DNA from: Octopus sinensis
Taxonomy: Eukaryota
Direction of reading: 5' to 3'
Length of the DNA stretch: 64,000 nucleotides
Assembly (NCBI RefSeq): GCF_006345805.1
Contig: NC_043024.1
Span: 11,780,001 to 11,844,000 of the forward strand
Shown: one piece after another, positions 1-64,000 of the stretch
How the letters are laid out: the number at the start of each line of letters is the position of its first letter
Numbering within the stretch: the stretch's first letter is position 1
Notes under the pieces: model-generated
Seen by the model: only the letters and a program-made list of their open reading frames with translations
The model's database searches: none
What the model was told of the DNA's origin: nothing
Translations under genes and position numbers: made by a program

Positions 1-640
1 TAACTGGACAAGAAACAATAAATCATTTATCTCTAGCTGCCAGTCCTGGCTAAGAAGGAATATATTCACAGACATGACAGAGTTGAACCTACATACATTG
101 GAAGCTATGCCAACATTATGGAATAACAACAGAAAAAAGATGGTATAGGCACACACCAGAAAAGGTCACAGAAAACGAGAAGCAACCATACTCTGGGATA
201 TGCCGATACACACAGATAGAGAAATTAAGGCCAACAGGCCGATATAGTTGTCAGAGATCATGAAGAAAAAATTCTTTCTAATTGATGTATCAATACCGGC
301 AGATGACAACGTGTCTCTAAGAGAAATGGAGACACTCACAAAATACAAAGACCTGGAAATAGAGGTAACCAGATGTGGAATCTGAAAAAGAAACAATTCT
401 ATCATAGTAGGTGCATTAGGCATGATAAAAAAATATTCAGACAAATACATAACAAAAACACCAGGACTTACAACACATATAACATACAGAAAATTTCACT
501 ACTAGCACTGCACACATCCTACGCAGAACACTTTCCATACAATAACCATCAGAGCATCACAACAAATCACAACACATACCCCAGGCACACAGAGCTGCGC
601 TCGGTAGTGAAGTGAAAGCACGCTATAAAAATAAAACTAC
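1..640 (+). mobile_element. 3' end of an R4/Dong-like non-LTR retrotransposon (restriction-like endonuclease domain), frameshifted
   Basis: Translation across small frameshifts gives ...HWKLCQHYGI...WYRHTPEKVTENEKATILWDMPIHTDREIKANRPDIVV...IDVSIP...KYKDLEIEVTRMWNLK...IIVGALG...LRRTLSIQ* (stop 543-545), the PD-(D/E)xK RLE signature. A (TAA)n tail follows at 641-695. Confidence 0.8.
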
Positions 641-695
641 TGAATAATAATAATAATATATAATAATAATAATAAAAAATAATAATAATAATAAT

Positions 696-770
696 CAGAA
701 CGTAACGGCAGACGAAATACCGCTAGGCATTTCGCCCGGCGTGCTAACGATTCTGCCAGCTCGCCGCCTT
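696..770 (-). mobile_element. SINE family A head fragment
   Basis: Reverse complement of aggcggcgagctggcagaatcgttagcacgccgggcgaaatg...gttacgttctg. Confidence 0.75.
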
Positions 771-855
771 CCTTTCTACTAAAGGCAAAGGGCCTGAAAT
801 TTTGGAGGAGGGGCAAACCGATTACATCAACCCCAGTAGTCGTCTTAATAATAAC

Positions 856-892
<37 letters not shown>

Positions 893-907
893 TAATAATA
901 TAATAAC

Positions 908-1455
908 TACCCTGATGCAGTACCAGGCAGTGGCTCTCATGGCTTCTGATCTTAACTGATTGGAAGTGTTATCATGTACATTGTTTTTGTCTTGGTATAA
1001 AAGATGGGCTACAGCAAATATTCTGCTCAATACCACAGATTTGCTTGTCAGTTGTTGACCTTAACCAGTTGAGCATGTCCTTAGTGGCTGACGATATGTG
1101 CATCTCTGATCACGAGCAGATAGTGGGGGAGCATCATAGCCATGTGTTGAGAGGGATTCTTTAGGGTTTAATAGTTCACCTCTGGAAACATGGGTGGTTC
1201 TTTCAACATCCTAACACCCTTATTCAGGGACCGTTTGAGCGGGATGGGCTACTCAACCTGAAGAAAATTCTAACTGGCCCCACCTGCAAGGTCATGTGCT
1301 GTTTATCTTGATATGAGATCACCATGTCGCGCACATATGGTTGTGATGCATGTGCCTGGTGTACCTTTATCAGACGGGTAGTCATGATGGGTATATTGGG
1401 CTTCGTATATTTTACCCCAGTGTCACTTTGATGGCATGAACTGCTCTCTCACTCA
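908..1455. mobile_element. ~550-bp non-coding element bracketed by (TAA)n tracts
   Basis: Higher-GC block with sharp edges between the TAA tracts at 845-907 and 1456-1490. No ORF. Repeat status is inferred. Confidence 0.4.
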
Positions 1456-2042
1456 ATAATAATAATAATAATAAAAATAAAAATAATAGTAATGATGATT
1501 TCTTTTACTACGAAGAGGGGCATGGATGAGGTGGGGACATAAGAGCAACGGTGATTACAATAATAATGATTACAATAAAAGGCTTGGTAATGTGCCCTCA
1601 GTGGGTCTTACGCTAAGGGGCAACAAAAAACCCGTTAGTACATACAACATACAGGAAAAGTGCACTTTGTGCATAGATGGTGTGGTATATGGCAAGTAGG
1701 AGAAGGATTCCAAGCAAAGGTGGTGGTGGTGGTCGTGGTTTGGAAACTACCCTGAATAGAAAATACGTAAGAACTTCAGGCAGTGTTTATAACTAATCGG
1801 CGGTTAATTGCGTTTGTTGAGGAGGGAATTTGTCACCAGTTGTGATTATGGCGTTGGTGTTGCGCAAGCGAAGTCTGCGCCACCGTGCAGGAGGTTGGTG
1901 GAAGGTGCCGCGTCGATGATCCATGGTTGATTATAAGTTTGACTCCCTCGTAACAGTGTCTATGTATGCATCTATGCATACGTATGTATGTATGTATGTA
2001 TGTATGTATGTATGGATGGATGGATGGATAGGTGGATGGCTT

Positions 2043-3567
2043 TAAAGCGGTGAGCTGGCAGAAACGTTAGCACGCCGGGCGAAATGCTTAGCGGTATTTC
2101 GTCTGCCGCTACGCTCTGAGTTCAAATTCCGCCGAGGTCGACTTTGCCTTCCATCCTTTCGGGGTCGATAAATTAAGTACCAGTTACGCACTGGGGTCGA
2201 TATAATCGACTTAATCCGCCTGTCTGTCCTTGTTTGTCCTCCCTGTGTTTAGCCCCTTGTGGGTAGTAAAGAAATAGGTATTTCGTCTACCCTTACGTTC
2301 TGAGTTCAAATTCCGCTGAGGTCGACTTTGCCTTTCATCCTTTCGGGGTCGATAAATTAAGTACCAGTTACGTACTGGGGTCGATATAATCGACTTAATC
2401 CGCCTGTCTGTCCTTGTTTGTCCTCTCTGTGTTTAGCCCCTTGTGGGTAGTAAAGAAATAGGTATTTCGTCTACCGTTACGTTCTGAGTTCAAATTCCGC
2501 TGAGGTGGAATTTGCCTTTCATCCTTTCGGGGTCGATAAATTAAGTACCAGTTATGCACTGGGGTCGATATAATCGACTTAATCCGCCTGTCTGTCCTTG
2601 TTTGTCCTCTCTGTGTTTAGCCCCTTGTGGGTAGTAAAGAAATAGGTATTTCGTCTATCGTTACGTTCTGAGTTCAAATTCCGCTGAGGTCGACTTCGCC
2701 TTTCATCCTTTCGGGGTCGATAAATTAAGTACGAGTTACGCACTGGGGTCGATATAATCGACGTAATCCGTTTGTCTGTCCTTGTTTGTCCTCTCTGTGT
2801 TTAGCACCTTGTGGGTAGTAAAGAAATAGGTATTTCGTCTGTCTTTACGTTCTGTGTTCAAATTCCGCCGAGGTCGAATTTGCCTTTCATACTTTCGGGG
2901 TCGATAAATTAAGCACCAGTTACGCACTGGGGTAGATCTAATCGACGTAATCCGTTTGTCTGTCCTTGTTTGTCCTCTCTGTGTTTAGCCCCTTGTGGGT
3001 AGTAAAGAAATAGGTATTTCGTCTGCCGTTATGTTCTGAGTTCAAATTCCGCCGAGGTCGACTTTGCCTTTCATCCTTTCGGGGGTTGATAAATTAAGTA
3101 CCAGTTACGCACTGGGGTCGATATAATCGACTTAATCCGTTTGTCTGTCCTTGTTTGTCCTCTCTGTGTTTAGCCCCTTGTGGGTAGTAAAGAAATAGGT
3201 ATTTCGTCTGTCTTTACGTTCTGAGTTCAAATTCCGCCGAGGTCGACTTTGCCTTTCATCCTTTCGGGGGTCGATAAATTAAGTACCAGTTACGCACTGG
3301 GGTTGATATAATTGACTTAATCCGTTTGTCTGTCCTTGTTTGTCCTCTCTGTGTTTAGCCCCTTGTGGGTAATAAAGAAATAGGTATTTCGTCTACCGTT
3401 ACGTTCTGAGTTCAAATTCCGCTGAGGTCAACTTTGCCTTTCATCCTTTCGGGGTCGATAAATTAAGTACCAGTTACGCACTGGGGTCGATATAATCGAC
3501 TTAATCCGTTTGTCTGTCCTTGTTTGTCCTCTCTGTGTTTAGCCCCTTGTGGGTAGTAAAGAAATAG
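2043..3567 (+). mobile_element. SINE family A multimer: tRNA-like head plus 8 tandem 184-185-bp bodies
   Basis: Head gcggtgagctggcagaaacgttagc. Units restart at gtatttcgtct at 2094, 2278, 2462, 2646, 2830, 3014, 3199 and 3384. B-box-like gttcaaattcc is in every unit. Confidence 0.9.
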
Positions 3568-3707
3568 GAGACAAGTAAAAGAATAAAAGAATAAAAGAAT
3601 AAAAGAATAAATGAATAAAAGAATAAAAGAATAAGAGAATAAGAGAATAGTGTTACAACCTTGGGCTTCAGTTTTGCGTCTTACTTGATTTTGATTTTCT
3701 TTTCTAG

Positions 3708-3900
3708 ACTTCCCGATTACTGTCGATCATTCCACCGAAGGGTTTCCGAAGGCCAACGAGACGAGGGCGCCACCGTCGTAATGGAATGAACGCAGCCTGC
3801 TTAACAAAAGGAATGTTTCTTGGCGAATGCAGCAGCACACAAATATATTTGTAAACCACATCTTCTGCTTTTCTGATAAATAAAATGTCTGCCAACTTAA
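3708..3900 (+). other. Candidate 3'-terminal exon of an upstream gene (frame unknown)
   Basis: Acceptor ttgattttgattttcttttctAG (3707), non-repetitive GC-richer sequence, all three frames closing within 150 nt, AATAAA at 3879-3884 and a GT/T-rich tract at 3901-3922. Confidence 0.4.
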
Positions 3901-3926
3901 TTATTTGTTGTTTGGTTTGATTAGTT

Positions 3927-4095
3927 TGAGGAGTGGCTGTGTGGTAAGTAGCTACTTTACCAACCACATGGTTCCGAGTTCAGTCCCACTGCGTGGCACC
4001 TTGGGCAAGTGTCTTCTGCTAAGCCTCGGCCGACAAAGCCTTGTGAGTGGATTTGTAAACGGAAACTGAAAGAAGCCCGTCATATATATATATAT

Positions 4096-4134
<39 letters not shown>

Positions 4135-4770
4135 CGCAGGAGTGGCTGTGTGGTAAGTAGCTTGCTTACCAACCACATGGTTCCGGTTCAGTCCCACTGC
4201 GTGCACCTTTGGGCAAGTGTCTTCTGCTATACCTCGGGCGACCAAAGCCTGGTTAGTGGATTTGGTAAACGGAAACTGAAAGAAGCCGCTGTGTGGTAAG
4301 TAGCTTGCTTACCAACCTAACCACATGTTCCGGGTTCAGTCCCTGCGTGGGACCTTGGGCAAGTGTCTTCTACTATGCCTCTCGGGCCGACCAAAGCCTG
4401 TGAGTGGATTGGTAAACGGAAACTGAAAGAAGCCCGCTGTGTGGTAAGTAGCTTGCTTACCAACCACATGGTTCCGGGTTCAGTCCCGCTGCGTGGCACC
4501 TTGGGCAAGTGTCTTCTATTATAGCCTCGGGCCGACCAAAGCCTTGTTAGTGGATTTGGTAAACGGAAACTGAAAGAAGCCCGCTGTGTGGTAAGTAGCT
4601 TGCTTACCAACCACATGGTTCCGGGTTCAGTCCCACTGCGTGGCACCTTGCGCAAGTGTCTTCTACTATAGCATCGGGCCGACCAAAGCCTTGTTAGTGG
4701 ATTTGGTAAACGGAAACTGAAAGAAGCCCGCTGTGTGCTAAGTAGCTAGTTTACCAACTACTATAGCCTC
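3927..4770 (+). mobile_element. SINE family B cluster (tRNA-like head, CORE-like segment) with tandem ~132-bp reiterations
   Basis: Repeated ctgtgtggtaagtagcttgcttaccaaccacatggttccgggttcagtccc...gcaccttgggcaagtgtctt...gaaagaagcccg units. The ccttgggcaagt segment resembles the MIR/CORE domain. Confidence 0.85.
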
Positions 4771-4947
4771 GGAATTCCTAAAAACAAGATCCTGTGTAAG
4801 ATAGTTTGGGATTCTCTGTAAATGCACAAAACCCGTTTTAAGGGCTACAAACATTGTATTGTTGTTATTGGATTAGCGAAAACAATTATGAGAATGGAAC
4901 CAAGGGATAAGCCCCGCTTTTCCAAGAATTATCGGGTACATCAGAAA

Positions 4948-4988
<41 letters not shown>

Positions 4989-5583
4989 TATATATATGAT
5001 GGGCTTCTTTCAATTTCCGTCTAACATATCACTCACAAGGTTTATAGTAGAAGACACTTACCTGGGATTGAACCCAGAACTAAGTGGTTGGGAAGCAAGT
5101 TTCTTACTGCACAGCCACACCTAAAATTAGTACATCGGGAGGTTTGATGGTGCTATTTGGTAGATCATAAAGGTCTGCTACCAAGAAAATAGCTTCACAT
5201 TTATTGGATAAAATTCATTAATTTTCACCTGTCGATTTCAAACATTACAAAGAAAGTAATCTATCACGTGCAATTTCTTCACAAAATCGATCATTGCATT
5301 TTACCATTATGTCCGAATCTGACTATTTAAAAAAAATTTTATTACTATTAATTGCTATATTTAAATAGGCTCTAACAGTAGAATTAACAGTCGTAGTTTT
5401 TGTAAAATAAGTATCTGGCAAGATTTAGACTGGCACTTCTCCGTATTTGTCTGATAGCCGTGTCTAACAAAGGAGCTTTATGTAACAGGCAAATGATTTT
5501 TCCGAATCCATATCTTGTGCGACAAAGTTACATATATATAAATACACGCATACATTATATGTTGAATTGTACAATGTATATAT

Positions 5584-5668
<85 letters not shown>

Positions 5669-5679
5669 CAATATATAAC

Positions 5680-6317
5680 AAATTAGAAAATGGAGAAAAC
5701 ATACTTAAATCAATCAAATATCAACCATCAGATGATACCCAATCAATACTTTATTACACCATTACATAACAGTAAAGGCATTATACAAAATATTAGTAAA
5801 TATAATTAGACAATGAAATAGACATATAAATATAAAAATATAATATATAATTATATCTATCTGACAGCTGTTTCGGCCGTAAGGGCAAGCATGCCTCATT
5901 TAACCTATAAGCCATATAAGGCAGGTATAAATGAGACATTAACAAGGATGCCCCACGGCCTCTTCAGAGAATTTCATTTATTATAAGTGTGAAAAAAATT
6001 TTTTTTATACATATAAATATAAAAATATAAAATATAAAAACGTGTGCATAGACACTCATAATACTACACACATATATATATATATACTCATTAATACAAT
6101 AATACAAAATAAACAAAACAAAATATATCAATATATATTAACAAACACAGTTATTCTACATATTGGGCTAATAGTTCTAAAAACTAACACACAGGAAAAT
6201 ATATGCACACTCACATTTAAATTAAAATCAGACCTATACATGAAAAATAATAAAAAAACACACAGTTCAGTTCATAAAATTATAAACCCGTAAAAGTCAA
6301 TAAAAATTACTATTAAT

Positions 6318-6379
<62 letters not shown>

Positions 6380-8200
6380 CAATTATGTCTGTACCAAGTA
6401 CATCCATCGGACATCGACATATCTATGAGTCTGATTATTCTGTCCGCTTGATATTGATTATTCTAGATTAATTCGATTGGCTTGTATTTAAAAATTTGAA
6501 TCACAAAAGAAATTTTGCGGTAGTTAGTCAAGAACGCCACATACGCACACGCACATCCACAGATCAATCGCACATACATACATAATTATATGTATACACA
6601 CCACATACACTCATACACATACATATCCACAACAACGTCAAACACATAATAAATAAATAATAAAAGAGGTATAATCCTAGCTATGCAGCCATCCAGCCTC
6701 TCAAAACGACAACCATGCCACTAAATTAACTAAAGAGATTCCACTCACATTTCCATAAAATATTTGTTATAAAGATATACATATATTTATATATCAAGAC
6801 ATCGAATGTAATTTTCGCAGGGTACATACAGCATGTGACACCGTTTTTTCTGTAGTCACATAACGTTTACTGATTTCACCGTAATTTGCTATAATCACAT
6901 GTACGCTAAGTTATAAAGTATAGATTAATTTTTTATAGTATAAATATAATCTTTTTCTACGTAATAAATCCAATGCCATTATAATATTAATATTTATCCA
7001 TCAAAGACCTAACCTACGAACTAATAGAATTACACTCAAATATACATGCCCATAATAGTACTCATGTATAGCAGCAGATATACACAAACGCACCGTCTAT
7101 TTTCATATGTGACTCGCGAGAAAACATTCATAGTACTTATATATAAATATACTTTTAAGCATCCGTGGACACATAGATAACAAATGTAATAATTAACAAA
7201 TTTGGCATTAAATAATATCAATGGGGGACTTACCAATACAATTGTATATAAGTAAATAACAGAAATTAAATTAATTATAAGTTAATAAATTGTAATACTT
7301 AAGTTTAAAATGTGATAAAATAAATAAGAAGAAATAATTAAAATTACATACATAGTATAAGTACAAACTAGTATACATGTATCAATATATTATTAAATAA
7401 AATAATTGATATGTATGTATATATCTACACTTAAATAAGTAAATAAATAAATAAATAAATAAGTAAATGACTAAATGAATAGAATATACCATAGAAAACA
7501 AATTCAGATAAATACATAGTACACCTAATATATAGTAATGCTAATATCATATATCCACATATGCATAAAAGAGTATATATGTAAATAAATAACATAAAAT
7601 AAAGTGAAGATATATATGAAGAAAGTACTTATATAAACTTAGTATACAGCTAATATTATGTAAATTTATACCTGTAGATAATGAGTAAAAAAATGAATAG
7701 ATGAATAACATAATGTACAAATCCAGAAGAGTACAAATATAGACTAAATATATAAGACTGCTAATATTTATAAAGCCAAATGTGAGTAAATGAATAGGTT
7801 TATTAATAAATAGCATAAGATACAAATTTAGGTGAGTACAAAGATACACTAAATATACAATATATAAGCCTGCCAAATAAAAACCTACAAAAACCCATAT
7901 TCTCAACCTAAACAAACAAACTCCCAAATAGACTCTCATATATTACATAATAGTATTAAAGTATCTAAAACCAGGTATCTAACTATGATATTCATACACA
8001 CTCTGTAATTTTAGAAAACTTCAAGAATCACATATTACAAAGCAATACCAAAATGAATATATTATTTCTTGGCGTAGTGTATTTCCCTATAAAACAAGAC
8101 AAAAAACTCACATAAAAAAACAATTAATACTGGACATATATATTTTTATACATGTTAGCTACAAAATTATATAAAATTATAAATTTATAAGTTGCATGTT
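5680..8200 (-). mobile_element. Heavily AT-decayed Penelope-like element remnant (tentative)
   Basis: Minus-strand order: weak RT-like AYVD at ~7550, Cys/Tyr pattern YICYLCVHGCLKVYLY reminiscent of GIY-YIG at ~7150, then the HHR at 5970-5860. Protein similarity is marginal. Confidence 0.35.
5860..5970 (-). ncRNA. Type I hammerhead ribozyme motif with long stem II
   Basis: Minus strand reads tct-CTGAAGA-ggccgtggggca...(nested hairpin)...tgcccttacggcc-GAAAC-agct-GTC-aga: intact core, GUC site, 3-bp stem I, 2-bp stem III with a palindromic AGCT loop. Confidence 0.75.
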
Positions 8201-8266
8201 TTAAAATTGTAGAAGACCACTAGTATAATTAGATACACACACAACACACCACACAACACACACCAC

Positions 8267-8374
<108 letters not shown>

Positions 8375-8468
8375 TATATATATATAATATATGTGTATGT
8401 ATGCATGGGTGTGTATACACACACACACGCACACACACGCACACACACGCACACACACACATATATTC

Positions 8469-8528
8469 AAATAATCAGAAAATGGAGAAGACTTTTGATC
8501 AAAAGCTTCTTCAATTTTCTGATTATTT
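8469..8528. repeat. 60-bp imperfect palindrome
   Basis: aaataatcagaaaat-ggagaagacttttGA|TCaaaagcttcttca-attttctgattattt. Confidence 0.85.
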
Positions 8529-8696
8529 AAATTTGATTCCTGAAAAACTTTAGTTTATTCTGTTGTTACCTGTATCCTATGAGCATAGTGTGCCTGCATA
8601 GCCATGCCCAAAGGTACCATAGGTAATCGATACCGACAGTAAGAACGGATACTATTATCCCTGAGTTGGTTATCACAACCGCTAATTCTGCTTACC

Positions 8697-8939
8697 TGTA
8701 TGTATATTTATGTATGTATGTATGTATGTATGTATGTATGTATGTATGTATGTATGTATGTATGTATGTATGTATGTACGTACGTACGTATGTATGTATG
8801 TATGTATTTATGTATGTATTTATGTGTATATATGTATGTGTATATATATAGATATATAATATATATATTATATATATATATATACATATATGTATGCATT
8901 ATATATATATATATCTGTATATGTATATATAATATGATA

Positions 8940-8972
<33 letters not shown>

Positions 8973-9046
8973 ATATATATGTGTGTGCGTCTGTGTGTAT
9001 ATATAAATGTTGTGCGTGTGTGTGTTATATAAATATGTGCGTGTAT

Positions 9047-9109
<63 letters not shown>

Positions 9110-9123
9110 ATATATATTATATA
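8697..9123. repeat. (TATG)n/(TA)n compound microsatellite
   Basis: Direct reading. Confidence 0.95.
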
Positions 9124-9215
9124 TCGGGAAAGTTTACGAAAATAACAAAAGACGAAGGCAGGTGAGTACACAAACAAATGTATTAGTATAGCGCCCAGGA
9201 ATAGAAATAGAAAAG

Positions 9216-9253
9216 TCTTTTACGTTTCGAGCCTACGCTCTTCGACAGAAAGA
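9216..9253 (-). ncRNA. Minimal HHR-like motif (GAGC-gtag-GCTC family)
   Basis: tcttt-CTGTCGA-a-GAGC-gtag-GCTC-GAAAC-GTA-aaaga; core has A6 to T. Confidence 0.55.
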
Positions 9254-9649
9254 TACACAGAAAAAAACAAGGAGACATATATATTATATGTCTACGAGCA
9301 AAACGCCCTCTCCCCCGTCCAATGGACGGTGCTGAATCATATCTGCTGAATAAAATGTAATCGGTGTTTTCTTTTCATGAAAAAATAATTAAGCATGCCT
9401 TTATTTCAATAAAATTTTGGGTTTTGTTAAACGAAGTTAAGGCAAAAAAAAAAAAGAAAACTTCTTGAGAAACCAAATAGTCTTTCCTTCCTTCATGCCA
9501 AGTTTGACGAAAATATCTCTTTTGCATCTTACTTTTTTGGTCTCTTAAATATACTGCATTTTGTGGCATTATTTCAATCCAGCCGGCATTTTTTGCGCAA
9601 ACTGCACGTGCATTTTTCTCGCACATGCGTAGTATCGATCGCAACAGCT

Positions 9650-10335
9650 GATGCACTTGCGCGTACAAATGCACGTTCCTACGGCTTTATCGATCGCATT
9701 CTCACCTGGAATCGATTTTTGTAATTTTTTCAAGACTTATACATGCCCTGATACCGTCGGTATCTACATATCAAATTTGAGCGCAATCGGATGGAGGATA
9801 CCCGAGATCCTAGAAGACACACAGACAGACAGAACGGATTTTATATAATACTAGCAGTATCGCCCGGCGTTGCTCGGGTTTGTAAGGGAAATAACTATAT
9901 AAGCATTTTTAGAGAGTTACTTCCCTTATAGATGCCAATTCGGGCTTTCTTAGCCATTTCTGTTTTGGTGTCTTCAAGCCATGAAGTCGTTGTTCTAAAA
10001 GAACGCTGGTCTCCTTGACAACGCTTTACGACGTTGATTTCCTTACACTCCCTTCCCCACAGCTTCACGAGGGAGGGGAGAAGCAAACACAGGTGCAGGT
10101 GTTTGAGCGTGGACGCCAACTCCGCCGCCATCGACACACGAAAAATTATGCATTAAAATGGAATAAAAAATCGTAGACTCATCGTAGACGCGCGCTAATA
10201 GCCAGAAGGGCTCGATATGAATCACGACTATAAGATACCCGAATTTGGTTAAACTGCACCGCAAAATGTGGGAGGAGTTAGGAATCTAAATCGAAGGGGA
10301 CAAACACTCACACAACTACAGTTTTATATATATAT
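9650..10335 (-). mobile_element. Non-autonomous Helitron(s), two adjacent segments
   Basis: Minus-strand 3' end: hairpin cccgagcaacgccggg, cgatactg, CTAG|T at 9851-9854. The 5'-type segment (atataaaa...gtctgtctgt) of a second element abuts it at 9650-9848. Confidence 0.75.
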
Positions 10336-10385
<50 letters not shown>

Positions 10386-10404
10386 TATATATATATTTAT
10401 TTAT

Positions 10405-11700
10405 TCACTTTCTATGATCTTGAAGCCCTGCGGCTGCAGGCATGCTGGGGCACGCCACTGTAATCACCTTTCAATTGTCCAATTCTATAGGTTCGGCTTC
10501 TGATGAAAGAGGAGTCCGATACCGCTGACCACTTTTGAGTTTCCTGCCTTGATATTGGTTCGTCTGGGATCTTAGATAGTAAGAGGTCAAGTTGTTTCTT
10601 GAATACATCTACTCCCACTACATGGAGATCCCTCAGATGTTTTGGCAAGGAGTTAAATAGCTGTGTGTCCATGAAACCCAAGCTATTGCAGCACTTGGTC
10701 CTCGCCCTAGATGAGACAGCTGGGACCTTTAGAACAGTGCAGTAACGTCCATTTCGAGGTCTGGTATAACTCTCAAGTCCAAAGTTTGGTGCCAGCCCCT
10801 CTGGTATCTTCCATACATATATAACTGCAAAGAGCGGCGAGCTGGCAGAAACGTTAGCATGCCGGGCGAAATGCGTAGCCATATTTCGTCTGCCGTTACG
10901 TTCTGAGTTCAAATTCCGCCGAGGTCGACTTTGCCTTTCATCCTTTCAGGGTCGATAAATTAAGTACCAGTTACGCACTGGGGTCGATATAATCGACATA
11001 ATCCGTTTGTCTGTCCTTGTTTGTCCCCTCTGTGTTTAGCCCCTTGTGGGCAGTAAAGAAATATATATAACTGCAAACCTGTCCCGTATTCGCTCCAGAG
11101 AGCAGAGTCGTAGATCCTTCAGTCTCTTCCAGTAGCTCAGCTGTTCCAATGATGCAATCTCCCTTGTCTAGTATCTCTGAACCGCTCAAGTTCTGCTATT
11201 AATCCTACACTATAAGGTGACCACCATTGAGAGCAGTAGTCCAGATGGTTGTGGACAAATGTTCTCCATAGGACCAGCATAGTTTCCTGGTCTCTTGTTC
11301 TGAAGGTTCTCAGAATCCATCCGGCCATTCGCCTGCACACTGCCACCATCTTGGTGACATGCATGTGGAACGAGGTATCGTTGCTCATATCAATCCCAAG
11401 ATCACGCACCGTTTGTGATTCTAGGATTTCCGCTCCTTTTGGTCCAAAGTATTGTTGTTGTGACTTCTGAGCACCAATTAGATGGTAGCGAAGGGCTTGG
11501 AATTTGCCTGCATCAGATTGCGTGTTGTTGCCCTCAGTCCATTGATATATGGCACCTAGGCCTTTCTGTAGAAGATTAGCATCAGAAGGTTCCTTGACAG
11601 CTTGTACTATTTTTGTGTCGTCGACATAGCTAGCAAGTGTGGATGTCTATGTAACTGATGGCATGTCTGAAACAGCCACCATGAACAGTAGTGGCCCCAA
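10405..11700 (-). mobile_element. CR1-group LINE, RT C-terminal part, degenerate
   Basis: Minus-strand SYVDDTKIV..., RDLGI..., LDYCSQWWSPY...ELER..., SLERIRDRFAVIYVWKI...QLFNSLPKHLR...FKKQLDLLL. Confidence 0.85.
10832..11062 (+). mobile_element. SINE family A monomer with 15-bp TSD
   Basis: atatataactgcaaa at 10817-10831 and 11063-11077. Removing the insert restores the LINE frame. Confidence 0.92.
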
Positions 11701-11744
11701 TTCAACTGAATCTTAGTTATTTCTATATATATTTATATGTAATC

Positions 11745-11921
11745 AGGCGCAGGAGTGGCTGTGTGGTAAGTAGCTTGCTAACCAACCACATGGTTCCGGG
11801 TTCAGTCCCACTGCGTGGCACCTCTGGCAAGTGTCTTCTACTATAGCCTCGGGCCGACCAAAGCCTTGTGAGTGAATTTGGTAGACGGAAACTGAAAGAA
11901 GCCCGTCGTATATATGTTATA

Positions 11922-11952
<31 letters not shown>

Positions 11953-11977
11953 GATATATATATATATTATTATATAT

Positions 11978-12020
<43 letters not shown>

Positions 12021-12250
12021 TTGTGTGTCTGTGTTTGTCCCCCTAGCATTGCTTGACAACCGATGCTGGTGCGTTTCCGTCCCCGTCACTTAGCGGTTCG
12101 GCAAAAGAGACCGATAGAATAAGTACTGGGCTTACAAAAAGAATAAGTCCCGGGGTCGATTTGCTCGACTAAAAAAAAGGCGGTGCTCCAGCATGGCCGC
12201 AGTCAAAATGGACTGAAACAAGTAAAAGAGTAAAAGAGTAAAAAAGAGTA
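11745..12250 (+). mobile_element. SINE family B, full length with internal (TA)n/(TG)n
   Basis: Head ggcgcaggagtggctgtgtgg, internal microsatellite, 3' body ending in gaaacaagtaaaagagtaaaagag repeats. Confidence 0.9.
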
Positions 12251-12251
12251 A

Positions 12252-13776
12252 TCGGGTTAATGGGAGCATTCAATGTCATCACCACGCCCCCCTTCCCACG
12301 AAATGTGCGTCAAGTGAAGTCCAATGTTTAGACGATGCTGGTCTGTTTCATCGATGCGAAAGGAATTGTCCCCTCACAGAATTTGTTCCTCCGGTTCAAA
12401 CTGTTAAGCAGAAATTTTACTTGGCTGTTCTGAAGCCTTTGCGAGACACGGCGAGAGGAAAGCGCCCCAACCTGTGGCAAAGTGCAGAGTGGTGGGTTTT
12501 CTTACGACAATGCATCTGCGCAAACCGCCTTGAATATGAAACAGATTTTGACCAAAAAATCCGTTTGTGTGTCTTTGTTTGTCCCCTCTGTGTTTGGCCC
12601 CTTGTGGGCCGTAAAGAAATAGGTATTTCGTCTGCCGTTACGTTCTGAGTTCAAATTCCGCCGAGGTCGACTTTGCCTTTCATCCTTTCGGTGTCGATTA
12701 AATAAGTACCAGTTACGCACTGGGGTCGATGTAATCAACTTAATCCGTTTGTCTTTCTTGTTTGTCCCCTCTGTGTTTAGCCCCTTGTGGGTAGTAAAGA
12801 AATAGGTATTTCGTCTACCGCTACGTTCTGAGTTCAAATTCCGCCGAGGTCGACTTTGCCTTTCATCCTTTCAGGGTCGATAAATTAAGTAGCAGTTACG
12901 CACTGGGGTCGATATAATCGACTTAATCCGTTTGTCTGTCCTTGTTTGTCCCCTCTGTGTTTAGCCCCTTGTGGGTAGTAAAGAAATAGGTATTTCGTCT
13001 GCCGTTACGTTCTGAGTTCAAATTCCGCCCAGGTCAACTTTGCCTTTCATCCTTTCGGGGTCGATAAATTAAGTACCAGTTACATACTGAGGTCTATGTA
13101 ATCGACTTAATCCCTTTGTCTGTCCTTGTTTGTCCCCTCTGTGTTTAGCCCCTTGTGGGCCGTAAAGAAATAGGTATTTCATCTGCCGTTACGTTCTGAG
13201 TTCAAATTCCGCCGAGGTCGACTTTGCCTTTCATCCTTTCGGGGTCGATTGAATAAGTACCAGTTACGCACTGGGGTCGATGTAATCAACTTAATCCCTT
13301 TGTCTGTGCTTGTTTGTCCCCTCTGTGTTTAGCCCCTTGTGTGTAGTAAAGAAATAGGTATTTCGTCTGCCGCAACGTTTTGAGTTCAAATTCCGCCGAG
13401 GTCGACTTTGCCTTTTATCCTTTCGGGGTCGATAAATTAAGTACCAGTTACGCACTGGGGTCGATATGACCCCGCTTACCCATCCTCCCTATTCACCTGA
13501 TCTCACTCCGTGCAACTTTTTTTGGTTCCCACGCCCCCACGGATGAAAAGTCCTTAAAGGAAAACCTTTTGCAGATGAGAAAGAGGCGAAGACAAAACCG
13601 GTGCAGGCGTTAAAAGGCATCACTTTGCAAGAGTTCCAGGACTGCTTTGAATGATAGAAAATGCGTCTGGACCAATGCATTGCTTCAAAAGGAGAATACT
13701 TTGAAGGAGATGGAACTGTGGAACTAAGAGGACAAAATAAAATTGCAGAATTCTGGTTTCTTCTGGGTACCTCATA
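12252..13776 (+). mobile_element. Mariner transposon 3' half (pseudogene) interrupted by a SINE A multimer
   Basis: ...VKSNV*TMLVCFIDAKGI...QKFYLAVLKPLRD...RPNLW...YDNA, then after the insert HPPYSPDLTPCNFF...LKGKPF...CIASKGEYFEGD. A TIR-like end ctgggtacctca-TA follows. Confidence 0.8.
12543..13466 (+). mobile_element. SINE family A multimer (about 5 bodies, head missing)
   Basis: 184-bp tandem units as at 2043-3567. Confidence 0.9.
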
Positions 13777-13974
13777 GAAAAGACTAGATCTCCTATCATT
13801 TTGTTTCTGTCATTACACTACGGCCATGCTGGAGCACCGCCTTGACAAATTTCGAGTCGAATGTATCGACCCCAGTATTTCCTTTTTAAGCCTGATAATT
13901 ATTCTACCGGTTGTCAAGAGGCGGTAGGCGGGGGGGGGGCTTACACAAACACAAAGACATACGCACACACAGAC

Positions 13975-14230
13975 ATACACAAAACACACACACACACACG
14001 CACACACACACACACGCACGCACGAACGCACACGCACGCACGCACACGCACACACACACACACACACACGCACATACACACACACGCACGCACACACACA
14101 CACGCACGCACGCACACACGCTCACACACACACACACCCCCGCACGCGCGCACACACACAGAAAACACACATACACAGAAAACACACACACACACACGCT
14201 CGCACGCACACACGCACACACACACCACAA
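13975..14230. repeat. (CA)n/(CG)-interrupted microsatellite
   Basis: Direct reading. Confidence 0.95.
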
Positions 14231-14617
14231 ACATGTACGACAGGTTTCTTTCAGTTCCTTTCCATTTCCACCAAATCCCCTCCAGGGCTTTAATCGGCCC
14301 GAGACTACAGTAGAAGGCACTTGGCCCAAGGTGCCATGCAGTGGGATTGAACCGGGAATCATGTGGTTGGCGAAGTAGACTTCTTACCACACAGCCACGT
14401 GATGGCCATGCTTGTAAAATAACAAACATTGACGAGATAGATGGCGCTTAACGTCAACAGCTAAGACAATAAAATCCCAACAAATATAACACAAATCTAA
14501 CATATCATAAAAAAGCTATTTAAAATGTCCGCAGAAAGAGTAATATGTCTATATCTTACCGTGTCCTATTTTCAATATATTATTTGAACATAATTTTCGT
14601 TCGTGTTTTGGTTCCAG

Positions 14618-14777
14618 CTGATACCAAGTTTACAGACTACATGTGTTACATAGGTATACGCCATGTGTCTTAAGGTTTGGTATCGAGGTTTCTGTGAAGG
14701 TTGTTGAATGTCTGAAAATATGTTGTTGAAACCGTTGGTATTTCTTTGTTTGGTGCTCTCTTGCGAATCGAAACCAG
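14618..14777 (+). other. Candidate exon encoding a signal-peptide-like segment (ATG 14708; MSENMLLKPLVFLCLVLSCESKP, phase-1 donor)
   Basis: Acceptor ttttcgttcgtgttttggttccAG (14617), in-frame TGA directly before the ATG, hydrophobic core LVFLCLVL, consensus donor CAG|GTAAGT at 14778. Confidence 0.55.
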
Positions 14778-14827
14778 GTAAGTGGCAATTACTGCTTTCG
14801 CAAGTGTGAATTATATTGGGTCCTTAA

Positions 14828-15135
14828 CCCCTTACCCGGCAGAAACGAATATATGCGTTTTGACGGATATCATTTTTTTCCATCTCTGGCGAGTTAACTC
14901 GTCAAAAGATAGACTCGCCATAATCGACAGCAAACGAGTTCCTTCGTCTAAAAACGGGTTAACTCGTTTCTGCCCAATGCCTTAATTTAAAATCAATATT
15001 ATTGAATTAAAATTCATAATAAATAAGGTTTGAAATATACCTCGAAATCACCATTCAAAACATAGTAAAATAAAACAATTAAAAAATATGTCTGAAAAAA
15101 TACATTTATTTTCAAAATAATTTTTGGGTAAGGGG
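14828..15135. mobile_element. piggyBac-like MITE
   Basis: TTAA at 14824-27 and 15136-39; 10-bp TIR ccccttaccc/gggtaagggg. Confidence 0.75.
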
Positions 15136-15166
15136 TTAAAGTCTTGCCAGTTTGCGGTCATAAATA

Positions 15167-15732
15167 TTGGGTTGTCCGGAAAGTTCGTGCTGATTTATAG
15201 CAGCTTACCTTTCGACTTACTTTAGAACATGGTTGAATCCATAAAATAGGATTTGACTACATCTCCTTTTAGAACACAGTTTAAGCTATCTTTTCGCGGA
15301 AGAAGATTTATGTTCCTATAACCTGTGTTGATTCTGTAACCCTTTAAAATGGAATATAAAAAAGTTCATTTTCGGCACTTGATGCTTTGGGAACCAGACA
15401 AAAATTGCTGCAGCTCGGCTGGGATGTGTTACCCCACCCTCCAAATTCACCAGATATTGCTCCTTCGGATTTCCACTTATTCAGGTCTCTGCAGAATAGT
15501 CTTAATGGTAAAAATTTCAATTCCTTGGATGATGTAAAAAGATACCTTGATGAATTCTTTGCCATGAAACCACCTCAATTCAGGGAAGAGGGTATTTTCA
15601 AGTTAAAGGAAAGATGGAGACGCATTGTGCAACAAAATGGTTCATATTTGGTTGATTAAAAATGTAATGACAAGTATTTATCGACCTTTTTCTTTCCTTT
15701 AAAAATCGGCACGAACTTTCCGCACAAAACAA
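15167..15732 (+). mobile_element. Internally deleted mariner
   Basis: TIRs ttgggttgtccggaaagttcgtgctgattt / aaatcggcacgaactttccgcacaaaacaa. N-terminus MEYKKVHFRHLMLWE is joined to the C-terminus ...GWDVLPHPPNSPDIAPSDFHLFRSL...WRRIVQQNGSYLVD*. Confidence 0.92.
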
Positions 15733-15839
15733 AAGACGAAGGCAGGTGGAGCACAAACAAACAATACATACATATATACACATATATATAAATAAATATA
15801 TATATATGTAAAAAAATATATATATATGTGTATATATAT

Positions 15840-15871
<32 letters not shown>

Positions 15872-16071
15872 AATATCTAATATTAGGGCTTAGTAAAATA
15901 AATACTTTGCCACATACTGAACTTGTAGAAATAGCAGCAAAAAATAATTTTCTTAGCATTTCTACTACTTAAAGAAAATTTCTCTCAGATAATGTTGACT
16001 ACACAGTCACGAAGCTACAGGTCACTGAGGTTGGGGGGTAAATACAGAAAAAATCACAAGTACATAGATCG

Positions 16072-16134
16072 TTTGAGTACGTCAACGTTTCAAGATTAGC
16101 CAAATAAAATCAGCATTTCTTTCGTCAGCTCAAA
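16072..16134 (-). ncRNA. Canonical type I hammerhead ribozyme (left arm)
   Basis: Exact reverse complement of 16375-16437. Confidence 0.8.
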
Positions 16135-16374
16135 ATTTCTTAATTTGGATTTGGAAACACTAAAAAGAAGGAACTTTACCTATCAACGAACTTGTCGCTT
16201 CAGATGAACCACTCCAAACTAACAGTGTCAACAAATTCAAAATGCGCAGGCGTAAAATTCTGTACTCCCCATTCCACCCACGTGGTCTATCTAGCAAACA
16301 TCATATTTTAACCGTAAGTTCGTTGATAGGTAAAGTTCTTTCTTTTTAGTATTTCCAAATCCAAATTAAGAAAT

Positions 16375-16437
16375 TTTGAGCTGACGAAAGAAATGCTGAT
16401 TTTATTTGGCTAATCTTGAAACGTTGACGTACTCAAA
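16375..16437 (+). ncRNA. Canonical type I hammerhead ribozyme (right arm)
   Basis: tttgag-CTGACGA-aaga...tctt-GAA-ACG-ttga-CGT-A-ctcaaa: 6-bp stem I, stem II of 4+5 bp, 3-bp stem III, GUA site. Confidence 0.82.
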
Positions 16438-16726
16438 CGATCTATGTACTTGTGATATTTTATCTGTATTTACCCCAAACCTTCGTGAGCTGTTGGAGTA
16501 AACAATATCTGAGAGAATTTTCTTTAAGTAGTAGAAATGCTAAGAAAATTTTTTTTGGCTGCTATTTCTACTAAGTTCAGTATGTGGCAAAGTAATTTAT
16601 TTTACTAAGCCCTAATTATATAAAGTAATATTGAATTGCCTTAAATGGTCCTTTTACATACTGAACACGTGGTGAAATTGATTAATTAATTAATTTTACC
16701 CTCAATTGTTTTATATATATATTGTA

Positions 16727-16768
<42 letters not shown>

Positions 16769-16772
16769 GATA

Positions 16773-16811
<39 letters not shown>

Positions 16812-16937
16812 TATATATATTATCTATATGTGTATTGGGTTGTATGTTGATTGGTGGTTAACCACAGTAAATAAGGTATCAATACATAGATGAAACAGTT
16901 CTAGTCCTGTAGAAGCCTCTCTTCTATAATAAAAATA

Positions 16938-16976
<39 letters not shown>

Positions 16977-16984
16977 TATATTAT

Positions 16985-18467
16985 ATCATATTATATTAAA
17001 TTAGAGATAAAACCACTATTAGGCAAATCAAACAGTGAAAAAGATAAGCCAATACATAAAATAATTAAAAATATAAAAGTTAAAATTAAAAAAAATCATT
17101 TAAATAATTTAAACTTATAAATTTTAAATATATATATACAAATATATATATATGTATATATGTATATATATTTTTATATTCATATATTAATTAATTAATT
17201 AATTAATTAATTAATTATTTTATTTTTTATTTAGTTTTTTTTAATTATTATTATATAAATATCAAAAGTATTAAAAGTTTAATAAAAGATAAAGAGTAAA
17301 ACAGTACGATCGTTTCATGGCTGTACCAATTCGAATAACAATAATTTAAATTCAATTAATAATTCGAATTATGGTTACAGTCAATCTTCAGGTTAATTGA
17401 AATATTTAAAAAATAATCAGAAATATTTAAACAATATTTTAAAGATATAAATGATATAATAATTTTACTTATAATAAACTCTAGTATCAAACTAGAAACT
17501 TAAAACTTAACGATTATGATTATATCAAAATCGATTATTATGTTAAATATTAATTTTAATTTTTAAGGTAAGAAACCCACCAATAATCTAATATCGGTAA
17601 TAGTCTATATCTAATTACATAAATATTGAAAAAAAAAGACTATTATATATAAATTATCAATGAAAATATATAAAAATGTATATAAATATTATAATTAATA
17701 TCTAAAATAATCTCTATAAATAAATATATATGCACATATTATAAAGACCCAATAAATTAAATTTTCATATTTAAAGATGAAATAGCTATATTCAAAAATA
17801 CAAACAAACAAACTTAAACAAATTTTCGGAAATCTTATATTTAATATACTTATAGAAATAATCAATTCGTAGTTATATAGTATCGAATAAATACTATAAA
17901 TACTATAAATATATTTATCAATGGAAATAAAACCAGCAAATATCAATTTAAAAAGACAATAACTAAGTTATGCTATTAAGTTAGACATGGCCTGGACCAA
18001 TCTTTAGTCGAAACATATTTAAGTTTATCTACGTAAGTTTATCTAATTTTAATTATAAAAAATTTAAATTTACAATTAATGCTATTAATACATATATATA
18101 CATAAACCTAACTTTAGACAACTCGTATACTTGCTATCAAACAACTTATCTATCGCTAAGTAATATATTACGAATAAACTTAAATTTAATATCTAATAAT
18201 TATATAGAAAATTACGATAATTAGATCATTACATAAACAACGATATTTACATAAGAAAAATATTATTGCACCAAAGACTTATAAAATATTAAAATTAACA
18301 ATTTAAAGATCTTAAATATAAATATAAATAAATACTTATCTTAGCGAGGTTTTGTGATGAACGATCGTAGTGTTTTACTCTTTATCTTTTATTAAACTTT
18401 AATACTTTTGATATTTATATATAATAATAAAAAAAAAAAATTATTATAAATATAAAAATATATATAC

Positions 18468-18500
<33 letters not shown>

Positions 18501-18830
18501 GATATATATATATATACTGGCAACTGTTGCAATTAACCCTTAATTATAATTATTATAACCCTTACCAAATATGGTCTTTTCCATAACCGATAAATCTACT
18601 AGGTGAAATTATTAACTTTATTAAATTAATTATATTCCACCCTTTTTTGCATATATATATTGTATATATATATATTTATAATTTATAAGTTTAAATTATT
18701 AAAATAATTTTTAAAATTTTAACTTTTATATTTTAAAATTATTTTATGTATTGGCTTATCTTTTTCACTGTTTGATTTGCCTAATAGTGGTTTATCTCTA
18801 ATTTAATATAATATAATATAATATTATTAT
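16985..18830. mobile_element. Very AT-rich Penelope-like remnant flanked by inverted copies of its terminal blocks
   Basis: 16985-17150 is inverted at 18650-18830 and 17230-17320 at 18350-18440. An HHR remnant GAAAC-gatc-GTA lies on the minus strand near 17300. Confidence 0.5.
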
Positions 18831-19129
18831 ACTGTAAAATTGGATTTAATCCTAAATCTAATTTTTCCCTGTAAGTTGGATTTATTCCCTAATATTATTA
18901 TATATATATATATATATATACTTATATATAATATATATATATATGCTTTATATATTATATTATATATTATATATATATATATATACATTCATACATATAT
19001 ATATGCTTATATATTATAATATTTATATATATATATGCATATTATATATATATATATATATATAGGCATATATATATATATATATATTATATATATAGAT
19101 ATATATATATATATATAATATAGTTAATC

Positions 19130-19330
19130 CAAACAAGAAAAAACACAGAACAAAAAGAGAAAAAAAAAACACAGCAACGCGAGGAGGTGGAACAATTAAA
19201 GTATTATTTGACGATCAGGAAAGAAGGGAAGGAGGGTTTAACGTTTCGAGCGGAGCTCTTCGTCGGAAACAAAGGAGAAGGAAAGATCCCAAGAAGGGAA
19301 GACAGAGGAAAAAAAAAATTTTGATGGTGA
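19130..19330 (-). mobile_element. Dispersed repeat carrying a minimal HHR-like motif (CCGACGA family; motif 19236-19270)
   Basis: gttt-CCGACGA-a-GAGC-tcc-GCTC-GAAAC-GTT-aaac. The same repeat occurs at 22505-22720, 24865-25060, 43395-43480 and 50275-50475. Confidence 0.7.
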
Positions 19331-19520
19331 TGCATATATATATATACATACATATACTTATATATTTATATATATACAGGAATCACAAACAGTAAACAAC
19401 ATGAAATGCGAATACAAATGGGTTGAATACGCAAACGAGAGAAACGAACGGAAAGCAAGACGTGTAACCTAAAAAACGACCCTTCATCAGTTGTCGGCTG
19501 CCAGTCTACTCCTCATTTCG

Positions 19521-19952
19521 ATGTGTGTGTGTGTGTGTCTGTGTGTGTGCGTGTGTGTGTGTGAGTGTGTGTGTGTGTGTGTGTGAGTGTGTGTGTGCGT
19601 GTGAGTGTGTGTGTCTGTGCGTGTGCGTGTGTGAGTGTGTGTGTGTGTGAGTGTGTGCGCGCGTGTGTGTGTGCCTCTGCGTGTGTGTGTGTGTGTGAGT
19701 GTGTGTGTGTGAGTGTGTGTGTGTGAGTGTTTGTGTGTCTGTGTCTGTGCTGTGTGTGTGTGTTGTGTGTGTGAGTGTGTCTGTGCGTGTGTGTGTGTGA
19801 GCGTGTGTGTGAGTGTGTGAGTGTGTGTGTGTGCGTGTGTGTGTGTGCGTGTGTGTGTGCGTGTGTGTGTGTGTGCGTGTGTGTGTGTGTGTGTGTGTCT
19901 GTGCGTGTGTGTGTGTGTGAGTGTGTGTGTGTGTGTGTGTCTGTGCGTGTGT
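19521..19952. repeat. (TG)n microsatellite
   Basis: Direct reading. Confidence 0.95.
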
Positions 19953-20199
19953 ATCGACAAACGGCCCAGCGGAGAACTCAGTCTGTTTCGGCGATAATAG
20001 CCTAACCGATATTGCTAAATGCGCTGCACAAGAAAGAATTGTCCGTTGCACCGTTTACGTTTAAACTGACAAACGCATTCTGTCGAACACGCGAACTGTT
20101 CACTTATTTGTGTTATGGTCTTCCCAGTTTCATACTATGATTCTAACTCTGATTGACCATGCCTATAATCAATGTGCTTCAGCCGTTACCCTTTCATCA

Positions 20200-20957
20200 T
20201 CTCTCTATATATAAAGCTGAAGTTGTCTGTGTATGGCAGGTTTGGTAGCCTTCAACTAACACTATCTCCTCCGAGACCCTGCAGCACAAATTGACCAAAA
20301 TTGAGAGTATGATAGAAGAAGGCTTGCTCTTCATTCCATAAAAGAAAAAATTCAAATCGGACCATGTTAACACCAAAAATTATTTACATCAAAATGGTGC
20401 TTTATTTCTTTGACTGCTGTGTCGCCATTATTCGATGTATCTCAACCAGAAAAATGTTCACTTAAAGAGAATAACAAGCTACATAATGCAACATTTTTAC
20501 TTTTTAAAAATTCCAATTCGAAAGGGTCGAAACAAACCCGAGCAATGCCGGGCGATACTGCTAGTCTATATATATATAAAGCTGAAGTTGTCTGTGTGTG
20601 ACAGGTTTGGTAGCCTTCAACTAACACAATCTCCTCCGAGACCCTGCGGCGCAAGTTGACCAAAATTGAGAGTATGATAGAAGAAGGCTTGCTCTTCATT
20701 CCGTAGAAGAAAAAATTCAAATCGGACCATGTTAACACCAAAAGTTATTTATATGAAAAAGGTGCTTTTTTTCTATGAAAATCCCTATTTTTTACGATTT
20801 TTTTGACTGCTGTGTCGCCATTTTTCGGTGTATTTCAACCAGAAAAATGTTCACTTAAAAAGAATAACAAGCTACATAATGCAAAATTTTTGCTTTTCAA
20901 AAATTCCAATTCTAAAGGGTCGAAACGAACCCGAGCAACGCCGGGCGATACTGCTAG
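20200..20957 (+). mobile_element. Tandem dimer of a non-autonomous Helitron (20200-20564, 20565-20957)
   Basis: A|TC start, CTAG|TC junction, terminal CTAG|T, and a 3' hairpin 8 nt before each CTAG. Confidence 0.9.
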
Positions 20958-21331
20958 TTTATTATATAAATAACTACATTTTCCATCGTATTCTTCGTTA
21001 TTTAACCTTTTTGATAACAACCCGCTGAAGAGAAACCCTAGTTCTGAGATGCAGATTTTCTGTCTTGAAGTGATCATATCTAAATCCTTCCACCAAAATT
21101 CCATGTTAATTCGTGTTCCAAGCACCAGCTTAAAAATGACGAAGTTATTTTATTAATTTCATCATTTTCAAAATGGATAGGAATATAGGCAGTATATTTC
21201 AATAGAAATATGGTGAAAGAGAGTTAATATGGCCGGTTGTATTTGAAAGTGATTTGGCTGTTATTTCTAGTAGGTCATCCCAGGTTAGTGGTCCCAGAGA
21301 CGTCATGCGTAGATACAATCAGATCCACCAG

Positions 21332-21431
21332 NNNNNNNNNNNNNNNNNNNNNNNNNNNNNNNNNNNNNNNNNNNNNNNNNNNNNNNNNNNNNNNNNNNNN
21401 NNNNNNNNNNNNNNNNNNNNNNNNNNNNNNN
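21332..21431. other. Assembly gap (100 N)
   Basis: Run of N, followed by a (GA)n/(GATA)n tract to ~21640. Confidence 1.
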
Positions 21432-21598
21432 TAGAAGATAGATAGGGAGAGAGATATATATATAAGAGAGAGATAGTGTGAGTAGAGATAGAGAGAGAGA
21501 AAGAGATAGATAGAGAGAGAGCGAGAGGTAGATAGATAGATAGAGAGAGAGAGAGAGAAAGATAGAGAAAGATAAATAGATAGATAGATAGATAGATT

Positions 21599-21640
<42 letters not shown>

Positions 21641-22104
21641 AGAATGTAATATGACGGATTAATCTAATACAGATATACTCTTTACTCTTTACTCATTACT
21701 CTTTTACTTGTTCCAGTCATTTGACTGTGGCCATGCTGGAACACCGCTTTTAGTCGAGCACATCGACCCCAGGACGTATTCTTTGTAAGCCTAGTACTTA
21801 ATCTATCGGTCTCTTTTTGCCGAACCGCTAAGTTACGGGGACGTAAGCACACCAGCATCGGTTGTCAAGCGATGTTGGGGGACAAACACAGACACACAAA
21901 CACACCAACACATATGTATGTATGTATGTGGTTGTGTGTCTGTGTTTGTCCCCCAACATCGCTTGACAACCGATGCTGGTGTGCTTATGTCCCTGCAACT
22001 TAGTGGTCGGCAAAAAGTGACCGATGAATAAGTACATACATACATACATACTACATACATACATACATACATATATATAATATATATATATATATATAAT
22101 TATA

Positions 22105-22479
22105 CAGTATCGCCCGGCGTTGCTCAGGTTTGTAAGGGAAATAACTATAAAGCATTTTTAGAGAGTTATAGCCAAAAAATAGCAAAAAAATGGAAAAAAA
22201 ATTATGGTAAATTTTTTGAGAGTTAAAAAAGGTGGAGTTGCGGTCCCTAGACGGTCTGTGTTTGGGTTTCTGACTCTCGACCCCATGTCGAATTTATCGA
22301 TTTTTTTTCAGAACTGAAGGAACTTTTCAAAATTTTTCGCTGCGTTAGTTTTGAATTATGACATTGGGCTATGTGTGTGTGTCAAGTTTCATCAGAATCG
22401 GTTGAAAGCCCGTGGTCAGGGTGAGGTACGAGAAAACAGACACACAGAAAACGCACAGACAAACTGCCGTTTATATAGA
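22105..22479 (-). mobile_element. Non-autonomous Helitron, different internal sequence
   Basis: Shared 3' hairpin region (CTAG lost) and A|TC 5' end at 22479. Confidence 0.75.
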
Positions 22480-22576
22480 TATTATATATATATATATATA
22501 TAAAATGTGACCTCGTGTGTACCGTTGGCGATTTTTTTCCTCTGTCTTCCCTTCTCTGGATCTTTCATTCTCCTAT

Positions 22577-22611
22577 GTTTCCGACGAAGAGCTCCGCTCG
22601 AAACGTTAAAC
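22577..22611 (+). ncRNA. Minimal HHR-like motif (CCGACGA family)
   Basis: gttt-CCGACGA-a-GAGC-tcc-GCTC-GAAAC-GTT-aaac. Confidence 0.5.
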
Positions 22612-22959
22612 CCTCCTTCTTTCCTGAGCGTCCAATAGTACTATATTTGTTCCACGTCCTCGCGTTGTTGTGTTTTTTGTGCTTTTTTGTTTGGATTAAC
22701 TTTATATGTATATACATACATAAATATATATATATACATAAGACGGGCTTCTTTCAGTTTCCGTCTACCAAATCCACGCACAGGGCTTTGGTCTGCCCGA
22801 GGTTATAGTATAAGACACTTGCCCAAAGTACCACGCAGTGGGACTGAACCCGGAATCATGTGGTTGGTAAGCAAGCTACTTACCACACCCACTCCTACGC
22901 CTAAAATATATTTTAGATATATACTAAAATATACTTCGTTTTTGGATTTGGTTTGCAAG

Positions 22960-23670
22960 ATTCTTTATATGAGTGCGTGTGTTGAAGCATATTTTGTTGT
23001 GTCTGGGGAGAGTCGTTTTCTTTGTGTGCTTTATAGTCAAGACTATTGAAAAGGTTGTAAGACGCAACGAAAGATTTCAGGAAAATAAAAATATGAAATA
23101 AGTGGAAATTTTACCGGTGAGTGTGTTACATAATAAGGCACAAAAAGAGAATGACTCTCCCCAGACACATCAAAATAATCTATGATCTGTTTATTACTTT
23201 CTTCAAGCCTATTAAAAGGTTTCGCTTTCTCTCAGATCCTTCATTTAGGATGAAACACTAACACAAGAAATGAAAAGATATTCAGTCATTGTTGCCATGT
23301 GTGTAGAACACTGCGGTTTATAAGAAACCACCTTTGTAATTTTGCAAGACCATTTTTATGCTAAGTTCGGATGGAACTGCAAGTCTCTGACGAGAATGTT
23401 TTGCTTCTATGAAGTGGAACAACATTTTAACTCTGTTGTGTCTGGGGAGAGTCATTCTCTTTTTGTTCCTTATAATTTAACACACTCACCGATAAAATTT
23501 CCACTTATTTCTTATTTTTATTTTCCTAATATTTTCGTTGCGTCTTGCAACCTTTTCAATAGTCTTGACTCTTATTTAGAAAATAAAAATAAGAAATAAG
23601 TGGAAATTTTACCGGTGAGTGTGTTAAATTATAAGGCACAAAAAGAAAATGACTCTCCCCAGACCCAAGA
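22960..23670. repeat. Nested direct and inverted copies of a ~140-bp module
   Basis: tgtgtctggggagagtc.../...gactctccccagacac occurs four times in alternating orientation. Confidence 0.8.
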
Positions 23671-23919
23671 GTATATACAAAAATATAATCAAACTGGAAT
23701 AGTTAACAGGAAAATATGACAAAGATAAATTCATTTTTATAAGAAATGTGTTGAAAACGAATTTGGATTTGCGTGCATCAGTGTATCGAGCAGACAATTG
23801 GATGTTGGCATACATCGCTGGTCACAATGTGCTTCCCTGAATTATTGTAGCTTTTAGACGATGCCACTTGACTGGCTAGAAGAAAAAATAAATTAACATT
23901 TATTTCTTCTGTACTATTA

Positions 23920-23983
23920 TTTGCATGGACTTGTAGCGAGTGTATATATATATATATATACACTCGCTACAAGTCCATGCAAA
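23920..23983. repeat. Perfect 64-bp palindrome centred on (TA)n
   Basis: tttgcatggacttgtagcgagtg-(TA)9-cactcgctacaagtccatgcaaa. Confidence 0.95.
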
Positions 23984-24318
23984 ATATTTTTGCTGGTGGT
24001 GCTCAAGAGATCACATGTTGAAAGAACAGAAGTTGAGAGGTAGACGAATCATGATTTTTAAAAACAAGAGAGTTTCAAAAAAGGAATGTGTGTGGGTGCG
24101 TGTGTGTGTGTGCGTGAAAGGATGACAAGTGTGTTTGGTGCGTGCGTGTGTGTGTGTGTATGTATGGTGAATAAAAGCATGGCAAGTTAGCTGTCACAAG
24201 ACACTCCTATATATATGTATATATATGTATATAATATAATATACATATATATATTGTTATATATATATATAATATGTATATATATATATATACATATATA
24301 TATGTATATATATATGTG

Positions 24319-24401
<83 letters not shown>

Positions 24402-24463
24402 TATATATATATATATATATATTATATTATATAATAGAAATATATATATAATATATATATATA

Positions 24464-24515
<52 letters not shown>

Positions 24516-24532
24516 CACATATATATATATAC

Positions 24533-24597
<65 letters not shown>

Positions 24598-24865
24598 GTA
24601 ATATATATATATACATATATATATCATATATATAGGAGTGTCTTGTGACAGCTAACTTGCCATGCTTATTATTCACCATACATACACACCCACACCACGC
24701 ACGCACAACACACTTGTCATCCTTTCACGCACACACACCACAACGCACCCACACACATTCCTTTTTTGAAACTCTCTTGTTTTTAAAAATCATGATTCGT
24801 CTACCTCTCAACTTCTGTTCTTTCACATGTGATCTCTTGAGCACCACCAGCAAAAATATTTTTTT
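23984..24865. repeat. Inverted duplication (~230-bp arms) around a ~420-bp (TA)-rich spacer
   Basis: 23984-24210 is the reverse complement of 24631-24865. Confidence 0.9.
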
Positions 24866-24902
24866 CCTCTGTCTTCCCTTCTCGGGATCTTTCCTCTCCT
24901 TT

Positions 24903-24937
24903 GTTTCCGACGAAGAGCTCCGCTCGAAACGTTAAAC
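24903..24937 (+). ncRNA. Minimal HHR-like motif (CCGACGA family)
   Basis: Same string as 22577-22611. Confidence 0.5.
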
Positions 24938-25192
24938 CCTCCTTCCCTTCTTTCCTGAGCGTCAAATAATACTTTAATTGTTCCACGTCCTCGCGTTGCT
25001 GTGTTTTTTTCTGTTTTTTGCTGTGTTTTCTTGTTTGGATTAACTTTATATATGTATATATATATACATATATATATATATATGTACATATATATATATG
25101 TATGTATGTATGTGTATATAGCATGTTGATTCGCTAGCTTCTGCACGCATTTTTTTCTCTCCTTGTTTCTCTCCGTGTTTCTTTTCTGTGTA

Positions 25193-25230
25193 TCTTTCTG
25201 TTGAAGAGCGTAGGCTCGAAACGTAAAAGA
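25193..25230 (+). ncRNA. Minimal HHR-like motif (GAGC-gtag-GCTC family)
   Basis: tcttt-CTGTTGA-a-GAGC-gtag-GCTC-GAAAC-GTA-aaaga. Confidence 0.55.
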
Positions 25231-25433
25231 CTTGTTTTATTTATATTCTTGAGCGCCATACTAATACAATTGTTTGTTTGTACTCCACCTGCCATCGTCT
25301 TTTGTTTATTTTCATAAAGCTTCCCGTTATATATATATATATATATTGATATATGAAATTTACAGAAAAGAAAAAGACAGGTGTATAAACAACAAGCAGG
25401 TGTATTAGTTTGACGCGCGGAAGATGGGAAAGA

Positions 25434-25470
25434 CTTTTACGCTTCGAGCCTACGCTCTTCATCAGAAAGG
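25434..25470 (-). ncRNA. Minimal HHR-like motif (GAGC-gtag-GCTC family)
   Basis: ccttt-CTGATGA-a-GAGC-gtag-GCTC-GAAGC-GTA-aaag: canonical CUGAUGA, but A15.1 to G. Confidence 0.5.
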
Positions 25471-26618
25471 AACACGAGGAAATAGACAGAGAGAATAAAA
25501 AACTTACATATATATATATAAAATAGAAAAGAGTGAAAAAACTATAGAAGGCTTGTTTTATAAGGTTAAAGTATATATTTAAGTCGTTATGTTAGAAAAA
25601 TGTTATAAAACTTTGCATATAGTAACATAGTTTTTGGAGAAATTACCGGTTTCGTGTTAACTTTTCAAATTTCTCAAATGTCTTTACATATATCCTGTCA
25701 TGTCTTCGTTGTGAAGTGCAAAGGAGAGTCCCAGGCAGGGGGAGGTAATAAGGGATTTCTTCTGGTATAAGGGAGATAATCGCTTTATATTCTTTCCCCC
25801 TTTTTTTAATGAGATGAGTTTCTCTGTATAAGAATGTTAGGATGGTTAAGTTCAGGCTTATATTTTTCAATGAAGAATGTCTCGATTAGCTGTGTGGTGA
25901 AAAGCTTGCTTCCCAATTACACGTTTCCGGGTTCAGTCCCACTGCATGGCACCTTGGGCAAGAGATAAGATTGGGGTATCTTCATTTGGGGATGCTTTCG
26001 CTGTCTGGAGTCAATGAGTGTATACCGCGTCGTGTCAAGGTTGCTACTTGATAATTTATAGTCAGAGAATGTTTGTGGTGGTGCTGGTGCTGGTGGGGTA
26101 TGAAGGATATAATGATCTGCTTAAGAACAATTGTGGTTGGATTAGCGCGAAGGACCGAACCAAACCCGGACATTGGAGGAAATGCTGGCGGCCTACGATG
26201 GCTAAGCAGGATATACTCTGACAGTAGTCTAACAGAAAAAAAAGCACTTGAGTTAAAATTAAAGTATCTGTTACTTAAATTTTATGGATAATAGCTGCAG
26301 TCCCAGGAAATAGAATCTCAAGTAGTTGTTAAGTATGCTACATACAAAGTAAACAATATTTAAATTATTCAAGAATTCAGAACTTAAGCGATCTTTGAAG
26401 CGGACATCATAGAGGCAAGTCGCATCATTGTTCTCTTTGCTTTTTGATAACGTTTGGCTTGAAGACAATAAGATACGAAGTTGTAAAGGTATCGGTGTGA
26501 TCCTTAATTATTTATTTTGTATCATTGTGATTTTTTATTAATAATATTGTTCCTGATGTTATTTATTTCATTTTTTCAAGTTTCTGAGGATTATTTCTTA
26601 TGTTTATTTTTATTATTA

Positions 26619-27695
26619 CTAGCAGTATAGCCCAGCATTGCTCGGGCTTGTTTTCTTTTCAACCCTTTAGAATTGGAATTTTTGAAAAGTAAAAATTTTG
26701 CATTATGTAGCTTGTTATTCTCTTCAAGTGAACATTTTTCTGGTTGAAATACACCGAAAAATGGCGACACAGCAGTCAAAAAAGTCGTAAAAAATAGGGG
26801 TTTTCATAGAAAAAAAGCACCTTTTTGATGTAAATAATTTTTGGTGTTATCATGGTCCGATTTGAATTTTTTTCTGCAACATAATGAAGAGCAAGCCTTC
26901 TTCTATCATACTCTCAATTTTGTCAACTTGCGCCGCAGGGTCTCGGAGGAGATAGTGTTAGTTGAAGGCTACCAAACCTGCCACACGCAGACAACTTCAG
27001 CTTTATATATATAGACTAGCAGTATCGCCCGGCGTTGCCCGGTTTTTTCGACCCTTTAGAATTGGAATTTTTGAAAGTTAAAAATTTTGCATTATGTAGC
27101 TTGTTATTCTCTTTAAGTTAGTGAACATTTTTCTGGTTGAAATACACCGAAAAATGGTGACACAGCAGTCAAAGAATCGTAAAAAATAGGGGTTTTCATA
27201 GAAAAAAAGCACCTTTTTGATGTAAATAATTTTTGGTGTTATCATGGTCCGATTTGAATTTTTTTCTGCAACATAATGAAGAGCAAGCCTTCTTCTATCA
27301 TACTCTCAATTTTGGTCACCTTGCGCCGCAGGGTCTCGGAGGAGATAGTGTTAGTTGAAGGCTACCAAACCTGCCACACGCAGACAACTTCAGCTTTATA
27401 TATATAGACTAGCAGTATCGCCCGGCGTTGCCCGGGTTTGTTTCGACCCTTTAGAATTGGAATTTTTGAAAGTTAAAAATTTTGCATTATGTAGCTTGTT
27501 ATTCTCTTTAAGTGAACATTTTCTGGTTGAAATACACCGAAAAATGGTGACACAGCAGTCAAAGAATCGTAAAAAATAGGGGTTTTCATAGAAAAAAAGC
27601 ACCTTTTTGATGTAAATAATTTTTGATGTTAACATGGTCCGATTTGAATTTTATCTCCTACGGAAGGAAGAAGAAGCCTTCTTCTACCATACTCT
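26619..27695 (-). mobile_element. Tandem trimer of the ~393-bp non-autonomous Helitron
   Basis: Units 26619-27015, 27016-27408 and 27409-~27695 (5'-truncated), with CTAG|TC junctions on the minus strand. Confidence 0.9.
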
Positions 27696-27887
27696 ATATA
27701 TTTATGTATGTATATTTGTGTACATGTATGTGGTAGTTTTCAATTATTATTTTATGTTTGTTTTTCATGTATGTTAGATCTTATGGATACATATCAGCAC
27801 ACATTTGTGTATGTGATGATTGTATAGGTTTGTATGTATGTATGTATGTATGTATGTATGTATGTATGTATGTATGTATGTATGTAT

Positions 27888-28290
27888 ACTCTTTTTACTC
27901 TTTTACTCTTTTACTTGTTTCAATCATTTGACTGCGGCCATGCTGGAGCACCGCCTTTAGTCGAGCAGATCGACCCCAGGACTTATTCTTTGTAAGCCCA
28001 GTACTTATTCCATCGGTCTCGTTTGCTGAACCGCTAAGTGACGGGGACGTAAACACACCAGCATCGGTTGTCAAGCAATGCTAGGGGAACAAACACAGAC
28101 ACACAAACACCCACATACATATATATACATATACATATATACGACAGGCTTCTTTCAGTTTCCGTCTACCAAATCCACTCACAAGGCATTGGTCGGCCCG
28201 GGGCTATAGCAGAAGACACTTGCCCAAGATGCCACGCAGTGGGACTGAACCCGGAACCATGTGGTTGGTTAGCAAGCTACTTACCACACA
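27888..28290 (-). mobile_element. SINE family B
   Basis: Reverse complement of the 11745-12250 element. Confidence 0.88.
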
Positions 28291-28578
28291 ACATATATAT
28301 ATATATATTAAATTAAAGAGAAAACCACTATTAGGCAAATCAAACAGTGGAAAACATAAAGCAAAACATAAAAATAAATAATTAATATAATATACAAAAT
28401 ATATAAAACATAAAATTTAAAATTAAATTATTTTGAATTTAAAATTTTTAGTTTATATTTATAAATTTTTATATTTTTAATATTTTTTTAATTTTAAATT
28501 TATATATTTTTAAACTTTTAATTTTTTAATATTTATATTAATTTATTTATTTATTTATTAATGAAAAAAATTTATATA

Positions 28579-28613
<35 letters not shown>

Positions 28614-29046
28614 GGTGTGTATGTGTGTGTACATATATGTATGTATGTGCATGTAGTCTGGCTTATACTTCTATTGGTATTATGTTTTTACATATTTAAA
28701 CTGTGATGTATAATTACCTGTGGGGTTATATATACATGTGTATATATATGTATACTCCATATATACTTGTATATGTTTGTATGTATATAAATATGTATAT
28801 GTACATTGGTATACATTTACATCTGTTGTTTAATATTAAGCTTTGTGTAAGGTAGCTTAGCATATACATGTCTACATGAATGCTCTAGTATTTGGTTTAG
28901 TCTATGTATATTTATGTATATATATACGGTTAAGTAATTGAGATTCTAGTGAATTCTAAAGAATTCACATGAATATGGTCCTTAACTAGGATGCACCGGA
29001 AATCTATATGGTGTTAACCATACGACAAGTGGGGTGATTACAAATA

Positions 29047-29219
29047 GGAAAAAAGCAACAAGAATGGATTAAAATCTCGGTACGATCGTTTCGTACGAGG
29101 ACATCTTTAATAAGCTTATTAAATAATCTTTAATAAGCTTATTTTGTAGCTTATTAAAGATGTCCTCGTACGAAACGATCGTACCGAGATTTTAATCCAT
29201 TCTGTTGCTTTTTTCCTAT
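29047..29219. repeat. Inverted repeat (~70-bp arms) containing an HHR remnant
   Basis: taggaaaaaagcaac...ctttaataagc mirrored at 29145-29219; contains GAAAC-gatc-GTA. Confidence 0.8.
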
Positions 29220-29439
29220 ATGTATATATATATATATACAAATATATTTTTTGGTAATTTTTCGCAAAAAGTAAAGTCACTGAGGATTTTTAAAATAATA
29301 TAAATAATGAAATTATTGTATACAGTGCTCAGGTGCACCACAACTTGTCAAAAAGTGCATATAAAGCATATGCAGTAATGTACAAATGTCTGGGAAGCGA
29401 ACAGTGTATGAGTCAGATACATGCTTGCGTGTGTATGGA

Positions 29440-30540
29440 GGGGAGAACGATCAGGTGTAGTATTGGTGAATCTCAGGAAGCATGGAAGTTTTGAAGGATG
29501 CAGTGCTCCGACAACTAACAACTGATGCCGGCAGTTTGTTCCATGCTTCAGCGTGTGTATGGAGGGGAGAAAGATCAGGTGTAGTGTTGGTGAATCTCAG
29601 GAAGCATGGAAGTTTTGAAGGATGCAGTGCTCCGACAACTAACAACTGATGCCGGCAGTCTGTTCCATGCTTCAGCGTGTGTATGGAGGGGAGAAAATCA
29701 GGTGTAGTGTTGGCGAATCTCAGGAAGCATGGAAGTTTTGAAGGATGCAGTGATCCGACAACTAACAACTGATGCCGGCAGTTTGTTCCATGCTTCAGAA
29801 ACTCTCAACGTGAAAAAAATGTTTCCGAAAGTCATGGGAGCTGTGCTGTTTTCTGACTTTGTAAACATGTCCACGGGTGTTAGACAGGTGGAGTTTGAAA
29901 AGGTGCTCAGAGTTATTGTTTGTAAGATGGTTGATAATTTTATGGGTGTCTGCCAAGTCAGCTGCCAGACGTCGGAGTTTCAACGTGTCCATACCCAGGG
30001 AAGTGTGGAGGCGCAATGGCCCAGTGGTTAGGGCAGCGGACTCGCGGTTTCGATTCCCAGACCGGGCGTTGTGAGTGTTTATTGAGCGAAAACACCTAAA
30101 GCTCCACGATGCTCCGGCAGGGGATGGTGGTGATCCCTGCTGTACTCTTTCACCACAACTTTCTCTCACTCTTACTTCCTGTTTCTGTTGTACCTGTATT
30201 TCAAAGGGCCGGCCTTGTCACTCTCTGTGTCACGCTGAATATCCCCGAGAACTACGTTAAGGGTACACGTGTCTGTGGAGTGCTCAGCCACTTACACGTT
30301 AATTTCACGAGCAGGCTGTTCCGTTGATTCGGATCAACCGGAACCCTCGTCGTCGTAACCGACGGAGTGCTTCCAGACCCAGGGAAATAAGGCGTTCAGA
30401 ATATGGCAAATGCCTGATGGAGGGTATTCTTTTGGTTGCACGTCGCTGAACGGCTTCCAGACGATTAATATCCTGGGCAAGATAGGGGTTCCAGATAGGG
30501 GTTTCCTTTTTATATTGCCTCTTTCAGCGTTTCACAGGAC
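29440..30540 (-). mobile_element. CR1-like LINE 3' end with a triplicated ~122-bp terminus
   Basis: Minus-strand LEAVQRRATKRIPSIRHLPYSERLISLG|MDTLKLRRLAADL...TRGHVYK...FRKHFF...AWNKLPASVVSCRSTASFK. The last segment is repeated three times at 29440-29800. Confidence 0.85.
30003..30376 (+). mobile_element. SINE family C monomer with 10-bp TSD
   Basis: A box tggcccagtgg, B box ggtttcgattcc. TSD acccagggaa at 29993-30002 and 30377-30386. Confidence 0.9.
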
Positions 30541-30609
30541 TCATTGAAACTTACTAAAACTATAAAACATCTTATAACTTTTGTCATCATAATATATTGC
30601 TATTATTTT

Positions 30610-32440
30610 AAGGCGGCGAGCTGTCAGAATCGTTAGCACGCCGGGCGAAATGTTTTGCGGTATTTCGTCTGTGGCGTTCGCTACGCCATCTAGCGGTGGG
30701 GTATCTGGAGCTGGCCCGTAACCCGAATTTTGGAAAAGACGGCGAGCTGGCAGAAACGTTAACACGCCGGGTGAAATGCGTAGCCGTATTTCGTCTGTCG
30801 TTACGTTGTGAGTTCAAATTCCGCCGAGGTCGACTTTGCCTTTCATCTTTTCGGGGTCGATAAATTTAGTACCAGTTACGCACTGGGGTCGATGTAATCG
30901 ACTTAATCCCTTTGTCTGTCCTTGTTTGTCCCCTATATGTTTAGCCCCTTGTGGGTAATAAAGAAATAGATATTTTATCTGCCGAGATCGACTTTGCCTT
31001 TCATCCTTTCGGGGTCGATAAATTAAGTACCACTTACGCACTGGGGTCGATGTAATCGACTTAATCCGTTCGTCTGTCCTTGTTTGTCCCCTCTCTGTGT
31101 AGCCCCTTGTGGGTAATAAAGAAATAGGTATTTCGTCTGCCGAGATTGACTTTGCCTTTCATCTTTTCGGGGTCGATAAATTTAGTACCAGTTACGCACT
31201 GGGGTCGATGTAATCGACTTAATCCGTTTGTCTGTCCTTGTTTGTCCCCTCTCTGTGTAGCCCCTTGTGTGTAATAAAGAAATAGGTATTTCGTCTGCCG
31301 AGATCGACTTTGCCTTTCATCTTTTCAGGGTCGATAAATTTAGTACTAGTTACGCACTGGGTCGATGTAATCGACTTAATCCGTTTGTCTGTCCTTGTTT
31401 GTCCCCTCTATGTTTAGCCCCTTGTGGGTAATAAAGAAATAGGTATTTCGTCTGCCGAGGTCGACTTTGCCTTTCATCCTTTCGGGGGTCGATAAATTTA
31501 GTACCAGTTACGCACTGGGGTCGATGTAATCGACTTAATCCGTTTGTCTGTCCTTGTTTGTCCCTTCTGTGTTTAGCCCCTTGTGGGTAATAAAGAAATA
31601 GGTATTTCGTCTGCCGAGGTCGACTTTGCCTTTCATCATCTTCGGGGTCGATAAATTAAGTACCAGTTACGCACTGGGTCGATGTAATCGACTTAATCCC
31701 TTTTCTGTCCTTGTTTGTCCCCTCTATGTTTAGCCCCTTGTGGGTAATAAAGAAATAGATATTTCTTCTGCCGAGATCGACTTTGCCTTTCATCCTTTCG
31801 GGGTCGATAAATTAAGTACCAGTTACGCACTTGGGTCGATGTAATCGACTTAATCCGTTTGTCTGTCCTTGTTTGTCCCCTCTCTGTGTAGCCCCTTGTG
31901 TGTAATAAAGAAATAGGTATTTCGTCTGCCGAGATCGACTTTGCCTTTCATCCTTTCGGGGTCGATAAATTTAGTACCAGTTACGCACTGGGGTCGATGT
32001 AATCGACTTAATCCGTTTGTCTGTCCTTGTTTGTCCCTTCTGTGTTTAGCCCCTTGTGGGTAATAAAGAAATAGGTATTTCGTCTGCCGAGGTCGACTTT
32101 GCCTTTCATCCTTTCGGGGTCGATAAATTAAGTACCAGTTACGCACTGGGGTCGATGTAATCGACTTAATCTCTTTGTCTGTCCTTGTTTGTCCCCTCTA
32201 TGTTTAGCCCCTTGTGGGTAATAAAGGAATAGGTATTTCGTCTGCCGAGGTCGACTTTGCCTTTCATCCTTTCGTGGTCGATAAATTAAGTACCAGTTAC
32301 GCACTAGGGTCGATGTAATCGACTTAATCCGTTTGTCTGTCCTTGTTTGTCCCCTCTATGTTTAGCCCCTTGTGGGTAGTAAAGAAATAGGTATTTCGTC
32401 TGCCGAGATCGACTTTGCCTTTCATCTTTTCGGGTTCGAT
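30610..32440 (+). mobile_element. SINE family A: duplicated head, one normal body, then 9 full and one partial 157-159-bp B-box-less bodies
   Basis: Unit starts 30970, 31128, 31286, 31443, 31602, 31759, 31917, 32075, 32233, 32391. All lack the gttacgttctgagttcaaattccgcc segment. Confidence 0.9.
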
Positions 32441-32794
32441 GTATGAAAAATTACATCAATATTCTAAATTTGAACATTTTCGCTTCATTTTAGAATTTCA
32501 AAAAGTACAAACCAAACAGAAAAATTTCATACAAAAGAATTTTCGCATTGCAATCATTTCTTATTCGAATTACATGTCCTGGCCATCTGCACCGAATTCT
32601 CAGCAGCATACTTTTGATATTTGAGATACCACATTTTTCTTAGATAAAGTACCAATTGTCAGACATTTGGTATCTTATCTAACCATTTTGTGTTGCAGTC
32701 ATTGCACAGACAGCGCATGTGAAAAGCTTCAAGTTACTTTATATATCTGTAATAGGGAGAACAGGCTTTTGCGAAACCTTATACCCAAAATACT

Positions 32795-33017
32795 CTTACT
32801 CTTTTACTCTTTTACTTGTTTCAGTCATTTGACTGCGGCCATGCTGGAGCACCGCCTTTAGTCGAGCAACTCGACCCCGGGACTTATTCTTTGTAAGCCC
32901 AGTACTTATTCTATCGGTCTCTTTTGCCGAACCGCTAAGTTACGGCGACGTAAACACACCAGTATCGGTTGTCAAGCAATGCTAGGGGGACAAACACAGA
33001 CACAGAAACATACACGC

Positions 33018-33115
<98 letters not shown>

Positions 33116-33162
33116 ATATACATACATATATATATATATACGTATATATATATATATGTATA

Positions 33163-33246
<84 letters not shown>

Positions 33247-33425
33247 CATATATACGACAGGCTTCTTTCAGTTTCCGTCTACCAAACCCACTCACAAGGC
33301 TCTGGTCGGCCCGAGGCTATAGTAGAATACACTTGCCCAAGGTGCCACGCAGTGGGACTGAACCCGGAACCATGTGGTCGGTAAGCAAGCTACTTACCAC
33401 ACACCCACCCCTACGCCTGTATACA
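32795..33425 (-). mobile_element. SINE family B with expanded internal (TA)n
   Basis: Tail at 32795, head at 33425. Confidence 0.88.
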
Positions 33426-33686
33426 CTTATTTTAGTTGTCAGACTCACACCGTATTTATCCCAGAAACGATGGGAAAGTTTTCCAAAAGCACTTATAGCT
33501 TTAGACATTCTAACATTGATTCCATCATCAATAGTACTCTTAAAGTTTATTGTACTTCCAAGATATAGTGGTACCTTGACTTACGAGTGTCCCAACTAAC
33601 GAGTTTTCTCGAGATACGAGCCGCCTCTCGGTTGGTTATTTGCTATGAGTTGCGAGCTAAAATTCGGGTTACGGGCCAGCTTTGGA

Positions 33687-34554
33687 TGGAAGCACTCCGT
33701 CGGTTACGACGACGAGGGTTCCGGTTGATCCGATCAACGGAACAGCCTGCTCGTGAAATTAACGTGTAAGTGGCTGAGCACTCCACAGACACGTGTACCC
33801 TTAATGTAGTTCTCGGGGATATTCAGTGTGAACCAGAGAGTGACAAGGCCGGCCCCTTTGAAATACAGGCACAACAGAAACAGGAAGTAAGAGTGAGAGA
33901 AAGTTGTGGTGAAAGAGTACAGCAGGGGTCACCACTATCCCCTGCCGGAGCCTCGTGGAGCTTTAGGTGTTTTCGCTCAATATGGAAGCACTCCGTCGGT
34001 GACGACAACGAGGGTTCCGGTTGATCCGATCAACGGAACAGCCTGCTCGTGAAATTAACGTGCAAGTGGCTGAGCACTCCACAGACACGTGTACCCTTAA
34101 CGTAGTTCTCGGGGATATTCAGTGTGACACAGAGAGTGACAAGGCCGGCCCTTTGAAATACAGGTACAACAGAAACAGGAAGTAAGAGTGAGAGAAAGTT
34201 GTGGTGAAAGAGTACAGCAGGGGTCACCACCATCCCCTGCCGGAGCCTCGTGGAGCTTTAGGTGTTTTCGCTCAATATGGAAGCACTCCGTCGGTTACGA
34301 CAACGAGGGTTCCGGTTGATCCGATCAACGGAACAGCCTGCTCGTGAAATTAACGTGTAAGTGGCTGAGCACTCCATAGACACGTGTACCCTTAACGTAG
34401 TTCTCGGGGATATTCAGCGTGACACAGAGAGTGACAAGGCTATCCCTGTCGGAGCCTCGTGGTGCTTTAGGTGTTTTCGCTCAATAAAAACTCACAACAC
34501 CCAGTCTGGGAATCGAAACTGCGATCCTAACCACTGGGCCATTGCGCCTCCACA
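33687..34554 (-). mobile_element. SINE family C multimer (head plus 3 bodies)
   Basis: Head ends at 34554; junctions read gagtgcttcca|tattgagcgaaaa on the minus strand. Confidence 0.88.
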
Positions 34555-34971
34555 ATGCCACATTGAACGCTGTAACATCTTCCCAGCATCCAGTGTCTCA
34601 CTCGATAGCAGACAGACAGGCGCGTTGGCAAGTGCGAAGATCGTTAGCCAGACGGGTGGTAAGATGCTTACTTAGTCGTTGCAGGCTACAGTAGCATCTA
34701 TGCTGTGCTTGCAATTGTGTTATTTTGCACAACTTCGTTTTTCTAACCAATGTTTCGAAGAAAGTGAGTGCGAAGGACAGAGATGAGAAGAAGAAGAAGA
34801 AGAAGCGAATGATGTGCTTTGAATTAAAGAAAGAAATTATCGAAAAACATGACCGACGTATGTGTGTAGTCGACATGGCGAAGCAGTATGAGCGTAGGGC
34901 TTCTACGATCTGCACCATACTGAATCAGAAGGAGTCGATAAAATCTATAATGCCAGCCAAAGGCGTTAAAA

Positions 34972-35272
34972 TCTTTATATATAAAACTGAAGTTGTGTGT
35001 GTGTGTGTCTGTCTACTCCGATTTAGATTCCTAACTACCCCCACATTTTGCGGTGCAGTGTAACCAAAACCGGGTATCTTATAGTCGTGATTCATATCGA
35101 GCCCTTCTGGGTATTAGCGCGCGTCTACGATGAGTCTACGATTTAAAAAACAATTTACCATAATTTTTCCGTATTTTTAATGATTTTTGCTCGGGTTATA
35201 TAAGGGAAGTAACTCTCTAAAAATGTTTATATAGTTATTTCCCTTACAAACCCGAGCAACGCCGGGCGATAC
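34972..35272 (+). mobile_element. Non-autonomous Helitron inserted in the Tigger ORF
   Basis: A|TCtttatatataaaactgaag start; 3' hairpin present, CTAG lost. Confidence 0.8.
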
Positions 35273-35512
35273 GCGGACGTCTGTGCATGAAAACATGGAG
35301 AAGCTGCTTGCGAGAGATACCTTGACCGACGCTATAATCTGCGAGAAGGTACGAGCTATTTACGCTGATTTGCTGCAGTATACCCCGGGCACTTTCACGG
35401 ACGAGGTATTAAGCGAATCGATTAAGGCCAGTCGGGGCTGATTCAAGAACTTTAAAAAGAGGACCGGCATTCATTCCTTTGACAGGTATGGTGAGGCAGC
35501 GTGCGCGGATAT

Positions 35513-35803
35513 GTTAGTTAGTTAGTTAGTTAATTTGGCTCAAAAGCAAATAGCAAGGTCATGTAGGGGGACATGGAGTTAAGTACAGGGTGGTGTTCAT
35601 GTAAAGAGTTCAGGCCACTTGAGGTCAAGGGAGGCTTTGAACAAAGCGGTCGTCGGCATCTTCACCATCTCGTCTGGCAGCTTGTTCCACGGATCCGCAA
35701 CCCGGACGGAGAAAGCTCCTCTCCTTCGATTGAGATGAAATCGTCGCAGGTAGAGCTTTTCGGAATGACCCCGCAGCCGACGCTCTGGAGCAGGAGTGAA
35801 GCA
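35513..35803 (-). mobile_element. CR1-like LINE 3' fragment
   Basis: RLRGHSEKL...RRGAFSVRVADPWNKLPDEMV...FKASLD with a (TAAC)n tail. Confidence 0.85.
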
Positions 35804-36224
35804 GCTGAGGATTATCTCAAAGCTTTTGCCGGAGTTATTGCAGCCGAAGGAAGGATACATCTCCCAGCAAGTCTTCAACTGTGATGAGACAGAACTTTTT
35901 TTGGAAGAAGACATATAACGGCAAAGGATGCCAGACCCCCCAACCCATGAAGGATAGGCTAACCCTCGCATTATGCGCCAATGCAAGCATCCACTGCAAG
36001 ATTAAGCCGCTGCTCGTTTATCATTCGGAAACACCAGAGCCCTTTAAGTCACATAAGATTCTGAAAGAAATGCTGCAGGCTATGCGGAGGACAAACCCGA
36101 GGGCGTAGGTCACCTGGCGGTTCTTTGTGGAGTGGGTGAATTTGGTTTTTGGTCGTGACGTTAAGAAATATCTCCAGGAAAATAAACTACCTCTGCAAGC
36201 CCTTCTCGTCCTGGACAATTGGCA

Positions 36225-36306
36225 TCTATAAGGGAAGTAACTCTCTAAAAATGCTTATATAGTTATTTCCCTTACAAACCCGAGCAACGCCGGGCGATAC
36301 TGCTAG
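36225..36306 (+). mobile_element. Helitron 3'-end fragment
   Basis: Hairpin plus CTAG|T at 36303-36307. Confidence 0.8.
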
Positions 36307-36611
36307 TATATATATATATATGTATGTGTGTGCGTGTATGTGTGATTGTATGAGTAAGAACATACATGTTTCTGTGCATGTGTACCTACGTAAGCGTTGT
36401 GAACGCGGATGGTTTATGTATGTGTGTTATCTTTTGTGAAAATATGGTAACTCTTTTACTTGTTTCAGTCATTTGACTGCGGCCATGCTGGAGCACCGTC
36501 TTTAGTCGAGCAAATCGACCCCAAGACTTATTCTTTGTAAGCCCAGTACTTATTCTATCGGTCACTTTTGCCGAAACGCTAAGTTACGGGGACGTAAACA
36601 CACAAACATAA

Positions 36612-36658
<47 letters not shown>

Positions 36659-36699
36659 CGCAGGAGTGGCTGCGTGGTAAGTAGCTTGTTTACCAATTG

Positions 36700-37370
36700 A
36701 AAGTAAAGTGGCGAGTTGATAGAATTGTTAGCATGCCGGACCAAAATGCTTGGCGGCATTTCGTCCGTCTGGCAGAATCGTTAGCGCGCCGGGCGAAATG
36801 CTTAGCGGTATTTCGTCTGCCGTTACGTTCTGAGTTCAAATTTCACCGAGGTAGACTTTGCCTTTCATCCTTTCGGGGTCGATAAATTAAGTAGCAGTTA
36901 CGCACTGGGGCCGATATAATCGACTTAATCCCTTTGTCTGTCCTTGTTTGTCCCCTCTCTGTGTTTAGCCCCTTGTGGGTAGTAAAGAAATAAGTATTTC
37001 GTCTGCCGCTATGTTCTGAGTTCAAATTCCACCGAGGTCGACTTTGCCTTTCATCCTTTCGGGGTCGATAAATTAAGGACCAGTTACGCACTGGGGTCGA
37101 TATAATCGACTTAATCCGTCTGTCTGTCCTTGTTTGTCCTCTCTGTGTTCAAATTCCACCGAGGTCATATCGCCCTTGTGGGTAGTGAAGAAATAAATAT
37201 TTCGTCCGTCTTCGCGTTCTGAGTTCAAATTCTGGAGATGGTAACTTTGCCTTTCATCCCTTCTGGGGTCAATAAAATAAGAATCAGTAGATCACTGGGG
37301 TCGATGTAATCGACTTACCCCGTTCTCCGAAATTCCTGGCCTTGGGCCAACTTTGAAACCGATATTTAAT
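36700..37370 (+). mobile_element. SINE family A multimer, degenerate
   Basis: Two heads and about 3 bodies. Confidence 0.8.
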
Positions 37371-37517
37371 TGAAAGTAACCGAATTCAAAGAATTAATTG
37401 CATAGAACAAGAGCAACCTTTGTCCTTCAAAGAATCTGCAGTGGGAAAGAAATAGCATTGGAGTTTCTGATATCTTTCTTATTTTCTCGTTTTACAGATT
37501 AATCTACGTCAGAAAAT

Positions 37518-37711
37518 ATGTTGCGTCAATCAATGCATTTGAAATTGACCATTGCTTTGGTACTATGCATAGGAGTACTCTTTGAGATTGGTGCTTATTC
37601 AGACATCTGCTCCAAATGTAGGTGTAACACGGTTAAGAAAACTGCAGACTGTCAAAAAAATCAATTCGTTTCTCTCCCTAAATCAACAATTTTGAAAGTA
37701 TTTGAGCATTT
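37518..37711 (+). CDS. LRR-LU-SEA-like gene, coding exon 1: signal peptide plus LRRNT
   Basis: Acceptor ttttctcgttttacAG (37497), in-frame TAA upstream of the ATG, MLRQSMHLKLTIALVLCIGVLFEIGAYSDICSKCRCNTVKKTADCQKNQFVSLP...VFEH(L), donor GTAAGT at 37712 (phase 2). Confidence 0.9.
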
Positions 37712-37817
37712 GTAAGTATTAAACAATTTTTTTCATGTTTTCTACATACAATGGTTTAAAAGCTGATTGGCCATGTTTTCAGTCGCTCTGAGGTCAAGTA
37801 AACCGCTTTTCAATATA

Positions 37818-39087
37818 TTGGGTTGGCAACTAAGTTCCGCTGTTTTTTGTTTTAAAAAGTTTTAATAAAAAAATAACTAATTAATCAATAATGTATTCAC
37901 CATTCTTGTTTACAACTTCTTCCCAACGTTCAACAAGATTTTCAGTACCTCGTTAAGTAGAAATCACCAGATTTCAACTCGAAAAATTGATCCAACCAAG
38001 TTCTCAAATTTTGCATCAGTATTGAACGAAACTCTGCACATAGCATTTGAAAGAGATCGAAAGAGGTGGGAATCCGTTGGTGCCAAATCAGGAGAGTACG
38101 GCGGGTGTGGCAACACTTCCCAGCCATGCGTTTGAATGGCTTTCTTGGTCATATTGGCGATATGAGGGCTGGCGTTGTTGTGCAGCAGAAGAACTCCGTG
38201 CTGTTGATTAGGTCTTTACTTTTGAATAGCCGTGTTGAGTCGTTCCATCTGTTGAACATAGAATTCTGTGTTGATCGTATAGTTCCGTTCAAGCAATTCG
38301 TAATGGATAATCCCTTCCTAGTCCCACCATACGCAAAACATCGTTTTACGCGGATGAAGATCTTGTTTTACGCACGGTGTCGCTTGTTTACCGGGGCTAA
38401 GCCATTCCTTACGCTGCTTCATATTGATGTACAGGCATCATTTTTCGTCGCCAGTGACGATTCGGTAAAGAAATCATTGCTTGTGTCCATGAGTTGAGCG
38501 GTAACAAGCAAGCAAACCAGCGGAGATTGCGGCTCGTTGATTTTTGTTGTTGTCACTTAAAGCATGCGGAATCCGTGCTCCATACTTCTGAACCTTTCCC
38601 ATCGAGTGAAGATGCTTCTCTATGGCAGTGTGGGAGCATTCCATTTTCTTTTCCAGTTCCCTTGTCGTTTCACAAGAATTTTCGTGCAAAAGTTAGTTTA
38701 ATCACTCTTCATCGAACTAAACTGGACGGCCAGAATGAGGTGCGTCTTTGAGGTCAAAATTTCCATTTTCGAACTTGGCATACCAATCACGAGCGGTTCT
38801 TTCAGCTATGGCACCCTCTCCATACACAACACAAATGTCGCGAGCAGCTTTTGCGGCCTTAGAACCTTGATTAAAAGCAAAAAGAAGGTGTCGAAAATGC
38901 TCGTTTTTCTTAACTTGATGTTCCATTTTAATGATCTGGAAATAAACAAAAATTAACTAAAATTAACTAGAAAAAACAAAAAACAAAAACCAAATAGATT
39001 CCAAAGTGATTCAAAAATAGAATTCTCGAAAAAAAAAAATAGATTCCAAAATTTAATAAAACGGCGGGAACTTAGTTGTCAACCCAA
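37818..39087 (-). mobile_element. Full-length mariner (mellifera-like), inactivated transposase
   Basis: TA TSDs at 37816-17 and 39088-89; TIRs ttgggttggcaactaagtt / aacttagttgtcaacccaa; MEHQVKKNEHFRHLL...WYAKFENGNFDLKD...GRP...GWEVLPHPPYSPDLAPTDSHLFRSL, with frameshifts. Confidence 0.93.
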
Positions 39088-39100
39088 TATGTTAACTATT

Positions 39101-39462
39101 GTGGAGGCGCAATGGCCCAGTGGTTAGGGCAGCGGTCTCGCGGTCATAGGATCGCGGTTTCGATTCCCAGACCGGGCGTTGTGAGTGTTTATTGGGCGAA
39201 AACATCTAAAGCTCCACGAGGCTCCGACAGGGGATGGTGGTGATCCCTGCTGTACTCTTTCACCACAACCTTCTCTCACTCTTACTTCCTGTTTCTGTTG
39301 TACCTGTATTTCAAAGGGCCGGCCTTGTCACTCTCTGTGTTAAGGGTACACGTGTCTGTGGAGTGCTCAGCCACTTACACGTTAATTTCACGAGCAGGCT
39401 GTTCCGTTGATTCGGATCAACCGGAACCCTCGTCGTCGTAACCGACGGAGTGCTTCCATTCC
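39101..39462 (+). mobile_element. SINE family C monomer with 12-bp TSD
   Basis: atgttaactatt at 39089-39100 and 39463-39474. Confidence 0.9.
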
Positions 39463-39710
39463 ATGTTAACTATTATTGAATCTAGAATTTAAAGTATTAC
39501 AAAGATGAGATTAGACAAATATCTGAACGTTGATGATATTGATCTCTTGCATTAAAGCTTATGGCATCTTTACGGAAGAGAAAGTACGAAGACTTTAGGG
39601 CCAGCAAAATGTGTGGTATATATCGGAGTATTTTATTTTCCCTACACTTGAGGAAACTATTTACGGTTACTTCAATAATGTATCGGTGAGAAAGTCACAG
39701 AATAGCTTAT

Positions 39711-40394
39711 GTTGGAAGCACTCCGTCGGTTACGACGACGAGGGTTCCGGTTGATCCGAATCAACGGAACAGCCTGCTCGTGAAATTAACGTGCAAGTGG
39801 CTGAGCACTCCACAGACACGTGTACCCTTAACGTAGTTCTCGGGGATATTCAGCGTGACACAGAGAGTGACAAGGCCGGCCCTTTGAAATACAGGTACAA
39901 CAGAAACAGGAAGTAAGAGTGAGAGAAAGTTGTGATGAAAGAGTACAGCAGGGATCACCACCACCCCCTGCCGGAGCCTCGTGAAGCTTTAGGTGTTTTC
40001 GCTCAATATGGAAGCACTCTGTCGGTTACGACGACGAGGGTTCCGGTTGATCCGAATCAACGGAACAGCCTGCTCGTGAAATTAACGTGTAAGTGGCTGA
40101 GCACTCCACAGACACGTGTACCCTTAACGTAGTTCTCGGGGATATTCAGCGTGACACAGAGAGTGACAAGGCCGGCCCCTTGAAATACAGGTACAACAGA
40201 AACAGGAAGTAAGAGTGAGAGAAAGTTGTGGTGAAAGAGTACAGCGGGGATCACCACCATCCCCTGCCTGAGCCTCGTGGAGCTTTAGGTGTTTTCGCTC
40301 AATAAACACTCACAACGCCCGGTCTGGGAATCGAAACCGCGATCCTATGACCGTGAGACCGCTGCCCTAACCACTGGGCCATTGCGCCTCCACA
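39711..40394 (-). mobile_element. SINE family C dimer with 14-bp TSD
   Basis: acagaatagcttat at 39697-39710 and 40395-40408. Confidence 0.92.
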
Positions 40395-40923
40395 ACAGAA
40401 TAGCTTATAACTACCGAGTGATTGTATTAATTTTACAATTAAAACGATAGATTAACTACAGATAATTACGAGATCTGATTAAATTGCTAAACTTTTTAAA
40501 TACATAATCGGAGAATATAAAATAATCTCATTAGAACAGCTTATGGCACATATGTTTTTAGGGCCCTTCATGAATAAAATAATGTAGATATCACGAACAT
40601 ATTAATTACTTTTATAAAAGTATTTAACTTTAAAATTGAAAACACATAATTTATAATTACTTTATTAACTTTCAGTAATGAGTTCAACTCTTAGCATTTC
40701 TCAAAAATGCGACAAAGATTAGTCCTGGAAGGATAAGTTTCTCAAACATTTAACGTTTCAAAAGATGGGATAGAAGAAAATTTATTAAATATTTAATACA
40801 TGTTCATGGCAGTCGTAATATCTATTCTATATTCCCAGGGATTATCTTTTATCCTTTATTTTTTCAATCATTAGACTGCGGCCATGAAGGATTTCAGTCG
40901 AATAGATCGACCCTTATGACTTC

Positions 40924-41119
40924 ATATTCCAGATTTGTGGTCTGTGCAGCCAGTTACTTTGAACTGTGGACAGGCTATTCTATTCCTTCAGTTAGCCTAC
41001 AAAAGCTACAATCTGGATGATCCGATGCTATTTGCCCATGTCCACGTAGACACATTCGAGAAATCCAGATGGGACCGGTCAATCAGCTGAAGAAGCCTGA
41101 ACAGAATTTGCGACGCTTC
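40924..41119 (-). mobile_element. L1/Tx1-like fragment, inverted copy of 44397-44504 plus 45079-45170 without the hAT MITE
   Basis: Reverse-complement match that runs straight through a single atccagat. Confidence 0.8.
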
Positions 41120-41419
41120 CGTCTACACAAACCACTCACAAGACTTTGGTCAGCCCGAGGCTATAGTAGAAGACACTTGCCCAAGGTGCCACGCAGTAGG
41201 ACTGAACCAGCAAGCTACTTACCACACAGCCACTCCTACGCCTATAATATATATATATATAAATATACATATATATACGGCGGGCTTCTTTCATTTTCCA
41301 TCTACCAAATCTACTCACAAGGCTTTGGTCAGCCCGGGGCTATAGCAGAAGACACTTGCCCAGGTGCCACGCAGTAGGACTGAACCAGCAAGCTACTTAC
41401 CACACAGCCACTCCTACCT

Positions 41420-41489
<70 letters not shown>

Positions 41490-41842
41490 CGGCGGGCTTC
41501 TTTCATTTTCCATCTACCAAACCACTCACAAGGCTTTGGTCGGCCCGAGGCTATAGTAGAAGACACTTGCCCAAGGTGCCTGAACCCGGAACCAAGTGGT
41601 TGGTAAGCAAGCTACTTACCACACAGCCTACTCCTACTTCATAATTGACGGATATGATTGATATTTTCAGGAGAACACATTTGTATCCATATATGATAAT
41701 CTTATTAATATCAATATTCGTTGCAATGTTTTAATTTCCCATAAATAATATTTAAGCTTCTATTTTATGTTAAATATAATTTTTTAACAGTTTGTATTTA
41801 ATCATAAATACAGTTTCTTATGAACCCACTTTCATGTTACAG

Positions 41843-41914
41843 AGATCTGGGTGAAAATAATATCAAGAATATTGATATAGAAATTATCCAAACTTATAGC
41901 CATTTAAAGAAACT
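41843..41914 (+). CDS. Coding exon 2: LRR cassette (72 nt, phase 2-2)
   Basis: catgttacAG; DLGENNIKNIDIEIIQTYSHLKK(L); GTAAGT. Confidence 0.9.
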
Positions 41915-41947
41915 GTAAGTATTTTTGATATTATTTCATTAATTGTG

Positions 41948-42325
41948 ACGTATATTTGCCATTTAAATATGGCTAACCCCTAAGGGTGGATGCTACTGTA
42001 GTTTGTAGCCCCAGGAGGACACCTCCTCCAGCTGGCTATAGACACACCTTCTGTGCCCTATCAGTAATTGCAAAGGGAAGCCATCCTTCCCGTCTTCAAC
42101 TTATGATACACACGGACTCGAGTTTCTGGGTATTGACCCGTCATGTCCAGAAATACCCAGAAACTCGAGTCAGTTGAAGACGGGAAGTGTGGCTGCTCTT
42201 TGCAGATACTGATAGGGCACAGAAAGTGTGCCTATAGCCAGCTGGAGGAGGTGTCCTCCTAGGGCTACAAACTACAGTAGCATCCACCCTTAGGGGTTAG
42301 CCATATTTAGATGGCAAATATACGT
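41948..42325. repeat. Fold-back element (154-bp arms) with inner 20-bp hairpin and HHR 3' half
   Basis: 41948-42101 vs 42172-42325; 42115-42134 vs 42152-42171; minus strand tga-c-GGGT-caat-ACCC-a-GAAAC-tcga-GTC. Confidence 0.88.
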
Positions 42326-42364
42326 TACGATGTGTTACCGCTACTGTTTATAACTCGCTCTCTC

Positions 42365-42765
42365 TTTACTCTTTTACTCTTTTACTTGTTTCAGTCATTT
42401 GACTGCGGCCATGCTGGAGCACCGCCTTTAGTCGAGCATTCCGACCCCGGGACTTATTCTTTGTAAGCCTAGTACTTATTCTATCGGTCTCTTTTGCCGA
42501 ACCACTAAGTTACGGGGACGTAAACACACCAGCATCGGTTGTCAAGCAATTCTAGGGGGACAAACACAGACACACACACATACATATATATACATATATA
42601 CGACAGGCTTCTTTCAGTTTCCGTCTACCGAATCCACTCACAAGGCATTGGTCGGCCCGGGGCTATAGCAGAAGACACTTGCCCAAGATGCCACGCAGTG
42701 GGACTGAACCTGGAACCATGTGGTTCGTAAGCAAGCTACTTACCACACAACCATTCCTGCGCCTG
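42365..42765 (-). mobile_element. SINE family B
   Basis: Full reverse copy. Confidence 0.88.
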
Positions 42766-42907
42766 AGATTTATTATTTCATTAATTGTATATTTAAAAAA
42801 TTATCCCTTAATTATCCCTTATATTTTATAAACCTAATTATTTAGTCATAATATTTTATATTTTGTTTCTCCGTTCAGTTTCTTATGAACTCACTTTTAT
42901 GTTGCAG

Positions 42908-42979
42908 AAATATAAGTTATAATAAACTCCAGAATATTAAAAGGGGATTCTTCCAAAGGCTGACCCTTTTAGAGGAATT
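42908..42979 (+). CDS. Coding exon 3: LRR cassette (72 nt)
   Basis: tatgttgcAG; NISYNKLQNIKRGFFQRLTLLEE(L); GTAAGT. Confidence 0.9.
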
Positions 42980-43035
42980 GTAAGTAGGAGCAGTCTTGTT
43001 GATATTTTTCATTCACGATGTATTCTAGATATGCA

Positions 43036-43094
<59 letters not shown>

Positions 43095-43171
43095 TTCTTC
43101 TTTCTTTCTTTCTCACTATATCATTCTCATCCTTTTCTGCTCTATAGATGCACGTGGGTATGTAAACGTAA

Positions 43172-43213
<42 letters not shown>

Positions 43214-43362
43214 ATTAGAGATACAAACCACTATTAGGCAAATCATACAATGAAAAACTTAAGCCAATACATAAGATTAATTAATTTATATTATTTTAAT
43301 ATATATCAAAATTATTAAAAAAAGATAATGAGTATAACACATGAATATATATATTATATATA

Positions 43363-43400
<38 letters not shown>

Positions 43401-43899
43401 GTGACCGCGTGTGCACCGTTGGCGATTTTTTCCTCCGTCTTTCCTTCTTTGGATCTTTCCTTTTCCTATGTTTCTGACCATCACCATCAATACCTCCACT
43501 ATCAGCAACAAAAAGTAAAACACCCAAGCATAACAACAACAAGCACACAAGAACACCACCAGCAGCAGACAAACACACAACAACTTGACCTAAGCAAATG
43601 ACTCCACTCAAATATACAAAAGAATTTAACACCCACCTTTGTGCTAGAGATAGAAAAATCTAATTCATAGCACAAGGGGAAGACATAGAAATGGAGGGGC
43701 AACTTTTGATCAAAGGCAAGATCTCTTGCTAAAACGTTATAAGATAATGAGAAGCGTAGGGACTGCTTTATTCAATGCCACTAACAGGATTGTGAAAGAT
43801 TTCTTCAAGAACCCCCAAGCAGGCAGGAAATCGAATGATCCTGTTCAACATACAGCATAATCACCAAAGTACTGATCCTTTCCCCTTTTTCTTCTTCCC

Positions 43900-44772
43900 A
43901 ACCATTATGGCATCTCTGAGTGCAGGATGTGGGAAATGCTCGTGGCATGAGATGGGCCTGGAAGCAGGGTCACCTATTCAATGATTTCAGGTCACTGGGC
44001 ACGGATGTGATAACTATCAGCGAGACCAAGATTTTCGACAAACGTTGTTTCACGCCCACTTTTGATAACTTTGAGATCTATGTGTCTTTTAATCGGCTTG
44101 AAATGAATAGCAGAGTGATGGCCTTGTTTCGAGAAGGACTGGGTTTCGAGATAAACCCACGCTTCCTGGACCTGGCGGGTAAGTTGGTAGTTTTGGACTT
44201 TGGCAGTAGGGAAGGTAGTCCCTTCAGACTAGTGGTTATCCAGTGACTCCGAGACAAGCAAGGCAACCAGATTTCTTCAGGTGTTTAGAGGTGTCCCTGG
44301 GAATGCTTCGCTCAATAGTATTTGTGGCCAACTGGAACGCTTTCTTCAATGCACATTTGGATTGAGGAGTGCAAACTGATAGGAGAGGAAAATACAGAAG
44401 CGTCGCAAGTCTGCGCAGTCTTCTTCAGCTGGTTGACCGGTCCCATCTGGGTTTCTCGAATGTGTCTACGTGGACATGGACAAATAGCATCGGATCATCT
44501 AGATCAGTGCTTTTCAAACTTTTTGCTGAAGCGGAACCCCAAGAAAACATTCCACTAGTTCGAGGAACCCCTGTGCAATAATTTAATAGTTTTATGCACA
44601 CATATCTGCACAGGAGAAATAAAAATTACTGCTGATTTTAGCAGTTTTGTAACTTCTTGCGAACCCCTGGACTGTACTGGGGGAACCCTAAGGTTCTACG
44701 GAACCTGGTTGAAAACCACTGATATACCACAACATATATATAATATATATATATATATATAATATTATTAAT

Positions 44773-44819
<47 letters not shown>

Positions 44820-45620
44820 TATATATACACATATATATATTGCACATTATACACACATACATATACAATTAGTGCTTTTCAAACTTTTGTTGGAGCGGAA
44901 CCCCCAGGAAAACATTCCACTAGCTCGAGGAACCCCTGTGCAATAATTTAATAGTTTTATGCACACATATCTGCACAGGAGAAATAAAAATTACTGCTGA
45001 TTTTAGCAGTTTTGTAACTTCTTGCGGAACCCCTGGACTGTACTGGCAGAACCCTGGTTGAAAACCACTGATCTAGATTGTAGTTTTTGTAGGCTAACTG
45101 AAGGAATAGCATAGCCTGTCCACAGTTCAAAGTAGCTGGCTGCACAGGCCACAAATCTGGAATATGATAGGCTCCATATGCAGGGTCCAAGACACTGTAA
45201 GATGAATGTGTCTTTCCCAGCGTGCCAAGTTTTCAGACACGCTAAGTACGAAGGTTGCGTTGTTAGAGCTAGACGCGTGCTCTAAGACACTTGGAAACGA
45301 AAGTCATTCGATGGGCCTGAATGGAAGAGGCGCAACGTAGTAACAGTCCCACAATTTGGTATTTGACAGACTGGGAAGGGCAACTGCAACTCGAACCCAA
45401 GTAGATGCGTGCAGAATCCCAGCGACTTTTTGCTGAACTTTACGGGCACATGTTTGATCGGAGACGGGGGGGGGGTCTATCTCCTACCTCGACGCTTTGC
45501 CGCAGCTCTCAGCAAGGGATGCGGAGTTCTGTGAAATTCCAAAAACTGCCGATGACATACGTGATGCGATGGCTTCAAGGTTTACTTTCATATACCAGAC
45601 TTGTTTGGCGATCTGTTGAT
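43900..45620 (+). mobile_element. L1/Tx1-like LINE remnant (APE endonuclease region onward)
   Basis: NARG...DVITISETK...GKLVVLD...FRLVVIQ...ANWNA. The downstream piece parallels the pre-RT region at 52100-52260. Confidence 0.65.
44505..45070. mobile_element. hAT (Charlie-like) MITE dimer with 8-bp TSD
   Basis: CAGTG...CACTG ends; units 44505-44721 and 44871-45070; ATCTAGAT at 44497-44504 and 45071-45078. Confidence 0.9.
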
Positions 45621-45664
45621 GAAAAAAATTGATATTTTCAGCTCACACACTTGTATCCATATAC

Positions 45665-46077
45665 TTACTCACTTACTCTTTTATTTGTTTCAGTCATTTG
45701 ACTGTGGCCATGCTGGAGCACCGCCTTTAGTCGAGCAAATTGACCCCGGGACTTATTCTTTGTAAGCCTAGTACTTATTCTATCGGTCTCTTTTGCCGAA
45801 CCGCTAAGTAACGGAGACATAAACACACCAGCATCGGTTGTCAAGCAATGCTAGGGGGACAAACACAGACACACAAACACACACACACACATATATATAT
45901 ATACACATATACGACGGGCTTCTTTCAGTTTCCGTCTACCAAATCCACTCACAAGGCTTTGGTCGGCCCGAGGCTATAGTAGAAGACACTCGCCCAAGAT
46001 GCCACGCAGTGGGACTGAACCCGGAACCATGAGGTTGGTAAACAAGCTACTTACCACACAGCCACTCCTGCGCCTAT
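45665..46077 (-). mobile_element. SINE family B
   Basis: Full reverse copy splitting the duplicated intron block upstream of exon 4. Confidence 0.88.
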
Positions 46078-46245
46078 GGTGATTTTATTAATCTTATCAA
46101 CATCAATATTCATTGCAGTCTTTTAATTCCAGTAAATATAATTCACTCTTCTATTTTATGTTAAACCCAGTTGGTTAGACTTAATATTTAATATCTAATT
46201 ATTAATCTGCTCAAAACAATTTACGAACTCGTTTTTATGTTACAG

Positions 46246-46317
46246 ATATCTCGGACATAATAATATCTCTACTATTGAAGACGGGAGTTTTGCGAATCTT
46301 TTACAGTTAAAAAAGCT
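46246..46317 (+). CDS. Coding exon 4: LRR cassette (72 nt)
   Basis: tatgttacAG; YLGHNNISTIEDGSFANLLQLKK(L); GTAAGT. Confidence 0.92.
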
Positions 46318-46839
46318 GTAAGTCAAATCAGTCTTGTTGACACTATTTCATTGACGATATCTAAATATTTAATGTTTCCCCTCCTCTCCCCAGCTCCATC
46401 ATTCTGTCTGTTTTCCATTGTCAAAGGAAAAAGGATATACGTATTTGCATTGGGACCTCTTTGCATCGAAGACTGGTGCTTGACGTGCGCTGACGACGGG
46501 TAAATACTCAGAAACCTGGATCTGTGCGTATCACGTCAGGTCGACGATGGGAAGGATAGCTTCCCTTTGCAAATATTGATAGGGCACAGAAAGTGTGTCA
46601 ATAGCCACACACATTTACGTCATATCTATGCGCCTGTATATATACTCATAGGATTGTGGTTCTGTAAGTTGTGTATAGGGTGTGTGTATAAGGTGTGTGT
46701 ATAAGGTGTGTGTGAGAGAGAGCATATGTGTATACAAAGGTATCTGTCTGTTTCCTGGTGCGCGTATATATGTACGTATATCTGTAAGAGTGTAAATTTG
46801 GATGAAAGTCTAGTGTATCTGCTACATGTTAACCATGTT

Positions 46840-47170
46840 TTTGACATCCTCTTCGTTCTCCTCATCCTCTTTGTTCTCCTCATTCTCTTCTTTCTTCTTT
46901 TCCTCTTCTTTTTCGTTCTCGCTCTTCTCCAATATCATCACCGTCATCTTTCTTCTTTTTCTACTTTTCCTCCTCCTCCTCCTCCTCCTCCCCCTCCACA
47001 CCCCTCCACACCCCTCCACACCCCTCCACACCCCTCCACACCCCTCCACACCCCTCCACACCCCTCCCCTCCCCCTCCTCCCCTCCCCACCTCCTCTTTC
47101 ACCTTCTTTTCATCCTTCTTTTTCTACTCATTCTCCTTCTTCCTCTCCTTTGCCATTTTCCCCCTTTTCT
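46840..47170. repeat. Pyrimidine-rich low-complexity tract with (CCCCTCCACA)7 at 46991-47060
   Basis: Direct reading. Confidence 0.9.
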
Positions 47171-47309
47171 GAATGTGGAGATGAAGGTTTTCTCAGATTA
47201 GGCGGACTCGATGAAAGTCACTCAAGAAACCGATGAAGGGTTTAAACATGGTGACTACAGAAAAAGAACGCCACCAGTGATCCAATATAGACTGGTATAT
47301 TATGTATTC

Positions 47310-48090
47310 AAGGCGGCGAGCTGGCAGAATCGTTAGCACGCCGGGCGAAATGCGTAGCCGTATTTCGTCTGCCGTTACGTTCTGAGTTCAAATTCCGCCG
47401 AGGTCGACTTTGCCTTTCATCCTTTCGGGGTCGAAAAATTAAGTACCAGTTACGCACTGGGGTCGATGTAATCGACTTAATCCGTTTGTCTGTCCTTGTT
47501 TGTCCCCTCTATGTTTAGCCCCTTGTGGGTAGTAAAGAAATAGGTATTCCGTCTGCCGTTACGTTCTGAGTTCAAATTCCGCCGAGGTCGACTTTGCCTT
47601 TCATCCTTTCGGGGTCGATAAATTAAGTACCAGTTACGCACTGGGGTCGATGTAATCGACTTAATCCGTTTGTCTGTCCTTGTTTGTCCCCTCTGTGTTT
47701 AGCCCCTTGTGGGTAGTAAAGAAATAGGTATTTCGTCTGCCGTTACGTTCTGAGTTCAAATTCCGCCGAGGTCGACTTTGCCTTTCATCCTTTCGGTGGT
47801 CGATAAATTAAGTACGAGTTACGCACTGGGGTCGATGTAATTGACTTAATCCCTTTGTCTGTCCTTGTTTGTCCCCTCTGTGTTTAGCCTCTTGTGGGTA
47901 GTAAAGAAATAGGTATTTCGTCTGTCTTTACGTTCTGAGTTCAAATTCCGCCGAGGTCGACTTTGCCTTTCATCCTTTCGGGGTCGATAAATTAAGTACC
48001 AGTTACGCACTGGGGTCGATGTAATCGACTTAATCCGTTTGTCTGTCCTTGTTTGTCGTATCTGTGTTTAGCCCCTTGTGGGTAATAAAG

Positions 48091-48093
<3 letters not shown>
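47310..48093 (+). mobile_element. SINE family A multimer (head plus 4 bodies)
   Basis: 184-185-bp units. Confidence 0.9.
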
Positions 48094-48178
<85 letters not shown>

Positions 48179-48203
48179 CATAGCTTTTTTTCTTATTCTG
48201 TAG

Positions 48204-48275
48204 GAATCTCCGCGGGAACGCATTGTCGACCATATCTTCAAGAATATTTCCGCATCTGCTATCTTTGACTTATCT
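48204..48275 (+). CDS. Coding exon 5: LRR cassette (72 nt)
   Basis: ttttttcttattctgtAG; NLRGNALSTISSRIFPHLLSLTY(L); GTAAGT. Confidence 0.92.
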
Positions 48276-48444
48276 GTAAGTGAAACGCTAAAGTTTTTAA
48301 TTTGTTGTGAATATTTCCAATGCATGCATTACTAGAATTAACAGATTTCGCTCGCTGCCAGAATCTTCAAGGAATGCGTATTACATCAGGACTGCTAGAA
48401 TTAAATTTTCATTACCACGCTGCGGTGTTTGGAAGAATGTCTAC

Positions 48445-48842
48445 TCTTTTACTTGTTTCAGTCATCTGACTGCGGCCATGCTCGAGCACCGCCTTTAATC
48501 GAGCAACTCGACCCCGGAACTTATTCTTTTGTAAGCCCAGTACTCATTCTATCGGTCTCTTTTGCCGAACCGCTAAGTAACGGAAACATAAACACACCAG
48601 CATCGGTTGTCAAGCAATGCTAGGGGGACAAACACAGACACACAAACACACACACACGCATATATATATATACATATATACGACGGGCTTCTTTCAGTTT
48701 CCGTCTACCAAATCCACTCACAAGGCTTTGGTCAGCCCAACGCTATAGTAGAAGACACTTGCCCAAAGTGCCACGCAGTGGGACTGAACCCGGGACCATG
48801 TGGTTGGTAAACAAGCTACTTACCACACAGCCACTCCTGCGT
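48445..48842 (-). mobile_element. SINE family B
   Basis: Full reverse copy. Confidence 0.88.
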
Positions 48843-49128
48843 CTGTTAATGAAACAGTCGTAGGTATTAGTTAGTTTCATGTTTTTTTAAGCTCTTTTAT
48901 TTGTTTCAGTCATTTGCCTGCGGCCACGCTGAAGCACCGCCGGGACTTATTCTTTGTAATTCTCGTACTTTTTCTATCGGTTTCTTTTGCTGAACCGCTA
49001 AGTTACAGGGACGTAAACATCGACGCTTCCTGTCGGCCTTGACACATTTCCTGTGTCCTTATATATTTACGAACGGGAGACAAATACCCCCAACAGCTAG
49101 GCCTGCATCTAGAGACATGCCTTGCTAC

Positions 49129-49175
49129 TCTAGACTGATGATGGGCAAAGACCCTGAAACATGCGTGTCTCTAGA
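49129..49175 (+). ncRNA. Type I hammerhead ribozyme motif, copy 1
   Basis: tctaga-CTGATGA-t-GGG-caaaga-CCC-t-GAA-ACA-tgcg-TGT-C-tctaga. Confidence 0.7.
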
Positions 49176-49251
49176 TGCAAGCCTAGCGGTTGGGGGTGTT
49201 TGTCTCCCCTTCGTAAATATATAAGGACACTCTAGAGACATGCCTTGCTAC

Positions 49252-49297
49252 TCTAGACTGATGATGGGCAAGACCCTGAAACATGCATGTCTCTAGA
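49252..49297 (+). ncRNA. Type I hammerhead ribozyme motif, copy 2
   Basis: tctaga-CTGATGA-t-GGG-caaga-CCC-t-GAA-ACA-tgca-TGT-C-tctaga: palindromic stem III, GUC site. Confidence 0.72.
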
Positions 49298-49606
49298 TGC
49301 AAGCCTAGCTGTTGGGGGTGTTTGTCTCCCCTTCGTAAATATATAAGGACACAGGAAATGTGTCAAGGTCGACAGGAAGCGTCGATGCTTCCTAGGGCTA
49401 AATAGCGGTGGTGTAATTCCCTTACGGGACTGTCACGTTAAGTTGACAGTATACAACCACTCTATTATTATATCAGACTATGGATAATGAAGTCTACTCT
49501 GCTTTGTTGTGTCATTCAAGACACGTTACATTTTACAAACAGTACACAATGCTTCAAGCGAACTACAATACTCTCCTATATTTTACTTATTTTAATTTAG
49601 GTAATA

Positions 49607-49905
49607 CTAGCAGTATCGCTCGGCGTTGCTCGGGTTTGTAAGGGAAAAAACTATATAAGCATTTTTAGAGAGTTACTTCCCTTATATAATAGCAAAGAAA
49701 TGCATTAAAAATGGGAAAAAATGATGGTAATTTTTTTTTTAAATCGTAGACTCATCGTAGACGCGCGCTAATACCCAGAAGGGCTCGATATGAATCACGA
49801 CTATACGATACCCGATTTTGGTTAAACTGCGCCGCAAAATGTGGGAGTAGTTAGGAATCTAAATCGTAGGAGACAGACACGCAACTTGACTTTTATATAT
49901 AAAGA
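49607..49905 (-). mobile_element. Complete non-autonomous Helitron (299 bp)
   Basis: A|TC at 49905, hairpin, CTAG|T at 49607. Confidence 0.9.
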
Positions 49906-49926
49906 TTTGCTTTTTTTGTCTTTCAG

Positions 49927-49998
49927 AGATTTGAGCGAAAGTCAAATAAAAGAAATTGAAGATGGCGCTTTTTTATTCCTCCCCAAAATAACTGAGAT
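49927..49998 (+). CDS. Coding exon 6: LRR cassette (72 nt)
   Basis: tttttttgtctttcAG; DLSESQIKEIEDGAFLFLPKITE(I); GTAAGT. Confidence 0.92.
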
Positions 49999-50468
49999 GT
50001 AAGTAGAACAAAGTTCTTTGTCTATTGGAAATTTAAGTTTACTTACTCTTACTCTTTTACTCTTTTACTTGTTTCAGTCATTTGACTGCGGCCATGCTGG
50101 AGCACCACCTTTAATCGAGCAACTCGACCCCGGGACTCAGTCTTTTGTAAGCCCAGTACTTATTCGATCGGTCTCTTTTGCCGAACCGTTAGGTGACGGG
50201 GACGTGAACACACCAGGATCGGTTGTCAAGCAATGCTAGGGGGACAAACACAGACACACAAACACACACACCCATATGTGACCTCGTGTGTACCGTTGGC
50301 GATTTTTTTCCCTCTGTCTTCCCTTCTCTGGATCTTTCCTTCTCCTATGTTTCCGACGAAGAGCTCTGCTCGAAACATTAAACCCTCCTTCTTTCCTGAG
50401 CGTCCAATAATACTATATTTGTTCCACGTCCTCGCGTTGTTGTGTTTTTTTGTGTTTTCTTGTTTGGA

Positions 50469-50500
<32 letters not shown>

Positions 50501-50748
50501 CGACGGGATTCTTTCAGTTTCCGTCTACCAAATCCACTCACAAGGCTTTGGTCGGCCCCAGGCTATAGTAGAAGACACTTGCCCAAGCTGCCACGCAGTG
50601 GGACTGAACCCGGAACCATGTGGTTGGTAAACAAACTACTTACCACATGTCTACTGAAATTAAATAATCACTGTTTCTTATCAAATCAAACAAAAGTTCC
50701 TCCGTTGCTCAGCAGCAAATTCATTTAGAATTCTCATTGTATTTACAG

Positions 50749-50927
50749 TGACCTCAGGTCAAATAGCAATATGGTGTGTGGATGTCACCTACCAGCGTTG
50801 GTAAACTATACAAAGAAAGCATTCGCAAGACATCTGGTAGTTTCAGGAATATGTTATGCACAAATTGAAATTGGTCATCATAGTCAAGGAGATCCTTGGG
50901 ACATATCACAATATACGTATTGTTCAC
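50749..50927 (+). CDS. Coding exon 7: last LRR strand plus LRRCT (phase 2-1)
   Basis: ttgtatttacAG; DLRSNSNMVCGCHLPALVNY...SGICY...WDISQYTYCS; donor GTTAGT. Confidence 0.87.
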
Positions 50928-51039
50928 GTTAGTAAAATTTTCTTTGGTTCTGTTGTTACTCTATAGGTACCACTAACAAAACTCCAGGGTATTCTCTGCT
51001 GTTCACATTATGATGATATACATATATATGCATTCATGC

Positions 51040-51670
51040 CTACCTACCTACCCACCCACCTACCAACCTACCAACCTACCTACCTACCTACCTACCTACC
51101 TACCTACATACTTACCTACCTACCTACCTACCTACCTACCTACCTACCTACCTACCTACTTACATACCTACCTACCAACCCTACCTACCTACCTACTTAC
51201 ATACCTACCTACCTACTTACATACCTACCTACCAACCCTACCTACCTACCTACCTACCTACCTACCTACCTTGCTACATACCTATCTACCTATCTACCTA
51301 TCTACCTACATACCTACCTACCTACCTACCTACCAACCTACCTACCTACCTACCTACCTACCTACCTACCTACCTACCTACCTACCTACATACCTAGCTA
51401 CCTATCTACCTATCTACCTACATACCTACCTACCCATCTACATGCTTACCTACCCACCTACATACCTACCTACCTACCTACATACATACATACATACATA
51501 CATACCTGGCTACCTATCTACTTAGTTAGCTAGCTAGCTAGCTACCCACCTATCTACGTACCTACCTACCTACATATCTACCTACGTACCTACCTACCTA
51601 CATATCTCCCTACGTACGTACGTACGTACCTACCTACCTACCTATCGTCCTACATACCTACCTAGCTACT
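51040..51670. repeat. (CTAC)n microsatellite
   Basis: Direct reading. Confidence 0.95.
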
Positions 51671-51674
51671 TACC

Positions 51675-53175
51675 TGGCTTTGACGGGAGCCATCATCAAC
51701 AAAAAATGGTGGTTTGCCCTCAAGAGAGCAGTAAAAGCAGAAGCGCTTAGGTACAGCAAAGCACTAGCCATAGATAGAAATAGAGTAGAGGGTGAGCTAG
51801 TTAAGAAGCTAGAAGAGGCAATTAGAAGCGGCATCGCATCCGACGTTTTGGCAGCGAGGTTGGCCCTCGACCAACACTTCAACGCCAAACACGAAGGGTG
51901 TGTTTTCAGAGCAAGGATGCGTGCTCTAAGGAACGAAAGTGTTAGAGCCGCGCGAGAGGCCCGGGTGGCAGAGGCGCAACAGGGCAACAAAGCCACCATT
52001 CGGTCTCTGGTAGATGAACAGGGGCGCGAATTGCTCGAACCAACCAAAATGTATGAGGCCTTTCAACAGCATTTTTTCCGACTGTTCAGGACGAGTGGCT
52101 GGCAAGAACGTAGGGTGGATTTCAGTGCCTCCACGATTACACAGCCTACCACGACTCTCGACAAGAGAGGCATGGCGTTGCGAAGGTGCCATCACGGCGT
52201 CGGAAGTGAGGGACGCGATGGCAGGATGTCGAGGGACAAATCGCCGGGTTTGGATGGTCTACCCCGCGAGCTTTAGACTTGTTTGGCGGCGTCAGCAAAA
52301 CTGGTAAGAAAACGGGAGCATTCCTGGTTTTGTGAGCCGAGGAGCCGTAACACTGCTGAAGAAAGATCTAAACAAGGGGGATGTAATAGATAACTTTAGG
52401 CCCATCACTCTGCTTAATGCAGACTTCAAAATTTTGGCCAAGGTGTTAGCTAAGAGGCAGGCACTTGTCATCGAGAAACTGGTCGACAAGGCGCAAACGT
52501 GCGCCGTGCCGGGCCGGAGCATCCATGACAATCTCCACCTGATGCGCTACATCATAGACAGGGTAGTTAAGGAACATGGCATGGGTGGGGCGCTGATCAA
52601 TTTGGATCGATCGAAAGCTTTCGATAGGGTAGACCATCGATACTTGGAGGCTGTCCTCAGAGCGGCTGGTTTCGGTCCCGTCTTCCGCGGCTGGATAGAG
52701 AGGAGACATCCCTGACGGACCGAACGTACGATGTCGAAAGGTCTCGATAGATGTCCATTTACGCGATGTCCATTTACGCGAATTACAGAGGTATCTGCTT
52801 GGTAATTCGCGTAAATGGACATCTATCGAGACCTTTCGACATCGTACGTTCGGTCCGTCAGGGATGCCTCCTCTCGTCGCTTCTATACGTATTGACACTC
52901 GAGCCATTATTGCGGAAGCTGGCAACTCTGCATACGCGGACGACGTCACCGTCGTAGTGTCTAGCTACGAGCACATCGAGCTCGTCGGCGAGACACTGAA
53001 AGCCTACGAAGCGGTGACAGGAGCGAAAATCAATCGGGAAAAATCAGTGGCCTGCGACTCGGCACCTGGAGAAGCAAGCCCATGCCATCCACCAGCGCCT
53101 CCGTCATGGGACGCTGGACCGACGGTCCGGTCGAGTTGCTCGGGGTCTGATTTGGTCCGGACCTCAAAATGGACA
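51675..53175 (+). mobile_element. L1/Tx1-clade LINE reverse transcriptase pseudogene
   Basis: KSPGLDGLP..., NFRPITLLNADFKILAKVLA..., NLDRSKAFDRVDH, VRQGCLLSSLLY, YADDVT...GAKINREKS, with frameshifts. Confidence 0.92.
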
Positions 53176-53176
53176 A

Positions 53177-53523
53177 AAATTGGAATTTTTGAAAAGTAAA
53201 AATTTTGCATTATGTAGCTTGTTATTCTCTTTAAGTGAACATTTTCCTGGTTGAAATGCACAGAAAAATGGCGACACAGCAGTCAAAAAATCGTAAAAAA
53301 ATAGGGATTTTCATAGAAAAAAAGCACCTTTTGATGTAAATAATTTTTGGTGTTAACATGGTCCGATTTGAAGTTTTTCTTCTACGGAATAAAGAACAAG
53401 CCTTCTTCTATTAAACTCTCAATTTTGGTCAACTTGCGCCGCAGGGTCTCGGAGGAGATAGTGTTAGTTGAAGGCTACCAAACCTGCCATACACAGACAA
53501 CTTCAGCTTTATATAGAGAGAGA
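53177..53523 (-). mobile_element. Helitron, 3'-truncated copy of the 393-bp family
   Basis: Matches the 26.6-27.7 kb units; A|TC at 53523. Confidence 0.85.
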
Positions 53524-53643
53524 TGTATAATATTATTGAGTTCAACGCTAACACGTATGCTTTTACATTACATCATAAAGTAAATTTTTGTTGTTATTGC
53601 TACATTTGATTCCTAATCATAGATATATTCTTATATTCTATAG

Positions 53644-53735
53644 ATTACACCTTATTTCAACCGGCTTTGAAGTGCCAATCATGTGAGGGGTCCATATGCA
53701 ATGATTCGGCCGTGACAAGCTGTCCAGGATATAAG
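53644..53735 (+). CDS. Coding exon 8: N-terminal part of the Ly6/uPAR-like domain (phase 1-0)
   Basis: ttatattctatAG; (H)YTLFQPALKCQSCEGSICNDSAVTSCPGYK; AAG|GTAAAC. Confidence 0.87.
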
Positions 53736-54072
53736 GTAAACTGAAAAGTTATTTTCTTCCTTTCCATTATAAAATACCCATCCGTGGCCGTCACTAACAA
53801 GCCGGTATGGCCAAGTAACTTGAACCGTGCTTCCGCTAATTGTTCTATGTGCCTATGTAGCCGCAAGTAAACACAGACGTATTCACGGTCTTCCTCAGGT
53901 TGTGAGGAAATAGGGCCGACTAGTACTCGGCTAATACTTATTTACGCACTGGGGTCGATATAATCGACTTAATCCGTTTGTCTGTCCTTGTTTGTCCCCT
54001 CTATGTTTAGCCCCTTGTGGGTAGTAAAGAAATAGGTATTTCGTCTGCCGTTACATAGAAAATTATTATTGT

Positions 54073-54132
<60 letters not shown>

Positions 54133-54191
54133 ATTATTATTATCCTCCTCCTCCTCCTTCTCCTCATTATTATTGTTGTTGTTGTTGTGTT

Positions 54192-54222
<31 letters not shown>

Positions 54223-54264
54223 CGGCATGACATTTATTAACTTTTTTTATATTTATTGTTATAG

Positions 54265-54448
54265 CCTATGTGTATGACGAATGTGTCAATAACTGATGAT
54301 ACGCAGAAGGTTGTGGGGTCCTGTCGTACATACAAAGAATGTATCGAAACCGAGGTGAACACACGGAAAACATGCCAATCATGGGCTGATGGTACAGATT
54401 GTGTTTCTTGTTGCTCCGGAAGTTTATGCAACAAGCATTACTTTGATG
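54265..54448 (+). CDS. Coding exon 9: remainder of the Ly6/uPAR-like domain (phase 0-1)
   Basis: tttattgttatAG; PMCMTN...GSC...EC...TC...DCVSCCSGSLCNKHYFD; G|GTGAGT. Confidence 0.9.
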
Positions 54449-54480
54449 GTGAGTGTTATTCGTTCCCTTATGAATCTAGA

Positions 54481-55388
54481 GTGTGGAGGCGCAATGGCCC
54501 AGTGGTTAGGGCAGCGGACTCGCGGTCATAGGATCGCGGTTTCGATTCCCAGACCGGGCGTTGTGAGTGTTTATTGAGCGAAAACACCTAAAAAGCTCCA
54601 CGGGGCTCCGGCAGGGGATGGTGGTGATCCCTGCTGTACTCTTTCACCTCAACTTTCTCTCACTCTTACTTCCTGTTTCTGTTGTACCTGTATTTCAAGG
54701 GGCCGGCCTTGTCACTCTCTGTGTCACGTTGAATATCCCCGAGAACTACGTTAAGGGTGCACGTGTCTGTGGAGTGCTCAGCCACTTACACGCTAATTTC
54801 ACGAGCAGGCTGTTCCGTTGAATCGGATCAACCGGAACCCTCGTCGTCGTAACCGACGGAGTGCTCCTGCAGGGGGTGGTGGTGATCCCTGCTGTACTCT
54901 TTCACCACAACTTTCTCTCACTCTTACTTCCTGTTTCTGTTGTACCTGTATTTCAAAGGGGCCGGCCTTGTCACTCTCTGTGTCACGCTGAATATCCCCG
55001 AGAACTACGTTAAGGGTGCACGTGTCTGTGGAATGCTCAGCCACTTACACGTTAATTTCACGAGCAGGCTGTTCCGTTGATTCGGATCAACCGGAACCCT
55101 CGTTGTCGTAACCGACGGAGTGCTCCTGCAGGGGGTGGTGGTGATCCCTGCTGTACTCTTTCACCACAACTTTCTCTCACTCTTACTTCCCGTTTCTGTT
55201 GTACCTGTATTTCAAAGGGGCCGGCCTTGTCACTCTGTGTGTCACGCTGAATATCCCCGAGAACTACGTTAAGGGTGCACGTGTCTGTAGAGTGCTCAGC
55301 CACTTACACGTTAATTTCACGAGCAGGCTGTTCCGTTGATTCGGATCAACTGGAGTGCTCATCGTCGTAACCGACGGAGTGCTTCCAC
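54481..55388 (+). mobile_element. SINE family C trimer with 11-bp TSD
   Basis: atgaatctaga at 54470-54480 and 55389-55399; 259-bp body period. Confidence 0.92.
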
Positions 55389-55792
55389 ATGAATCTAGAC
55401 ATGGTTTATGATGACTTGTAATCTACTATTTAATACGAACGGTGAAGAATAGATTTTGTATAAGGAGATACTTTACCGTAATTATACCTTGTATCTTTTA
55501 GTCGTTTCAGTCATTTGACTGTGGCCATGCTGGGGCACCACCTTCGGGAATTTATCTTCGAATGAATCAACCCCAGTGCTTATTATTTTAAACATTGTAC
55601 TTATTCTATTGGTCTGTTTCGCCGAACCTCTAAGTTACGGGGACGTAAAAACGCCAACATCGGTTGTCAACGTGTGGTGATGGTGGGACAAGCACAGACA
55701 CAAAGACACACACACACCTGCATACATACGTAGACATACATACTCACACAATACATATATATACATGCATACATACGTACATACATACATGC

Positions 55793-55826
<34 letters not shown>

Positions 55827-55834
55827 TTATTTAT

Positions 55835-55867
<33 letters not shown>

Positions 55868-56692
55868 AATATATATAAATCAAAAAACGGAATAAGAACG
55901 TAACGAACGACACTAAAAACATATGGACAGATAGACGATACAAAAACGGACAAGGAAAAACTGGACGGATCATTCGTGGCCTGTTATTCATCAGTCAAGC
56001 TTCTAATTATCACTACAGTTTCGGCCTGTTGCACTTGAGACTGCTCAAAATTGGTTGGCCCCCAAAAGTCTAAGCTAAGAGCATTAAATGTTTGGAAGAA
56101 AAAATGCGAACGTGTACAACAACATAGACAAAACACAAAAACAAGAAAACGTAGAAAATGTTACACAATTACAAATACAAAGAAGAAGAGGATAACAACA
56201 GGTGTCTTTCGATTAATAAGGACAAGTTAAGGTGTGCTGAGGTGTGGAGTGAAAGTCTGGATGCACAAGCAAAGAGGACGGTCAGGAGACAGGAAAATAA
56301 GGTATTGTACGGGCGGCGGGCGGGTTGAGAAAGAAAGATCATGCTTGGCCGAACACCGGTCACGTGGAAGGAACAGGGAGCAGTAGGGAGCGGAGGGATT
56401 GAAGAATTAGGGGACGATCTTCTTTCGGTTTCCGTGTATCAAATCCAGTCACAAGTCTTCAGTCGGCCCCAGACGCTATAGAAGAAGACACTCGCTCAAG
56501 GTGCCATGCACTGGGACTGAACCCGGAATGATGTGGTTGGGAAGCAGCTTTCTACCACACAGTCCGAGCTGGCAGAAACGTTAGCACGCCGGGCGAAATG
56601 CGCAAGATAACGATTGGGTTGATAGAATCAACTAAACCCCGTCCCCTGAACTTACTTGACTTACACCAAAATTTCAAATCAATATTTTTCAG

Positions 56693-56803
56693 GTCGGAAA
56701 TGTGTTTATAAAACTATTCTCTTGGAGACTGGACAAACGTTTGAAAAGAGCGGTAGCCAATGCGAATGCCAAGAGAACGGAAATATTATCTGCTATCCTA
56801 AGC
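56693..56803 (+). CDS. Coding exon 10: 4-Cys FN1/VWC-like module (phase 1-1)
   Basis: aatatttttcAG; (G)RKCVYKTILLETGQTFEKSGSQCECQENGNIICYPK; GTAAGT. Confidence 0.88.
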
Positions 56804-56954
56804 GTAAGTTTGTTTATTCAATCAGTATTTCTTATATAAACGAGGCTACGATTATTCTATTTTGTGTGACATAATGGATTCCTTATCACTGCTACGGAGT
56901 TTTATTAATTGCTATTTATATAAACGAAGCTACGATTATTCTCTTTTGTGTTTA

Positions 56955-58165
56955 GGCGGCAAGCTAGCAGAGACGTTAACACGCCGGGCGAAATGCGTAG
57001 CCGTATTTCGTCTGCCCCTACATTCTGAGTTCAAATTCCACCGAGGTCGACTTTGCCTTTCATCCTTTCGGGGTCGATTAAATAAGTACCAGTAAATCAC
57101 TGGGGTCGATATAATCGACTTAATCCCCTTGTCTGTCCTTGTTTGTCCCCTCTGTGTTTAGCCCCCTGTGGGTAGTAAAGAAATAGGTATTTCGTCTGCC
57201 GCTACGTTCTGAGTTCAAATTCCGCCGAGGTCAACTTTGCCTTTCATCCTTTCGGGGTCGATTAAATAAGTACCAGTTACGCACCGGGATCGATATAATC
57301 GACTGAATCCCCTTGTCTGTCCTTGTTTGTCCCCTCTGTGTTTGGCCCCCTGTGGGCAATAAAGAAATAAATACTTAAATGAGTACAATAGTAGTTGGTG
57401 CAAGACAAGAATCAATAACTTTATGGGGACTTTTAAAAAGATCAAATTTAATCCCGGAATATCCCAAGCCCAATGCTTGATGTATGTATTATGGCTTGAT
57501 CCCATTTTAACAAAGTTTAAACTCACACACAAATATAGTATTTGGATGGGTAGCTTCATATTTCAGATTTCTTTATTGCCCACAAGGGGCTAAACACAGA
57601 GGAGACAGACAAGGACAGACAAACGGATTAAGTCGATTATATCGACCCCAGTGCGTAACTGGTACTTAATTTATCGAACCCGAAAGGATGAAAGGCAAAG
57701 TCGACCTCGGCGGAATTTGAACTCAGAACATAACGGCAGATGAAATACCTATTTCTTTATTATCCAAAAGGGGATAAACATAGAGGGGACAAACATGGAC
57801 AGACATGGGTATTAAGTCGATTATATCGACCCCAGTGCGTAACTGGTACTTAATTTATCGACCCCGAAAGGATGAAAGGCAAAGTCGACCTCGGCGGAAT
57901 TTGAACTCAGAACGTAGCAGCAGACGAAATTCCTGTTTCTTTACTACCCACAAGGGGCTAAACACAGAGGGGACAAAGAAGGACAGACAAACGGATTAAG
58001 TCGATTACATCGATCAGTGCGCAACTGGTGCTTAATTTATTGACCCCGAAAGGATGAAAGGCAAAGTCCACCTCGGCGGAATTTGAACTCACAACGTAAC
58101 GACAGACGAAATACCGCTAAGCATTTCATCCGGCGTGCTAAGGTTTCTGCCACCTCGCCGCCTTG
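56955..58165. mobile_element. Two SINE family A multimers, convergent (56955-57380 +, 57570-58165 -)
   Basis: Standard heads and 184-bp bodies. Confidence 0.85.
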
Positions 58166-58544
58166 ATGGGTAGCTTGGTTGGATCTCGGTCAGTTTCGAC
58201 GTTGTGGCTTCACTTGATCAAATGATTTAACTGCCCATTCAATTAGCGTGAATAGGCTGAGAGCCCCACAGGCACTTGTACTTTTAAAACAATTCTCTGA
58301 CAGAAACAATGAGACACAATACATGGTGAAGTTGTAGCTTTGAAGTATGAATGTAATAGGTTGTAGTACAGTTTTTGTCAACGCAATCTCATTCTGAGTC
58401 AGTGGATGGAACCAATGCTAGTAAAAAAAAATATGAAAATGATTAAAGTACCCGTCATAAACTGGGGTCGGTAATATTGGCTTACACCCTACACTCCCGA
58501 ATTTGCTGGCCTGGTTTCAGAATTTGAAACCGTTATAATTCTTT

Positions 58545-58943
58545 TATTCTTTTATTTGTTTCAGTCATTTGGCTGCGGCCATGCTGGAGCACCGCTTTTA
58601 GTCGAACAAATCGACCCCGGAACTTATTCTTTGTAAGCCCAGTAATTATTCTATCGGTCTCTTTTGCCGAATCGCTAAGTGACGGGGACGTAAAAACACC
58701 AGGATCGGTTGTCAAGCAATGCTAGGGGGACAAACACAGACACACAAACACACACAAACATATATATATAAACATATATACGACAGGCTTCTTTCAGTTT
58801 CCGTCTACCAAATCCACTCACAAGGCTTTGGTCGGCCCGCGGCTATAGCAGAAGACACTTGCCCAAGATGCACGCAGTGGGACTGAACCCGGAACCATGT
58901 GGTTGGTAAACAAGCTACTTACCACACAGCCACTCCTGCGCCT
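58545..58943 (-). mobile_element. SINE family B
   Basis: Full reverse copy. Confidence 0.88.
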
Positions 58944-58995
58944 ATATATATATATATATATATAATATATATATATAATATATATATATATATAG

Positions 58996-59065
<70 letters not shown>

Positions 59066-59147
59066 ATAATATATATTATATTATATATTATATATATATA
59101 TATATATATATCTATATATAATATATAATATATAATATAGATATATA

Positions 59148-59199
<52 letters not shown>

Positions 59200-59766
59200 A
59201 TATATATATCGATACAATAATTGTTTCTTGTCAGGAACAAAAAAGGTTTAATAGGACTGCATAGAAGTGCTCTATTGGAAGAGACAAAAATATCAAACTA
59301 AAATCATTGAACAAGCAAATACAAAGTCAACCACATGTCATTTCATGATTCGAACATTTAATTATAGAATAAACATATAACCCGCAAGATGGAACAAAAT
59401 TCATGTACAGCACACGTAATAATAATAATATGGTATGGTGCGAGAAAAATTCTTATCATTAAAACTTAGAATTAATATTCTAGTGATTCAAAGAGAATAC
59501 ATTATAAAAGGACGTAGAAAGTAAAATATAATATAAGTAATATATACAAATATATAGGTATATAAAAATATAGGCATATAAAAAAAATATATAAAACATA
59601 TAAATATATATACATATAGGAGCATATAAAGATATAATATATATATATCGTGTAAATGAAGTAAAATAAGGTTCATCGTTTAGAAATCTAATCAGGTAAA
59701 ATAAGCCTTTATATAAGAAGGAAATCATGTTTACTGATATACCTATATATTTTTATATATTACTTA

Positions 59767-60025
59767 CTAGCAGTATCGCCGGCGTTGCTCGGGTTGTAAG
59801 GGAAAACTATATAAGCATTTTTAGAGAGTTATTCCCTTATAGATGCCAATTCGGGCTTTCTTAGCCATTTCTGTTTTGGTGTCTTCAAGCCATGAAGTCG
59901 TTGTTCTAAAAGAACGCTGGTCTCCTTGACAAACGCTTTACGACGTTGATTTCTTTTACACTCCCTTCCCCACAGCTTCACGAGGGAGGGAAGAAGGGGG
60001 AGAAGCAACACAGGTGCAGGTGTGA
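59767..60025 (-). mobile_element. Helitron 3' part (same internal type as 9851-10335)
   Basis: CTAG at 59767-70, hairpin, shared internal sequence. Confidence 0.8.
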
Positions 60026-60094
60026 CCATGTATTTGCTTGTTGACCTTGTATTTGCTTGTTCAAAGATTTTAGTTTGATATATATATATTATAT

Positions 60095-60133
<39 letters not shown>

Positions 60134-60721
60134 TATTTAAATATATATATATTATATATATAGAGATAATATATATATATGCATATTTAAATATATATAT
60201 ATAGCTATATATATATATAGTATATATATATATAATATATATATATATATATAATATATATATATATATACGACGGGCTTCTTTCAGTTTCATCCACCAA
60301 ATCCACTCACACGGCTTTGGTCGGCCCGGGGTTATAGTAGAAAACACTTGCCCAAGTTGCCACGCGGTGGGACTGAACCCAGAACCATGACGTCGGTTAG
60401 CAAGCTACTTACCACACAGCCACTCCTGCGCCTATAATCGATAATTCTATATTTATATCTTTGCCGTGTATATCTTACGTACTTTACTCTTTTACTCTTT
60501 TACTCTTTTACTCTTTTACTTGTTTCAGTCATTTGACTGTGGCCATGCTGGAGCACCGCCTTTAGTCGAGCAAATCGACCCTGGGACTTATTCTTTTGTA
60601 AGCCCAGTACTTATTCTATCGGTCTCTTTTTGCCGAACCGCTAAGTGAATTTGTGCATATAAAACTCGTGTCTCATTCGTAACGGCGCCATTTTCTCTTC
60701 TGCGTTTCTGTTCTTCCGTAG

Positions 60722-60798
60722 CTTGGAACTTCGTATTCCACTTCGTGTACAGAAGAAACTCGACTTCGAAAACCGCTTCTCAAGAAATAGTTGAAATT
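60722..60798 (+). CDS. Coding exon 11 (phase 1-0), start of SEA-like region
   Basis: ttttctcttctgcgtttctgttcttccgtAG; (P)WNFVFHFVYRRNSTSKTASQEIVEI; GTAAGT. Confidence 0.82.
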
Positions 60799-60859
60799 GT
60801 AAGTATCTCTTATAAACTCTTTCTTTCTCTCTCTCTCTCTCTCTTCCATTTCTATGTGT

Positions 60860-61400
60860 GCGTAATTGTGACTGAGTGTGTGTGTTTGTGTGTGTGTGTG
60901 TGTATTTGTGTGTGTGTGTGTGTCCTTGTGTGTGTGTGTGTGTACGTGTGTGTGTGTTTGTGTGTGCTTGTGTGTGTGTGTGTGTGTTTGTGTGTTTGTG
61001 TGTGTTTGTGTGTGTTTGTGTGTGTGTTTTTGTTTGTGTGTGTGTGCTTTGTGTGGTGTGTGCTTGTGTGTGTGTGTCCTTGTGTGTGTGTGTGTATGTG
61101 TACGGGTGTGTGTTTGTGTGTGCTGTGGTGTGTGTGTGTGTGTGTTGTGTTTGGTTGGTTTGTTGTGTGTGTGTGGTTGTTTGTGTGTGTGTGTGGTGTG
61201 TGTTGTATGTGTGTGTATGTGTGTATGTGTTCTTGCTACTGAATGTGTTATATGTGTCTTTGTATGTGTGAGTGAGTCTGCATGCTTCTGAATGTATGTG
61301 TGGGCGGGTGCTCGTGAGTGTGTGAGTGTGCATGTGTGTGCATGTGTGTGTAAGTGTGCGCGTGCTTGTGAGTGTCTCTGTGTGAGCGTGTGTGTGTGTG
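60860..61400. repeat. (TG)n microsatellite
   Basis: Direct reading. Confidence 0.95.
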
Positions 61401-61454
61401 GGGAGGTGGTACATGTAAAGTGTTAGCAGACGCTCAGGGAAGGAAAGAAAGATG

Positions 61455-61488
61455 GTTTAACGTTTCGGACATGGTCTTCTTCAGAAAC
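61455..61488 (-). ncRNA. Minimal HHR-like motif
   Basis: gttt-CTGAAGA-a-GAC-cat-GTC-c-GAAAC-GTT-aaac. Confidence 0.5.
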
Positions 61489-61525
61489 TGAGAAAAGTTC
61501 AATAGAAAGTCCATAGAAAAATATA

Positions 61526-61582
<57 letters not shown>

Positions 61583-61583
<1 letters not shown>

Positions 61584-61784
61584 ATTAATAGTTATCGCCA
61601 TATTAATATGGCATTCTTATAGCTGTCGGACTGGCAGTGTGAAGCGGCTGACCTCCCTTGTTCGAAGGTTATAATGGATACAGATAGCTATCTTGATGGC
61701 GGTGGCCTCATGGAGCTGACCAGCGGCAGCGATTATTCTTATATCTATAAGAATGCCATATTAATATGGCGATAACTATTAATT
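61583..61784. repeat. Perfect 40-bp inverted repeat around a 122-bp GC-richer core
   Basis: 61583-61622 vs 61745-61784. Confidence 0.88.
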
Positions 61785-61829
61785 TCCAGTAAACGCTGCC
61801 GTATAATCTCTTTTATAGAGACTTAGTAA

Positions 61830-61873
<44 letters not shown>

Positions 61874-61885
61874 CTTCCATTGCAG

Positions 61886-61938
61886 ATGGAGAAAGAGCTT
61901 TCGAAACTATTATGGATATTCAGAGTCGAATATTGTGG
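61886..61938 (+). CDS. Coding exon 12 (53 nt, phase 0-2)
   Basis: tacttccattgcAG; MEKELSKLLWIFRVEYC(G); G|GTAAGC. The frame is fixed by the phases of exons 11 and 13. Confidence 0.8.
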
Positions 61939-62375
61939 GTAAGCATAAACTTTTATCACGGTTATTCCAATCTGTTTTTGCTCGAAGTATTCCAGTGCTA
62001 TTTAACGCATACATATAATATTACAATAACTGATGATGTTGCATTTTCGACCCAAACTATACAAAATTCATATTTTCAATCAAATGTTCAAGTACAGTAA
62101 CACCCGCGATAGGTGAAAATCCGCGAAGTAGAAACAGTACTGTACTGTATGTTTTTTAAAATTATTTTTATAATTTGTATATATACAGGTGCAGGAGTGG
62201 CTGTGTGGTAAGTAGCTTGTTTACCAGCCACATGGTTCCGGGTTCAGTCCCACTGCGTTGCATCTTGGGACTGAACCCGGAACCATGTAGTGGGTAAACA
62301 AGCTACTTACCACAGCCACTCCTGCGCCTATAATAATAATTATTATTTCATTTCTGTTTGAAAATCCTACTTCAG

Positions 62376-62530
62376 GTTACTTAAAGATAAAGAAATATTT
62401 ACTATAAACTGCACCTCGTCAGAAAGCAATGTTAAAGATGTTTGGACGAAGATATGGAAAGCCTTTAATAATTCACAGGAATTTCAAGACAGAGGAATTC
62501 CGAAAAATAGCATGATGTTACTTCGTGAAA
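62376..62530 (+). CDS. Coding exon 13 (phase 2-1); the gene continues beyond the window
   Basis: cctacttcAG; LLKDKEIFTINCTSSESNVKDVWTKIWKAFNNSQEFQDRGIPKNSMMLLRE; GTAAGT. The other two frames hit stops. Confidence 0.85.
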
Positions 62531-62579
62531 GTAAGTGGTGAAGTTCTTGTAATTTTTATCGCACTCAAAATCATCATTA

Positions 62580-63806
62580 ACGCAGCGAGCTGGCAGAATC
62601 GTTAGCACGCTGGATGAAATGCTTAGCAGTGTTTCGTCTGCCCTTACGTTCTGAGTTCAAATTCCGCCGAGGTCGACTCTGCCTTTCATCCTTTCGGGGT
62701 CGATTAAATAAGTACCAGTTACGCACTGGGGTCGATGTAATCGACTTAATCCGTTTGTCTGTCCTTGTTTGTCCTCTCTGTGTGTAGTAAAGAAATAGGT
62801 ATTTCGTCTGCTGCTACGTTCTGAGTTCAAATTCCGCCGAGGTCGACTCTGCCTTTCATCCTTTCGGGGTCGATTAAATAAGTACCAGTTACGCACTGGG
62901 TTTGATGTAATCGACTTTATCCGTTTGTCTGTCCTTGTTTGTCCTCTCTGTGTTTAGCCCCTTGCGGGTATTAAAAGAAATAGGTATTTCGTCTGCCGTT
63001 ACGTTCTGAGTTCAAATTCCATCAAGGTCGACTCTGCCTTTTATCTTTTCGGGGTCAATTAAATAAGTACCAGTCACGCACTGGGGTAGATGTAATCGAC
63101 TTAATCCGTTTGTCTGTCCTTGTTTGTCCTCTGTGTTTAGCCCCTTGTGGGTAGTAAAGAAATAGGTATTTCGTCTGCCCTTATGTTCTGAGTTCAAATT
63201 CCATCAAGGTCGACTCTGCCTTTCATCTTTTCGGGGTCGATTAAATAAGTACCAGTTACGCACTGGGGTCGATATAATCGACTTAATCCGTTTGTCTGTC
63301 CTTGTTTGTTCTCTCTGTGTTTAGCCCCTTGTGGGTATTAAAAGAAATAGGTATTTCGTCTGCTGCTACGTTCTGAGTTCAAATTCCGCCGAGGTCGACT
63401 CTGCCTTTCATCATTTCGGGGTCGATTAAATAAGTACCAGTTACGCACTGGGGTCGATGTAATCGACTTTATCCGTTTGTCTGTCCTTGTTTGTCCTCTC
63501 TGTGTTTAGCCCCTTGTGGGTATTAAAAGAAATAGGTATTTCGTCTGCCGTTACGTTCTGAGTTCAAATTCCATCAAGGTCGACTTTGCCTTTCATCTTT
63601 TCGGGGTCGATTAAATAAGTACCAGTTACTCACTGGGGTCGATATAATCGACTTAATCCGTTTGTCTGTCCTTGTTTGTTCTCTCTGTGTTTAGCCCCTT
63701 GTGGGTATTAAAAGAAATAGGTATTTCGTCTGCTGCTACGTTCTGAGTTCAAATTCCGCCGAGGTCGACTCTGCCTTTCATCCTTTCGGGGTCGATTAAA
63801 TAAATA
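62580..63806 (+). mobile_element. SINE family A multimer (head plus about 7 bodies)
   Basis: Tandem ~170-185-bp units. Confidence 0.9.
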
Positions 63807-64000
63807 CTGGATTCAAATTCCGCTGACTTGCATCCATTTGGAGTTGATGAAACAAGCACCTGTTACTTTTATTAACGTGTATTCTTGACTCCAGAAATTA
63901 AATAAGACCTTGTAGGAGATGCGTTGATTACGTCGACACCAGTACTTCACTCTTCCCCCCTTGTTCTTGTAAAGGTGCACGATGTTGGCATCCTTGAAGT

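What the first reader, a model, noticed from the sequence alone, without database searches (positions are those of the whole stretch)
37498..62530. Hidden 13-exon gene with an unfamiliar LRR + three-finger + FN1/VWC-like + SEA-like ectodomain
Seen: 13 GT-AG exons (194, 5x72, 179, 92, 184, 111, 77, 53 and 155 nt) with intron phases 2,2,2,2,2,2,1,0,1,1,0,2,1 join into 1405 nt (468 codons) without a stop. There is a signal peptide and eight N-x-S/T sequons (NIS, NIS, NYT, NDS, NVS, NST, NCT, NNS). Established: 72-nt phase-2 exons and LRRNT/LRRCT caps are typical of extracellular LRR proteins. I know of no named protein joining LRRs to an LU domain and a SEA-like module. Inference: a lineage-specific cell-surface receptor or adhesion/recognition protein.
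Basis: partly seen in the sequence, partly recalled or inferred. Interest (0 to 1): 0.85.

Follow-up and report, generated by a model that had tools for sequence, protein, structure and literature searches.

The report
Front half of octopus adhesion GPCR
The exon chain is a real gene, but it is the outer, ligand-binding front half of a fast-evolving octopus adhesion G-protein-coupled receptor from an already published family, and one of its 13 proposed exons is probably not real.

Summary
The chain is real. Twelve of the 13 exons (37518-62530, + strand) are confirmed by homology and by exon-by-exon synteny with Octopus bimaculoides. They encode a signal peptide, LRRNT, five 24-residue LRRs, LRRCT, a Ly6/uPAR three-finger domain and a ferredoxin-like "SEA-like" domain.

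The 111-nt "FN1/VWC-like" exon (56693-56803) is absent from the orthologous intron and from all 38 relatives. Six comparable decoys sit in the other introns. Skipping it keeps the frame and restores the family junction.

The protein is not a new receptor type. In O. bimaculoides the orthologue continues into HormR-like, GAIN, GPS and 7tm_2 exons. Full-length paralogues carry LRR, LU, SEA-like, GPS and 7TM in one chain, with weak HRM matches in others. The window ends 1.47 kb after exon 13, and the next exon lies about 1.8 kb on in O. bimaculoides.

This fits the octopus-specific adhesion-GPCR expansion of Ritschard et al. 2019. The new points are modest:
- An LU module and a cryptic SEA-like module, each a phase 1-1 exon set, go unseen by domain scans.
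- The ectodomain evolves at dN/dS of about 1 yet stays open.

The parts
37518..37711 (+). Exon 1 (194 nt from the ATG): signal peptide plus LRRNT cysteine cap and the start of LRR1. An AG lies just before 37498, so a 5' UTR part may start there.
   Evidence: tblastn to P0001, E=2e-20, 62% identity. Collinear with L001 9698-10327 at 81%. GTAAGT donor.
41843..41914 (+). Exon 2, 72 nt, phase 2-2, one LRR
   Evidence: Pfam LRR_8 E=4e-27 on the joined protein
42908..42979 (+). Exon 3, 72 nt LRR
46246..46317 (+). Exon 4, 72 nt LRR
48204..48275 (+). Exon 5, 72 nt LRR
49927..49998 (+). Exon 6, 72 nt LRR
50749..50927 (+). Exon 7, 179 nt: last LRR plus LRRCT cap (CGCHLP...C...C). Ends in phase 1.
   Evidence: tblastn to P0001, P0003, P0071 and P0080, E=1e-8 to 1e-12
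53644..53735 (+). Exon 8, 92 nt: first part of the LU/three-finger domain (L-K-C-Q-S-C...)
54265..54448 (+). Exon 9, 184 nt: rest of the LU domain, ending CC-x4-CN. Exons 8+9 total 276 nt and form a phase 1-1 module.
   Evidence: tblastn E=1e-17 to L001. Family profile hits LYPD1 6zss at E=2.6e-4. Foldseek to Lynx2 TMt 0.71.
56693..56803 (+).
   Evidence: Absent from the orthologous intron and from all relatives. No Pfam hit. One of 7 in-frame decoys.
60722..60798 (+). Exon 11, 77 nt: first strand of the SEA-like domain (WNFVFHFVY...)
   Evidence: Aligns to the family motif W-x-x-S-F-V-F. Its acceptor and 3' end align to L001 on both sides of the assembly gap.
61886..61938 (+). Exon 12, 53 nt (MEKELSKLLWIFRVEYC)
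   Evidence: tblastn to paralogues and to L001 33168-33224, 74% identity over the exon
62376..62530 (+). Exon 13, 155 nt: rest of the SEA-like domain. Ends in phase 1 with a GTAAGT donor, so the gene runs on beyond the window. Exons 11-13 total 285 nt and form a phase 1-1 module.
   Evidence: P0096 E=1e-9. AF2 beta-alpha-beta-beta-alpha-beta fold, pLDDT 85-94.

Best explanation
The supported exons encode the membrane-distal part of the extracellular region of an octopus-lineage adhesion GPCR. The order is signal peptide, LRRNT, five LRRs, LRRCT, one Ly6/uPAR three-finger domain and one ferredoxin-like SEA-like domain. The remaining exons (HormR-like, GAIN with GPS, 7TM, tail) lie past the 3' end of the window.

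Inferred mechanism, by analogy with other adhesion GPCRs:
- The LRR arc and the LU domain bind a still unknown surface or soluble partner.
- The SEA-like and HormR domains act as a spacer or lever.
- The GAIN domain cleaves itself at the GPS. The orthologue reads CSCNHLT/NFALLMD there.
- Partner binding or mechanical pull exposes the tethered peptide, which activates the 7TM bundle.

The ectodomain changes amino acids as fast as silent sites while keeping every cysteine and the reading frame. That fits a recognition surface under diversifying selection. The gene model is shown. The signalling mechanism and the ligand are inferred.
For: Synteny: in O. bimaculoides locus L001 the orthologue of exons 1-9 (P0001) is followed on the same strand by a gene starting at the exon-12 orthologue. 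Its product hits GAIN_ADGRA3 (faint), GPS and 7tm_2. P0096, the older model of that product, gives GAIN 26.5 bits, GPS 52.8 and 7tm_2 81. The split coincides with an N-run that swallows exon 11.

Full-length paralogues join everything in one chain. P0105, P0073, P0107, P0088, P0093 and P0080 have LRR_8, GPS and 7tm_2. They align with the window's LU and SEA-like segments. HRM matches are weak (P0070 and P0071, E=7e-4 and 0.01).

Sources name them adhesion GPCR A3 or G6-like. The GAIN-7TM half is closest to ADGRG6 and ADGRG2 among solved structures, at E=1e-66.

In O. bimaculoides the next exon lies 1.8 kb after exon 13. The window has 1.47 kb left and no such exon.

Selection: NG86 omega is 1.04 overall. 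Simulated neutral change at the same divergence gives 12.3 stops on average and 0 of 20000 open frames.

Published family: PMC6408891.
Against: The GAIN, GPS and 7TM exons of this particular copy are outside the window and were not seen. There is no transcript evidence for any junction. RefSeq in O. bimaculoides models a short LRR-LU product ending in a small terminal exon, so a truncated secreted isoform cannot be excluded. Omega near 1 alone would also fit relaxed constraint. The ligand, the G-protein coupling and GPS cleavage are all untested.
Confidence: 0.85

Rival explanations
1. The full 13-exon model is right. Exon 10 is a true, species-specific phase 1-1 cassette that adds a small four-cysteine VWC/FN1-like module between the LU and SEA-like domains.
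For: Good acceptor and GTAAGT donor, 111 nt open, phase 1-1 like the neighbouring modules, and a C...C-x-C...C pattern.
Against: There is no orthologous sequence in the 0.9-kb O. bimaculoides intron. None of the 38 relatives has an insert at the CNK-x-x-F-x-x-W junction. No Pfam hit at E<=10. It sits in a repeat-laden 5.7-kb stretch specific to this species. Six other in-frame decoys occur in the introns.
Confidence: 0.1
2. It is a stand-alone secreted or membrane-anchored LRR-LU(-SEA) protein, as the reader proposed and as RefSeq models P0001. The GPCR downstream is then a separate gene.
For: O. bimaculoides annotation has two genes. P0001 ends ...NKHLFVAFSA with its own terminal exon. Several database models are LRR-LU only (P0083-P0086, P0091).
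Against: The split falls on an assembly gap inside exon 11. The downstream 'gene' starts with the exon-12 orthologue in the middle of the SEA-like domain. Exon 13 in the window ends in phase 1 at a strong donor with no stop. Full-length paralogues are continuous.
Confidence: 0.07
3. It is a decaying duplicate, that is, a pseudogene or a relic of the N-terminal half.
For: Omega is about 1. Exons diverge more than the alignable intron blocks. No annotated protein of the window's own species was returned.
Against: There are no stops where about 12 are expected. Indels are multiples of three, and every structural cysteine (LRRNT, LRRCT, LU) is conserved in the alignment. All exon boundaries are AG/GT.
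Confidence: 0.04

Closest known systems
Octopus-specific adhesion GPCR expansion ('group 3' of Ritschard et al. 2019, PMC6408891). Database members are named adhesion GPCR A3, G6-like or GPR126-like in O. bimaculoides, O. vulgaris, O. sinensis and Argonauta hians.
   Same: Direct homologues at 35-62% identity over LRRCT, LU and SEA-like. There is a syntenic orthologue. LRR N-termini, GPS and 7TM are shared, one paralogue has a Death domain, and the paper reports positive selection.
   Different: The paper and the databases record only LRR, GPS, 7TM and Death. The LU and SEA-like modules are not named. This copy is not represented by an annotated protein of its own species. Its placement inside 'group 3' was inferred from matching features, not from a tree.
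ADGRG6 / GPR126 (CUB-PTX-SEA-HormR-GAIN-7TM; PMC6954182)
   Same: It is the best solved-structure match of the GAIN-7TM half. Both have a sequence-cryptic ferredoxin-like SEA domain directly N-terminal to HormR.
   Different: The membrane-distal modules here are LRR plus LU, not CUB plus PTX. There is no furin or GSVVV site in the beta2-beta3 turn. SEA homology is not demonstrated.
ADGRA2 / ADGRA3 (GPR124/125: LRR-LRRCT-Ig-HormR-GAIN-7TM). This architecture is from my own knowledge.
   Same: LRR block with LRRCT at the N-terminus followed by HormR-GAIN-7TM. One paralogue is named A3, and there is a faint GAIN_ADGRA3 hit.
   Different: There is no Ig domain; LU plus SEA-like stand in its place. 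7TM orthology to ADGRA was not tested.
Ly6/uPAR (LU) three-finger proteins: LYPD1/Lynx2, LYPD6, SLURP1, and the TGF-beta/activin receptor ectodomains
   Same: L-x-C-x-x-C start, CC-x4-CN end, a profile match and a fold match. The exon set is phase 1-1, as is usual for LU (PMC6600238).
   Different: It has 12 cysteines and is embedded as one module in a large multidomain receptor. The review describes LU as mostly single-domain or LU-only repeats. All Pfam LU models score below threshold.
Slit / SLITRK / LINGO (the automatic names of the nearest hits)
   Same: Extracellular LRR block with cysteine caps.
   Different: The similarity is confined to the LRRs. There are no EGF, LamG or Ig domains. 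The names are artefacts of LRR-driven annotation.

Membership tests
Adhesion GPCR (class B2) | GAIN domain with GPS motif followed by a 7tm_2 bundle, in the orthologue and paralogues | tested here: met
   P0096 (orthologue's downstream half): GAIN 26.5, GPS 52.8 and 7tm_2 81 bits, with motif CSCNHLTNFALLMD. P0105, P0107, P0093 and P0080: GPS plus 7tm_2.
Adhesion GPCR (class B2) | GAIN/GPS and 7TM encoded by this window's own gene | not testable with these tools
   Exon 13 ends at 62530 in phase 1. The window ends at 64000, and the next exon lies about 1.8 kb downstream in O. bimaculoides.
Octopus-specific adhesion GPCR expansion (PMC6408891 group 3) | Octopod-restricted clade of GPS/7TM proteins, some with LRR and one with a Death domain | tested here: met
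   There are 38 relatives in 1.84 billion representatives. All ten whose sources were looked up are octopod except one weak scallop hit. Death domain in P0073 and P0105.
Octopus-specific adhesion GPCR expansion (PMC6408891 group 3) | Phylogenetic placement inside the published clade | not tested
   No tree was built, and the paper's sequence list was not compared.
ADGRA subfamily (GPR124/125) | N-terminal LRR block with LRRCT | tested here: met
   LRR_8 E=4e-27. LRRCT cysteine pattern conserved.
ADGRA subfamily (GPR124/125) | Ig domain between LRRCT and HormR | tested here: not met
   No Ig family hit in the window protein or in full-length paralogues. LU plus SEA-like occupy that position.
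ADGRA subfamily (GPR124/125) | 7TM orthologous to ADGRA | not tested
   The best solved-structure matches are ADGRG6, G2, G4 and L3. No ADGRA sequence was on hand.
ADGRG6 / GPR126 | CUB and PTX domains at the N-terminus | tested here: not met
   Only LRR families hit the N-terminal region.
ADGRG6 / GPR126 | SEA-HormR-GAIN-7TM core | tested here: inconclusive
   The order of folds agrees (PMC6954182). SEA homology is sub-threshold and HRM is weak (E=7e-4).
Ly6/uPAR (LU) domain | L-x-C-x-x-C start, CC-x4-CN end, at least 8 cysteines, three-finger fold | tested here: met
   The sequence shows LKCQSC...CVSCCSGSLCN. Family profile to LYPD1 E=2.6e-4, with LYPD6, ACVR1 and SLURP1 next. Foldseek to Lynx2 TMt 0.71 and to LYPD6 0.55.
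Ly6/uPAR (LU) domain | Pfam model at gathering score | tested here: not met
   UPAR_LY6_2 14.8 bits against a cutoff of 31.5. Toxin_TOLIP 10.3 against 21.2. Two of 22 members hit each model.
SEA domain | Ferredoxin-like beta-alpha-beta-beta-alpha-beta sandwich | tested here: met
   AF2 on paralogue P0004 with 21 sequences, pLDDT 85-94 over this part. Foldseek returns ferredoxin-like folds.
SEA domain | Sequence or structure match specific to SEA | tested here: inconclusive
   Pfam SEA E=0.0017-0.007 in 2 of 22 members, below cutoff. No SEA chain in the Foldseek top 50. No PDB sequence hit.
SEA domain | GSVVV-type autoproteolysis motif or furin site in the beta2-beta3 turn | tested here: not met
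   The turn reads VEYCG-x4-6-(I/V)FTI-x-C across the family. There is no GSVVV or R-x-K-R.
   No Pfam hit at E<=10. Absent from the orthologue and from all relatives.

The most novel reading that the evidence does not exclude
The octopod adhesion-GPCR expansion uses an ectodomain design not yet described for any adhesion GPCR. The design is an LRR arc followed by a Ly6/uPAR three-finger module and a cryptic SEA-like module, each a phase 1-1 exon cassette that can be skipped in frame. This would make LU a truly mobile module. Together with LRR-exon copy-number change and an omega of about 1, it would form a diversifying recognition repertoire, for example for contact chemosensation or self/non-self recognition in suckers and skin.
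Probability: 0.4. Interest if true: 0.6.

Novelty: new member of a known kind. Interest (0 to 1): 0.4.

Why it matters
The finding corrects gene models in two ways. The gene is unannotated in this genome as far as these tools show. In the O. bimaculoides reference it is split into a "LINGO-like" gene and a GPCR gene by an assembly gap.

It also shows that the octopus-specific adhesion GPCRs carry two modules that domain scans miss, LU and SEA-like. A review of LU proteins (PMC6600238) treats LU as only a "proto-module" that is rarely placed in foreign protein contexts. A phase 1-1 LU cassette inside an LRR-GPCR would be a clear case of LU shuffling.

Replacement changes run as fast as silent ones in a frame that stays open. 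This marks the ectodomain as a candidate diversifying recognition surface in a family reported to be expressed in suckers, skin and the axial nerve cord.

Tried and rejected
- Two of the three word-indexed protein searches found nothing: exons 10-13 as query, and my reconstruction of the O. bimaculoides exons 12-16.
I therefore used substrings of paralogue P0004 as query and as folding target. The structure evidence is for a 41%-identical paralogue, not for the window protein.
- P0002 has no locus on record.
- The first AF2 run with 4 sequences gave pLDDT of about 30 for the LU part and was useless there.
- No Foldseek match reached E<=0.001. I rely on TM-scores and on which folds recur.
- My first choice for exon 12 (61716-61768, GC donor) was wrong. 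I replaced it with 61886-61938 after comparison with the paralogues.
- I looked for other family exons elsewhere in the window, on both strands, and found none. One weak LRRCT-like hit at 234-320 on the minus strand contains a stop.
- I rejected the Slit, SLITRK and LINGO names as LRR-only resemblance.

Full report
**Observation.** I searched the + strand for AG/GT-bounded open segments of the stated lengths and phases and recovered one coherent chain.
- Exon 1: 37518-37711, starting at the ATG.
- Five 72-nt exons: 41843, 42908, 46246, 48204 and 49927.
- Later exons: 50749-50927, 53644-53735, 54265-54448, 56693-56803, 60722-60798, a 53-nt exon, and 62376-62530.

The 53-nt exon is 61886-61938. 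Its product MEKELSKLLWIFRVEYC matches MEHELSNLTGNFEVQYC of the paralogues.

**Is it a gene?** Yes. Pfam sees only LRR families (LRR_8 E=4e-27). The protein search returned O. bimaculoides P0001 (337 aa, 62% identity, 90% coverage) and three O. sinensis proteins at about 40%.

The locus of P0001 (L001, GCA_001194135.2) lies in the same order as the window:
- Exons 1-9, 12 and 13 are found in order by tblastn. Exon 11 is placed by DNA alignment.
- Long intron blocks align at 85-92% identity.

This is the syntenic orthologue from a closely related octopus.

**What the gene really is.** In L001 the gene directly downstream, on the same strand, starts with MENGLSKKLNGIFRVEYCG. That is the orthologue of exon 12. 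Its product hits GAIN_ADGRA3 (faint), GPS and 7tm_2. P0096, the older model of that product, scores GAIN 26.5, GPS 52.8 and 7tm_2 81 bits, and reads CSCNHLTNFALLMD at the cleavage site.

I reconstructed its first exons. After the exon-13 orthologue comes a HormR-like pair of exons (C...F-x-W-P-x-T-K-x-G...A-T-R-x-C...G-x-W...C) and then GAIN.

The two O. bimaculoides "genes" are separated by an N-run. The sequence just before the gap aligns to the window's exon-11 acceptor. The sequence just after it aligns to the exon-11 3' end and donor. One gene was therefore split by an assembly gap.

In O. bimaculoides the HormR exon lies 1.8 kb after exon 13. The window has 1.47 kb left, mostly a 185-bp tandem SINE array, and contains no such exon.

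**The family.** I ran an exhaustive HMMER search of 1.84 billion representatives with the LU-to-HormR part of paralogue P0004. It gave only 38 hits.
- Six long ones (P0073/P0105, P0088/P0107, P0093, P0080) have LRR_8, GPS and 7tm_2. P0073 and P0105 also have a C-terminal Death domain. HRM is weakly seen in P0070 and P0071.
- Sources name them adhesion GPCR A3, G6-like or GPR126-like, from O. bimaculoides, O. vulgaris, O. sinensis and Argonauta hians. There is one weak scallop hit.
- The GAIN-7TM half is closest to ADGRG6 and ADGRG2 among solved structures, at E=1e-66.
- Ritschard et al. 2019 (PMC6408891) describe an octopus-specific adhesion-GPCR expansion. [quoted passage not shown] The features match, so I place this gene there by inference.

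**Exon 10.** Every relative reads ...CNK-x-x-F-x-x-W-x-x-x-F-x-F... across the LU/SEA-like boundary with no insert. Skipping exon 10 gives ...CNKHYFD-A-WNFVFHFVY, which fits the family and keeps the frame.

Further evidence against exon 10:
- The O. bimaculoides intron between exons 9 and 11 is about 0.9 kb and holds nothing similar.
- The window's intron is 6.3 kb, inflated by SINE arrays.
- Pfam finds nothing in the peptide at E<=10.
- With modest splice criteria that nearly all real exons pass, seven frame-preserving open cassettes exist in the introns. Exon 10 is one of them, and most of the others are plainly repeat sequence.

I treat exon 10 as unsupported. A species-specific cassette cannot be excluded without transcripts.

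**The LU module.** Exons 8+9 read LKCQSC ... CVSCCSGSLCN with 12 cysteines.
- A profile of 21 family segments hits the LU protein LYPD1 (6zss) at E=2.6e-4 over the whole domain. LYPD6, the ACVR1 ectodomain and SLURP1 follow.
- Pfam LU models are sub-threshold.
- AF2 on P0004 with that alignment gave mean pLDDT 78.
- Foldseek returns Lynx2 (TMt 0.71, rmsd 3.1), LYPD6, TGF-beta receptor II ectodomains, uPAR and three-finger toxins, although no E-value is significant.

The LU call is well supported.

**The SEA-like module.** Exons 11-13 fold as beta-alpha-beta-beta-alpha-beta with pLDDT 85-94.
- Foldseek gives generic ferredoxin-like folds and no SEA entry in the top 50.
- Pfam SEA appears at E=0.0017-0.007 in 2 of 22 members.
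- There is no GSVVV or furin site. Instead, two conserved cysteines flank the beta2-beta3 turn.
- In Gpr126 a SEA domain that sequence methods had missed sits in the same place, just before HormR (PMC6954182).

"SEA-like" is a fair label, but homology is unproven.

**Exon logic.** The LRR exons are 72 nt in phase 2-2. LU (276 nt) and SEA-like (285 nt) are each phase 1-1 sets.
- Paralogue models skip LU (P0078, P0087) or SEA-like (P0079, P0082) in frame.
- LRR number ranges from about 5 repeats here to many more in P0105, to judge from its sequence and 8 LRR_8 stretches.
- The LU review notes phase-1 symmetric exon sets but calls LU only a proto-module (PMC6600238).

**Evolution.** Between the window and O. 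bimaculoides, NG86 gives the following:

| Region | dN/dS |
|---|---|
| All aligned exons (dN 0.251, dS 0.243) | 1.04 |
| LRRCT | 1.8 |
| LU | 1.0 |
| LRR | 0.9 |
| SEA-like | 0.7 |

Exon 9 is 73% identical, while the neighbouring intron blocks are 87-92%. Yet all structural cysteines are kept and indels are in threes. All exon boundaries are AG/GT. Random change at 21% divergence produces 12.3 stops on average and never an open frame in 20000 trials. This fits a maintained, rapidly diversifying surface rather than decay.

**Mechanism.** Shown: the domain order and the continuity with GAIN/GPS/7TM in the orthologue and in paralogues. Inferred from the adhesion-GPCR paradigm: LRR plus LU bind a partner, the GAIN domain self-cleaves, and exposure of the tethered peptide activates the 7TM bundle. 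The ligand and the G-protein coupling are unknown.

**Verdict.** It is a new, unannotated member of a known octopus-specific adhesion-GPCR family, truncated by the window edge. One of the 13 exons is probably false. The undescribed LU and SEA-like modules and the selection pattern give it moderate interest.

Noticed in passing
window 51039-53199 (+), intron 7: LINE remnant. ORFs 52332-52715 and 52864-53199 hit Pfam RVT_1 (E=6e-13 and 9e-5). A (CCTA)n array at 51039-51675 precedes them.
   Followed up: partly
window 30823-32440, 36808-37149, 47360-48095, 57003-57369, 57567-58115, 62632-63807: Tandem arrays of a ~184-bp unit with a tRNA-like motif (probably SINE-derived), 2 to 10 copies each. 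The last array fills most of the intron after exon 13. The same unit occurs at L001 40085-40422.
   Followed up: partly
window 54605-55383: Three tandem copies of a 259-bp repeat directly downstream of exon 9. Single copies recur at 30004-30370 and 39100-39453, and four times in L001.
   Followed up: no
L001 ~31935-32120 (O. bimaculoides CM046627.1): An assembly gap swallows most of the exon-11 orthologue. RefSeq therefore splits one adhesion-GPCR gene into a 'LINGO-like' protein (XP_052833075.1) and a separate GPCR gene.
   Followed up: yes
window exons versus L001 exons: Coding exons are less conserved than the alignable intron blocks (exon 9 at 73% against 87-92%). dN/dS is about 1.0 overall and 1.8 in LRRCT, with the frame and cysteines intact.
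   Followed up: yes
P0078, P0087, P0079, P0082 (paralogue models): Some database models skip the whole LU module or the whole SEA-like module in frame. This suggests cassette-type alternative splicing or domain loss.
   Followed up: partly
P0073 / P0105 (O. bimaculoides paralogue): A C-terminal Death domain (28.8 bits) follows a serine/glutamine-rich repeat on an adhesion GPCR with many LRRs (8 LRR_8 stretches).
   Followed up: no
P0104 (Mizuhopecten yessoensis, 285 aa hypothetical protein): A scallop protein aligns over its LU part at E=1.5e-4 in HMMER. MAFFT lays its downstream part along the SEA-like region. The LU-SEA-like pair may therefore predate octopods.
   Followed up: no
window 34567-36219: The upstream flank is collinear with L001 5726-6781, where a DDE_1 (pogo/Tigger-type transposase) gene is called. 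The window ORF 34725-35063 gave no Pfam hit.
   Followed up: partly
window 21332-21431: A run of 100 N (assembly gap).
   Followed up: no
window 234-320 (-): Weak LRRCT-like tblastn match (CHLPVLIHQLERIFS, E=0.03) that contains a stop. Probably chance.
   Followed up: partly
window 60876-61400: A long (GT)n microsatellite begins 78 nt after exon 11. It creates many spurious Cys/Val-rich ORFs.
   Followed up: no
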